Below are positions 1 to 32,000 of a stretch of DNA of 32,000 nucleotides, piece by piece. The DNA comes from Tannockella kyphosi. GTDB taxonomy: Bacteria > Bacillota_I > Bacilli_A > Erysipelotrichales > Coprobacillaceae. The DNA lies in assembly GCF_021054785.1 (NCBI RefSeq), contig NZ_CP088239.1, forward strand, positions 690,001 to 722,000, read 5' to 3'. The position numbers and the translations under genes were made by a program. The first letter of the stretch is position 1. Every line of letters begins with the position of its first letter. The notes below the pieces were generated by a model. That model had not been told where the DNA came from, ran no database searches, and saw only the letters and a program-made list of their open reading frames with translations.

Positions 1-1
1 T

Positions 2-670
2 GAAACTTTAATCAAGACAGCAATTTCAAATGTAAGCACCTATGTTTTAACTGATAAAAAAGAGTTTATAGAGCGAGTAAAACTGTTATCAGATACACAC
101 CATGAAGAACAAACCAAGAGTGATAAAAAGGAACTTGCCACAGCCAAAAAGCGAATTGCAGAACTTGATTTGCTTGTGAAGAAACTCTACGAGGGCAATG
201 CCATTGGCAAGATACCAGATAATCATTTTGAAAGGCTACTTGCTGATTATGATGATGAACACCAAGCCTTAACTAATAGAATTGCAGAGATAGAAACAGT
301 TGTAAATGAAATTGCATCGCAGACAGTAAAAACAGATAAGTTCATTGCACTTGTAAAAAAATACAAAGACTTTGATGAACTCACACCCACAATTCTAAAT
401 GAATTTATAGAAAAAATTATCGTTCATGAAGCTACTGGTGGACGAACAAGATTAAGACAACAACAGATTGATATTTACTTCAACTTTATTGGTAAATTTG
501 AACTTCCACAAGTGGAACTTAGTGAAGAAGAATTGGTCGCACAAGCTAAAGAGCGAGAAAGAATTGTCAAAGATATTGAAACCAATCGACGAGAAGCGAA
601 GGTGCAAAAAGAACGCAAAAAAGCAAAATTATTAGAAGAAGCAAAACAAAAACTTGATAAAGGAGCATAA
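2..670 (+). CDS. large serine recombinase, C-terminal part (5' end outside window)
   Basis: Frame 2 is open from nt 2 (ETLIKTAISNV..), upstream of the track start at 170. The tail aligns by eye with the two complete recombinases here (LYEGNAIGK.., FIEKIIVHE, IDIYFNFIGKFEL), consistent with a coiled-coil plus DUF4368-type C-terminus. Confidence 0.85.
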   Translation, partial: ETLIKTAISNVSTYVLTDKKEFIERVKLLSDTHHEEQTKSDKKELATAKKRIAELDLLVKKLYEGNAIGKIPDNHFERLLADYDDEHQALTNRIAEIETVVNEIASQTVKTDKFIALVKKYKDFDELTPTILNEFIEKIIVHEATGGRTRLRQQQIDIYFNFIGKFELPQVELSEEELVAQAKERERIVKDIETNRREAKVQKERKKAKLLEEAKQKLDKGA

Positions 671-674
671 TCAA

Positions 675-1064
675 ATGGAACAAAGTATATTTGAAAAATT
701 AGGTGGTACTTACATCAAAGTTGGCGATTATTATGTGCCGAATTTAGGACAGTTCAATGAAAATAAAAGCGATACAGATGATAGACCTTTAGGTAAATAT
801 GGTATGCTTTACGAAACATTTTTGAAAGAACATAGAACACCCCTATATCATCATCTATTATTAAATGGCACACTCCACTCACACTTGCGTGATGTCAATG
901 AGCAATCACAATACTTATTAGATACACTACTACCCCAGTACAAAGAAAAGCAAGGTGTAACAGAAGAACTCAAAGCCACCAATCAGCTTGAATGGGTAGG
1001 CAGAGTAAATAATATCATAGCACAGATTGAAGAAATCATTTTTACTGAAATCATCTATCTGTAA
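675..1064 (+). CDS. tnpV: TnpV-family transposon protein
   Basis: ATG at 675 follows an AAAGGAG RBS. The track start at 654 is a TTG inside the recombinase tail. MEQSIFEKLGGTYIKVGDYYVPNL...DDRPLGKYG...LRDVNEQSQ...GVTEELKA matches the TnpV family remembered from Tn4451. A paralog lies at 31437-31823. Confidence 0.8.
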   Translation: MEQSIFEKLGGTYIKVGDYYVPNLGQFNENKSDTDDRPLGKYGMLYETFLKEHRTPLYHHLLLNGTLHSHLRDVNEQSQYLLDTLLPQYKEKQGVTEELKATNQLEWVGRVNNIIAQIEEIIFTEIIYL

Positions 1065-1074
1065 TAACCAATTA

Positions 1075-1109
1075 GAGGTCGAGATCTTAACAGATTACGA
1101 CCTCTTTTT
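1075..1109 (+). terminator. rho-independent terminator after tnpV
   Basis: Stem GAGGTCG (1075-1081) pairs with CGACCTC (1098-1104), followed by TTTTT. Confidence 0.6.
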
Positions 1110-1140
1110 CTATCAAATTTTAATAAAGGAGCTTAAAGAA

Positions 1141-1440
1141 ATGGCAAAAAAATCAGTCATAGAACAAATCAAAGATACCCAAGAAGAAATCAATATTTTA
1201 CAAGTACAGAAGAAACAGCAGGAACATCAATTAGAGAAACACCAAGCGAGGGAGCGAGAGAAAGAACGCAAAGAACGTACTCGCAAAAAGATTGAACGTG
1301 GTGCAATTATAGACAGTATGAACCCACAAATAGCGAGCTTGACTAATCAGCAGTTAAAGGTATTCTTGCAACAAGTATTGCAGAGTGAACGAGCATTACA
1401 TTTGCTTAGTAAAATGACGGAAACCGAAGATGTGGGATAA
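1141..1440 (+). CDS. DUF3847-type small coiled-coil protein (probable relaxase accessory protein)
   Basis: ATG at 1141 after AAAGGAG. The 99 aa product matches the length of copy 11097-11396. It is Lys/Glu/Arg-rich, has an ..RTRKKIERGAII.. core, and lies immediately upstream of oriT and the relaxase. Confidence 0.75.
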   Translation: MAKKSVIEQIKDTQEEINILQVQKKQQEHQLEKHQAREREKERKERTRKKIERGAIIDSMNPQIASLTNQQLKVFLQQVLQSERALHLLSKMTETEDVG

Positions 1441-1590
1441 CTCCCTTGGTTACAAGGGCGCACTTATACACCATTTACAATGGTGCGTGCGTTCTGCGAA
1501 GCAATGGGGAGCTACTCTCCCCAAACCCCTAGTGTACTTTACGAAACCGACTACACCTTGCGAGGTGTAGTCATTTTCATAAAGTCTGAT
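1441..1590 (-). other. MobQ-type origin of transfer (oriT), nick strand is the minus strand
   Basis: The minus strand reads CACCATTGTAAATGGTG-TA-TAAGTGCGCCCT-TG. That is a 7-bp inverted repeat followed by the 12-mer TAAGTGCGCCCT, identical to the RSF1010/R1162 nic region as I recall it. Three further hairpins follow at 1443-1458, 1507-1521 and 1549-1572. Confidence 0.7.
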
Positions 1591-1609
1591 AAATCGAAAG
1601 GAGCAACTT

Positions 1610-3067
1610 ATGGCTATTTATCATTGTGCAATCAAAGTGATTAGTAGAGGAAAAGGCAAGTCTGCTGTTGCTTCATCTGCATATCGTAGTGGCACTAAAA
1701 TAACCAATGAATATGATGGAGAAACGCATGACTACACACAAAAAGGTGGTATCTATTCTAGTTGTATTTTACTACCCTCTCATGCCCCTAAAGAGTATGC
1801 AGACCGTAGCACTTTATGGAACGCAGTAGAGAAAATTGAAAAGGCAAAAAACAGTCAACTGGCAAGAGAAATTGAAGTATCAATACCGAAAGAAATCCCC
1901 TCACATCTATGGCAAAAAATGATGATTGATTATTGCAATGCAAACTTTGTTTCAAAGGGTATGATTGCTGATTTGTCTATTCATAATAAAGACCCTAGCA
2001 ACCCTCATTGCCATATCATGTTGACTATGCGACCTATAGAACAAGATGGAAAATGGGGAGCAAAATCACGCAAGATTTATGACCTTGACGAGAACGGACA
2101 GCGAATAAAACTTGCAAGTGGTAACTGGAAATCCCACAAACAAGACACTACGGATTGGAACGAACAAACCAATGCAGAACTTTGGAGAGCAAACTGGAGT
2201 GAACATTGCAATCTCTACCTTGAACAATTAGGATACAGAGAACGTATCGACCACCGAAGTTATGAAAGACAAGGTGTTGACCAAATCCCATCTATCCATC
2301 TAGGAGTACAGGCAAGCCAAATGGAGCAAAAAGGAATTGTTACTGAAAGAGGAAATATCAACCGACAAATTGCAGAGGATAACAAGGAAAGTAAGATAAT
2401 TAGGGCGAGAATTTCAAGGCTTATGAAGTGGCAACGAGAATTAAAAGCCAAGCCTTTAGACCTTGAAAAAGCAAACGTAAGAGCTTCTGTTATGGATAAA
2501 TTACAAGCCAATAATGTTGTGGTAAAAAATCAATATCAAATCCTTAAAGACCTTAAATCCAATGTGAGTGTATGGAACTTTATGCAGACACATAATATTC
2601 AAACAATGCAAGATTTTGCAAGTAAAATCAGCGAGCTAAACTCTAGCTTTTATGCCATCAAACGAGAGCAGGCAGGCATTAAAAAGAAGATAGAAAGCCT
2701 TGATAAACGATTAGAACTTTGGAGTGAATATCAAAAGTTAAGTCCTACTATAAAGCAGAACAATTCCCTAAAAGGCAAGGAAAAAGAACAGTTTTATAGC
2801 AAGCATAAAACAGAAATTGAACGTGTGCAAGAAATCGCAAATTTATTACAGAAATATGCAAATGCTAAAGGGAAAATTAGTGTATCGGATTGGAGAAAGG
2901 AACACAGTTCTTTTATGCAAGATATTTCATTGTGCGAGTGGAAATTGAAAGCATTAAAACAAGAAATCGGTAATGCCGAAAAGGTACAAAAGATACTGGA
3001 AGAAGAAAGAACTGGTGCAGATATTCCAAAGCCAACTAAAGAGCGAGTGACGGAAACATCATTGTAG
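1610..3067 (+). CDS. MobQ-family (MobA/MobL) relaxase
   Basis: N-terminus MAIYHCAIKVISRGKGKSAVASSAYRSG places a Tyr at position 25, as in RSF1010 MobA. The histidine-triad motif HNKDPSNPHCHIM is present. The RBS is AAAGGAG. Confidence 0.9.
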   Translation: MAIYHCAIKVISRGKGKSAVASSAYRSGTKITNEYDGETHDYTQKGGIYSSCILLPSHAPKEYADRSTLWNAVEKIEKAKNSQLAREIEVSIPKEIPSHLWQKMMIDYCNANFVSKGMIADLSIHNKDPSNPHCHIMLTMRPIEQDGKWGAKSRKIYDLDENGQRIKLASGNWKSHKQDTTDWNEQTNAELWRANWSEHCNLYLEQLGYRERIDHRSYERQGVDQIPSIHLGVQASQMEQKGIVTERGNINRQIAEDNKESKIIRARISRLMKWQRELKAKPLDLEKANVRASVMDKLQANNVVVKNQYQILKDLKSNVSVWNFMQTHNIQTMQDFASKISELNSSFYAIKREQAGIKKKIESLDKRLELWSEYQKLSPTIKQNNSLKGKEKEQFYSKHKTEIERVQEIANLLQKYANAKGKISVSDWRKEHSSFMQDISLCEWKLKALKQEIGNAEKVQKILEEERTGADIPKPTKERVTETSL

Positions 3068-3096
3068 AAGGTGACAGTTTTTGGGTGTTTTATCAA

Positions 3097-3126
3097 TAGA
3101 CTTTTTGTGCAACGATATGATATAAT
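3097..3126 (+). promoter_or_regulatory. sigma-A-type promoter with extended -10, reading into the cargo
   Basis: TAGACT is followed by an 18 nt spacer whose last three nt are TGA (giving TGnTATAAT), then TATAAT (3121-3126). The same promoter is conserved at 13053-13082. Homology between elements A and B ends exactly at the -10 box. Confidence 0.45.
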
Positions 3127-3180
3127 GATTGAAACAAAGCCACATCGTGAAGATGTGAGATTATTTATATACCCTTTAGT

Positions 3181-3213
3181 ATAGCTGTTTGCTTTTAGCA
3201 TACAGCTATTTTT
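3181..3213 (+). terminator. hairpin plus T-tract in the leader of the ECF operon (terminator or attenuator)
   Basis: ATAGCTGT (3181-3188) pairs with ACAGCTAT (3202-3209), followed by TTTT. An upstream hairpin is CACATC/GATGTG at 3141-3157. Confidence 0.4.
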
Positions 3214-3281
3214 AAAATATTCAAAAATACTTGTAACAAAACCTAATTAAGTGTCACTCATTATATGAAAGGAGGTAAAAG

Positions 3282-3782
3282 ATGAAAATTGATTCTATAT
3301 ATGAACGATATAAAAAAGATGTATACTATTTTTTATATCATTTGTCACACAACAAAGATATTTCAGAAGATTTAACTTCAGAAGTGTTTTTGCAGGCAAT
3401 TAAATCTTTACCCACTTTCAAGGGTGATTCTACTATCAAGACATGGTTATTTGGTATTGCAAGGCTTAAATGGTTTGAATTTGTCAGAAAAGAACAACGA
3501 ATAAAAAGTCTAAATGAAAAATTAGCCTTTTATATAAATGAGATTGATTTTTTCTGTGAAGATACTATTTCAGATAAACAAACAATAGATAGAATATTGG
3601 AATTACTTAACATAGAAACAGAAAAATCAAGGCGAGTTGTTTTGATGCGTGTTGAAGGATTTTCCTTTTATGAAATTGCAAATGAACTTTCTGTTTCGGA
3701 AAATTCAGCAAGAGTTATTGATTTTAGGACGAAGAAAAAAATAAAGCATATTTTGACGAAGGAGGGTTATATCGATGAATAA
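3282..3782 (+). CDS. ECF-type sigma-70 family RNA polymerase sigma factor
   Basis: 166 aa. Region 2-like segment is DLTSEVFLQAIKSLPTFKGDSTIKTWLFGIARLKW. Region 4 HTH is RRVVLMRVEGFSFYEIANELSVSENSARV. The RBS is AAAGGAGG. Confidence 0.85.
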   Translation: MKIDSIYERYKKDVYYFLYHLSHNKDISEDLTSEVFLQAIKSLPTFKGDSTIKTWLFGIARLKWFEFVRKEQRIKSLNEKLAFYINEIDFFCEDTISDKQTIDRILELLNIETEKSRRVVLMRVEGFSFYEIANELSVSENSARVIDFRTKKKIKHILTKEGYIDE

Positions 3783-4317
3783 AATTTCGTGTGATATTTG
3801 CATGGATTTAATGCCACTTGTTAAAGATGAAGTTGCAAGTGATGACAGCAAAAAAGTAGTATATGAACATATGAAGTTTTGCGAAGACTGTAAAAACGTA
3901 TACGGTGTAGAAGTGGTTTTTGAAGATAGTGACAAGAAAATCTTAAAAGATATCAAGAAAAATTTAACACATATATGTCTTATAATAATAGGACTAGGTA
4001 TGCTTTTTGGAATTAGTTTATCAGCAAACCAATTTATGTTTTACAACATCTTGATTATGCCAGCAATTGGTGGAATTAGTTATTTTTCACTTAAAAAGAA
4101 ATCGATTTATGTGTGTACGGCAGTATTTATTACAGTATATTTAAGATGGTTATATGATAGTTTTGGTTATGCCTTAAATGGAAACCTTGTGCAAGCGTTC
4201 ATACCGCCATTATGGTGGGCATTAATATACACTGGATTAACTTTGTTCGGTATTTTAGTAGCAATGTTACTGCATTTTGGATTTAAGAAGGAGAAAAAAG
4301 ATGAAAAAGATAACTGA
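3775..4317 (+). CDS. putative anti-sigma factor (zf-HC2-like N-terminus, about 4 TM helices)
   Basis: The start overlaps the sigma gene stop. N-terminal Cys pairs are CDIC...CEDC, followed by hydrophobic helices. This is the classic position downstream of an ECF sigma gene. Confidence 0.6.
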   Translation: MNKISCDICMDLMPLVKDEVASDDSKKVVYEHMKFCEDCKNVYGVEVVFEDSDKKILKDIKKNLTHICLIIIGLGMLFGISLSANQFMFYNILIMPAIGGISYFSLKKKSIYVCTAVFITVYLRWLYDSFGYALNGNLVQAFIPPLWWALIYTGLTLFGILVAMLLHFGFKKEKKDEKDN

Positions 4318-5107
4318 AATTATTGCAATTGTTGTTGCAGTTTTACTAATATTAGGACTATTATTTGTGGCAAATGGTTTTGTTGGAAATCCAGTTTCGA
4401 AATATTTAGTCGACAGAAATTCTGTAAGATATATAGAAGCACAGTATTCAGACTTAGACCTTGTAAAAGAAATCGGATTTGATTTTAAAAGCACCAGATA
4501 TTATGTAAAACTAAAAAGCGAAACAATAGAAGATTTACATTTTACACTGTACTATGGTATGAACGGCAAACTTGGTAGAGATTTATATGAAAACAACATT
4601 ACAAATGGCTGGAATGTTTTACACCGATTAAATGAAGATTATAGAGATGAAACAGATCTTATCTTTGAGCAACTTGAAACTAATCCACTATTCAAAGAAA
4701 CTGACAGTTTTTATACATCAGCTTATTTAATGAGCAGCATCGAAATTGAGGATAGATTAGTGGGTTTTGAAGATGTATCGGGTGGAATTGATGGTACTAC
4801 ACTTGAACTTGATAAAGATTATGATATAGCACAGATGGGAGCGATAGGTGGCTTAATTGACATAGACCTTAGATTTACTGACGGTGACGAAAGTTTTGAA
4901 AAAGGTGCAGAGGTTATAAGAGAGTTGAAACGTATTTTTGATGAAGCTGGTATAGGCTTTTATTATATAAGTTTTGGAATGATTAATGCCGAAGGCAATC
5001 TTGCATATAGAGTAGATTACTTGCCATATTCACAAATTGATGATGAAAATTTAGCTGATATACTTAAAACAATGGACGAAACAAACCCAATAGATTATGA
5101 TAAATAA
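4301..5107 (+). CDS. membrane-anchored protein of unknown function (N-terminal TM, acidic ~240 aa extracytoplasmic domain)
   Basis: ATG at 4301 after AAGGAG (the track start at 4277 has no RBS). MKKITEIIAIVVAVLLILGLLFVANG is a signal-anchor. The gene overlaps the anti-sigma gene by 17 nt, suggesting translational coupling. Confidence 0.6.
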   Translation: MKKITEIIAIVVAVLLILGLLFVANGFVGNPVSKYLVDRNSVRYIEAQYSDLDLVKEIGFDFKSTRYYVKLKSETIEDLHFTLYYGMNGKLGRDLYENNITNGWNVLHRLNEDYRDETDLIFEQLETNPLFKETDSFYTSAYLMSSIEIEDRLVGFEDVSGGIDGTTLELDKDYDIAQMGAIGGLIDIDLRFTDGDESFEKGAEVIRELKRIFDEAGIGFYYISFGMINAEGNLAYRVDYLPYSQIDDENLADILKTMDETNPIDYDK

Positions 5108-5165
5108 AATGAGCATTTTGTTCAAGGGTAAGTAACAACAAATGATATAGGAGGTGAGCTACTAG

Positions 5166-5330
5166 GTGCAAGATAAGAAGTGGCTTTTATGTCCTATGTG
5201 CCAAAACAAAACAAGGATACAACTTCGAGAAGATACGGAACTCAAAAACTTCCCACTATTCTGTCCGAAGTGTAAGCAAGAAACTTTAATTGATGTACTA
5301 AAGTACAAGATTATCGCAAAAATTAAATAG
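5166..5330 (+). CDS. cysteine-rich KTR zinc-ribbon protein (54 aa, not in ORF track)
   Basis: GTG at 5166 lies 9 nt after GGAGGTG. The product is VQDKKWLLCPMCQNKTRIQLREDTELKNFPLFCPKCKQETLIDVLKYKIIAKIK, carrying CPxC..KTR...CPKC. Confidence 0.6.
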   Translation: MQDKKWLLCPMCQNKTRIQLREDTELKNFPLFCPKCKQETLIDVLKYKIIAKIK

Positions 5331-5337
5331 GCATTAA

Positions 5338-5370
5338 AAGACGGATCATATACATGGTTCGTCTTTTTTT
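5338..5370 (+). terminator. rho-independent terminator
   Basis: Stem 5338-5347 (AAGACGGATC) pairs with 5356-5365 (GGTTCGTCTT, with wobbles), followed by T7. A homologous hairpin lies at 16772-16800 in element B. Confidence 0.55.
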
Positions 5371-5394
5371 ATGCCCAAATGAAAGGAGAAAGTT

Positions 5395-6348
5395 ATGCTG
5401 AAGAACTACAAAAGTTTTGATTTATTAGAAGAATATTTAAGCTATCTCACTGTTATTAAAGGTCGCTCAATCAATACGGTTATAGAGTATCGCACAGATG
5501 TGTTGATGTTCTTTGAGTTTCTTTGTAACAAGCGAAATATTGTGCGAGAAAAGTATGATTTAAGCATGATAGATAGTGCATTTATAGGGAGTGTTACTCT
5601 CAATGATATGTATGCGTTTATCTCTCATTGCCAAACAGAAAACAAGGCGAGTGCAGGCACTAGGGCAAGAAAAATTGTATCTATCCGTCAGTTTTGGAAG
5701 TATCTAAAAAACAAGGCTCGTGTCATTGATAATAATGTCGCAGAGGACTTAGAAACACCTAAAATTCCTAAACGTATACCAAAATATTTAACTCTTGAAG
5801 AAAGTGTAAGGTTGCTCATTGCCAGTGAATTTTCTGCAAGAAATCATTGTATCATCACGATATTTCTTAATTGTGCATTAAGGCTATCAGAACTAACAAG
5901 CCTTGATGTTGGGCAAGTATCATCAGACACTTTGCAAGTTATCGGCAAGGGAAATAAAGAACGCAAGATATTTCTAACCAGTGCTACCAAAAAGGCTCTT
6001 GAAAATTGGTTAAAAGAGCGAGAACAAATACCTACTTCCACTACTGCACTATTTATCACTAAGCAAGGAAATAGAATGACAGGGCGAAGTGTTCAAGATG
6101 TTGTTAAAAGGTGCATTAAACTTGCAAATTTAGAACACAAAAATATATCCGTACACAAATTAAGACACACAGCAGCCACCTTGATGTATCAGTATGGCAA
6201 GGTAGATATTCGCTCACTACAACAGATTTTAGGACACGAAAGTATCGCCACTACTGAAATCTATACGCATATTGACGAGAGCCAATTAAGAACTGCTGTA
6301 AACTCTAATCCTCTATCAGGAATGTATGGCAATGTGATGAAAGGATAA
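5395..6348 (+). CDS. XerC/XerD-like tyrosine recombinase
   Basis: SAM-like N-domain (YLTVIKGRSINTVIEYRTDV). Catalytic signature is ALRLSEL ... HKLRHTAAT ... LGHESIATTEIYTH. Confidence 0.85.
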   Translation: MLKNYKSFDLLEEYLSYLTVIKGRSINTVIEYRTDVLMFFEFLCNKRNIVREKYDLSMIDSAFIGSVTLNDMYAFISHCQTENKASAGTRARKIVSIRQFWKYLKNKARVIDNNVAEDLETPKIPKRIPKYLTLEESVRLLIASEFSARNHCIITIFLNCALRLSELTSLDVGQVSSDTLQVIGKGNKERKIFLTSATKKALENWLKEREQIPTSTTALFITKQGNRMTGRSVQDVVKRCIKLANLEHKNISVHKLRHTAATLMYQYGKVDIRSLQQILGHESIATTEIYTHIDESQLRTAVNSNPLSGMYGNVMKG

Positions 6349-6353
6349 TACCA

Positions 6354-7109
6354 ATGGCAGACAATAGAAAATATTACTACCTCAAGCTAAAAGAAAGTTA
6401 TTTTGATGATGATAGTATTATCTTGCTTGAGAGTATGCAAGATGGAATACTCTATTCATATATCCTCTTGAAACTGTATTTAAAGTCGCTTAAACACGAT
6501 GGCAAGCTACAACTAGATGAACATATCCCCTACAATGCTCAAATGATAGCAACGATTACAAGACAACAAGTAGGCACTATCGAACGAGCATTGCAGATAT
6601 ATGAGAAATTAGGACTTGTGGAAATTCTTGAAGATAGCACAGTTTACATGAGTAACATCGAGCTTTTTATTGGAAAATCTTCCACAGAGGGAGAACGAAA
6701 AAGACGTGCTAGAAACGGAAATATTAAGCAAAAACAGTTAGGTGGACAAATGTCCACCCCTATCTTGGACATTTGTCCACCAGAGATAGAGAGAGAGAAA
6801 GAGATAGAGATAGAGATAGAGAGAGAGTTAGAAAAGGGACATCACACACAGTTTTATGGAAAATATCAAAATATTTCATTAACAGATGAAGAACTGGAGC
6901 AATTAAAACAAGAACTACCCTCACTCTTTGAAAGCTATATTGAAAAATTAAGCGAATATATGGCAAGCACTGGTAAGACCTACAATAGCCATGTAGCCAC
7001 TATACGCAGATGGGCAAAGGAAGATGTATCTAAGAATACAAAAGGCTCACAGCGAGCTAATAAGGGCGAAGTACGCAATTATGACTACAAGGGTAATAAC
7101 AGCCTGTAA
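6354..7109 (+). CDS. phage replisome-organizer / DnaD-like replication initiator
   Basis: MADNRKYYYLKLKESYFDDDSIILLE...YSYILLKLYLKS matches the replisome organizer N-domain as I remember it. The C-terminal ..HVATIRRWAKED resembles DnaD-like tails. A paralog lies at 16830-17576. Confidence 0.75.
   Translation: MADNRKYYYLKLKESYFDDDSIILLESMQDGILYSYILLKLYLKSLKHDGKLQLDEHIPYNAQMIATITRQQVGTIERALQIYEKLGLVEILEDSTVYMSNIELFIGKSSTEGERKRRARNGNIKQKQLGGQMSTPILDICPPEIEREKEIEIEIERELEKGHHTQFYGKYQNISLTDEELEQLKQELPSLFESYIEKLSEYMASTGKTYNSHVATIRRWAKEDVSKNTKGSQRANKGEVRNYDYKGNNSL
6741..6836. repeat. palindromic repeats plus GAGA/GATA-rich tract inside the initiator gene (candidate ori)
   Basis: GGTGGACAAATGTCCACC (6741-6758) is a perfect palindrome. 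After an 8 nt gap comes GGACATTTGTCCACC (6767-6781), then about 55 nt of (GAGA/GATA)n encoding EIEREKEIEIEIERELEK. Confidence 0.4.
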
Positions 7110-7127
7110 ACGAAAGGAATATTGAAC

Positions 7128-7967
7128 ATGAAAAACTATATTAATAACATAGCAGACAGCATTGAACAGCGAAATTCAGAGCCTAGCGACTATCTAAACG
7201 AAACAGACAACCTCATGTATTGTGGTAAATGTAACACTCCAAAGCAAAAAAGATTGGATAAGCCATTTTTTGACGGAAGAAACATTGTACCCATTCCTTG
7301 TGCGTGTCGCTCTAAGGAAATTGAAGAAGAACGCAGACAAGAAGAACTTAGAAAGCATTTTCAACTGGTGGAAAGACTTAGAGAACAAGGTATCCGAGAT
7401 AAGAAGATGTTGCAGTGGATTTTCAACAATGACACAAGTGATGGCAAGCAGATTGATATTGCAAAGCGATATGTAGAAAACTTTGATAAGATAAAAGCTG
7501 AAAATGCAGGATTACTACTATGGGGAAATGTTGGTACTGGCAAAAGTTTTGTCGCAGGGTGCATTGCCAATGCACTGATCGACAAAGAGGTTTCGGTGCT
7601 TATGACAAACTTTGGTATTATTTTAGCTGATATGATGAATTTACAAATTGATAAAAACGAGTATATTGCAAATCTCAATCGTAAGAGCCTACTCATAATT
7701 GATGATTTTGGAATGGAAAGAGATACTGCATTTGCCCTAGAACAGATTTACAACGTCATAGACAGCCGATACACAGCTTCTAAGCCTTTAATCGTGACAA
7801 CTAACCTAACACTATCAGAAATCGAAAATACAGCCATTCAGACCGATTATAGACGCATATATGACCGAGTGCTAGAGATGTGTGTGCCTATCTTCTTTGA
7901 GGGCGAGAGCAAACGCAAGGACAGAGCAAAGGAAAAATTGAATAAACTGAAAGAAATCTTAGGCTAA
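7128..7967 (+). CDS. DnaC/IstB-like AAA+ ATPase with N-terminal Cys4 zinc ribbon
   Basis: CGKC..(22)..CAC Cys cluster, Walker A GNVGTGKS, Walker B LLIIDDFGMER. The ATG at 7128 aligns with the start of paralog 17596. Confidence 0.8.
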   Translation: MKNYINNIADSIEQRNSEPSDYLNETDNLMYCGKCNTPKQKRLDKPFFDGRNIVPIPCACRSKEIEEERRQEELRKHFQLVERLREQGIRDKKMLQWIFNNDTSDGKQIDIAKRYVENFDKIKAENAGLLLWGNVGTGKSFVAGCIANALIDKEVSVLMTNFGIILADMMNLQIDKNEYIANLNRKSLLIIDDFGMERDTAFALEQIYNVIDSRYTASKPLIVTTNLTLSEIENTAIQTDYRRIYDRVLEMCVPIFFEGESKRKDRAKEKLNKLKEILG

Positions 7968-8008
7968 TGGCTTTTATTGACTACAAAATCAGTAAGAGCC
8001 ATTTTTTT
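7966..8008 (+). terminator. rho-independent terminator
   Basis: An 11-bp stem (7966-7976 with 7993-8003, one G-U pair) is followed by a T-run. An identical copy lies at 18434-18476. Confidence 0.5.
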
Positions 8009-8037
8009 ATGCCCAAATTTAGAAAGGAGCAGACTAT

Positions 8038-8217
8038 ATGACAGAACAAACAGTAAAACCAGTGACCACTTCTCCCCCACAAGGTACATTTACTCACAAG
8101 ATAGGCAATACCACTTATGTTGTAGGTGTTCATTTTAGCAAAACCAGTAAAGAAACTATTGATGATAAAATTGAACGCTTAATCATTCAAGATTTAGAAA
8201 AACAAAGATACTTGTAA
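8038..8217 (+). CDS. tnpW: TnpW-family small protein (59 aa, not in ORF track)
   Basis: ATG after AAAGGAG. The product MTEQTVKPVTTSPPQGTFTHKIGNTTYVVGVHFSKTSKETIDDKIERLIIQDLEKQRYL is TnpW-like, with the (T)Y.V.VHFS.TSKET core. It is the last gene of the element, as in Tn4451. Confidence 0.7.
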   Translation: MTEQTVKPVTTSPPQGTFTHKIGNTTYVVGVHFSKTSKETIDDKIERLIIQDLEKQRYL

Positions 8218-8238
8218 TTCGGTCTTGACAAAACGCAC

Positions 8239-8673
8239 CCTAAAGGGAGTATCGTGATTGAGTGTGGGAAACTCTTACAACGCAAAGGATACAAAATTAA
8301 AATACTGAATACGATTAACTTCAAAAAATCAATGCACTATAACCCTTTTGCCTATATCCGAAGTGAAAAAGATATTTTAAAGTTGGTAACTACTTTAATG
8401 AAAAATACGCAAGGAGAACAAAAAGGTGGTGATGAATTTTGGACAAAAGCTGAAACACTACTGTACACAGCTTTAATCGGTTATATTTGGTACGAAGCTC
8501 CAAAAGAAGAACAAAACTTCAATACCTTGATTGAATTTATCAACGCAAGTGAAGTTCGTGAAGATGATGAAGATTTTAAAAATCCAGTAGATTTGATGTT
8601 TGATAAGCTCGAAGAAAAATCATCACAACACTTTGCTGTAAGGCAATACAAAAAATATAAACTTGCAGCAGGG
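8239..8673 (+). pseudogene. VirD4/TraG-like coupling protein (T4CP), internal fragment between elements A and B
   Basis: The frame is open from 8218 with no plausible N-terminus. It starts inside the (T)DPKG motif and ends ..FAVRQYKKYKLAAG at the element B junction. No Walker A is present, so the N-terminal part must lie upstream of element A. Confidence 0.75.
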
Positions 8674-8750
8674 GATATAAACTGTAATAGTAATCTTAAT
8701 CAATTACAAACAAGAATAGCCACGATAATGGCAGAAAGGAAGTGCTATTT

Positions 8751-8879
8751 ATGGACGATTTTAGAGAATGGTTACGCAAAGAGTGTACTTGTTGGTATCT
8801 TCTATCCCAAGAAGAACAAGACCAGTACTTCTCTCGTTGGTATGACGAAGTGCGTAACAGAAAGGAGAACACATCTTGA
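8751..8879 (+). CDS. small hypothetical protein (42 aa) overlapping the recombinase start
   Basis: MDDFREWLRKECTCWYLLSQEEQDQYFSRWYDEVRNRKENTS. Its TGA overlaps the recombinase TTG (TTGA). The RBS is weak (AAAGGA, 11 nt upstream). It is below the ORF-track size cutoff. Confidence 0.3.
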   Translation: MDDFREWLRKECTCWYLLSQEEQDQYFSRWYDEVRNRKENTS

Positions 8880-10732
8880 AAACGCAAATTACTGCACTGT
8901 ATGAGCGACTATCTCGTGATGATGAACAGCAAGGCGAAAGTAATTCTATCTCCAATCAAAAGCAAATGCTAGAAGATTATGCTTTAAAGAATGGTTTTGA
9001 TAACATTCGTCACTTTACAGATGATGGCTTTAGTGGTACTCGTTTTGATAGACCTGCTTTTTTAGATTTGCTAGAAGAAATTGAGCAAGGCAATGTTAAG
9101 ACTGTCTGCCTAAAAGATATGAGCCGAATTGGTCGTGATTATCTGCAAGTTGGGCAGTATATGGAGCTGTTACGACAACGTGGTGTAAGGCTTATTGCCA
9201 TCAATGACAATGTAGATAGCTTCAAGGGTGAGGACGATTTTACCCCCTTTAGAAACGTAATGAATGAGTTTTATGCAAGGGACACAAGCCGAAAAATTCG
9301 CTCTGTATTCCAAGCAAAAGGCAAAAGTGGTAAAAGGGTATCAAGTGCTATTCCCTATGGATATTTAAAAGACCCAAATGACAAGCATAAAATCATTATT
9401 GATGAAGTCGCTGCACCGATAGTAATGCGAATATTTCAAATGACTTTAGAGGGAAAGGGTCCATATCAGATTACAAAGATACTAGAGAATGAGTGTGTTC
9501 CAATACCTGCCTATCATCATCAAAAGTTAGGGATTGGCTTATGGAAAACACGAGAAATTCAATATCCTTATCGGTGGACAAGTTCCACAATCGCCAATAT
9601 ATTAAAACGTCAAGAATACTTAGGGCATACAGTGAATTTCAGAACACGCAAGCATTTCAAGGATAAAAAGAGTCATTATGTAGACGAGCAACACTGGTTA
9701 ATCTTTGAGAATACCCACGAGCCGATTATTGACCAAATCACTTATGAAAATGTGCAAAGAATACGCAGTAATGTCAAGAGATACCCTAACGGATGGGGCG
9801 AGGTAAATCCATTTACTGGACTACTCTATTGTGCTGATTGTGGTGCAAAACTTCATGGGCATAGGAATTGCAATAACAAGCCAGTTACATACTATGTATG
9901 TGCAAGTTATGGCAAACTTCCAGTAGGTACTTATTGTGCAAGTGGACATCGTATCAAAGAAGAAAACTTATTTGAATTGCTTAGAGAAACACTCAAAGGC
10001 ATCAAGAAAACCATTGATGATGATACAGCAACTTTTACTCTTGAAGTGCAAGAACGACTTGCAAATAAGCAGAATAAAGATGTTAAGGAGCAACAAAAAA
10101 GGCTTGCTATATGTAACAAACGATTAAGCGAATTGGAGCTACTTATTTCTCGTATTTATGAGGATAATATTTTTGGAAGATTGAATGATAAGAGGTATTA
10201 CACCCTTAACAATCAATACGAAAAAGAGCAACAAGAACTGGAAGAAGAAATCAAGCAATTAAGCGAGGTGGTATCTGCATTTGAAAGTGGTAAAAATGGA
10301 GCGAAACAGTTTGTTGATTTAATGGCAAAATATGATACTTTTGATGAACTCAATATTAAAATGATAAATGAGTTTGTAGAAAAAATCATTGTGCATGAAC
10401 GTGACCGAAAAGGTAGACAAGACACCACTCAAAGCATTGATATTTATTTCAATTTCATAGGACAGTTTGAATTAGAGTCAAAGCCTATGACAGATGAAGA
10501 ACTTGCAGAACAAAAGAAAATAGAAGAACGTAAAGACCGACTTCATCGCAATTATTTAAGGCGAAAAGAAAACGGAAGTCAAAAGGCTTGGGAAGAAAAA
10601 TACAAAGCAAAAAAACTTGCAAGAAAATCAGAACTTCAAGAGGAACTGCCACCTAAAGCAGGCATACCATTTGAAGAATACAAAGAAAGCATTCAAGATG
10701 AACAATTAGAAAGTAGGTACAATTATGTGTGA
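8876..10732 (+). CDS. large serine recombinase (element B)
   Basis: TTG start lies 8 nt after AAAGGAG. The catalytic N-terminus is ALYERLSRDDEQQGESNSISNQ. It also has a recombinase domain, a zinc-ribbon CADCGAKLH...YYVCASY, a coiled coil and a DUF4368-like tail. Confidence 0.9.
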   Translation: MKTQITALYERLSRDDEQQGESNSISNQKQMLEDYALKNGFDNIRHFTDDGFSGTRFDRPAFLDLLEEIEQGNVKTVCLKDMSRIGRDYLQVGQYMELLRQRGVRLIAINDNVDSFKGEDDFTPFRNVMNEFYARDTSRKIRSVFQAKGKSGKRVSSAIPYGYLKDPNDKHKIIIDEVAAPIVMRIFQMTLEGKGPYQITKILENECVPIPAYHHQKLGIGLWKTREIQYPYRWTSSTIANILKRQEYLGHTVNFRTRKHFKDKKSHYVDEQHWLIFENTHEPIIDQITYENVQRIRSNVKRYPNGWGEVNPFTGLLYCADCGAKLHGHRNCNNKPVTYYVCASYGKLPVGTYCASGHRIKEENLFELLRETLKGIKKTIDDDTATFTLEVQERLANKQNKDVKEQQKRLAICNKRLSELELLISRIYEDNIFGRLNDKRYYTLNNQYEKEQQELEEEIKQLSEVVSAFESGKNGAKQFVDLMAKYDTFDELNIKMINEFVEKIIVHERDRKGRQDTTQSIDIYFNFIGQFELESKPMTDEELAEQKKIEERKDRLHRNYLRRKENGSQKAWEEKYKAKKLARKSELQEELPPKAGIPFEEYKESIQDEQLESRYNYV

Positions 10733-11024
10733 TGTAGTATTAAAGGCAATATTTAATGGCGATATTCTCCCCTGGGAACAAAAAATTTCACGTTCTCCAA
10801 TCTATAAAGAATTGAGTAAGAAAATCGAAAAAGAGCGAGAGTTTTTTATGCGTGATATGAGCAAAGAGGAAAAAAATCGCTTTGATGATTACCATTGCTT
10901 GTTAATGGAACGCAATAGCGAAGAATTTAATAATTGTATGTTCCAAAACTTTATGCTTGGTATCTCTGTAGGAATGGAAGTCATAGAGGGAAAGCAAAAG
11001 ATAATTGAAGATTATGGAGTATGA
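10725..11024 (+). CDS. hypothetical protein occupying the tnpV position
   Basis: 99 aa. It overlaps the recombinase stop by 8 nt. I see no similarity to the TnpV copies in this window. Confidence 0.5.
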   Translation: MCDVVLKAIFNGDILPWEQKISRSPIYKELSKKIEKEREFFMRDMSKEEKNRFDDYHCLLMERNSEEFNNCMFQNFMLGISVGMEVIEGKQKIIEDYGV

Positions 11025-11030
11025 CAATGA

Positions 11031-11065
11031 GAGGTCGAGATCTTAACAGATTACGACCTCTTTTT
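11031..11065 (+). terminator. rho-independent terminator (copy of 1075-1109)
   Basis: Identical GAGGTCG...CGACCTC stem followed by TTTTT. Confidence 0.6.
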
Positions 11066-11096
11066 CTATCAAATTTTAATAAAGGAGCTTAAAGAA

Positions 11097-11396
11097 ATGG
11101 CAAAAAAATCAGTCATAGAACAAATCAAAGATACCCAAGAAGAAATCAATATTTTACAAGTGCAGAAGAAACAGCAGGAACATCAATTAGAGAAACACCA
11201 AGCGAGGGAACGAGAAAAAGAACGCAAAGAACGTACTCGCAAAAAGATTGAACGTGGTGCAATTATAGACAGTATGAACCCACAAATAGCGAGCTTGACT
11301 AATCAGCAGTTAAAGGTATTCTTGCAACAAGTATTGCAGAGTGAACGAGCATTACATTTGCTTAGTAAAATGACGGAAACCGAAAATGTGGGATAA
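11097..11396 (+). CDS. DUF3847-type small coiled-coil protein
   Basis: 99 aa, with one substitution relative to 1141-1440. Confidence 0.75.
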   Translation: MAKKSVIEQIKDTQEEINILQVQKKQQEHQLEKHQAREREKERKERTRKKIERGAIIDSMNPQIASLTNQQLKVFLQQVLQSERALHLLSKMTETENVG

Positions 11397-11546
11397 CTCC
11401 CTTGGTTACAAGGGCGCACTTATACACCATTTACAATGGTGCGTGCGTTCTGCGATGCAATGGGGAGCTACTCTCCCCAAACCCCTAGTGTACTTTACGA
11501 AACCGACTACACCTTGCGAGGTGTAGTCATTTTCATAAAGTCTGAT
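11397..11546 (-). other. MobQ-type oriT (second copy)
   Basis: Same inverted repeat (11425-11441) and the same TAAGTGCGCCCT core on the minus strand (plus-strand 11410-11422). Confidence 0.7.
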
Positions 11547-11565
11547 AAATCGAAAGGAGCAACTT

Positions 11566-13023
11566 ATGGCTATTTATCATTGTGCAATCAAAGTGATTAG
11601 TAGAGGAAAAGGCAAGTCTGCTGTTGCTTCATCTGCATATCGTAGTGGCTCTAAAATAACCAATGAATATGATGGAGAAACGCATGACTACACGCACAAA
11701 GGTGGTATTTATTCCAGTTGTATTTTACTACCCTCTCATGCCCCTGAAGAGTATACAGACCATAGCACTTTATGGAACGCAGTAGAGAAAATTGAAAAGG
11801 CAAAAAACAGTCAACTGGCAAGAGAAATTGAAGTATCAATACCGAAAGAAATCCCCTCACATCTATGGAAAAAAATGATGATTGATTATTGCAATGCTAA
11901 CTTTGTTTCAAAGGGTATGATTGCTGATTTGTCTATTCATAACAAAGACCCTAGCAACCCTCATTGCCATATCATGTTGACTATGCGACTTATAGAACAA
12001 GATGGAAAATGGGGAGCAAAATCACGCAAGATTTATGACCTTGACGAGAACGGACAGCGAATAAAACTTGCAAGTGGTAACTGGAAATCCCATAAACAAG
12101 ATACTACTGATTGGAACGAACAAACCAATGCAGAACTTTGGAGAGCAAACTGGAGTGAACATTGCAATCTCTACCTTGAACAATTAGGATACAGAGAACG
12201 TATCGACCACCGAAGTTATGAAAGACAAGGTGTTGACCAAATCCCATCTATCCATCTAGGAGTACAGGCAAGCCAAATGGAGCAAAAAGGAATTGTTACT
12301 GAAAGAGGAAATATCAACCGACAAATTGCAGAGGATAACAAGGAAAGTAAGATAATTAGGGCGAGAATTTCAAGGCTTATGAAGTGGCAACGAGAATTAA
12401 AAGCCAAGCCTTTAGACCTTGAAAAAGCAGACGTAAGAGCTTCTGTTATGGATAAATTACAAGCCAATAATGTTGTGGTAAAAAATCAATATCAAAGCCT
12501 TAAAGACCTTAAATCCAATGTGAGTGTATGGAACTTTATGCAGACACATAACATTCAAACAATGCAAGATTTTGCAAGTAAAATCAGCGAGCTAAACTCT
12601 AGTTTTTATACCATCAAACGAGAGCAGGCAGGTATTAAAAAGAAGATAGAAAACCTTGATAAACGATTAGAACTTTGGAGTGAATATCAAAAGTTAAGTC
12701 CTACTATAAAGCAGTACAATTCCCTAAAAGGCAAGGCAAAAGAACAGTTTTATAGCAAGCATAGAACAGAAATTGAACGTGTGCAAGAAATCGCAAATTC
12801 ATTGCAGAAATATGCAAATACTAAAGGAAAAATTAGTGTATCAGATTGGAGAAAGGAACACAGTTCTCTTATGCAAGATATTTCTTTGTGCGAGTGGAAA
12901 TTGAAAGCATTAAAACAAGAAATCGGTAATGCCGAAAAGGTGCAAAAGATACTAGAAGAAGAAAGAACTGGTGCAGATGTTCCAAAGCCAACTAAAGAGC
13001 GAGTGACGGAAACATCATTGTAG
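11566..13023 (+). CDS. MobQ-family relaxase (second copy)
   Basis: 485 aa, with 18 substitutions relative to 1610-3067. Tyr25 and the HNKDPSNPHCH motif are conserved. Confidence 0.9.
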   Translation: MAIYHCAIKVISRGKGKSAVASSAYRSGSKITNEYDGETHDYTHKGGIYSSCILLPSHAPEEYTDHSTLWNAVEKIEKAKNSQLAREIEVSIPKEIPSHLWKKMMIDYCNANFVSKGMIADLSIHNKDPSNPHCHIMLTMRLIEQDGKWGAKSRKIYDLDENGQRIKLASGNWKSHKQDTTDWNEQTNAELWRANWSEHCNLYLEQLGYRERIDHRSYERQGVDQIPSIHLGVQASQMEQKGIVTERGNINRQIAEDNKESKIIRARISRLMKWQRELKAKPLDLEKADVRASVMDKLQANNVVVKNQYQSLKDLKSNVSVWNFMQTHNIQTMQDFASKISELNSSFYTIKREQAGIKKKIENLDKRLELWSEYQKLSPTIKQYNSLKGKAKEQFYSKHRTEIERVQEIANSLQKYANTKGKISVSDWRKEHSSLMQDISLCEWKLKALKQEIGNAEKVQKILEEERTGADVPKPTKERVTETSL

Positions 13024-13052
13024 AAGTTGACAGCTTTTGGGTGTTTTATCAA

Positions 13053-13082
13053 TAGACTTTTCGTGCAAAGGTATGGTATAAT
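13053..13082 (+). promoter_or_regulatory. sigma-A-type promoter with extended -10, reading into the cargo
   Basis: TAGACT is followed by an 18 nt spacer whose last three nt are TGG, then TATAAT (13077-13082). It is positionally identical to 3097-3126. Confidence 0.45.
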
Positions 13083-13177
13083 TTTTACGAGTTAAAGATT
13101 ATTTTCATAATTTCTTGGCTTATAGAATTTACTAAAGAATGTACAGAATTTATATAATAGAAATGAGGTGTTAAAAT

Positions 13178-13477
13178 ATGATGTATGTTGTCATAAGTAT
13201 TATTTTAGGTTTAGGAGCTTGGTTATTACCATTAATAAATTTAATACAACAAAAGTATGATGAAAAATTCAACGGAATAAATGGATACTTGTCAATTGTT
13301 AGTTTTACTCTATGTTTAATGTCTATCTACTTCCAAATTCTACTAATGAAAAGTTATGGAGATGAATGGATTTTGGTTATAGACGCATTAGGTGCATTAA
13401 CTTTTGCAATGCCAGTTTTAATAGTCATAACAATTATTTTGAATTTATTAATAATAAAAAAATGCAATAAACGATAA
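13178..13477 (+). CDS. small membrane protein (99 aa, ~3 TM), unknown function
   Basis: GAGGTG RBS lies 7 nt upstream. Hydrophobic segments are VVISIILGLGAWLLPLI, LSIVSFTLCLMSIYFQILL and ALGALTFAMPVLIVITIILNLLI. Confidence 0.6.
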   Translation: MMYVVISIILGLGAWLLPLINLIQQKYDEKFNGINGYLSIVSFTLCLMSIYFQILLMKSYGDEWILVIDALGALTFAMPVLIVITIILNLLIIKKCNKR

Positions 13478-13808
13478 CTTGTATATTTATTATGAGTAGT
13501 AAGTTATCCGAGCTTTCTAGATAAACAAAGAGAGTACTTCGTTTTTTGAAGCACTCTCTAAATTTGTCTCAACCTAAATGAAAGGTTGGATAACTGTCAT
13601 TGAACTTAACCGCCGGAAATAGCCGATACACTATGGGGAAAGCAATTATCTTCTCCATGCTATTTTACGGATAAGCAGTATTATAAATCAGAAAAATGAG
13701 TGAGAAACCTATCTTTTTATACTGATTTTTAGTAAAATGGGCATAGCAAAGCTAACCTGACCTTAAATCAGATTTTATAAAAAGATGGGGATCTTTCGAA
13801 TATTCAGT

Positions 13809-14897
13809 TTAGGCAGTAAGTGGAGGAGCTAATCCCATACGGATTATTCCATCATATCCACAGCTTTTGCAAACAGTAGGTTTTCTACCAAGGAGTTTGA
13901 TTAATAATTCCTCTGTAGAGAGCCTTTTGCTTTCTGTAAATGTATTTGTCATCGCTTTACAAAGTGGCAGTTTTAATTGTTTTCCACGACTAGAGAGAAA
14001 TCCAAAATGTCGTATCTTCATGAATCCTTGTGGCAGGATATGCATTAAGAATCTACGGATAAATTCAATCGCAGTAAGTGTCATTTCCTTCCACCTGTTA
14101 CAATCAGAATAATCTCGCCATTTAAACGTAACATTTCCTCCTTTAAGTTTTAGGATTCTGTTATTTGAGATAGCAATTCGATGTGTGTACCTACCGAGAT
14201 ATTCCACTACACATGCTGCTGTTTTAAAAGGTGGCTTACAGTAAACAATCCATTCTTTGTTATAACAAATATTCAATATATCCTTTGAAATATCGGGCTT
14301 CAATTCTTTTAGTAATGCAAGATATTTACCACGAAACTTACGTGATAGAACTTTTACAGGTAAGAAAAACTTTTTCTTGGAGTTAATCCAAAAGCCTTGT
14401 TTGGATAGACCACCAGCTGGAATAATACAGTGTAAATGCGGATGGAAAGAAAGATTTTGTCCCCATGTATGAAGCACTCCAGTAAAACCAATATCAGCAC
14501 CAAGATATTCACTATCTCTAGTGAGTTCTCTTAATGTTTCTTTTACACATCGAAATAATAGGTTGTAGCAATCACGTTGATTAGCATATATAGTAGTATT
14601 TAATTCAGCAGGAACTGTAAATACCACATGAAAATATCCAACATTTAGTAAATCCATTTTTCTAGCATCAATCCATTTTTCCTTGGATAACGTTTGACAT
14701 TTGGGACAATGTCTGTTGCGACAAGAATTATAGGATTGACTGACTTCGCCACAACTAGGACACACATCCATATGTCCACCAAGTTTTGCAGTACGACAAT
14801 CAGAAATAGCATGAATTGCTTTATACTGAACATTGGATGGATGATGGGAGATTAAATAGTCTTGCATATGAGCAAGAAAGATATCTTGTATTTCCAT
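13809..14897 (-). CDS. IS91-family HUH Y2 transposase
   Basis: N-terminal zinc-binding domain (CRTAKLGGHMDVCPSCG...CRNRHCPKCQ), HUH-like HTWGQNLSFHPHLHCIIPAGG, and the C-terminal Tyr region YLGRYTHRIAISN. Confidence 0.85.
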   Translation of the reverse strand: MEIQDIFLAHMQDYLISHHPSNVQYKAIHAISDCRTAKLGGHMDVCPSCGEVSQSYNSCRNRHCPKCQTLSKEKWIDARKMDLLNVGYFHVVFTVPAELNTTIYANQRDCYNLLFRCVKETLRELTRDSEYLGADIGFTGVLHTWGQNLSFHPHLHCIIPAGGLSKQGFWINSKKKFFLPVKVLSRKFRGKYLALLKELKPDISKDILNICYNKEWIVYCKPPFKTAACVVEYLGRYTHRIAISNNRILKLKGGNVTFKWRDYSDCNRWKEMTLTAIEFIRRFLMHILPQGFMKIRHFGFLSSRGKQLKLPLCKAMTNTFTESKRLSTEELLIKLLGRKPTVCKSCGYDGIIRMGLAPPLTA

Positions 14898-15793
14898 TAT
14901 TTATTACCTTTGGACTTTCTTTTGGTTTCTTTCTCCATAAGTTTGTCTAAAGGGCTTTTAGTTTTCATAACATCGGTCATTGAAATTCTCAGATATCGCA
15001 TGGTAGTCCAAAGAGTGGCATGACCAAGGATTTTCTGTATGTAGAATACATTAACACCGTCTTCCATAAGATGGGTAGCATAGCTATGACGAAGTGTATG
15101 TACCGTTCCATAAGTAGGAATTCTACCTCTTATATGGTATCGTTTAAAAGCATCTTGAATAGCACGTTCAGAAATAGGTGCATCACCACAGCCATTAATA
15201 CCATTTAAGAATAAATATCCATCTGGATGTTTCGGTTTATATTCAAGATAGTAGGTACATAAATCATCGTAGGCAAATTTAGAAAGAGGAACCCAACGAT
15301 CTCGCTGCCCTTTACCTTGATAAACGAATAATCGCATCTGCTGTTTATCAATATCTTTAATACGGAGATGACGAACTTCAGATAATCTTAAACCACATCC
15401 ATAAGTTAGAGAAAAAATAGCTTTGTAGCGTGTACTGTCATCGATTGCTTCTAAAAACCATAAAACTTCTTGTCGTGTAAACGCAACAGGCACTTTAATA
15501 GGATCTTTCTTGCGAGGTAATCTTCGATAACAAAGTGTTTGTTCTAGTGTTACTTCAAAGAAAAATCGTAAAGCACTATTGTATACATTCATAGTCGAGG
15601 GTTGAATATTCGCTTCCTTGTCTAAATATTCAAGATAAATACGAAAATCATTTTCACAAAGTTCTTCAATAGGTTTATTGAAGTGTTGTAGGAATTTTCG
15701 TGCTTTTGTTTGATATTCTAACATGGTATGAGGGCTCATTCCTCTTAATTGAATATCAGTTTCCAGTTTCTTCAATGCTTCTTCATGTGTCAT
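14897..15793 (-). CDS. tyrosine recombinase associated with the IS91-family transposase
   Basis: The start MTHEEALKKL follows AAGGAG. The track extension to 15988 has no RBS. Catalytic signature is GLRLSEV ... HTLRHSYATHL ... LGHATLWTTMRYL. Confidence 0.8.
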   Translation of the reverse strand: MTHEEALKKLETDIQLRGMSPHTMLEYQTKARKFLQHFNKPIEELCENDFRIYLEYLDKEANIQPSTMNVYNSALRFFFEVTLEQTLCYRRLPRKKDPIKVPVAFTRQEVLWFLEAIDDSTRYKAIFSLTYGCGLRLSEVRHLRIKDIDKQQMRLFVYQGKGQRDRWVPLSKFAYDDLCTYYLEYKPKHPDGYLFLNGINGCGDAPISERAIQDAFKRYHIRGRIPTYGTVHTLRHSYATHLMEDGVNVFYIQKILGHATLWTTMRYLRISMTDVMKTKSPLDKLMEKETKRKSKGNK

Positions 15794-15970
15794 AATAAAA
15801 ATCTCCTTTAAATTTGTATTTGTAGTTTTGCTACATTTACATTTTAAAGGAGAACGTGTAGAATGAGAAGAAAAGAGCCACCGCGTAGGCGGTTTAGTTC
15901 TATGAGCATAATATTTATGCATCGTAAAAAAGAAGTACGAATAAAATTTATATACTGGAAAGAGGTTATC

Positions 15971-16159
15971 ATGAAAAATAACGAACATAAATATTTGAGC
16001 TATGGGATAAGTTTCGGTATGTTAGCTGGAGCAACTTTAGGATTAACTATCGGTATCTTTGGATTAGCTATTGGTGCAGGCATAGGTATGTTGTTAGGCA
16101 TTGTCATTGGAACTACTATTGACCATAGTAAGAATAAAAAAGATAATGACGATAAATAA
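15971..16159 (+). CDS. small glycine-zipper membrane protein (62 aa)
   Basis: ATG at 15971 after AAGAGG. GMLAGATLGLTIGIFGLAIGAGIGMLLGIVIGTTI contains repeated GxxxG, followed by a charged tail. Confidence 0.5.
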   Translation: MKNNEHKYLSYGISFGMLAGATLGLTIGIFGLAIGAGIGMLLGIVIGTTIDHSKNKKDNDDK

Positions 16160-16294
16160 TTTCACCGTCTATTATGAGCATTGAACGGTATAAGGGATTG
16201 CTTACCCTTTTAAGTAGGCTAAGAAACATAACCTCGAAGTAACAATTTATTAGAGGTTGAGTAAATTTTATATAATGAATGGAGGACATTTTTC

Positions 16295-16687
16295 ATGGAG
16301 GATAAGAAAAAACGGATAATAGCACTTGTGTTTATAGGGTTAGCTTTTGTAAGTTGTGGTATGTTTCCGTTCGTGAACTTAACTAAAGAGAATCCAATAA
16401 GAATGGAAATTATTCAATGGGTGATAGTTGTTAATTCTATTGCATTTTATTATTATTTTGGTAAGCTTGAAGCAAAGGTGTTTTCTCAAAAGTCTATTAT
16501 ATTTGTAGCTTCGTTTAATTCAACAGCTACCTTTGTTGGGCTTGGAAGCCGATTTTTATTAGAATTTGGAGAAGTATCTAACGTTTATAATTTTACACTT
16601 CCAAATATTGTTTTACAGTTATGTGTTTCAATAACGCTAACTTGTGGAACATGGTTCTTTTATAAACGAGTTGCTGAAAAAGAATAA
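16295..16687 (+). CDS. membrane protein (130 aa, ~4 TM), unknown function
   Basis: GGAGGA RBS lies 8 nt upstream. There are four hydrophobic segments. Confidence 0.6.
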   Translation: MEDKKKRIIALVFIGLAFVSCGMFPFVNLTKENPIRMEIIQWVIVVNSIAFYYYFGKLEAKVFSQKSIIFVASFNSTATFVGLGSRFLLEFGEVSNVYNFTLPNIVLQLCVSITLTCGTWFFYKRVAEKE

Positions 16688-16771
16688 GAATCACTATGTT
16701 ACTATTATGAGCATAATAGAAACGACCACAAATAAGAGATTATAAACAAAATAACGCTAATTAGTACGCAG

Positions 16772-16800
16772 AGGACGGATCAAAGATGATTCGTCCTTTT
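16772..16800 (+). terminator. rho-independent terminator at the end of the cargo region
   Basis: AGGACGGATC pairs with GATTCGTCCT (one G-U), followed by TTTT. It is homologous to 5338-5370. Confidence 0.5.
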
Positions 16801-16829
16801 CGTATGTAAAAAACGAAAGGACAAAACCA

Positions 16830-17576
16830 ATGGCAGACAATAGAAAATATTACTACCTCAAGCTAAAAGAAAGTTATTTTGATGATGATAGTATTATCTT
16901 ACTTGAGAGTATGCAAGATGGAATACTCTATTCATATATCCTCTTGAAACTGTATTTAAAGTCGCTTAAACACGATGGCAAGCTACAACTAGATGACCAT
17001 ATCCCCTACAATGCTCAAATGATAGCAACGATTACAAGACAACAAGTAGGAACTATCGAACGAGCATTGCAGATATATGAGAAATTAGGACTTGTAGAAA
17101 TTCTTGAAGATAGCACATTTTACATGAGTAACATCGAGCTTTTTATTGGAAAATCTTCCACAGAGGGAGAACGAAAAAGACGTGCTAGAAACGGAAATAT
17201 TAAGCAAAAACAGTTAGGTGGACAAATGTCCACCCCTATCTTGGACAAATGTCCACCAGAGATAGAGAGAGAGAAAGAGATAGAGATAGAGTTAGAGAAA
17301 GAGAGAGAGTTAGAAAAGGGACATCACACACAGATTTATGGAAAATATCAAAATATTTCATTGACAGATGAAGAACTGGAGCGATTAAAACAAGAACTAC
17401 CCTCACTCTATCAAAAGTACATTGAGAAGCTAAGCGAATATATGGCAAGTACTGGCAAGACTTACAACAGCCATATTGCCACCATACGCAAATGGGCAAA
17501 GGAAGATATGGAAAAGAACGCAAACATCAAGAACGCACCACGCACCTATGAATATGACGAAAATAAGAGCCTATAA
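16830..17576 (+). CDS. phage replisome-organizer / DnaD-like replication initiator (paralog)
   Basis: The first ~140 aa differ at only 3 positions from 6354-7109 and similarity stays high to about residue 215. Only the last ~35 aa diverge. Confidence 0.75.
   Translation: MADNRKYYYLKLKESYFDDDSIILLESMQDGILYSYILLKLYLKSLKHDGKLQLDDHIPYNAQMIATITRQQVGTIERALQIYEKLGLVEILEDSTFYMSNIELFIGKSSTEGERKRRARNGNIKQKQLGGQMSTPILDKCPPEIEREKEIEIELEKERELEKGHHTQIYGKYQNISLTDEELERLKQELPSLYQKYIEKLSEYMASTGKTYNSHIATIRKWAKEDMEKNANIKNAPRTYEYDENKSL
17217..17317. repeat. palindromic repeats plus GAGA/GATA-rich tract (candidate ori, copy 2)
   Basis: GGTGGACAAATGTCCACC (17217-17234), an 8 nt gap, then GGACAAATGTCCACC (17243-17257). 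The GA-rich tract is two codons longer than in element A. Confidence 0.4.
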
Positions 17577-17595
17577 CGCAAAGGAGTATTGAAAA

Positions 17596-18435
17596 ATGGA
17601 GAAATATATTAAAACCGTAGTAAATGGCATAGAAAAGGCAAATAGCGAACCTACGGACTATCTGAATGAGGTTGATAGCCTTATGTATTGTGGTAAATGC
17701 CACACACCCAAACAAAAACGATTTGACAAGCCATTTATTGATGGGAAAGATACAGTGCCTATCCCTTGTGAGTGTCGTTCCAAGGAAATTGAAGAAGAAC
17801 GCAGACAAGAGGATTTAAGAAAACATTATCAGACAGTAGACCGACTTCGTTCGCAAGGTATCAGAGATAAAAAGATATTGGAGTGGATATTTGACAATGA
17901 TACCACCCAAAGCAAGCAGATTGATATTGCAAAAGGATATGTTGCTAATTTCGAGCATATCAAGGCAAACAATGTTGGTATGCTACTATGGGGAAATATT
18001 GGTACTGGTAAAAGTTTTGTCGCTGGGTGCATTGCCAATGCACTGATCGACAAGGAAATATCCGTATGCGTTACGAACTTTGGAACTATCCTTGCTGATA
18101 TGATGAACTTGAAAATAGATAAAAACGAATATATCCAAAGGTTAAATCGAAACAGCCTACTCATTATTGATGATTTTGGAATGGAACGAGATACCTCATT
18201 TGCCTTAGAACAGATTTATAACGTCATAGACAGCCGTTATATCGCTTCTAAGCCCTTAATCGTGACAACTAACCTATCTCTATCAGAAATGCAAGACAAG
18301 AGCGTACAGATCGATTACAGACGCATATACGACCGAGTGCTAGAGATGTGCGTGCCTATCTTCTTCGAGGGCGAGAGCAAACGCAAGGACAGAGCAACCG
18401 AAAAATTGAATAAACTGAAAGAAATCTTAGGCTAA
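17596..18435 (+). CDS. DnaC/IstB-like AAA+ ATPase with N-terminal Cys4 zinc ribbon (paralog)
   Basis: CGKC...CEC, GNIGTGKS, LLIIDDFGMER. Confidence 0.8.
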   Translation: MEKYIKTVVNGIEKANSEPTDYLNEVDSLMYCGKCHTPKQKRFDKPFIDGKDTVPIPCECRSKEIEEERRQEDLRKHYQTVDRLRSQGIRDKKILEWIFDNDTTQSKQIDIAKGYVANFEHIKANNVGMLLWGNIGTGKSFVAGCIANALIDKEISVCVTNFGTILADMMNLKIDKNEYIQRLNRNSLLIIDDFGMERDTSFALEQIYNVIDSRYIASKPLIVTTNLSLSEMQDKSVQIDYRRIYDRVLEMCVPIFFEGESKRKDRATEKLNKLKEILG

Positions 18436-18476
18436 TGGCTTTTATTGACTACAAAATCAGTAAGAGCCATTTTTTT
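18434..18476 (+). terminator. rho-independent terminator (copy of 7966-8008)
   Basis: Same stem and T-run, at an offset of 10468 nt. Confidence 0.5.
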
Positions 18477-18505
18477 ATGCCCAAATTTAGAAAGGAGCAG
18501 ACTAT

Positions 18506-18685
18506 ATGACAGAACAAACAGCAAAACCAGTGACCACTTCTCCCCCACAAGGTACATTCTCCCATAAAATTGGTGGAATTACCTACAACGTCAATGTGCA
18601 TTTCAATCAAAAGACTAGCGAAACACTAGCTGATAAAATCAAGCGAATGGTATTAGCTGATTGTGATAATTACAAGAAAATTTAG
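18506..18685 (+). CDS. tnpW: TnpW-family small protein (59 aa, not in ORF track)
   Basis: MTEQTAKPVTTSPPQGTFSHKIGGITYNVNVHFNQKTSETLADKIKRMVLADCDNYKKI. It is the last gene before the right end of element B. Confidence 0.7.
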   Translation: MTEQTAKPVTTSPPQGTFSHKIGGITYNVNVHFNQKTSETLADKIKRMVLADCDNYKKI

Positions 18686-18720
18686 CTTAGTGATTAAAAA
18701 GCCCTTGACAATTAGCATCG

Positions 18721-19539
18721 GGTAAAACAGCAAAGTCAATTCTTATTTCATGTGGTGCAAGACTTGCTCCATTTGATATAAAAGAATTACGAGATGTTAC
18801 AGAATATGATGAATTGGAATTAGATAAATTAGGTGATGAAAAAACAGCACTCTTTATCATCATTAGTGATACCGATGCTACGTTCAACTTTCTTGTATCC
18901 ATGTGCTATACCCAACTGTTCAATCTACTTTGTGATAAAGCTGATGATGTATATGGTGGTAGGCTTCCAATTCATGTGCGTTGCTTGATTGATGAATGTG
19001 CCAATATTGGACAGATACCAAACTTAGAAAAGTTAATGGCAACGATCCGTTCTCGTGAGATTTCAGCTTGTCTTGTATTGCAGGCACAGTCACAATTAAA
19101 AGCCTTGTATAAGGATAATAGTGACACAATAATCGGCAACTGCGATAGCATGGTTTTCTTGGGTGGTAAGGAAAAAACAACACTCAAAGATTTAACGGAA
19201 ACAATGGGAAAAGAAACCATTGATAGTTACAACACTTCTGATACAAGAGGTACACAACGAAGTTATGGATTGAATTATCAGAAGCTTGGTAAAGAGCTAA
19301 TGAGTATGGATGAACTAGCTGTTATGGATGGTGGAAAATGCGTTCTTCAGCTTAGAGGTGTTCGACCATTCTTTAGCAACAAATACGATATTACCAAGCA
19401 CCCTAATTACAAGTATTTATCTGATTTTGATAAGAGAAATACCTTTGACATAGAGAAGTTTTTATCAACAAAACTAAAGCTCAAAGCAAATGATGTTTTT
19501 GAAAGTTACGATTTGCAAAACTTAGAAACACAGCAATAA
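18721..19539 (+). pseudogene. VirD4/TraG-like coupling protein, C-terminal fragment
   Basis: The frame is open from 18709 (same frame class as 8239-8673). It reads GKTAKSILISCGARLAPFDI..., with Walker B-like IHVRCLIDECANIG and a conserved tail SMVFLGGKEKTTLKDL. There is no start codon or RBS of its own. Confidence 0.8.
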
Positions 19540-19614
19540 ACACTACTTTATGGTGGCGTTTTTTATATATAACTAAATTTTAAGGGGGTGATGCCTATGA
19601 TTGTATAGGCTTTT

Positions 19615-19642
19615 GCTACTGTCTACGGATAGTAGCTTTTTT
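19615..19642 (+). terminator. rho-independent terminator after the T4CP gene
   Basis: GCTACTGTC pairs with GATAGTAGC around a 4-nt loop, followed by TTTTTT. Confidence 0.55.
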
Positions 19643-19699
19643 AATGCAAACTTTTAAACAAACAACTAAAAACAAATAAAATTATGGAGGAAATAAATT

Positions 19700-19912
19700 A
19701 TGGCATTTTTTACACAAGCAGTTACAGTATTACAAACATTAGTTATCGCACTTGGTGCAGGTCTTGGTATTTGGGGTGTTATCAACTTACTAGAAGGTTA
19801 TGGTAATGATAATCCCGGTGCAAAGTCACAAGGTATGAAACAACTCATGGCTGGTGGTGGCGTAGCACTTATCGGCACAACACTTGTACCAATTTTAAGC
19901 ACATTATTTTAA
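19700..19912 (+). CDS. Maff2-family small membrane protein
   Basis: 70 aa, two TM helices. It has the motif NLLEGYGNDNPGAKSQGMKQLMAGGG and a GGAGG RBS. Confidence 0.75.
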   Translation: MAFFTQAVTVLQTLVIALGAGLGIWGVINLLEGYGNDNPGAKSQGMKQLMAGGGVALIGTTLVPILSTLF

Positions 19913-19923
19913 GGTAAGACTAT

Positions 19924-20787
19924 ATGGACTCAATCCTAGAAGCAATCAATGAGTGGATGCAGGCTCTGCTCATTGACGGCATTATGGGTAATGTTGAGGG
20001 GATGTTCGATACAGTAAATGCAGAAGTTAGCAGTGTAGCAAGTCAAGTAGGAATGACACCATCGGCATGGAACAGTGGTGTCTTTTCCTTGATCCAAAAC
20101 TTATCGAATTCCGTTATCATGCCTATTGCCGGACTAATTTTAACATTTGTTATGACCTACGAGCTTATACAAATGATTATCGACAGAAATAATTTAAACG
20201 ACTTTCCACCGTCTGATATTTTCAAGTGGATTATGAAAACCTTTATTGCAGTTACGATTGTGACCAATACATTCCCGATAGTAATGGGAATATTTGATGT
20301 ATCACAAAGTGTGGTTAATAGTGCAGCAGGAGTAATTATCACCGATACCAGTGTTAGTGTAGATAATTTAGATACCTTTAGAACTTCTTTAGAAGCTATG
20401 AATATAGGTGCTTTACTCGGCTTGTATTTACAAAGTTTCTTAATTGGTTTTTGTATGAACATTTTGACTATTTGCATTTTCATTATTGTGTATGGTCGTA
20501 TGATTGAAATTTATCTTATGACTTCTCTTGCTCCAATTCCACTTGCTACCATGACTTGCAAAGAATGGAATATCGGACAAAATTATATTAAATCTATGCT
20601 TGCACTAGCATTCCAAGCATTCCTCATTATGGTATGTATTGGTATCTATGCTGTTCTCGTGCAGTCTATTGTAATTAGTGGTGAACCATTTGCTGCTATA
20701 TGGACTTGTGTAGGTTATACAGTCTTACTTTGCTTTGCACTTTTCAAGACTGGAACACTATCAAAAACAATTTTCTCAGCACATTAA
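19924..20787 (+). CDS. VirB6/TrbL-like polytopic T4SS membrane protein (CD1112-type)
   Basis: 287 aa, about 6 TM helices. Its position between Maff2 and PrgI is typical for this ICE family. Confidence 0.7.
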   Translation: MDSILEAINEWMQALLIDGIMGNVEGMFDTVNAEVSSVASQVGMTPSAWNSGVFSLIQNLSNSVIMPIAGLILTFVMTYELIQMIIDRNNLNDFPPSDIFKWIMKTFIAVTIVTNTFPIVMGIFDVSQSVVNSAAGVIITDTSVSVDNLDTFRTSLEAMNIGALLGLYLQSFLIGFCMNILTICIFIIVYGRMIEIYLMTSLAPIPLATMTCKEWNIGQNYIKSMLALAFQAFLIMVCIGIYAVLVQSIVISGEPFAAIWTCVGYTVLLCFALFKTGTLSKTIFSAH

Positions 20788-20800
20788 GGAGGTGTAAACA

Positions 20801-21238
20801 ATGGCTTATGTGCCAATCCCAAAAGATTTATCTAATGTCAAAACGAAGGTCATGTTTAACCTTACGAAACGACAACTTATATGCTTTTCTATTGCAGGTG
20901 TAGTAGGAGTACCAGTCTTTTTTCTTACGAAAGACTTTGTAGGGACAAGTACAGCAGTTTTACTTATGATGTTTGTCATGTTCCCTATGTTCATGTTTGC
21001 AATGTATGAAAAGCACAACCAACCCTTGGAAGTTATCCTAAAAAACTATTACAATGTAAGATTTGCAAACCCTAAAAAACGACCTTACATGACGGATAAT
21101 TTCTATAACATTTTAGAAAGGCAAGACAAACTAGATAAGGAGGTAACAGAAATTGTCAAACAACAAAAAACGCAAACTAACTCGTGCAGAACAAAAACAT
21201 CTAAATCAAGCACTAGAAAGAGCAAGAAACAAGCCTAA
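20801..21238 (+). CDS. PrgI-family (VirB3-like) membrane protein
   Basis: MAYVPIPKDLSNVKTKVMFNLTKRQLICF followed by two TM helices. The 3' end overlaps the virB4-like start by 86 nt. Confidence 0.75.
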   Translation: MAYVPIPKDLSNVKTKVMFNLTKRQLICFSIAGVVGVPVFFLTKDFVGTSTAVLLMMFVMFPMFMFAMYEKHNQPLEVILKNYYNVRFANPKKRPYMTDNFYNILERQDKLDKEVTEIVKQQKTQTNSCRTKTSKSSTRKSKKQA

Positions 21239-23543
21239 AGGTGTGAAATCAGCACAAGACTCTATTCCATTTGATAGAATGTTTACAGATGGAATTTGTC
21301 GTGTGACAGATACCTTATATACTAAGACATTGCAATTTTCAGATATTAACTATCAGATTGCTCAAAATGAGGATAAGACAGCTATCTTTGATGGGTGGTG
21401 TGATTTTCTCAACTACTTTGATAGCTCCATTAAATTTCAGCTATCTTTTGTAAATAGCACAGCAAGTATTCGTGAATATGAAAACAGTATTTTCATTGCT
21501 CCACAAAAAGATGAATTTGATAGTATCAGAACTGAATATGCAGATATGCTACACAATCAACTCTCTCGTGGTAACAATGGACTTACAAAAACAAAATATC
21601 TAACCTTTGGTATTGATGCTGAAAATATCAAAATTGCCAAACCTCGATTAGAACGAATTGAAAATGACTTGAAAAATCAGTTTAAGAAATTAGGGGTACG
21701 CACCTACTCTTTGAATGGGAAAGAACGATTGAAGTTATTCCATAATATTCTTAGAATGGATGGCAACGAGCCTTTTTTCTTTGACTGGAAATGGCTTGCT
21801 CCAAGTGGCTTGAATGTCAAAGATTTTATTGCTCCGTCCTCATTTGAGTTTAAAGATAAGCATACATTTAAAACTGGAGATAAAGTTGCAACAGCATCAT
21901 TTTTACAAGTGTTAGCTCCCGAACTCAATGATCGTGTATTATCCGACTTCCTAGAAATCGAAAGTAATTTAGTTTGTACCATGCACATTCAGTCGCTAGA
22001 CCAAATGAAAGCTATTAAGACAGTCAAGCGAAAACTGACGGATTTGCAACGTATGAAAATTGAGGAACAGAAAAAAGCTGTTAGATCGGGATATGATATG
22101 GATATTTTACCAACAGACCTTGCTACTTATGGTGTGGAAGCGAACAAAATCCTTGCCGACTTACAAAGTAGGAATGAAAGAATGTTCCTTATCACATTTA
22201 CCATTGTCAACTCAGCGAATGACAAGAAAACACTTGATAACACCATGCTACAAGCAAGTGGTATTGCCAACAAACATAACTGTCAACTTATTAAACTTGA
22301 TTATCAGCAGGAGCAAGGCTTTATGTCCTCACTTCCATTGGGACAAAACCTTATCCCTATTCAACGAAGTTTGACAACCACAAGCACAGCAATCTTTGTT
22401 CCATTTACAACGCAGGAGTTGTTCCAATCGGGTGGCGAAGCACTTTACTATGGTTTAAATGCTCTATCTAATAATCTTATCATGGTGGATAGAAAACAAC
22501 TGAAAAACCCGAATGGACTTATCTTAGGTACTCCCGGTGCAGGTAAATCATTCTCAGCCAAGCGAGAAATTACCAATGTATTTCTGATTACAAATGATGA
22601 TATTATCGTGTGTGATCCCGAAGGAGAATATTTCTCATTGGTACAGCGATTAAATGGACAGGTTATTAAAATCTCACCCACAAGTAACCAATATATTAAC
22701 CCAATGGATATTAATCTTAACTATTCCGAAGATGACTCACCACTTGCATTAAAAAGTGATTTTATTCTTTCTCTTTGTGAGCTGATCGTTGGAGGGAAAG
22801 ACGGATTGACACCAGTAGAAAAATCAATCATTGACCGATGTGTAACCAGTATTTACACCGAATACCTTGCTGATCCTAACCCTATTAAAATGCCTATCTT
22901 AGAAGATTTATATAATGCTCTTGGCAAGCAGGAAGAAAAAGAAGCAAAGCATATTCGTTCTGCTCTTGAAATCTATGTTACTGGTAGCTTAAATGTATTT
23001 AATCATCGTACCAATGTAGATATTGAAAATCGTCTTGTGTGTTTCGATATTAAGGAACTTGGTAAACAGCTTAAAAAATTAGGTATGCTCATTGTACAAG
23101 ACCAAGTTTGGAATAGAGTTACCAAAAATAGAGCTGAAAAGAAATCTACTCGCTACTATATGGATGAGTTCCATTTGCTCCTAAAAGAAGAACAAACAGC
23201 AGCATACAGTGTTGAGATTTGGAAACGATTTAGAAAATGGGGTGGTATTCCGACAGCTATTACACAAAATGTTAAAGACCTTTTATCTTCACGAGAAGTT
23301 GAGAATATCTTTGAAAACTCTGACTTTGTGTATATGCTTAATCAAGCAGCAGGCGATAGAGAAATTCTTGCAAAGCAACTAAATATTTCATCACATCAAC
23401 TTTCTTATGTAACTGGTAGTGGTGTTGGTGAAGGACTTCTGTTTTACGGAAATGTTATCTTGCCTTTTGTAGATAAGTTCCCACAAGATACAGAGCTTTA
23501 CAAGATTATGACCACAAAGTTGGTTGAAACCTCAGTAGAATAG
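21153..23543 (+). CDS. VirB4-like conjugative transfer ATPase (CD1110-type)
   Basis: TTG start lies 9 nt after TAAGGAGG. 796 aa, with Walker A GTPGAGKS and Walker B-like YYMDEFH. Confidence 0.9.
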   Translation: MSNNKKRKLTRAEQKHLNQALERARNKPKGVKSAQDSIPFDRMFTDGICRVTDTLYTKTLQFSDINYQIAQNEDKTAIFDGWCDFLNYFDSSIKFQLSFVNSTASIREYENSIFIAPQKDEFDSIRTEYADMLHNQLSRGNNGLTKTKYLTFGIDAENIKIAKPRLERIENDLKNQFKKLGVRTYSLNGKERLKLFHNILRMDGNEPFFFDWKWLAPSGLNVKDFIAPSSFEFKDKHTFKTGDKVATASFLQVLAPELNDRVLSDFLEIESNLVCTMHIQSLDQMKAIKTVKRKLTDLQRMKIEEQKKAVRSGYDMDILPTDLATYGVEANKILADLQSRNERMFLITFTIVNSANDKKTLDNTMLQASGIANKHNCQLIKLDYQQEQGFMSSLPLGQNLIPIQRSLTTTSTAIFVPFTTQELFQSGGEALYYGLNALSNNLIMVDRKQLKNPNGLILGTPGAGKSFSAKREITNVFLITNDDIIVCDPEGEYFSLVQRLNGQVIKISPTSNQYINPMDINLNYSEDDSPLALKSDFILSLCELIVGGKDGLTPVEKSIIDRCVTSIYTEYLADPNPIKMPILEDLYNALGKQEEKEAKHIRSALEIYVTGSLNVFNHRTNVDIENRLVCFDIKELGKQLKKLGMLIVQDQVWNRVTKNRAEKKSTRYYMDEFHLLLKEEQTAAYSVEIWKRFRKWGGIPTAITQNVKDLLSSREVENIFENSDFVYMLNQAAGDREILAKQLNISSHQLSYVTGSGVGEGLLFYGNVILPFVDKFPQDTELYKIMTTKLVETSVE

Positions 23544-23553
23544 GTGGTGTTCT

Positions 23554-25323
23554 ATGAAGCGAAAATCAAGGCTACAATTTACCGAAGAAGAGCGTGCTGA
23601 TCCATTCCTTGAAAAAGCTATTCATAAATCTGAAAAAATGGCTGATAAATTGGATAAAGCACACGCAAATATCCCTAAAAAGAAAATAAAAGTTAAACAA
23701 CGCACTTTTGATGAAGCTACTGGCAAAACAAAGGTGCGTTTGCATTTTGAGGAAGTTGACAAAGTGAAACCACCCTCAAAGCTCACACATATCGCAAATC
23801 AATCTCCAACTGTTGCTTTGCAGTCTAATGTGCATAGTAAAATGAGTGAATATGAAAACGATAATGTGAGCGTAGAAGCAGCACATAAAGCAGAACAAGC
23901 AGGTGAATTTTCAGCAAGACAAGTACAAAACAGTTATCATAGCCAAAAGTTAAAACCTTATCGAGAACACGCAAAGGCTGAAAGAAAATCGGCAAATGCT
24001 GATGTTGACTATTTATACAAAAAGAAAATGCAAGAAAATCCCAATGCAACAACCAATTCTATTTCTAAATGGCAACAAAAACGAGCTATTAAAAAAGAGT
24101 ATCTTGCTAGTCAAGGTGGGAAAAAGACAGCACAACAAACTGCAAGTGCTACAACAAGTGCTGTGAAAAAAGGTGCAGACAAAGTTGTTCAAGCTGTGGG
24201 TGCTGTATTAAAAGATCCAAAAGTGCTATTGATTATATTAGCTATTCTTCTAGTAGCAGGTTTAATTGGTGCTATGGTTTCTTCGGTATCATTGGTGTTT
24301 CAAGGTGCAATTTCCAATACAGTTTCAACTTCTTACACTTCTGATGATGCAGAACTAATTGCTACTAATGATAACTACACAGCTCTTGAAAGTAATTTGC
24401 AGTTACAGATAAACAACATAGAAACGGATTATCCCGATTATGACGAATATCGTTATGACTTAGATAACATTGCACATGATCCACATCAACTTGCATCGTA
24501 TCTTACAGCAGTTTTTCAGACATTTACAGCGAGTGAAGTGCAAAGTCAAATTGAGCAAATATTTAATAGCCAGTACACCTTAACTCTTATTCAAGAAATT
24601 GAAGTTCGATACCGAACAGAAACAAGAACTGGAACGAATACTACCATAGATGATTATGGAAATATCATAGTGGAAACCTACGAATATGAAGTCGAAGTTC
24701 CTTATGACTATTATATTTTAAATGTCACTCTTGAAAATATTGGGATTGATAGTATTGCTAATAGCTCACTCTCTAGTTCTGAACTTGAAATGTACAATGT
24801 TTACCTAGAAACGAGTGGTAACAAACCTTTGTTGTTTGGTGGTGGCTCTAGTGATGGAACTCCGTCCACAGATTTAAGTGGGGTTGTATTTGTTGATGGT
24901 GTACGAACTGGTAATCAAGATATTGTAGATATTGCATTAGCACAAGTTGGCAATGTTGGCGGACAGCCTTATTGGTCTTGGTATGGCTTTAGCAGTCGTG
25001 TGGAATGGTGTGCTTGCTTTGTTTCTTGGACATTAAATCAAGCAGGTTATAGCGAGCCTAAATTTGCAGCTTGTCAAAGTCAAGGTGTTCCATACTTTAG
25101 TTCCAATGGCAGATGGGCAGACAGTAGTTATGAAGATATTGCTCCGGGTGATGTAATCTTCTTTGACTGGGATGGAGATGGAAGTGCAAACCATGTGGGT
25201 ATCGTTATCGGTACAGACGGAAGTCGTTTATATACTGTTGAGGGCAATTCGGGTGATGCTTGCAAAATAAAAGATTATGACTTAAATAGTTCCGTCATCA
25301 TGGGATACGGACTAATGAATTAA
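23554..25323 (+). CDS. membrane-anchored cell-wall hydrolase with C-terminal CHAP/NlpC-P60 domain (VirB1 analogue, CD1108-type)
   Basis: Central TM segment VLLIILAILLVAGLIGAMV. The C-terminus has a catalytic Cys context (VEWCACFVSW) and His (ANHVGIVIG...YTVEGNSG). Confidence 0.8.
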   Translation: MKRKSRLQFTEEERADPFLEKAIHKSEKMADKLDKAHANIPKKKIKVKQRTFDEATGKTKVRLHFEEVDKVKPPSKLTHIANQSPTVALQSNVHSKMSEYENDNVSVEAAHKAEQAGEFSARQVQNSYHSQKLKPYREHAKAERKSANADVDYLYKKKMQENPNATTNSISKWQQKRAIKKEYLASQGGKKTAQQTASATTSAVKKGADKVVQAVGAVLKDPKVLLIILAILLVAGLIGAMVSSVSLVFQGAISNTVSTSYTSDDAELIATNDNYTALESNLQLQINNIETDYPDYDEYRYDLDNIAHDPHQLASYLTAVFQTFTASEVQSQIEQIFNSQYTLTLIQEIEVRYRTETRTGTNTTIDDYGNIIVETYEYEVEVPYDYYILNVTLENIGIDSIANSSLSSSELEMYNVYLETSGNKPLLFGGGSSDGTPSTDLSGVVFVDGVRTGNQDIVDIALAQVGNVGGQPYWSWYGFSSRVEWCACFVSWTLNQAGYSEPKFAACQSQGVPYFSSNGRWADSSYEDIAPGDVIFFDWDGDGSANHVGIVIGTDGSRLYTVEGNSGDACKIKDYDLNSSVIMGYGLMN

Positions 25324-25343
25324 AGAAAGGCAGGTTTTATTAG

Positions 25344-25607
25344 ATGAACGCAAAAATTAAAAAGGTTATTAAGGAAATTGATAACACAGAGCAGAAAATT
25401 GCAGAATTTCAAGAAAGATTAAAACAGCTAAATCAAGAAAAAGTAGATTTAGAAAATCTTGAAATTATCGGTATGGTTAGAGGAATGAAAGTAACAACTT
25501 ATGATATTGAAAATGTTATGAAATCATTTACTGATTTTTATAAAAATGGAGCTTCTTTAAAACAAGAAGATAAAAAGAAAATGGAGGATATTATTGATGA
25601 AGATTAA
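25344..25607 (+). CDS. DUF4315-type small coiled-coil protein
   Basis: 87 aa. KIKKVIKEIDNTEQKIAEFQERLKQLNQEKVDLENLEIIGMVRGM is the typical pattern for this family. Confidence 0.65.
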   Translation: MNAKIKKVIKEIDNTEQKIAEFQERLKQLNQEKVDLENLEIIGMVRGMKVTTYDIENVMKSFTDFYKNGASLKQEDKKKMEDIIDED

Positions 25608-26271
25608 AATTATGACTTTAACCCTTGTTATGACACTTTGCATGGGTATGACTTCGCTAACAGCTTTTGCTAGTAGTACGGATGAGAGTGATACAGAAGA
25701 AACTACAACGATTTCTTCTACTGAAACTTATTCACTCACTCCCGAGGGTAACTTAACCCTTGTTGATGATGTAGAAACAGATAACACAGAAGATAAACAA
25801 TTTATTACAGTGCAAAGTAAAAATGGAAATTACTTTTATCTTGTTATTGATCATTCGGGTGATACAGACAACGTATACTTTCTAAATCTAGTTGATGAAG
25901 CTGACTTATTAGCTCTTATCGAAGATGAGCCACAAGTAGAGTCTACACCAACAGTAGATACTTCTGATACTACTGGAACTACCGATTTAACAGAAACAGA
26001 GTCAACAACTACAAATACGACTACTGGAGAAACATCAGCAGCTGAAGCAAGCAGTTCTATGATGCTTGCAGTAGTAGGACTTGTAGCATTGCTCGGTGGT
26101 GGATTATTTTATTATCTTAAATTCATGAAACCAAAGAAAAATACAGCAAAACCGACAACGGATTTTGATGATTTTGAATTTGAAGATGAAGATGATACTG
26201 ACGAAGAAGAATATGGTTTTGATTTTGATGATGCTACGGATGAAGAACTGGAGGATGAATTAAATGACTAA
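25597..26271 (+). CDS. DUF4366-type secreted/anchored conjugation protein (CD1107-type)
   Basis: Signal peptide, then LTPEGNLTLVDDV...KQFITVQSKNGNYFYLVIDH...VYFLNLVDEADLLAL, a Thr-rich linker, a C-terminal TM helix and a very acidic tail. Confidence 0.7.
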   Translation: MKIKIMTLTLVMTLCMGMTSLTAFASSTDESDTEETTTISSTETYSLTPEGNLTLVDDVETDNTEDKQFITVQSKNGNYFYLVIDHSGDTDNVYFLNLVDEADLLALIEDEPQVESTPTVDTSDTTGTTDLTETESTTTNTTTGETSAAEASSSMMLAVVGLVALLGGGLFYYLKFMKPKKNTAKPTTDFDDFEFEDEDDTDEEEYGFDFDDATDEELEDELND

Positions 26272-27286
26272 GCCATTGCCTTTTACAAATGAAGAAATGA
26301 GCCGAGTGTTTGATACTAACTTAATTGAATATGCTAAATCACAAGGTTTTGATGTGGTAAGAGCAGACAGAAAGTCCTATCGTGTGAAAGATTACGGAGG
26401 ACTTTTTCTATTTCCCAAAGGGTATCATCACTTTAGTGAAACTGACAGTGGAAACATTGTCGGTTTTGCAAAGAAATATCAAGGATTTACTTTTATTGAA
26501 GCAGTAGAGCATATCCTAAATTCAAAGGCTTATGCAAATACTATTCCAGTAGTAGTAGAGCATGAAATGAAAAGAGGTGAACTGGTACTCCCTATTAAAA
26601 ATGAAGATAGTAGTAAAGTGAAAAAGTACCTAATCGAAGATAGATGCCTTGATAAAGATATTGTTGAGGAACTAATTTTACAAGGCAAGATTTATTCGGC
26701 TGTATCTGAATTTAAGGGAGCAACTTTTACAAATTGTGCCTTTGTATCTTATGACAACAATAACAATCCTAAGTATTGTGCGTTGCGTGGATTAGGAAAA
26801 AGCAACTTTAGGCAAGATGTTAGAAATTCAGACAAGACCTATGGATTTTTGTTGAATGGAACTGGAACAAGAGTATTTATATTTGAAAGTCCTATTGATG
26901 CAATTAGTCATGCGACACAAACGAAACTTAACGATATGAACTACCAAGATGATTATCGTATTTCAGAAGGTTGTCTTTCGGATAAGGCATTATCAAGGTT
27001 TTTAGAAAGTAATCCAAAGGTAACAGAAGTTGTGTTTTGCTTTGATAATGATTTGAATGGTAAAAATCACGAAGGCAAACCACATAATCATGGTCAAGAG
27101 TTTGCTAAAAAATGTGCGAGTAAGTACATGGATAAAGGATACAAAGTTTTTATTCATACACCAACAAGAAAAGACTTTAATGCAGATTTGCAATTTATTC
27201 AAAAATCAGTTGTAAAAAAATTGAGGGAAGCAGAAATGACACCTCGAAATGATAAAAAAGGAGAAGTGAAAACTTATGAAAGATAA
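26264..27286 (+). CDS. DUF3991 plus Toprim domain protein (primase-like)
   Basis: N-terminal ..YAKSQGFDVVRADRKSYRVKDYGGLFLF.., followed by the Toprim-like acidic motifs FIFESPIDAIS and VVFCFDNDLNG. Confidence 0.7.
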   Translation: MTKPLPFTNEEMSRVFDTNLIEYAKSQGFDVVRADRKSYRVKDYGGLFLFPKGYHHFSETDSGNIVGFAKKYQGFTFIEAVEHILNSKAYANTIPVVVEHEMKRGELVLPIKNEDSSKVKKYLIEDRCLDKDIVEELILQGKIYSAVSEFKGATFTNCAFVSYDNNNNPKYCALRGLGKSNFRQDVRNSDKTYGFLLNGTGTRVFIFESPIDAISHATQTKLNDMNYQDDYRISEGCLSDKALSRFLESNPKVTEVVFCFDNDLNGKNHEGKPHNHGQEFAKKCASKYMDKGYKVFIHTPTRKDFNADLQFIQKSVVKKLREAEMTPRNDKKGEVKTYER

Positions 27287-28151
27287 CGTAATGGAACCAA
27301 AAATCCTTGAACATGGGGATTTTGGTGAAATTAGAACAACAGTTGATATTGGTGGTAATCCTATGTTTTGTGGATCTGATGTTGCCACAGCTTTAGGATA
27401 CAAAGAACCACGCAAGGCTATTGCTAGACATACAAAGGGTGGGACGAAATATCCCACCCTTACGAATGGAGGTGTGCAAGATTTAGTATTTATCTATGAA
27501 CCGGATTTATATAGGTTGTTGGTTAAAAGTAAACTTCCATTAGCACAAGAATTTGAACGATGGGTATTTGAAGATGTTTTACCTTCTCTACGCAAATATG
27601 GTATATATGCAACTGATGAAGTTCTTGCAAACGATGAGAAATTCAATGAGTTAAAGAAACAACTAAAAGAAGAAAGAAAAGCAATGCGACTTCAAAAATC
27701 TAAATGCTCTGAACTTAAAAAAAATAATAAAGAGTTAATTTCTTGCATTGAAGAATTACAGATTGCTAATCTACACCAAGCAGTAGACATTGAAGCTCTT
27801 GAAGAAATTATGGAAGAAGCTCAAGATATGGTTGACTATGCAGAAATCATCTTAGGTAGCGACCTTGATATGACAGCTACTCAAATTGCAGCAGATTATG
27901 GCATTTCAGCTATTAGATTAAACAATTTATTGCATGAAGCAGGACTACATCGAAAAGTAAACGGTCAATGGGTGCTATATCGTAAATACATGAATTGTGG
28001 ATATGCAAATTCCTACACTGGTTTTGTAGAACAATTTGAGCATTATCATGTGCAAACTAGATGGACACAAAAAGGAAGATTGCTCATTCATCAAATTTTA
28101 AAACACGCAGGTATTAAACCTATTTGCGAATTGGAGGAACAATATGAATAA
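27276..28151 (+). CDS. antirepressor-like protein (Bro-N plus KilA-C domains)
   Basis: FGEIRTTVDIGGNPMFCGSDVATALGYKEPRKAIARH is Bro-N-like. The C-terminal TATQIAADYGISAIRLNNLLHEAGLHRKVNGQWVLY is KilAC-like. Confidence 0.75.
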   Translation: MKDNVMEPKILEHGDFGEIRTTVDIGGNPMFCGSDVATALGYKEPRKAIARHTKGGTKYPTLTNGGVQDLVFIYEPDLYRLLVKSKLPLAQEFERWVFEDVLPSLRKYGIYATDEVLANDEKFNELKKQLKEERKAMRLQKSKCSELKKNNKELISCIEELQIANLHQAVDIEALEEIMEEAQDMVDYAEIILGSDLDMTATQIAADYGISAIRLNNLLHEAGLHRKVNGQWVLYRKYMNCGYANSYTGFVEQFEHYHVQTRWTQKGRLLIHQILKHAGIKPICELEEQYE

Positions 28152-29559
28152 ATTAGTATTAGCCGAGAAACCCTCAGTAGGTCTTGCGATTGCAAAGGTC
28201 TTAGGAGCAACTACTAGACAAGATGGGTATTATGAGGGCAATGGTTATTATATTTCATGGTGTGTGGGACATCTTGTAGAACTTGCCACAGCAGAACATT
28301 ATGGAGAACAATATGCCAAGTGGAAATATGACGATTTGCCTATTCTTCCTACCGACTGGCAATATAACGTTTCAAAAGGAAAAGAAAAGCAAATGAAGAT
28401 TATCGCTAACCTCATGAACAAAACAGATGTGGCCACAATTATTTGTGCCACAGATGCAGGACGTGAGGGTGAGTTAATCTTCCGACTTGTATATGATAAA
28501 ATCGATTGTATCAAGCCTGTAAAAAGACTTTGGATTTCTTCTCTTGAAGATGAAGCAATTAGTAATGGTTTTTCTAATCTACATGATGGAGAACAATTTG
28601 AAAATCTGTATCAAGCTGCATTGTGCAGAGCAAAAGCCGACTGGCTAGTAGGCATCAATGCAACAAGATTATTTTCCGTTTTGTATGGGCAAACCTTGAA
28701 TATTGGTCGTGTAATGTCACCTACTCTTGCAATGATTGTGGAACGAAATTCACAAGTAACAGCCTTTAAATCAGAGCCACTCTATACTGTAATGTTAGAT
28801 TGTGGTGGTTTTACTCTTGCTAGTGACAAACTGAAAGATAAATCACAAGCTGAAGCTATGGCAAATGCTTGTCATAATCAAGATGTTCTTATTGAAACAG
28901 TAGAACGAAAAGAAAAGGCAGAAAAGCCACCGAAACTTTATGATTTAACCACTTTGCAACGTGAAGCCAATAAATTACTTGGTTTTACAGCAGAACAAAC
29001 TTTACAATATACACAAAGCCTATATGAGCAAAAATTAGTGACTTATCCTCGTACTGATAGTAGATACTTAACAACTGATATGAAAAACTCCGTTCCTGCT
29101 GTGGTAAATGCCAGTGCAGGAATTTTTATGTCTGATATTTCTAGTCTAGCTATCAATGTGGAGCAAGTGACAGATAACAACAAGGTATCGGATCACCATG
29201 CGATCATTCCAACTATCAAGGTAAACGGCTTTGATTTGCAGTCACTTCCACTTGGAGAACGTGAAATCTTACGATTGGTTGCAATGCGTCTTTTGACAGC
29301 CACGAATGAAAATCATATCTATGCTGAAACTGTGGTAACTGGAAAGTGTCACGATTACAGTTTTGCTACCAAAGGTAAAACAATTCTCTTTGATGGATTT
29401 AAGGCAGTTCAAAAGCTCTACAAAGAAACCGAAGAAAAAGCAGATATTCCACTACCCGAACTTGCAAAGGGTGATAGTTTTATGGCTAATTCTTCAATCA
29501 AAGAGGGCAAAACTTCACCACCTAAGAACTTTACCGACGATGTATTATGTAAAAGGTAG
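28144..29559 (+). pseudogene. topB: DNA topoisomerase III (type IA), 3'-truncated by insertion of element C
   Basis: N-terminal Toprim (MNKLVLAEKPSVG.., CATDAGREGE) and the active-site region TYPRTDSRYL. The ORF ends ..KTSPPKNFTDD plus 5 foreign codons (VLCKR). The usual continuation and the C-terminal ~200 aa are absent. Confidence 0.75.
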
Positions 29560-29592
29560 CTAAGAAACTATTAGAGAGAGAAAGGTGATTTT

Positions 29593-31434
29593 ATGAGCAA
29601 AAAGACTAAGAAAAATGCTGTTACTGCCCTGTATTCAAGGCTTTCTCGTGATGATGAAATTATAGGGGATAGTAACAGTATTGTCAATCAAAAGAAGATG
29701 TTGGAGAAGTATGCAGAGGATAATGGGTATACAAATATTCAACATTTTTCGGACGATGGAATTTCGGGTGGTACATTTGATAGACCCTCTTGGAAACAAA
29801 TGATTGAAGGTGTGGAAAGTGGAATAGTCACAACCATAATTACACGAGATTTGAGCAGAATAGGTAGAGATTATTTACAAGTTGGATTTTACACCGAAGT
29901 GATGTTTAGAGAAAAAGGAGTTAGATTTATCGCTATTGCAAACAATGTAGACAATAGCAAAAGAGAAAGTGCAGAGTTTGCTCCATTCCTAAATATTATG
30001 AATGAGTGGTATATTCGTGATACAAGTAGAAAAGTTACTTCTGTTCTTAGAGCAAGAGGTTCAGACGGAAAACATCATACCACCAATCACGCAATCTACG
30101 GTTATAAAAAATGCAAAGACAATCCAAGCCAATGGCTAATTGATGAACCTGCTGCAAGTGTAGTGAAACGAATGTTTCAAATGTGTATTGATGGGAAAGG
30201 TCCTTATCAAATTGCAAAGGTACTTACAGAGGAAAAAGTTGAAAGACCATCATACTATTTAGCACAAAGAGGAATGGGAAATCATATTTCAAATTACAAA
30301 GCCGAAGAACCTTACTTATGGAGAGGGACAACAGTTGCACATATGTTAAGCAAACCCGAATATATGGGGCATACTGTGAATTTTCGCACCTACAAAGATA
30401 GCTATAAAGATAAGCAACCGAAGAAAACAGATAAAGAAGATTGGATAATTTTCAAAGACACGCAAGAGCCTATTGTTGATGAAGCAACTTGGGAAACAGT
30501 ACAAAAACTAAAGAAAACTAAGCGTAGAAGTGATACCATTGGAGAAGCCAATCCATTAACAGGACTTATGTATTGTGCTGACTGTGGAGCGAAAATGTAT
30601 AATCATAGAGGTAGTGCTGGGTATGAACGAAATTGGTGTGGCGAAAAAACAGATAAAAAGCGACCTAATCGAGATGAATACAACTGTTCCACATATGACT
30701 TAGCAAGGCAAGATTACAGATTTGTACCTTGTACTCAGCATTATATTCGTACAGAAGCTATTAAAAATATTTTACTTGAAACTATACAAGAAGTTAGCAG
30801 ATGTGTGCAGTTAGATGAAGATAAATTTATAAATGAAATCATCAATAAGACATCATCACAACAAGAAAAATCTGTTAATTCATTGAAGCAACAAATCACA
30901 AAGGATAATCGACGAGTAATAGACTTAAACAAACTAATACGACAGCTTTATGAGGACAATGTTATTGGAAAGTTAAGTGATAAGCGTTTCAATTTGATGA
31001 TTGAAGATTATGAAGAAGAACAAAAGCAACTAGAGCAATCCATTGAGCAATCAGAAACTATGCTGAAACAACTTGATGAGGAAAGTTTTAATACTACAAA
31101 ATTCATAGAACTTATTAAGAAGTACACAGATCTTAGTGAACTTACAACACCAATGATAAATGAATTTGTTGATAAAATTTTAGTGCATGAGGGCAAATGG
31201 GAAAATTATCAGAGAACGCAAGAAATAGAAATCTATTTGAATTTCGTTGGTAAAATTGAAATCACAAAAAAGGAAATTGAACTAACAGAAACTGAAATTT
31301 TGGAACAACAAGAGTTACAGAAGAAGCGAGATAAAAAACGAGAATATAATTATCGTTATATGAGGAAACGCAGAGAAAGATTAAAAGAGGAACAAACAAA
31401 AATAAAGGCTGATGAAGAAAGTAAAGGAGCGTAA
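29593..31434 (+). CDS. large serine recombinase (element C)
   Basis: ALYSRLSRDDEIIGDSNSIVNQ, CADCGAKMY zinc ribbon, coiled coil, and the tail FVDKILVHE...IEIYLNFVGKIEI. Confidence 0.9.
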   Translation: MSKKTKKNAVTALYSRLSRDDEIIGDSNSIVNQKKMLEKYAEDNGYTNIQHFSDDGISGGTFDRPSWKQMIEGVESGIVTTIITRDLSRIGRDYLQVGFYTEVMFREKGVRFIAIANNVDNSKRESAEFAPFLNIMNEWYIRDTSRKVTSVLRARGSDGKHHTTNHAIYGYKKCKDNPSQWLIDEPAASVVKRMFQMCIDGKGPYQIAKVLTEEKVERPSYYLAQRGMGNHISNYKAEEPYLWRGTTVAHMLSKPEYMGHTVNFRTYKDSYKDKQPKKTDKEDWIIFKDTQEPIVDEATWETVQKLKKTKRRSDTIGEANPLTGLMYCADCGAKMYNHRGSAGYERNWCGEKTDKKRPNRDEYNCSTYDLARQDYRFVPCTQHYIRTEAIKNILLETIQEVSRCVQLDEDKFINEIINKTSSQQEKSVNSLKQQITKDNRRVIDLNKLIRQLYEDNVIGKLSDKRFNLMIEDYEEEQKQLEQSIEQSETMLKQLDEESFNTTKFIELIKKYTDLSELTTPMINEFVDKILVHEGKWENYQRTQEIEIYLNFVGKIEITKKEIELTETEILEQQELQKKRDKKREYNYRYMRKRRERLKEEQTKIKADEESKGA

Positions 31435-31436
31435 TT

Positions 31437-31823
31437 ATGGAACAAAGTATATTTGAAAAAATGGGTGGTACTTACATCAAAGTTGGCGATTACTATGTAC
31501 CAAATTTAGGACAGTTTGATGACAAAGAAGAAACAGATGATAGACCTTTAGGCAAGTATGGAATGATACGAGAAACATTCCTAAAAGAACATAGAAAGCC
31601 TTTATACAATCATCTGTTACTTAGTGGAGAACTACATTCCCACTTGCGTGATGTAAATGAGCAATCACAATATTTACTAGACACACTACTGCCCCAGTAC
31701 AAAGCAAATCAAGGTGTCACAGAGGAATTAAAAGCCAGTAAACAACTTCTATGGGTAGGAATGGTAAACAACATCCTAGCACAGATTGAAGAAATCATAT
31801 ACAGCGAAATTGTGTATGTATAA
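31437..31823 (+). CDS. tnpV: TnpV-family transposon protein
   Basis: 128 aa, a close paralog of 675-1064. Confidence 0.8.
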   Translation: MEQSIFEKMGGTYIKVGDYYVPNLGQFDDKEETDDRPLGKYGMIRETFLKEHRKPLYNHLLLSGELHSHLRDVNEQSQYLLDTLLPQYKANQGVTEELKASKQLLWVGMVNNILAQIEEIIYSEIVYV

Positions 31824-31833
31824 TTTAGGATTT

Positions 31834-31868
31834 AAGACGGAGCAAGTAATATTGTTTCCGTCTTTTTT
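31834..31868 (+). terminator. rho-independent terminator after tnpV
   Basis: AAGACGGA (31834-31841) pairs with TCCGTCTT (31857-31864), followed by a T-run. Confidence 0.6.
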
Positions 31869-31911
31869 CATATAAAAAATCAAATTAAAAACAGAAAAGG
31901 AGCATTTCATT

Positions 31912-32000
31912 ATGACAAAGAAAACAATCGTAGAGCAACTCAAAGAAACACAAATCGAGATTGAAAAAACAAGAACAGAAAAGAAACAAAAGGAACATCA
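31912..32000 (+). CDS. DUF3847-type protein, N-terminal part (runs off the window)
   Basis: MTKKTIVEQLKETQIEIEKTRTEKKQKEH parallels MAKKSVIEQIKDTQEEINILQVQKKQQEH. The RBS is AAAGGAG. Confidence 0.6.
   Translation, partial: MTKKTIVEQLKETQIEIEKTRTEKKQKEH

Follow-up and report, generated by a model that had tools for sequence, protein, structure and literature searches.

The window analysed here, a stretch of 32,000 nucleotides, appears from its gene content to be the conjugation module of a Tn1549-family ICE of a Clostridia-type host, in which three IMEs (A, B and C) are nested (Table 1). Pfam searches found virD4, maff2, virB6, virB3, virB4, virB1, DUF4315, DUF4366 and topB, and the order of these genes across 18721-29537 matches the backbone order given in Table 3 of PMC12084326, which would place the module in the Tn1549 family. 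The DUF3991/Toprim and Bro/ANT genes sit within the variable region of this backbone. The T4SS genes at 19700-27286 had been described as intact in the initial annotation, and they are indeed full length relative to homologues and Pfam models, with full-length tblastn matches in related ICEs. No decay was seen in the ten backbone genes visible in the window, nor in the two fragments of the coupling-protein (T4CP) gene. In both the T4CP gene and topB one third is beyond the window, N-terminal in the former and C-terminal in the latter, as are the MOBP7 relaxase (PF03432) and the integrase expected at the ends of a Tn1549-family ICE. Three large serine recombinase genes, one of them present as a C-terminal piece, were identified by the Pfam set Resolvase, Recombinase, Zn_ribbon_recom and DUF4368. 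The nesting of three serine-recombinase elements in transfer genes of one ICE was confirmed; two of the target sites are in the coupling-protein gene and the third is in topB.

Table 1. Features of the 32,000-nucleotide window
Feature	Position	Strand	Basis and remarks
IME A	1-8237	+	starts before window; right end ~8237, junction vs empty sites
A: serine recombinase C-terminus	170-670	+	Pfam
A: TnpV	675-1064	+	Pfam
A: DUF3847	1141-1440	+	Pfam
A: candidate oriT, 23-nt inverted repeat	1536-1585		inverted-repeat search
A: MobA/MobL relaxase	1610-3067	+	Pfam
A: ECF sigma	3282-3782	+	Pfam
A: zf-HC2 anti-sigma	3775-4317	+	Pfam
A: YfjL-like	4277-5107	+	Pfam
A: XerC-like tyrosine recombinase	5395-6348	+	Pfam
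A: replisome organiser	6354-7109	+	Pfam
A: AGAGAT array in replisome organiser	6782-6832		tandem array
A: DnaC/IstB-like	7122-7967	+	Pfam
A: TnpW	8038-8217	+	Pfam
T4CP (virD4/traG) middle fragment	8239-8672	+	Pfam T4SS-DNA_transf; between IME A and IME B
IME B	8671-18720	+	complete, 10,050 bp including one copy of inferred GG crossover
B: serine recombinase	8876-10732	+	Pfam, all four domains
B: DUF6809	10725-11024	+	Pfam; in place of TnpV
B: DUF3847	11097-11396	+	Pfam
B: candidate oriT, 23-nt inverted repeat	11492-11541		inverted-repeat search
B: MobA/MobL relaxase	11566-13023	+	Pfam
B: small membrane proteins	13178-13477, 15863-16159, 16295-16687	+	
IS91-family unit in cargo region of B	13497-15900	-	Pfam
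IS91 unit: Y2 transposase	13809-14897	-	Pfam
IS91 unit: tyrosine recombinase	14897-15988	-	Pfam
B: replisome organiser	16830-17576	+	Pfam
B: AGAGAT array in replisome organiser	17258-17314		tandem array
B: DnaC/IstB-like	17596-18435	+	Pfam
B: TnpW	18506-18685	+	Pfam
T4CP C-terminal fragment, TraG-D_C domain	18721-19539	+	Pfam; first codon = Gly of LAAG/KTAKS
Uninterrupted ICE conjugation genes, whole block	19700-28151	+	Pfam, tblastn
Maff2	19700-19912	+	Pfam
VirB6-like TrbL_2	19924-20787	+	Pfam
VirB3-like PrgI	20801-21238	+	Pfam
VirB4	21153-23543	+	Pfam
CHAP/NlpC-P60 hydrolase	23554-25323	+	Pfam
DUF4315	25344-25607	+	Pfam
CD1107-like (DUF4366)	25594-26271	+	Pfam
DUF3991/Toprim	26264-27286	+	Pfam
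Bro-N/ANT	27276-28151	+	Pfam
topB (topoisomerase III), N-terminal two-thirds	28144-29537	+	Pfam Topoisom_bac positions 2-330 of 411
IME C	29538-32000	+	runs past window end
C: serine recombinase	29593-31434	+	Pfam, all four domains
C: TnpV	31437-31823	+	Pfam

Gene content of the inserted elements

Guedon et al. (2017) recognise IMEs by integration and excision functions of their own, by an oriT that is usually accompanied by a relaxase, and by the lack of a complete T4SS (no VirB4). In the first and last of these features all three elements, C being seen in part, agree with that definition. The recombinases of B and C have all four domains, and the C gene is intact; of the A enzyme the C-terminal 166 amino acids (DUF4368) are visible, they are ~40% identical to the corresponding part of the B enzyme, and A occupies a different site. 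The partly visible A recombinase could be defective. Each element encodes a TnpX-like large serine recombinase together with TnpV, or DUF6809 instead in B, and A and B in addition encode TnpW, DUF3847, a MOBQ-type MobA/MobL relaxase, a phage-type replisome organiser and a DnaC/IstB-like ATPase as loader, all of which were recognised by Pfam in both. The two relaxases are 485 amino acids long (MobA/MobL, E 1e-90), with the candidate oriT just upstream.

In no ORF of A or B did Pfam detect VirB4, a T4CP or any further T4SS domain, and since neither encodes a coupling protein, both would need that of a helper. The initial annotation had credited each element with a relaxase, an oriT and a replication module, and with neither T4SS nor T4CP. 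For A and B this stands, with oriT as a candidate, whereas the part of C within the window comprises the recombinase and TnpV, the relaxase and the right end lying beyond. Relatives of C (~60% identity) have MobA/MobL and often also a DUF3991/Toprim protein; a search of these relatives for replisome organiser or DnaC gave no match.

In B neither the recombinase ORF nor the relaxase ORF is disrupted. The IS91-family unit in its cargo region is bordered by a 6-bp TATGAG repeat, and at another locus the sequence occurs uninterrupted, with 100% identity on either side. The true start of the small membrane protein listed at 15863-16159 is probably near 15901. A and B share a direct repeat of 2,058 bp at 97.7% identity and a second stretch of 1.75 kb at 86%; homologous recombination across the former would permanently delete the middle T4CP fragment.

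Insertion sites and their occupancy in relatives

The coupling-protein gene is interrupted by A at VVTD/PKGS and by B at KLAAG/KTAKS, which are distinct codons. The 435 bp between them are genuine T4CP coding sequence (PKGSIVIECG...KKYKLAAG, residues 173-317 of an intact 596-aa homologue), thus the tandem accretion of A and B that had been proposed did not survive closer inspection. The right end of A carries CTTGACAA ~12 nt from the junction. The ends of B are GCAGCA-GG-GGATATAAAC (attL) and TTAGCATCG-GG-TAAAACAGC (attR), and removal of B in silico at the 2-bp GG core restored the reading frame: 8239-8672 joined to 18723-19539 yielded a single gapless ORF of 416 codons, which was 89.3% identical, in an alignment without gaps, to residues 173-585 of the intact T4CP. 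The earlier claim that precise excision restores the interrupted genes is supported in silico for B, for which excision would rebuild the gene; A and C have one flank beyond the window.

The survey of relatives suggested by the initial annotation found both empty and occupied sites. The middle and C-terminal T4CP pieces are directly contiguous in 42 related ICEs, where the middle piece also adjoins the N-terminal part, so both T4CP sites are intact there, and topB continues uninterrupted in 47. The site of B is occupied at the same codon in three relatives with homologous right ends, and the site of A in one. Two Streptococcus agalactiae loci have an element at the codon used by B, with a recombinase 60% identical and located 40 nt past the T4CP cut at KKYKLAAG. 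A and B combine a fixed internal VirD4 position with a related integrase, as do the traG-targeting serine-integrase IMEs of Firmicutes; Coluzzi et al. group serine-integrase families at 40% identity. That traG-targeting serine-recombinase IMEs occur in streptococci, mentioned in the initial annotation together with maff2-targeting ones, is published (Coluzzi et al. 2017; Guedon et al. 2017).

In topB the cut follows codon 467 of ~690, after ...PPKNFTDD, where intact homologues go on with TLLSSMEN; the site of C is FTDD/TLLS, with a GA crossover that we infer at 29536-29537. Two Logan contigs have an identical C recombinase at the same topB junction, and two further related loci have homologous left ends at this site. 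Among 72 informative gut-metagenome contigs the site was occupied in 58, eight of which contain complete elements of 7.6-10.3 kb that end exactly at topB codon 468, with the interrupted topB halves full length in all eight. The GA core of this family was deduced from the 58 attL and 8 attR junctions of these relatives, by way of bases that co-vary with element subtype, not with host. One near-identical left end recurs across more than 25 distinct topB sequences, which shows that the family was recently mobile. As judged by the alignments, the junctions show that each recombinase targeted a single fixed position for its element, in a stretch of an ICE gene that encodes a conserved motif.

Proposed excision of the IMEs and transfer of the ICE

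Without a coupling protein the T4SS delivers neither the ICE nor the IMEs. Because this protein is missing, the ICE would be transfer-dead as long as A or B is integrated. We favour, with a probability of roughly 0.6, the reading that this is a Tn1549-family ICE with three nested IMEs of the Tn4451/Tn6104 kind, whose excision would rebuild virD4 and topB. Excision of both A and B would rebuild virD4 and that of C topB; the excised circles could be kept by their own replication modules, in A also by the Xer-like resolvase; the MobA/MobL relaxosomes would next exploit the pore of the ICE together with the restored coupling protein, and in the recipient the IMEs might return to these sites in an ICE. 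The structural premise holds inasmuch as the insertions are precise and site-specific, and that of B is reversible in frame.

Excision might be triggered by read-through transcription from the cut ICE gene: the recombinase genes of B and C start ~200 bp and 55 bp, respectively, downstream of it on the same strand, and no + strand terminator was predicted between the cut genes and these two. This idea does not extend to maff2-type IMEs, of which there are three among the relatives and in which the recombinase gene lies at the opposite end. It also speaks against gating that restoration of virD4 requires two independent excisions in one cell, and that recombination across the 2,058-bp repeat would remove the middle fragment of the gene irreversibly.

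It is rather unlikely, if well worth considering, that the ICE is permanently disabled, the IMEs using conserved ICE genes as cost-free safe sites and depending for mobilization on intact Tn1549-family ICEs or plasmids elsewhere in the cell that act in trans, with excision uncoupled from this ICE. Tn6103 of Clostridioides difficile R20291, which has two IMEs in an ORF of the T4CP region and a third adjoining it, was able to excise, yet no transfer could be detected (<1e-11), and only one of its three IMEs was seen to excise; CTn5, free of IMEs, did transfer, and the insertions were put forward as the reason for the absence of transfer (Brouwer et al. 2011; PMC3158075). IMEs residing in ICE genes of Streptococcus suis failed to excise, and defective relatives are numerous. 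Our analysis of these experiments on Tn6103 and S. suis is that they lean against gating. Several Tn1549-family ICEs often co-reside in genomes of Clostridia and Faecalibacterium, hence the statement that each element depends on the very ICE it inactivates was too strong. An element with a 97%-identical B-type recombinase, which in a MAG occupies an attB-like site that is in no T4CP gene, likewise argues against strict dependence on the interrupted, or on any live, ICE. The presence of the same IME in very divergent topB genes points to recent, promiscuous insertion without co-evolution. Against permanent disablement stand the undecayed backbone genes and T4CP fragments of the window and the full-length topB halves of the eight complete relatives, although both would fit recent insertion as well.

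That the IMEs are immobile by themselves and ride the ICE by cis-mobilization, with a coupling protein supplied in trans by another element, seems quite improbable to us. ICESp2905 did move whole with two IMEs still inside, and an S. suis ICE was transferred together with its non-excising IME, but these precedents concern maff2, snf2 or PPI and not the coupling protein, whose gene is cut twice here; besides, B has intact recombinase and relaxase ORFs and close relatives are clearly mobile. An assembly artefact, i.e. a mis-join through the near-identical 2-kb segments of A and B, can be practically dismissed: both repeats could confuse short-read assemblers, but the right junction of A, both junctions of B and the left junction of C are all outside them, every junction coincides exactly with a codon at which independent elements of other genomes are inserted, and the most that a mis-join could do is exchange the interiors of the two elements.

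Comparison with known systems

Excision-gated transfer through nested IMEs is not a new idea: Coluzzi et al. (2017) proposed it for ICEs, citing the same prophage and skin precedents, and Guedon et al. (2017) repeated it. As the layout is published too, the locus is a well-preserved example and no new phenomenon; topB as an IME target is possibly the sole detail not reported before. The view that triple occupancy is unusual is not supported either, since Tn6103 and Faecalibacterium provide published cases of ICEs that harbour three or four nested IMEs. The Faecalibacterium 'matryoshkas' (Guedon et al. 2025, PMC12084326), in the part of that survey considered here, have the same backbone order with nested MOBQ2 (PF03389) IMEs; six ICEs contain three or four IMEs, IME_*_traG and IME_*_maff2 are named, and no IME named after topB appears in that part.

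By its published description Tn6103 is a CTn5/Tn1549-type ICE whose conjugation region contains three mobilizable elements with serine recombinases: two share an ORF, and the third lies in an ORF close by. Its IMEs Tn6104, Tn6105 and Tn6106 resemble those of the window in TnpV and MobA/MobL, and Tn6104, which excises with a 2-bp repeat, resembles A and B also in its replisome organiser/DnaC. In contrast to the window, where the third insertion is 10 kb downstream in topB, that of Tn6103 is in ORF 1776 directly after the first target, and the cargo genes differ.

The streptococcal IME_Sco1050_traG_site1/site2 are, like A and B, serine-integrase IMEs at two internal VirD4 sites of one ICE. The S. 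agalactiae traG IME shares with B the codon after KKYKLAAG and the subsequent DUF3847 and MobA/MobL genes, but the host ICE is streptococcal and not of the Clostridia type, and the S. agalactiae cargo is an ABC transporter.

Tn4451/Tn4453 (TnpX, TnpV, TnpW, TnpZ) have, similarly to the IMEs of the window, a large serine recombinase ending in DUF4368 and a mobilization protein, without a T4SS. A and C encode TnpV, B having DUF6809 in its place, and TnpW is found in A and B. The GA crossover listed for TnpX fits the 2-bp GA of the topB family, whereas B appears to use GG; Tn4451 enters many GA targets, unlike the single, long, gene-specific sites seen here, and A and B carry a replication module as well.

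A parallel exists with skin in sigK and with the Listeria comK prophage ('active lysogeny'): a gene is divided by an element with a serine recombinase, and precise excision makes it whole again, which for the window is shown in silico for B. In those systems, however, excision was shown to be timed by a host programme that needs the gene, while here the split genes belong not to the host but to another mobile element.

Organisation of the composite element and its insertion sites

The composite element is real and well preserved. As the initial annotation had proposed, three IMEs with serine recombinases (A, B and C) lie within transfer genes of the Tn1549-family ICE, A and B in the gene of the type IV coupling protein (T4CP, virD4/traG) and C in topB. 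The map was obtained from six-frame ORFs and Pfam scans of the window; nearly all features are on the + strand, and the order of the ICE genes matches the Tn1549-family backbone in the table of Guedon et al. (2025, PMC12084326).

Features of the composite element (window positions)
Feature	Position	Content
A, recombinase part	1-8237	large serine recombinase tail (DUF4368), TnpV
A, mobilization part	1-8237	DUF3847, 485-aa MobA/MobL relaxase
A, remaining genes	1-8237	ECF sigma/anti-sigma, YfjL-like, XerC-like tyrosine recombinase, phage-type replisome organiser, DnaC/IstB-like ATPase, TnpW
Type IV coupling protein piece	8239-8672	T4SS-DNA_transf
B, + strand genes	8671-18720	complete serine recombinase, DUF6809, DUF3847, MobA/MobL, small membrane proteins, replisome organiser, DnaC-like, TnpW
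B, minus-strand genes	8671-18720	IS91-type transposase, tyrosine recombinase
Coupling protein, C-terminal part	18721-19539	TraG-D_C
ICE genes	19700-28151	Maff2, TrbL_2 (VirB6-like), PrgI (VirB3-like), VirB4, CHAP/NlpC-P60 hydrolase, DUF4315, CD1107-like, DUF3991/Toprim, Bro/ANT
Topoisomerase III gene (topB)	28144-29537	ends after 467 codons
C	29538-32000	third complete serine recombinase (29593-31434), TnpV, then window end

The T4SS genes visible in the window are intact, and A and B contain neither a T4SS nor a coupling protein, both as claimed previously. Each IME had also been credited with its own relaxase, oriT and replication module; relaxase and replication genes were found in A and B, but the oriT amounts to candidate inverted repeats only, and the corresponding part of C lies beyond the window end. 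Rfam and tRNA scans of the whole window yielded no family and no tRNA gene. Of the proteins looked up by exact sequence, only the C recombinase was matched, in two Logan contigs of 2 kb; the B recombinase, B relaxase and CHAP hydrolase had no match.

AGAGAT hexamer arrays occur within both replisome-organiser genes (6782-6832, 8.5 copies; 17258-17314, 9.5 copies), where they code for EIEIE-type repeats; by analogy with some phage replisome-organiser genes they could be iterons of an internal origin. The cargo of A (3282-5107) comprises genes for an ECF sigma factor, a zf-HC2 anti-sigma factor and a YfjL-like protein. In the cargo region of B the IS91-family Y2 transposase and the tyrosine recombinase form a 2.4-kb minus-strand insertion (13497-15900), which falls on the start codon of a gene for a small membrane protein and has a 6-bp TATGAG repeat on both sides. 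The uninterrupted version of this site, with both sides 100% identical, is present at 21655-21720 of L163, a comparison locus from the MAG Bacillota bacterium GCA_044426065.1 (contig JAWXUW010000006.1).

For comparison, one genome per species was scanned with VirB4 as query, and 80 loci were kept, all from Clostridia and allies. The best VirB4 matches, 84-85% identical, were in Vallitalea, Anaerocolumna, Muricomes, Robinsoniella and Lacrimispora. Homologues of the two T4CP pieces and of the N-terminal part are directly contiguous in 42 related loci, and topB continues beyond codon 467 in 47. With the insertion point marked by a slash, the intact sequences are ...SSYVVTD/PKGSIVIECG... for A (after residue 172 of the 596-aa T4CP), ...KKYKLAAG/KTAKSILISCG... 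for B (after residue 317 of T4CP) and ...PPKPFTDD/TLLSSMEN... for C (after residue 467 of the ~690-aa TopB).

Restoration of the gene by precise excision was confirmed in silico for B: 8239-8672 joined to 18723-19539 gives a 416-codon frame, which is 89.3% identical, with zero gaps, to residues 173-585 of the intact homologue. GG is the sole 2-bp core that preserves the frame for B; attL is GCAGCA-GG-GGATATAAAC, attR is TTAGCATCG-GG-TAAAACAGC, and the attB rebuilt on removing B is GCAGCAGGTAAAACAGC. The ends of B form an imperfect inverted repeat. The CTTGACA motif found near the right ends of the elements was considered as an outward promoter and rejected; a more fitting explanation is that it belongs to imperfect terminal inverted repeats, which would be recombinase binding sites. 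The suggestion that A and B arose by tandem accretion had to be abandoned, because 435 bp of genuine T4CP coding sequence lie between them, indicating two independent insertions at two sites of one gene. A homology search with the 166-aa tail of the A recombinase returned only short fragments.

Occupancy of the same sites elsewhere and topB as a target

T4CP site 2, the B site, is occupied in three of the comparison loci (L024, L062, L078), and the right ends of these insertions are homologous to that of B (...AAAAAGtCCTTGACA...TCGGG[C/T]/AAAAC). A protein search with the B recombinase identified a large group of ~60% identical enzymes in Streptococcus agalactiae, S. anginosus, Anaerococcus, Peptoniphilus, Finegoldia and others. 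In two S. agalactiae loci (L164, L165) the recombinase starts 40 nt past a T4CP gene cut at KKYKLAAG/, the codon used by B, and is followed downstream by DUF3847 and MobA/MobL. The ~60% identity and the shared codon place B in the known group of traG-targeting IMEs. At T4CP site 1, used by A, L036 carries an insertion with a different right end. At the topB site homologous left ends were found at the same position in two genome loci (L046, L076), and a recombinase 100% identical to that of C in two Logan contigs.

A metagenome scan with the C recombinase as query gave 80 contigs, mostly from human gut, with recombinases 58-66% identical. Among the 72 contigs with sufficient upstream sequence, 58 have the recombinase gene starting 55-62 bp after a topB cut at codon 466/467. 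Eight of the contigs span a whole element (7.6-10.3 kb); all of these elements end exactly at topB codon 468, and they encode MobA/MobL (8/8), TnpV (6/8) and in several cases DUF3991/Toprim. Occupancy of the topB site is very common in human-gut metagenomes, a fact that annotation tools and ICE/IME catalogues will have to consider. In the GA(N)GA(N) codons, the identity of the bases that immediately follow the first GA varies with the subtype of the element, not with the host gene, therefore the topB crossover can be assigned to the first GA (29536-29537); GA is also the core listed for TnpX of Tn4451. One near-identical left end adjoins >25 different topB sequences, which argues that the topB-targeting family is actively mobile and promiscuous across ICE lineages, and that the topB insertions are recent, not co-evolved. 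No paper found in our open-access literature searches names topB as an IME target, which is not proof of novelty; it is the only point here for which we found no earlier publication.

A perfect sigma-70 consensus (TTGACA-17-TATAAT, 12/12) is located on the minus strand (29687-29659) inside the 5' part of serC, the recombinase gene of C, directed out of C towards topB. A conserved antisense promoter was rejected, as the -10 box is not conserved among 58 related elements, and for the same reason the consensus is probably due to chance.

Module exchange and multiple occupancy

A and B share a gapless 2,058-bp direct repeat of 97.7% identity (1069-3126 and 11025-13082), which spans DUF3847, the candidate oriT and the relaxase. 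Their replication modules with TnpW are 86% identical over 1.75 kb, and the recombinase modules have only about 40% protein identity; the TnpV region of A is 81% identical to that of C at the DNA level. A repeat of this length between elements with such distant recombinases suggests a recent event, either an exchange of modules or gene conversion. Recombination across it would irreversibly delete the B recombinase and the middle T4CP fragment.

A hybrid IME at 9777-19650 of L163 clearly indicates that modules have been swapped between such elements. Its recombinase (97% aa) and ends are of B type, while its TnpV/DUF3847/relaxase segment (99.4% nt identity to window 656-3171) and Xer/replication genes (98.6% to 5090-8105) are of A type. 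The hybrid lies outside any coupling-protein gene. Its flanks, ATATAAACTAGCAACGG-GG-GAAACAGCAAAATAG, are no more than similar to the T4CP site, which makes them a secondary site or else a relic.

The view of the initial annotation that triple occupancy looks unusual was not supported, since multiple occupancy is common both in our survey and in the literature. Joint occupancy of maff2 and topB was seen in five loci (L076, L099, L115, L154, L158). In a human-gut metagenome contig (L142, 4554-19196) topB has one interruption close to codon 66 and another at codon 467. Another such contig (L135, 1-10906) has a topB-inserted IME followed by a T4CP gene that is interrupted at site 2 by another serine-recombinase element; there is no topB C-terminal fragment between the IME and the T4CP gene, thus the latter may belong to the topB-inserted IME. 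ICEs holding one to three IMEs were noted by Guedon et al. (2017), and Guedon et al. (2025, PMC12084326) described six ICEs of Faecalibacterium that contain three or four IMEs each. The ICE gene most often interrupted among the 80 related loci is maff2, split near codons 38-43 (L034, L063, L066, L070, L079 and others).

Proposed excision, its possible trigger and published precedents

The best-supported reading is the published excision model. TnpX-like recombinases have been shown to integrate site-specifically into conserved segments of ICE genes, and from established knowledge of conjugation, integration of A or B would abolish coupling-protein function. Excision would restore the gene, as shown in silico for B, and presumably does so also for A and C; the replisome-organiser/DnaC modules may maintain the excised circles, and MobA/MobL may mobilize them via the coupling protein and pore of the ICE.

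Each of the recombinase genes serB (8876-10732) and serC immediately follows a cut ICE gene and has the same orientation; with no terminator predicted in between, transcription of the conjugation operon could drive recombinase expression. This possible read-through trigger is a new but weak observation; the arrangement comes with descent in the family, and maff2-type IMEs lack it. A bolder proposal would be that induction of the conjugation operon sets off the excision of all three IMEs, which would act as an obligatory multi-lock checkpoint. One route could be read-through into serB and serC, and a candidate for a second is the ECF sigma/anti-sigma pair of A. If this were true, the ICE would be transfer-competent only where the IMEs are already circular and ready for mobilization. 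A second and lesser part of this reading is that topB would be a major IME target in gut Clostridia, so far unnamed as such. We consider the reading unlikely, with roughly one chance in seven.

The main rival of the excision model treats the ICE as a dead landing pad, with the IMEs transferring by way of other ICEs. It is favoured by the hybrid in L163, a B-type element outside any T4CP gene, by the experiments with Tn6103 of Clostridioides difficile, where Tn6104 was the only insert seen excising (Brouwer et al. 2011, PMC3158075), and by those in S. suis, where two ICE-hosted IMEs showed no observed excision, yet the ICE was transferred (Libante et al. 2019). The intact ICE genes do not separate the two explanations, because the insertions look recent. 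The earlier statement that each IME depends on the very ICE it inactivates was overstated. The excision interpretation is a reasonable, already published hypothesis, and this is as far as sequence alone can carry it.

The distinction matters because nested IMEs decide whether Tn1549-family ICEs, widespread in the gut and in pathogens, still transfer. The family carries vanB and many cargo genes. The prediction of ICE mobility and resistance spread from genomes is affected by whether the interruption of a coupling-protein gene can be reversed like a switch or is final. The window is a clean case for testing this, free of decay, with virD4 locked twice and topB once.

The excision-gating hypothesis and the architecture are already known, as follows from the publications of Coluzzi, Guedon and Brouwer and from our own survey, and the window adds no new principle. 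Among streptococcal IMEs with serine integrases 12 of 16 reside in traG, maff2 or snf2 of ICEs, two sites being used in traG (Coluzzi et al. 2017). The same authors proposed that induction of conjugation leads to IME excision and thereby to restoration of the module, and referred to earlier cases of this kind (skin/sigK, Kunkel 1990; Rabinovich 2012); the proposal was repeated by Guedon et al. (2017). Three putative mobilizable transposons are inserted in Tn6103, a CTn5-like ICE of C. difficile R20291: two of them in ORF 1743 and the third in ORF 1776 (Brouwer et al. 2011, PMC3158075). Sigma factors, as in the cargo of A, have been noted also in Tn6104/Tn6105 of C. difficile.

Follow-up and report, generated by a model that had tools for sequence, protein, structure and literature searches.

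In Tannockella kyphosi, one VirD4/CD1115-family coupling-protein (T4CP) gene of an integrative conjugative element (ICE) is present as three intact pieces, split by two related integrative mobilizable elements (IMEs; here A and B). The two IMEs entered at different positions in the gene, each position fixed for the element concerned and each served by a separate large serine recombinase of the DUF4368 type. The locus lies in a 32,000-nucleotide stretch of contig NZ_CP088239.1 (positions 690,001 to 722,000; the window), which is very probably part of a Tn1549/CTn4-CTn5-type ICE with the two IMEs in its CD1115-family T4CP gene. The features of the window are collected in Table 1.

Table 1. Features of the interrupted T4CP locus, in window positions; a slash marks a junction.
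Feature	Position	Strand	Remarks
Recombinase A, 3′ part, 222 codons	1..670	+	DUF4368 match; L003 overlap 100% identical
TnpV-family gene, A	654..1064	+	PF14198, E = 3.6e-35
DUF3847-like small coiled-coil gene adjoining relaxase, A	1141..1440	+	PF12958 weak, under curated cut-off
Candidate oriT nic core TAAGTGCGCCCT, A	1455..1466	-	145 nt upstream of relaxase gene
MobQ (MobA/MobL) relaxase, A	1610..3067	+	PF03389 E = 1.9e-92; NF041496 263 bits, cut-off 200
Cargo, A: ECF-type sigma factor	3282-3782	+	
Cargo, A: zf-HC2 putative anti-sigma factor	3775-4317	+	
Cargo, A: YfjL-like protein	4277-5107	+	cargo region 3282..5107
XerC-like tyrosine recombinase inside A	5395..6348	+	PF00589, PF02899
Replication module, A	6354..7967	+	replisome organiser 6354-7109, DnaC/IstB-like ATPase 7122-7967
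TnpW-family gene, last gene of A	8038..8217	+	PF14202, E = 2.1e-15
TTGACA, right end of A	8225..8230	+	-35 half of predicted circle-junction promoter
attR core of A, ACCCTAAAGG	8237..8246	+	identical to attL core, L003 8805-8814
Element A	right end at about 8246		9431 bp; IME at DPKG site
Rebuilt attB(A), predicted			..AACTGACCCTAAAGGGAGTATC..
T4CP middle fragment	8247..8672	+	residues about 176-317, following shared PKG core; no start codon of its own
GG crossover copy, attL of B	8671..8672	+	GCAGCAGG/GGATATAAAC
Element B	8673..18722	+	10050 bp, one GG copy included
Recombinase B, large serine recombinase, 618 aa	8876..10732	+	Resolvase, Recombinase, Zn_ribbon_recom, DUF4368
DUF6809 gene, B	10725-11024	+	DUF6809 match
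DUF3847-like gene, B	11097-11396	+	inside block common to A
Candidate oriT nic core TAAGTGCGCCCT, B	11411..11422	-	exact 12-mer
MobQ relaxase, B	11566..13023	+	inside 2058-bp block common to A
IS91-family (Y2) transposase nested in B variable region	13809-14897	-	PF04986, PF14319
Tyrosine recombinase beside IS91-family transposase, B	14897-15988	-	PF00589
Replication module, B	16830..18435	+	replisome organiser 16830-17576, DnaC-like ATPase 17596-18435; homologous to A module
TnpW-like last gene, B	18506..18685	+	59-aa ORF homologous to 8038-8217
TTGACA, right end of B	18705..18710	+	attP reconstruction TTGACA-17-TAAACT
GG crossover copy, attR of B	18721..18722	+	TTAGCATCGGG/TAAAACAGC
Rebuilt attB(B), predicted			GCAGCAGGTAAAACAGC
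T4CP C-terminal fragment	18723..19539	+	residues 318-588 plus stop; TraG-D_C / TrwB_AAD_bind region
Remaining ICE conjugation module	19700..29559	+	gene order same as L001

The split T4CP gene

The open reading frame at 8254-8904 had been judged in a sequence-only reading not to be a gene, and it is indeed the T4CP middle fragment running into non-T4CP sequence. Its frame opens at 8218, directly after the TAA stop codon (8215-8217) of the 59-aa TnpW gene, and it translates as (FGLDKTH)PKGSIV...YKKYKLAAG before leaving T4CP sequence (DINCNS...). The T4CP reading returns at 18721 (GKTAKSILISCGARLAPFDI...) and stops at 19537-19539. Positions 8247-8672 and 18723-19539 correspond to T4CP residues about 173-317 and 318-588; joined, they align with intact 588-aa homologues at 92% identity and with zero gaps. 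The join of 8218-8672 with 18723-19542 is in frame (1275 nt in total), and from PKGS onward its protein matches intact T4CPs of 586-597 aa at 86-92% identity over 98-100% of the length (E = 1e-257). Alignment with intact T4CPs reveals neither a gap nor an extra residue at KLAAG/KTAKS, and at both junctions every residue of the intact homologues is accounted for. In the DNA comparison, the two pieces are offset from the intact gene (L001:6311-8077) by 1412 and 11462, so that the window holds an insertion of exactly 10050 nt compared with that gene. This excess and the gap-free join uphold the earlier proposal of a T4CP gene cut in three by two elements. Removal of the 10050 nt gives the continuous frame that had been predicted; the divisibility of this length by 3, cited in the same proposal, carries no weight, since stop codons abound in the insert.

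The N-terminal piece, which had been expected upstream of element A, lies outside the window and was taken from an overlapping public contig (L003, JAWXUP010000021.1), whose last 891 bases (10000-10890) are 100% identical to window positions 1-891. It occupies L003 8291-8827 and encodes 178 aa with the Walker A motif GGSGSGKT, ending in ..SSYVVTDPKG/YNI and a stop codon; the full recombinase A gene (599 aa) lies at L003 8870-10669. None of the three T4CP fragments contains a stop or frameshift, and combined they form a 588-aa ORF with zero internal stops. Against NF045973 conju_CD1115 (cut-off 250), the rebuilt protein reaches 570 bits, and one continuous match spans the whole profile (positions 1-442). 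Host bases were neither lost nor gained at either insertion, and the three gene pieces are therefore exactly rejoinable.

The remaining conjugation module encodes Maff2, TrbL_2/VirB6, PrgI/VirB3, a VirB4-like ATPase and a CHAP hydrolase, and further on DUF4315, CD1107-like, DUF3991-Toprim and Bro-N/ANT proteins and a truncated topoisomerase III. A third IME sits in this topoisomerase III gene of the ICE.

Two related elements

Both inserts had been taken for IMEs, and their content agrees: at 9.4-10 kb, each carries a MobQ relaxase gene, and profile searches found no T4SS or T4CP genes within either element. The presence of the relaxase together with the absence of these genes identifies A and B as IMEs, in all probability of the Tn6104/Tn4451 backbone type. 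The backbone set across the two comprises serine recombinase, TnpV, DUF3847-like protein, MobQ, replisome organiser, DnaC-like protein and TnpW. The recombinases, both of the DUF4368 type and each at the left end of its own element, share only about 42% amino-acid identity, in line with the suggestion that they are different enzymes. The best NCBIfam match of recombinase B is XisF (114 bits), and that of recombinase A is CcrB (109 bits), with XisF second (96 bits); all fall far under the curated cut-offs, and neither enzyme belongs to the XisF equivalog (cut-off 375 bits).

A block of 2058 bp (1069-3126 in A, 11025-13082 in B) is 97.7% identical by blastn and includes the A gene at 1141-1440 and its B counterpart at 11097-11396, while the replication modules (16815-18558 in B) share 86.6% nucleotide identity. 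The 12-mer TAAGTGCGCCCT, which we take to be the same as the RSF1010/R1162 nic region, has exact matches only at 1455-1466 and 11411-11422, with 0.03 chance matches expected.

Near-identical blocks of 2 kb might have produced a chimeric join in the assembly, the truth being one element, or elements located elsewhere. The MAG contig L003 does stop 224 nt past recombinase A, some 175 nt short of the shared block, the sort of place where a repeat would be expected to break an assembly. However, the order of N-terminal fragment, A, middle fragment, B and C-terminal fragment is consistent, with the ends of each element matching one T4CP position, whereas exchange across the repeat would give a hybrid with the left end of A and the right end of B, and T4CP colinearity would be lost. 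Double occupancy is also found in a complete chromosome (L004) and six other genomes, and an artefact of this kind is scarcely credible.

Insertion sites and their specificity

For element B, insertion took place at the GG in the Gly codon of KLAAG/KTAKS. The GG crossover proposed earlier is the sole dinucleotide that fits attL, attR and frame restoration, and more than 45 distinct B-type attL junctions agree with it: their host side is variable yet always ends in GG, and their element side is constant. For element A, the 10-nt core ACCCTAAAGG is common to attL and attR, so that the crossover cannot be read from the locus alone; from a tally of the third base of the Pro codon across relatives, we infer that it was the AA of the Lys codon in TDPKG (8242-8243). 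The two insertions lie 144 codons apart in P0001 numbering, close to the earlier estimate of about 145.

A-type recombinase genes follow closely on a T4CP fragment that ends at residue 173-177 in about 60 genome loci, where the T4CP gene picks up again at residue 170-173, 8.5-12 kb further on. Among metagenome loci with relatives of recombinase B, a T4CP fragment adjoins the recombinase gene in 67 of 84, and in nearly all of these 67 its last residue is 317 (the ..AG/K site), some 100 nt ahead of the recombinase gene. Judged by these positions, both recombinase lineages are site-specific within T4CP genes across many genomes. Both sites are filled in at least seven other genomes (L004, L010, L018, L019, L023, L027 and L072); L004 is the complete genome of Chakrabartyella piscis, whose recombinase B relative is 96% identical.

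Transposition of low specificity, with Tn4451-like insertion at many sites sharing a dinucleotide, could have brought two elements into one gene by chance. Tn4451 itself uses numerous GA sites (PMC5704250), and one B-type relative lies outside any T4CP gene, at a GG in a Campylobacter coli plasmid. This C. coli site nevertheless resembles the T4CP attB (TTGCAnAGGTA), as expected of a secondary site, and the A-type and B-type loci each keep to one codon position across T4CP genes of great diversity; we therefore consider chance co-occurrence highly improbable.

Circle junctions

Reconstruction of attP(A) gives TTGACA-17-TACAAT, with the -35 element from the right end and TACAAT from the left end. 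All 27 A-type attP reconstructions, and that of A in the window, have TTGAC(A/T) or TTGCAT, 16-17 nt, and TATAAT, TACAAT or TACACT; the -10 of attP(B) is weak (4/6 consensus positions). Rebuilt circle junctions are thus predicted to form a near-consensus promoter. Conservation of TTGACA may partly reflect a recombinase half-site, given the attB left-arm sequence GTNACNGAYCC. While the elements are integrated, the + strand has no promoter-like or terminator-like site in the interval from each T4CP fragment end to the start of the recombinase gene. Since each recombinase gene follows its T4CP fragment directly, in the same orientation and with no recognisable promoter or terminator between, the two genes may be transcribed by read-through, a suggestion drawn solely from absent consensus signals.

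Free circles of a B-type relative exist: OY725856.1 is an 8.5-kb circular record whose junction is exactly the right end, G-run and left end of the C. coli plasmid copy. The predicted attP(B) 21-mer had no match in the viral contigs searched.

Relation to known systems

Large serine recombinases rebuild host genes in the cases of the skin element (SpoIVCA) in sigK, the fdxN element (XisF) and the Listeria comK prophage. Precise excision restores an interrupted coding sequence there, as it would for A and B; in contrast to those cases, the gene interrupted here belongs to a mobile element, and the inserts themselves would be transferable by conjugation.

Two IMEs in one conjugation gene are a layout already described in Clostridioides difficile and in streptococci. 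In C. difficile R20291, ORF 1743 of Tn6103 contains both Tn6104 and Tn6105 (PMC3158075), and the target of Tn6104 is traG/VirD4 (PMC5704250). Like the locus described here, Tn6103 involves a CTn5-like ICE host, two serine-recombinase elements in one ORF and a third in another ORF of the conjugation module. Its nested elements likewise have a TnpX-like recombinase, TnpV, a MobA/MobL relaxase, sigma-factor cargo and a 2-bp repeat at the junctions, and Tn6104 shares the replisome organiser and DnaC (PMC5704250). Excision of Tn6104 from Tn6103 as a circle, with the 2-bp repeat, was demonstrated by PCR; neither excision of Tn6105 or Tn6106 nor transfer of Tn6103 was detected in C. difficile (PMC3158075). 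Set against Tn6104 and Tn6105 by published description, A and B differ in host lineage, cargo and size (9.4 and 10 kb versus 15.6 and 15.8 kb).

For streptococci, the literature describes IMEs at two traG sites, site 1 and site 2 (PMC5704250, PMC5357655). IME_Sco1050_traG_site1/site2 of Streptococcus constellatus C1050 are two serine-integrase IMEs at two internal sites of one traG (VirD4), in a Tn5252-superfamily ICE and with a replisome organiser; this pair, likened to A and B by description, differs in its streptococcal hosts and ICEs. Restoration of the conjugation gene by excision is a hypothesis stated in PMC5357655; the excerpts of PMC5357655 and PMC5704250 do not address a junction promoter or crossover dinucleotides.

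Tn4451 shares with A and B the gene set tnpX, tnpV, mob and tnpW, and a large serine recombinase that alone excises and inserts at a 2-bp crossover. This recombinase, TnpX (named TndX in PMC5704250), works without a directionality factor (PMC5704250), and a TnpX junction promoter on the circular intermediate is indicated by the title of Lyras and Rood (2000), as cited in PMC13023037. Tn4451 differs in its MobV relaxase and its low target specificity for GA at many sites (PMC5704250), whereas A and B carry a replication module, encode MobQ relaxases and are strictly specific, to the codon, for a T4CP gene (AA, as predicted, and GG crossovers).

A probably reversible interruption

From the intact fragments here and in other occupied loci, the T4CP split is likely to be still reversible; in L009, L017, L026, L029, L050 and L056, the C-terminal part of the T4CP is one uninterrupted alignment. 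Dead-end decay, with the ICE a defective landing pad, coordinated IME excision lost, the T4CP never rebuilt and the IMEs reliant on other ICEs, would be consistent with the interrupted topoisomerase III, the IS91-type unit nested in B and the failures of excision and transfer in C. difficile (PMC3158075). The 2-kb direct repeat of A and B (97.7%) could moreover delete the middle T4CP piece through homologous recombination. Such decay is unlikely, however, as intact ORFs remain for the T4CP pieces, the two recombinases, the two relaxases and the conjugation genes further on, the att cores are perfect, and the other occupied loci are equally intact.

We favour, with good confidence, insertion by two site-specific recombinases within a cycle of excision, gene rebuilding and transfer. 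The integrated IMEs would inactivate the T4CP, and ICE transfer would consequently be blocked. Their recombinase genes would be transcribed mainly through read-through from the ICE conjugation operon, and the recombinases would excise the IMEs without a directionality factor, rebuilding the T4CP gene and freeing circular IMEs. Circularisation would unite the right-end -35 with the left-end -10 into a strong recombinase promoter, as in Tn4451, and the circles may replicate by means of the replisome organiser and DnaC-like protein. The MobQ relaxase would nick the circles at oriT for export via the now functional T4CP and the T4SS of the ICE, and the circles could then reinsert at the same two sites of a T4CP gene, whether in the donor or the recipient. 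With the third IME in the topoisomerase III gene, full ICE function would need three excisions.

Architecture of the interrupted coupling-protein gene

The VirD4/CD1115-family coupling protein (T4CP) of the host ICE is encoded in three pieces, separated by two IMEs, elements A and B. Within the window, T4CP sequence forms two stretches, each lying between neighbouring blocks of genes (listed in the table below). From 8218 onward, the frame of the ORF at 8254-8904 is open; it encodes ..THPKGSIVIECGKLL..YKKYKLAAG before exiting T4CP sequence, which restarts at 18721 as GKTAKSILISCGARLAPFDI.. and continues to a stop codon at 19537-19539. The sequence-only reading had placed the restart at the same position, had denied that the ORF at 8254 is a gene, and had predicted that removal of 10050 nt would give one frame. 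All of this holds: joining 8218-8672 to 18723-19542 keeps the frame, and comparison of the two pieces at the DNA level with the intact gene at 6311-8077 of L001, a locus of a related ICE fetched from public collections, gives offsets of 1412 and 11462, and hence an insert of exactly 10050 nt. From PKGS onward, the joined protein matches intact T4CPs of 586-597 aa (E = 1e-257), with 92% identity over 100% of the query for the best match. A nine-sequence alignment is gap-free at KLAAG/KTAKS and after TDPKG, and intact homologues have no extra residues at either junction.

The N-terminal part of the gene, expected upstream by the same reading, was found on L003 (JAWXUP010000021.1). This contig, which belongs to the MAG 'Clostridia bacterium FM_52_G117_V', emerged from a genome-collection scan with the fragment of recombinase A, the large serine recombinase of element A. 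Exact-protein look-ups gave no record of the element A relaxase or of recombinase B, and placed the sigma factor only on contigs shorter than 2 kb. Positions 1-891 of the window are identical to the last 891 bases of L003. This contig carries the complete recombinase A gene (599 aa) and, about 56 nt upstream of it, a 178-aa ORF that comprises the transmembrane region of T4CP together with its Walker A motif (GGSGSGKT, which therefore sits outside the window) and ends in ..SSYVVTDPKG/YNI and a stop codon. A DUF3801 (PcfB-like) gene precedes this ORF, as in Tn1549-family ICEs, and the host backbone order of DUF3801, VirD4, Maff2, TrbL_2, PrgI and VirB4 is identical to the gene order of that family (PMC12084326). 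Upstream of T4CP, L003 has ParB-like, DUF6017 and DUF3801 genes in place of the Tad/Flp-like pilus set (Peptidase_A24, RcpC, T2SSE ATPase) found at 271-5810 of L001, directly upstream of its intact T4CP gene.

Joined together, the three pieces form a 588-aa ORF with zero internal stops. The rebuilt protein scores 570.2 bits, in one stretch covering profile positions 1-442 of 442, against NF045973, the NCBIfam equivalog 'VirD4-like conjugal transfer protein, CD1115 family' (curated cut-off 250 bits), and so belongs to this family by score and coverage; Pfam T4SS-DNA_transf, TraG-D_C and TrwB_AAD_bind also match the pieces. A single uninterrupted T4CP gene with Walker A is absent, the gene being in three pieces, and as it stands it is disrupted and potentially restorable.

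Features of the window, from the ORF list and Pfam/NCBIfam scans
Feature	Position	Strand	Remarks
Block 1, element A genes	1 to ~8246	+	
DUF4368-type large serine recombinase		+	last 222 codons only
TnpV; DUF3847-like; MobQ relaxase; sigma/anti-sigma/YfjL-like cargo		+	further block 1 genes, in order
XerC-like tyrosine recombinase; replisome organiser; DnaC-like ATPase		+	later block 1 genes
TnpW	stop at 8215-8217	+	59 aa
Block 2, element B	8673-18722	+	same plan as block 1
Serine recombinase; DUF6809; DUF3847-like; MobQ relaxase		+	left genes; recombinase complete, 618 aa
IS91-family transposase (Y2_Tnp and Zn_Tnp_IS91) adjoining tyrosine recombinase	13809-15988	minus	variable region of block 2
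Replisome organiser; DnaC-like; TnpW		+	right genes
Block 3, Tn1549/CTn4-5-type ICE conjugation module	19700 onward	+	
Maff2, TrbL_2, PrgI, VirB4-like, CHAP, DUF4315, CD1107-like, Toprim, topoisomerase III		+	block 3 genes
Topoisomerase III gene and the third serine-recombinase element interrupting it	28144-31823		element extends past the right end of the window
DUF4368 recombinase of third element	29593-31434		613 aa
TnpV of third element	31437-31823		

Nature and kinship of the inserted elements

Both elements encode their own large serine recombinase near one end (domains Resolvase, Recombinase, Zn_ribbon_recom and DUF4368), as do traG/VirD4-targeting IMEs of the Tn6104 and IME_traG type. 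The MobQ relaxase scores 263 bits against NF041496 (cut-off 200 bits), and T4SS domains are absent from every ORF of 1-8236 and 8673-18722. The 12-mer TAAGTGCGCCCT, which we take to be the nic core of RSF1010-type MobQ oriTs, has an exact minus-strand match 145 nt upstream of the relaxase gene in each element and no further match in the window, with 0.03 expected by chance. Each element thus has its own relaxase and a candidate oriT, the latter resting on this nic-core match, and is devoid of VirB4, T4SS and coupling-protein genes. An intein, an intron and a programmed frameshift were considered and rejected, as the inserts are 9.4-10 kb long, multi-gene and flanked by serine-recombinase att sites; an Rfam scan of the whole window returned zero RNA families, which again argues that the inserts are not introns.

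Recombinases A and B share about 42% amino acid identity and act on sites with differing arms, whereas identity is 97.7% across the 2058-bp DUF3847-like/oriT/relaxase block (1069-3126 in A, 11025-13082 in B) and 86.6% across the replication block. The near-identity of the mobilisation blocks despite distant recombinases suggests that co-resident IMEs recently exchanged modules or underwent gene conversion. Since the mobilisation block forms a direct repeat, the middle T4CP piece could be deleted by homologous recombination. The L003 contig ends about 175 nt short of this block.

The third element cuts the topoisomerase III gene of the ICE: the ORF stops after 471 aa, compared with 697 aa for the L001 homologue, and Pfam Topoisom_bac is covered only at 2-330 of 411. 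Window positions 31422-31650 are 81% identical to 658-891.

Junctions and choice of insertion site

The left and right junctions of element B are GCAGCAGG/GGATATAAAC (attL) and TTAGCATCGGG/TAAAACAGC (attR), with GG as the junction repeat, predicting a rejoined gene site (attB) of ..AAACTTGCAGCAGGTAAAACAGCAAAG.. and a circle junction (attP) of ..TTGACAATTAGCATCGGGGGATATAAACTG... The reading frame and a 2-nt staggered cut leave GG as the only possible crossover. Comparison of relatives bears this out. Recombinase B retrieved 84 loci (57-60% identity in the metagenome set). In 67 of these, a T4CP fragment adjoins the recombinase gene, and nearly all of the fragments stop at residue 317, some 100 nt before that gene; in the window, the recombinase B gene starts 204 nt from attL. 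Across more than 45 different host backgrounds, attL varies synonymously on the host side, always has GG last and continues into the constant element end. A search of viral contigs with recombinase B yielded only 4 loci, and the predicted attP(B) 21-mer had no match in viral contigs. The sequence-only reading, which had favoured a GG crossover and two related but distinct IMEs in one gene, is accurate, and the finding is real.

For element A (9431 bp), attL is AACTGACCCTAAAGG/TTACAAT and attR is AAACGCACCCTAAAGG/GAGTATC, predicting ..GTCGTAACTGACCCTAAAGGGAGTATCGTG.. as attB and ..TTGACAAAACGCACCCTAAAGGTTACAATATATAAGG.. as attP; the recombinase gene starts about 56 nt from attL. The two junctions share a 10-nt core, which leaves the crossover ambiguous when only this locus is considered. 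Across about 60 genomes, a T4CP fragment ending at residue 173-177 precedes the A-type recombinase (45-74% identity), and the T4CP gene restarts at residue 170-173, 8.5-12 kb downstream. In attL, the third base of the Pro codon depends on the host (for one element type, 20 G and 4 A); in attR, it hardly varies within an element type (16 A, 1 G); at unoccupied sites, it is G in 31 cases, C in 16, A in 7 and T in 3. These tallies rule out CC as the A-type crossover and place it at the AA of the Lys codon (8242-8243), AA being the junction repeat inside the 10-nt identity. We show, then, that insertion is precise, that the gene pieces are intact and that each recombinase lineage is site-specific.

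Recurrence of multiple occupancy

The A and B sites are both occupied in seven further loci (L004, L010, L018, L019, L023, L027 and L072), including the complete chromosome of Chakrabartyella piscis (L004), whose recombinases are 74% (A) and 96% (B) identical to those of the window. The same double occupancy in seven other genomes contradicts a chimeric assembly, which is effectively excluded, and points to a common layout; the comparative data equally contradict a chance co-insertion of A and B, which is effectively excluded as well.

Further inserts occur in the same gene. Near T4CP residue ~98 (96-100), L027, L039, L056 and L075 carry another recombinase element, upstream of an A-type element at DPKG and with a recombinase about 42% identical to recombinase B (e.g. 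L039, 2347-4377 and 8597-8830), so that one T4CP gene can bear up to three IME cuts. At residue 243, a 2.7-kb insert (L127, 3726-6463) is a group II intron (RF02004, 145.8 bits; RF00029, 52.9 bits), and an insert at this residue is also present in L118, L131, L137, L152 and L163. In L083, a separate insert, about 2.5 kb long, lies close to residue 160.

Predicted expression and excision, and free circles

While integrated, the IMEs would inactivate T4CP, and their excision would restore the gene and yield circles. The recombinase genes lie on the T4CP strand directly behind the T4CP fragments, and a search for plus-strand promoter-like or terminator-like sites between fragments and recombinase genes found none; together, these features indicate that recombinase in the integrated state probably stems from read-through of the ICE operon. 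In the rebuilt attP of the window's element A and of 27/27 A-type relatives with both ends available, TTGAC(A/T) or TTGCAT at the right end faces TATAAT, TACAAT or TACACT at the left end, with a spacing of 16-17 nt. The window's element A has TTGACA-17-TACAAT, and element B TTGACA-17-TAAACT. Circularisation is thus predicted to assemble a promoter across the junction. As the left arms of attB (GTNACNGAYCC) and attP are similar, conservation of TTGACA may partly reflect recombinase binding.

Judging from database records, free circles of B-type IMEs do exist: OY725856.1 (L167), a circular record of 8.5 kb from Subdoligranulum variabile that is labelled a plasmid, encodes a B-type recombinase (55% identity), and its junction consists of right end, G-run and left end. 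A backbone 94-95% identical to this record is integrated at GG in Campylobacter coli megaplasmids (L168, NZ_CP066028.1, 11896-23013), and the attP predicted from that copy agrees with the circular junction within one G. This insertion, a Firmicutes IME in a Campylobacterota plasmid, lies outside any T4CP gene at a site resembling the T4CP attB (TTGCAnAGGTA), and carries aminoglycoside phosphotransferase genes including aph(3')-VIIa. A search of the plasmid collection for circular A-type records found none closer than 46% identity. By analogy, the circular B-type relative lends indirect support to excision of A and B as circles that a helper ICE may mobilise.

A more far-reaching reading, which we regard as possible though doubtful, is that the coupling-protein gene of Tn1549-type ICEs serves as a multiple lock, several recombinase lineages each having evolved towards a different conserved T4CP codon (~98, DPKG 173-176, AG/K 317), alongside the group II intron at 243. 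ICE transfer would then be an AND over all IME excisions, triggered by read-through and locked in by the circle-only promoter, and the hitch-hikers would thus impose co-transfer.

Relation to known systems and significance

The circular form of Tn4451 is reported to create the TnpX promoter (Lyras and Rood 2000, cited in PMC13023037). The window's elements resemble Tn4451 in recombination mode and circle-junction promoter, as far as their sequence tells. Tn4451 and Tn4453 have MobV (TnpZ) and loose GA targets, whereas A and B have MobQ and insert at set points of the T4CP gene, AA for A and GG for B; this relaxase type and strict target choice put A and B outside the Tn4451 family proper. A review describes the Tn4451 recombinase as bidirectional without a directionality factor, gives traG (VirD4) as the target of Tn6104, and lists IME_Sco1050_traG_site1 and site2 as two IMEs at two sites of one traG (PMC5704250).

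In C. difficile R20291, the CTn5-like ICE Tn6103 harbours three mobilizable transposons: Tn6104 and Tn6105 lie in ORF 1743 and Tn6106 in ORF 1776. They carry genes for TnpX-like recombinases, TnpV and mobilisation (for Tn6104, MobA/MobL is named), and Tn6104 was shown to excise and to have a 2-bp repeat (Brouwer et al. 2011, PMC3158075). Guédon et al. 2025 (PMC12084326) found IMEs of the MOBQ2 type, equipped with DUF3847 and TnpV, inside Tn1549-family ICEs of gut Firmicutes, where a single ICE can contain as many as three or four. Coluzzi et al. 2017 propose that induction of conjugation leads to IME excision and restoration of the conjugation gene (PMC5357655). In view of the published Tn6103, traG-IME and Tn1549-family cases, the layout of the window is already known in kind; the basic phenomenon and working hypothesis have been in print since 2011-2017, and the case is an ordinary one for Firmicutes ICE/IME specialists.

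The lack of Tn6103 transfer, the third IME in topoisomerase III and the IS91-type unit inside element B would suit an ICE that has decayed into a dead end, which we consider improbable. The ICE of the window should be scored as conditionally rather than permanently defective. For annotation, the ORFs at 8254-8904 and 18814-19539 are not genes; both belong to a single interrupted T4CP gene.

As an example of IMEs inserted into the coupling-protein gene of a gut-type Clostridia ICE, the locus is clean and fully intact. The codon-exact AA and GG crossovers, the attP-split promoter in all relatives examined and the recurrent double occupancy go somewhat beyond what is written in the papers cited. 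Should transfer indeed depend on excision of every IME, such a circuit would have its first comparative evidence in the conserved split promoter and in the recurrent joint occupancy by A and B across genera. The comparative data yield testable predictions of how hitch-hikers may tie their excision to the conjugation of their helper.

Follow-up and report, generated by a model that had tools for sequence, protein, structure and literature searches.

A Tn6104-like IME very probably inserted site-specifically into the TopB gene of an ICE in Tannockella kyphosi

Nested mobilizable elements and the family placement of element C

IMEs nested in the conjugation genes of ICEs are a known kind of element. 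In Clostridioides difficile R20291, Tn6104, Tn6105 and Tn6106 are nested in the CTn5-like ICE Tn6103 (Brouwer et al. 2011, PMC3158075), and serine-recombinase IMEs of streptococci reside in ICE genes as IME_Sco1050_traG_site1/site2, IMESp2907 (in a maff2-related gene) and the tet(O) fragment (in an SNF2 gene) (Guedon et al. 2017, PMC5704250, Table 1). The “matryoshka” MOBQ2 IMEs of Faecalibacterium sit in Tn1549-type ICEs, the backbone of which includes topB (PMC12084326). For Tn4451, the crossover is GA and the target is listed as “Numerous sites (GA)”, that is, of low specificity (PMC5704250, Table 1), while its relaxase belongs to MOBV1 (PMC12084326). In the texts searched, no paper names topB or a topoisomerase as the target of an IME, but the case may already be catalogued in the supplementary tables of PMC12084326; the partial topoisomerase genes flanking ermB in C. 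difficile RT023 belong to an unrelated context and were set aside.

The window analysed here, a whole stretch of 32,000 nucleotides of Tannockella kyphosi DNA (GCF_021054785.1, NZ_CP088239.1:690001-722000), shows one ICE occupied at three places by related IMEs: elements A and B in the T4CP gene, and element C in the gene for topoisomerase III (TopB; Table 1). Tn6103 likewise holds three mobilizable transposons inside one conjugation module, two of them in its TraG/T4CP gene (ORF 1743), and Tn6104, Tn6105 and Tn6106 resemble the window elements in their TnpX-related large serine recombinases, TnpV homologues and mobA/mobL genes. Elements A and B carry replisome-organizer and DnaC genes, as Tn6104 does (PMC5704250, Table 1). 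The third target differs, however, being ORF 1776, a putative single-strand-binding conjugal protein, in Tn6103, whose topoisomerase gene (ORF 1793) is intact, and TopB in the present ICE. Unlike Tn6104, the close complete relative of element C in Chakrabartyella piscis (locus L113) is without replisome-organizer and DnaC genes and has type I methylase and specificity genes instead. The three recombinases of the window are 35–42% identical, and each targets its own conserved run of codons within a DNA-processing gene. The first-pass annotation had seen one insertion logic at work in both target genes; elements A and B do lie in the T4CP gene, but the crossover inferred for element B is GG (8671-8672 and 18721-18722) and not GA.

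That annotation had also likened the crossover of element C to the type described for TnpX of Tn4451. The likeness to Tn4451 is borne out by the GA core, by the tnpX-like large serine recombinase gene at the left end and by tnpV and tnpW, the recombinase and TnpV lying within the window, but not by the mobilization module or the choice of target. Where Tn4451/Tn4453 have a MOBV (TnpZ) relaxase, the relatives of element C carry MobA/MobL (PF03389, MOBQ), and where low target specificity would be expected, 66 plus about 9 loci are occupied at one TopB codon and 14 elsewhere. With its MobA/MobL relaxase and its strong site specificity, element C is therefore Tn6104-like rather than a strict member of the Tn4451 family. 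It shares its module with the MOBQ2 IMEs of Faecalibacterium, in which the PF03389 relaxase stands beside PF12958 (DUF3847), often with PF14198 (TnpV) (PMC12084326): locus L113 has TnpV (PF14198), PF12958 and MobA_MobL in this order, and the window has TnpV and the first 29 codons of a colinear PF12958-type gene. By themselves, these 29 codons gave no Pfam match; the 99-aa counterpart in L113 matches PF12958 and precedes a MobA/MobL relaxase gene. Like the streptococcal and Faecalibacterium IMEs, element C occupies a fixed position inside a conserved ICE gene, one that is filled in at least 66 loci.

Table 1. Features of the TopB gene and of element C within the window
Feature	Position	Strand	Basis or remark
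5' part of the ICE topoisomerase III (TopB) gene, including the crossover GA	28144..29537	+	left arm of attB
GA crossover dinucleotide, core of attL	29536..29537	+	first two bases of the Asp465 codon; comparative loci
Left terminal inverted repeat, P' arm of attP (CGATGTATTATGTAAAAGGTAGCTAAGAAA)	29538..29567	+	identical in L001, L002 and L113
TATTAT, putative -10 half of a joint promoter	29543..29548	+	predicted from in-silico joints
Half-site motif TGTAAAAGG	29548-29556	+	inside the left terminal inverted repeat
Element-encoded stop closing the truncated TopB ORF	29557..29559	+	direct reading of the sequence
Ribosome-binding site of the recombinase gene (GAAAGGTGA)	29580-29588	+	
Large serine recombinase of element C, 613 aa, DUF4368, TnpX/TndX-like	29593..31434	+	Pfam; relatives at the same TopB site
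tnpV homologue of element C	31437..31823	+	Pfam TnpV, E = 3e-34; 84% identical to TnpV of element A
Start of a DUF3847-type mobilization accessory gene, running past the window end	31912..32000	+	colinear with L113, 93.8% nucleotide identity

The interrupted TopB gene and its crossover point

The truncated TopB ORF (28144-29559) encodes 471 residues and is cut at residue ~466 of ~687. It matches the Pfam families Toprim and Topoisom_bac, the latter over profile positions 2-330 of 411 only, and so represents only part of a TopB gene, not a whole one; residues 2-496 of E. coli Topo III (653 aa) align to it. The rest of the Topoisom_bac core and the C-terminal zinc-ribbon repeat are missing; intact alleles contain this part, PF13342 included, and so do separate ORFs for the C-terminal region. 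The ORF ends with ...KEGKTSPPKNFTDD, VLCKR and a TAG stop, 33 nt after which the recombinase gene begins with the ATG at 29593, directly downstream as the first-pass annotation had placed it. That the gene is truncated is confirmed by its full-length relatives, which do not end near residue 466: TopB copies in other genomes have 685–704 residues, the 90%-identity cluster of the window ORF contains two members of 687 residues, and the intact TopB of locus L003, 95% identical to that of the window, runs on as ...FTDD/TLLSAMENANN... for 221 residues, which includes the TLLSAME continuation that had been foreseen. A separate TopB C-terminal ORF of 216 residues (WP_249030204.1) is annotated in Tannockella kyphosi on a contig of 2,260,890 bp.

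In all loci compared, constant element sequence starts at a GA beside variable flanks, and in 8 complete loci the open TopB frame is regained only when the flanks are joined at the GA equivalent to 29536-29537. The dinucleotide type assigned earlier thus stands, but not its position: 29538-29539 reads CG, and the GA dinucleotides nearby are at 29536-29537 and 29539-29540. Codon 465 opens with this GA, so the second D of FTDD and the third base of the first D codon are mimicry encoded by the element. The window and L003 match through GAT only because the element arm opens with CGAT and so mimics the target, for which reason a crossover at the homology break after GAT (29541) was rejected. At locus L001, an identical element lies beside a TopB allele that differs at three positions, the last of which is 29535.

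The left arm of the element is an imperfect mirror of the arm at the right end, with 16 of 24 positions matching in the C type and up to 25 of 30 in L028, and arms related to it occur across the 80 metagenome loci described below. As had been noticed earlier, the left end of element C (CGATGTATTATGTAAAAGGTAGC...) resembles that of element B (GGATATAAACTGTAATAGTAATC...): with the crossover dinucleotides in register, 16 of 27 positions match by our own count. The two recombinases are 42% identical and share the N-terminal motif YSRLSRDDE. In that of element C, the Resolvase, Recombinase, Zn_ribbon_recom and DUF4368 domains all score above the Pfam curated cut-offs. A TnpX sequence for direct comparison was not found, and matches on plasmids were at most 52% identical and labelled just “recombinase family protein”.

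Occupancy of the TopB site in other loci

Eighty metagenome loci were picked by recombinase similarity alone; their TopB sequences are 30–65% identical to that of the window. Relatives of the recombinase (52–100% identical) occur at the same TopB codon on at least 66 independent contigs with 52 distinct 30-nt TopB flanks. In 66 loci, tblastn finds a TopB N-terminal fragment ending at residue 465/466, and in about 9 more the motif PPKxFT is seen in flanks too short for tblastn, so that one codon takes about 84% of the insertions. The specificity of this recombinase clade is strong, not absolute: 14 of about 89 loci lie elsewhere, at sites whose sequence is similar to the TopB half-site (5.9 of 12 conserved positions, versus about 3 by chance). 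The TopB junction recurs in L106 (recombinase 82% identical) and in L113 and L114 (both 97%). Among the sequences searched, the exact recombinase occurred only on contigs of ~1.9 kb. Where enough upstream sequence is available, co-oriented T4SS genes precede the site in 38 of 42 loci, so the targeted TopB gene is carried by an ICE.

Relatives also show the right end. Locus L113 is a complete 8-kb copy, 94% identical, with both junctions visible, and at it and 12 other right ends (attR) the tnpW gene is followed by TTGACA-N10-GA-[ED][DA][TS][LI]L..M, that is, by the TopB 3' part, just as had been predicted. Eight complete elements of 7.6–10.3 kb give back ..PPKHFTEDTLLSAME.. upon in-silico excision. 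GA is present at both ends in 8 + 3 complete relatives, whereas in the window copy attL alone is in view, and the same dinucleotide at the junctions and in the empty site, which characterizes conservative exchange at a 2-bp core, is found in the relatives and in the IncC triple described below. TnpV, DUF3847, MobA/MobL and TnpW are the backbone genes common to the relatives.

Element C is thus very probably an IME that was inserted site-specifically into the TopB gene of the ICE by its own serine recombinase, a reading from which the TLLSAME continuation, the tnpW-TTGACA-N10 right ends and the GA crossover had all been predicted. In the mechanism that we propose, the large serine recombinase would have joined attP, two imperfect inverted arms around the GA core (...CCCTTGACA-N10-GA-NNNN-TAT..TGTAAAAGG....), to an attB within the TopB gene, namely the DNA coding for the conserved motif PPKxFT-[E/D]-[D/A]-T-L-L-S-A-M-E, with exchange at the GA that opens the E/D codon. 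Such integration would be conservative and directional, so that the element is always oriented like TopB, with the recombinase gene ~55 nt inside the left end and tnpW and TTGACA at the right end, 10 nt before the second GA and the TopB 3' part. TopB would be split into pieces of 466 and ~221 residues, and excision at both GAs would rebuild it exactly, as ...TTTACC-GA-TGATAC.... Since the right end of element C lies beyond the window, we infer its attR from the relatives and the 216-aa ORF: the predicted junction is ...CCCTTGACAAAACGCAACC-GA-TGATAC.., in frame with WP_249030204.1 (MENANNAEVD...), and the predicted circular joint is TTGACA-N10-GA-CGATGTATTATG. The excised element could then be mobilized by its own MobA/MobL relaxase via the secretion system of the ICE.

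Two other readings of the junction were weighed. The recombinase might be the integrase of the ICE itself, the TopB truncation marking the end of the ICE, or the junction might be an assembly chimera; some ICEs do use serine integrases (PMC12084326), and the window ends 2.4 kb past the junction. Both variants are highly improbable and were rejected: in complete relatives, the TopB 3' part and ICE genes (ArdC/YodL-type, TTRAP and SNF2-type helicase) resume after 7–10 kb, the element has its own relaxase and no secretion-system genes, and assemblies made independently, from different samples and species, contain the junction again. The second reading is a dead end: decay of element C, or of its right end, after the insertion would have left TopB as a lasting pseudogene and the ICE as a remnant that can no longer be transmitted. 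The T4CP gene of this ICE has two more insertions, an IS91-like insertion lies inside element B, and such elements have decayed elsewhere (L110 and L016), while the right end of element C lies past the window. Decay is nevertheless unlikely, given that the recombinase ORF is intact with its four domains, that the N-terminal TopB frame is still open and 95% identical to an intact allele, that other samples and another genus contain copies of 100% and 97% identity beside different TopB alleles, and that a separate TopB C-terminal ORF is annotated in this species. The TopB break is a common, reversible-looking type of insertion rather than gene decay, and what looks like a pseudogene is explained by a precise insertion, which would be reversed if the element were excised at its GA repeats.

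The site-specific insertion extends to plasmids. A related element with aph(2'')-IIa and aac(6')-Im sits in topB of IncC-type plasmids from clinical isolates of Klebsiella and Citrobacter, having landed there because the TopB motif is conserved across phyla. When it is excised in silico at the GA repeats, the product equals the real empty site, an uninterrupted topB present in ~970 plasmids, over 82 of 82 nt, and the attB/attL/attR triple agrees. Docking at topB thus crosses phyla, which provides a concrete route for resistance genes from Firmicutes to Enterobacterales.

Exact attB, attP and core sequences can in this way be given for a whole recombinase clade. The “multi-targeting” clade of DUF4368 large serine recombinases, so labelled from counts of target genes after clustering at 50% identity (Durrant et al., bioRxiv 10.1101/2021.11.05.467528), has the same domain architecture as the recombinase of element C, DUF4368 included, and contains TndX-like recombinases. 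In contrast to this label, most insertions here fall at one motif, in TopB genes only 30–65% identical to that of the window. This suggests that a recombinase scored as multi-targeting could in fact be motif-specific and that some DUF4368 labels are affected, which matters where such enzymes serve as genome-engineering tools.

Expression of the recombinase

In the integrated state, no promoter-like site was found on the + strand upstream of the recombinase gene, nor a terminator-like one between the truncated TopB ORF and that gene, and transcription may come only through read-through from the transfer operon of the ICE. A putative antisense promoter lies at 29687-29659. If the recombinase is promoterless when integrated and is read through in this way, ICE activation would trigger excision of the IME, and the insertion could act as a switch in a regulated split gene, mending TopB, and the T4CP gene as well, just before transfer. 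We regard this as possible but doubtful. It is consistent with the position of the recombinase gene, co-oriented with TopB immediately past the truncated ORF, with the co-orientation seen in all loci, with the exactness of in-silico excision and with the suggestion of Brouwer et al. that transfer of Tn6103 may be blocked by the mobilizable transposons nested in it (PMC3158075); co-orientation, however, is the automatic outcome of a non-palindromic core and does not require selection.

Once excised, the circle might assemble a recombinase promoter of its own, TTGACA-17 nt-TATTAT, as in Tn4451, in which the right end has a -35 box that could be brought together with a -10 box on the left. The precedent is named in the title of Lyras & Rood (2000), cited in PMC13023037; for the C family the joint promoter is a prediction only. 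When the ends are joined in silico, 8 loci yield TTGACA-17 nt-TATGCT or TATATT and the C type yields TATTAT; a circular joint (attP) or tandem junction was seen in none of the loci compared. TTGACA also mirrors the left-arm motif TGT(A/G)AA and belongs to the terminal inverted repeat, so it may be conserved for binding of the recombinase and not for promoter function.

We tentatively suggest that a clade of DUF4368 IMEs has come to use the DNA coding for PP(K/R)xFT(E/D)xTLL.AM, a near-universal motif of type IA topoisomerases, as a portable docking site, with the recombinase wired to the transfer operon or the joint promoter and TopB mended at transfer. The wiring is our conjecture; the docking is seen on both sides of the phylum boundary. 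If the suggestion is right, any conjugative element that bears topB, from Tn1549-like ICEs of Firmicutes to IncC plasmids of Enterobacterales, would be both landing pad and vehicle.

A scan of viral contigs returned only relatives of 52–60% identity: four occupy the TopB site, and two sit at unrelated sites that lack the left-end motif. In assemblies from the human gut, the TopB site is very frequent.

The interrupted topB gene

A conjugation module of the Gram-positive type runs along the plus strand, with VirB6-like, PrgI-like, VirB4, CHAP hydrolase, DUF3991/Toprim and Bro/ANT genes, and closes with a TopB-like ORF, the stop codon of which lies 33 nt before the recombinase gene of element C. 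The Topoisom_bac core of this ORF halts at profile position 330 of 411 (Pfam), its alignment with E. coli topoisomerase III covers residues 2-496 of 653, and its tail reads ...PPKNFTDD, followed by VLCKR and the stop. ORF, domain and alignment data thus bear out the first-pass annotation, in which a TopB-like ORF ended in unrelated codons just before a recombinase start. In the MAG contig L003, a TopB allele 95% identical to that of the window runs on as ...FTDD-TLLSAMENANN... for 221 residues beyond the break, which is the ..TLLSAME continuation that had been predicted for the intact gene. Among eleven further copies from genomes, the complete TopB proteins measure 685-704 aa, rather than ending near residue 466, and the 90%-identity cluster of the window ORF holds two 687-aa proteins. 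Because the alleles in L003, in other genomes and in its own cluster all run longer, the short TopB is a truncation and not a natural length.

Annotated as 'DNA topoisomerase [Tannockella kyphosi]', the 216-aa ORF WP_249030204.1 opens with MENANNAEVD... and shares 95% identity with the C-terminal portion of the L003 TopB. Its contig measures 2,260,890 bp, and a contig of that length also bears the TopB fragment, the recombinase and the Bro/ANT protein of the window; the TopB 3' part missing from the window therefore most likely lies in the same T. kyphosi chromosome.

Features of the interrupted genes in the window and of the plasmid loci compared with them
Feature	Position	Strand	Remarks
Truncated TopB ORF	28144-29559	+	last gene of conjugation module; Toprim and Topoisom_bac
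Large serine recombinase, 613 aa	start 29593	+	Resolvase, Recombinase, Zn_ribbon_recom and DUF4368 domains
tnpV of element C	31437-31823	+	directly after recombinase
DUF3847-type gene, first codons only	after tnpV, up to window end	+	follows tnpV
Element A, right end	8225-8240		tnpW and TTGACA-N10; core would be TA 8241-8242; reading frame only
Element B, 10,050 bp	between GG cores 8671-8672 and 18721-18722		would restore ..KLAAG-KTAKS..; reading frame only
T4CP junction regions	8225-8242, 8665-8690, 18705-18730
Plasmid IME (L115)	NZ_CP085731.1 27,824-34,664; also NZ_CP070578.1, NZ_CP070545.1, NZ_CP070596.1		topB insertion
Empty topB site (L116)	NZ_CP024564.1		comparison for plasmid IME

Element ends and the crossover dinucleotide

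Thirteen right junctions are visible (eight in metagenome loci, one each in L111 and L113, three in other contigs), with element lengths of 7.6-10.3 kb. The junction always consists of a small tnpW gene, ...CC(C/T)TTGACA, exactly 10 nt, GA and the TopB 3' part, which begins [E/D][D/A][T/S][L/I]L..M. L113, a Chakrabartyella piscis locus (CP092441.1), is 93.8% identical in nucleotides to window 29496-32000 and carries a complete element of about 8.0 kb with the gene order recombinase, TnpV, DUF3847, MobA/MobL relaxase, HTH, N6_Mtase, Methylase_S, 69-aa ORF and TnpW; its right junction is CCCTTGACAAAACGCAACC-GA-AGATACAATTTTATCGGCTATGGAG. The predicted succession of tnpW, TTGACA plus about 10 nt and the TopB 3' part was thus found in relatives including L113, the right end of the window's own copy lying beyond the window.

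The element sequence that stays invariant from locus to locus opens with GA on the left, where the flank before it varies, and closes with GA on the right. Joining the two halves in silico at GA brought back the open reading frame ..PPKHFTEDTLLSAME.. in 8/8 complete loci. Junction comparison, frame restoration and the match to an empty IncC site (see below) place the core at the GA that opens the Glu/Asp codon after F-T, at 29536-29537. The GA dinucleotide of the first-pass annotation therefore stands, but not its position, since 29538-29539 reads CG and the true site lies 2 nt away. Homology with L003 extends through GAT and was rejected as a mark of the crossover, as the element arm starts with CGAT and mimics the target.

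The element ends form imperfect inverted repeats about the core, with 16/24 matching positions in the C type and up to 25/30 in L028, another of the compared loci; the left motif TGT(A/G)AA(A/G)GG is mirrored by the right motif CC(C/T)TTGACA. In the in silico circle, the right-end TTGACA comes to lie 17 nt from TATTAT (29543-29548), the -10 box being TATGCT or TATATT in other sub-types, and inspection of the sequence before the recombinase gene in the integrated state revealed no plus-strand promoter-like site. A recombinase promoter formed in the circle, TTGACA-17 nt-TATTAT, is no more than predicted, since the conservation of TTGACA may simply reflect its place in the recombinase-binding arm. 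The arrangement is similar to that of Tn4451, whose circular intermediate forms the tnpX promoter, according to the title of Lyras & Rood 2000 as cited in PMC13023037. Antisense to the beginning of the recombinase gene (its first 100 nt), the minus strand carries a perfect sigma-70 consensus (29659-29687; TTGACA-17 nt-TATAAT, 12/12) directed out of the element toward TopB. The full score is kept only by relatives of at least 97% identity, against 10/12 in an 82%-identical relative and about 8/12 elsewhere; the site could serve in lineage-specific antisense control or have arisen by chance.

Two copies have decayed. In L016 (9998-11886), TopB breaks off near residue 296, and a relaxase fragment comes next. 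In L110 (4231-10000), the right end alone is left (tnpW-TTGACA-N10-GA-TopB 3' part), orphaned where an IS3 element, a tyrosine integrase and chromosomal genes have replaced the upstream part. In the ICE of L113 (3814-7495), a VirB4 N-terminal fragment (505 aa) is directly followed by a gene for another DUF4368 recombinase (611 aa) and then by a DUF6809 gene, which matches element B in having DUF6809 after the recombinase; this suggests virB4 as yet another IME target. Further along this ICE, an IS3 element has removed the start of TopB.

Recurrence of the topB insertion

As the recombinase alone served as the query, its association with TopB counts as an independent observation. Metagenomes yielded 80 loci with recombinases 58-66% identical, chiefly from human gut. 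A TopB N-terminal fragment ending at window residue 465/466 stands directly upstream of the recombinase gene in 66 of the loci analysed, and about nine more have short flanks only, yet read ..PPKxFT. The same junction adjoins an 82%-identical recombinase in L106 and a 97%-identical one in L113, while L001 combines a 100%-identical element with a TopB allele bearing three substitutions. The TopB fragments are 30-65% identical to that of the window and their 30-nt flanks are of 52 distinct kinds, which makes them many independent host genes rather than a single ancestral event; the junction is both recurrent and site-specific. Co-oriented T4SS genes precede TopB in 38/42 loci with enough upstream sequence, so the target is ICE-borne topB. 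Fourteen loci show the same left end outside TopB. Every one of them has GA, and agreement of their flanks with the conserved positions of the TopB half-site is roughly double the chance level; they are secondary, pseudo-attB sites. At one of these (..SLSPKLVT-GA), in L068 and L089, two element sub-types with left arms AGAT.. and TGTT.. occur.

A 6,699-bp relative resides in topB of four Klebsiella and Citrobacter plasmids, one of which was typed (IncC/IncFIB/IncFII). Identity with the window's recombinase is 52%, and the backbone matches that of the L111 gut element at 96%. In about 970 further plasmid records (IncC wherever examined), the flanks alone are present, contiguous within an intact topB. 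Excision in silico at the GA repeats reproduced the empty site over 82/82 nt, which is the strongest test of the GA core. Besides a DUF4368 recombinase, a MobA/MobL relaxase and TnpW, this 6.7-kb Firmicute-type element, located at the same motif (PAPHFT-EATLLAAME) in plasmids from Czech hospitals, has aph(2'')-IIa and aac(6')-Im. A paper on related Czech KPC plasmids names aph(2'')-IIa and aac(6')-Im, not the element (PMC8333104).

Elements A and B and known systems

The insertion logic proposed for the T4CP gene holds as well: A and B interrupt it at two sites, and C lies in TopB. The cores appear to differ (possibly TA in A, GG in B, GA in C), the A and B junctions being placed from reading frame alone. 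TnpV of A and C are 84% identical, and both A and B have TnpW and DUF3847. The elements have backbone genes in common. Identity among the three recombinases is only 35-42%, consistent with a separate recombinase for each target. Inside element B (13809-15988, minus strand), an inserted gene pair, an IS91-like transposase-sized ORF and a tyrosine recombinase, is a third nesting level.

IMEs nested in ICE genes are a known strategy, of which element C is an ordinary example. In the conjugation module of Tn6103 from C. difficile, TraG/T4CP houses two TnpX-related mobilizable transposons and a single-strand-binding-like gene a third, and for Tn6104 a 2-bp repeat and excision have been demonstrated (PMC3158075); the Tn6103 topoisomerase gene is uninterrupted. 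In streptococci, serine-recombinase IMEs are directed to ICE genes, namely traG at two internal sites, a maff2-related gene and a SNF2 gene (PMC5704250). Faecalibacterium genomes are rich in 'matryoshkas', MOBQ2 IMEs with PF03389, PF12958 and PF14198 within ICEs of the Tn1549 type that have topB in their backbone (PMC12084326). With A and B in T4CP and C in TopB, the window shows this pattern again. Save for the 2-nt shift of the crossover and the family label, the first-pass annotation and its interpretation are right: the Tn6104/MOBQ2-IME description fits, whereas strict Tn4451 membership fails on relaxase type and target specificity.

We found no text in the literature searched that names TopB as an IME target, although supplementary catalogues may list it; what is new, to our knowledge, is the target itself, how widespread it is and that it extends to IncC plasmids. 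DUF4368 recombinases have been described as a 'multi-targeting' clade, by target genes clustered at 50% identity (bioRxiv 10.1101/2021.11.05.467528). In the present loci, the target is a single motif, conserved among TopB genes only 30-65% identical to that of the window, and at that clustering such sites could pass for many separate targets.
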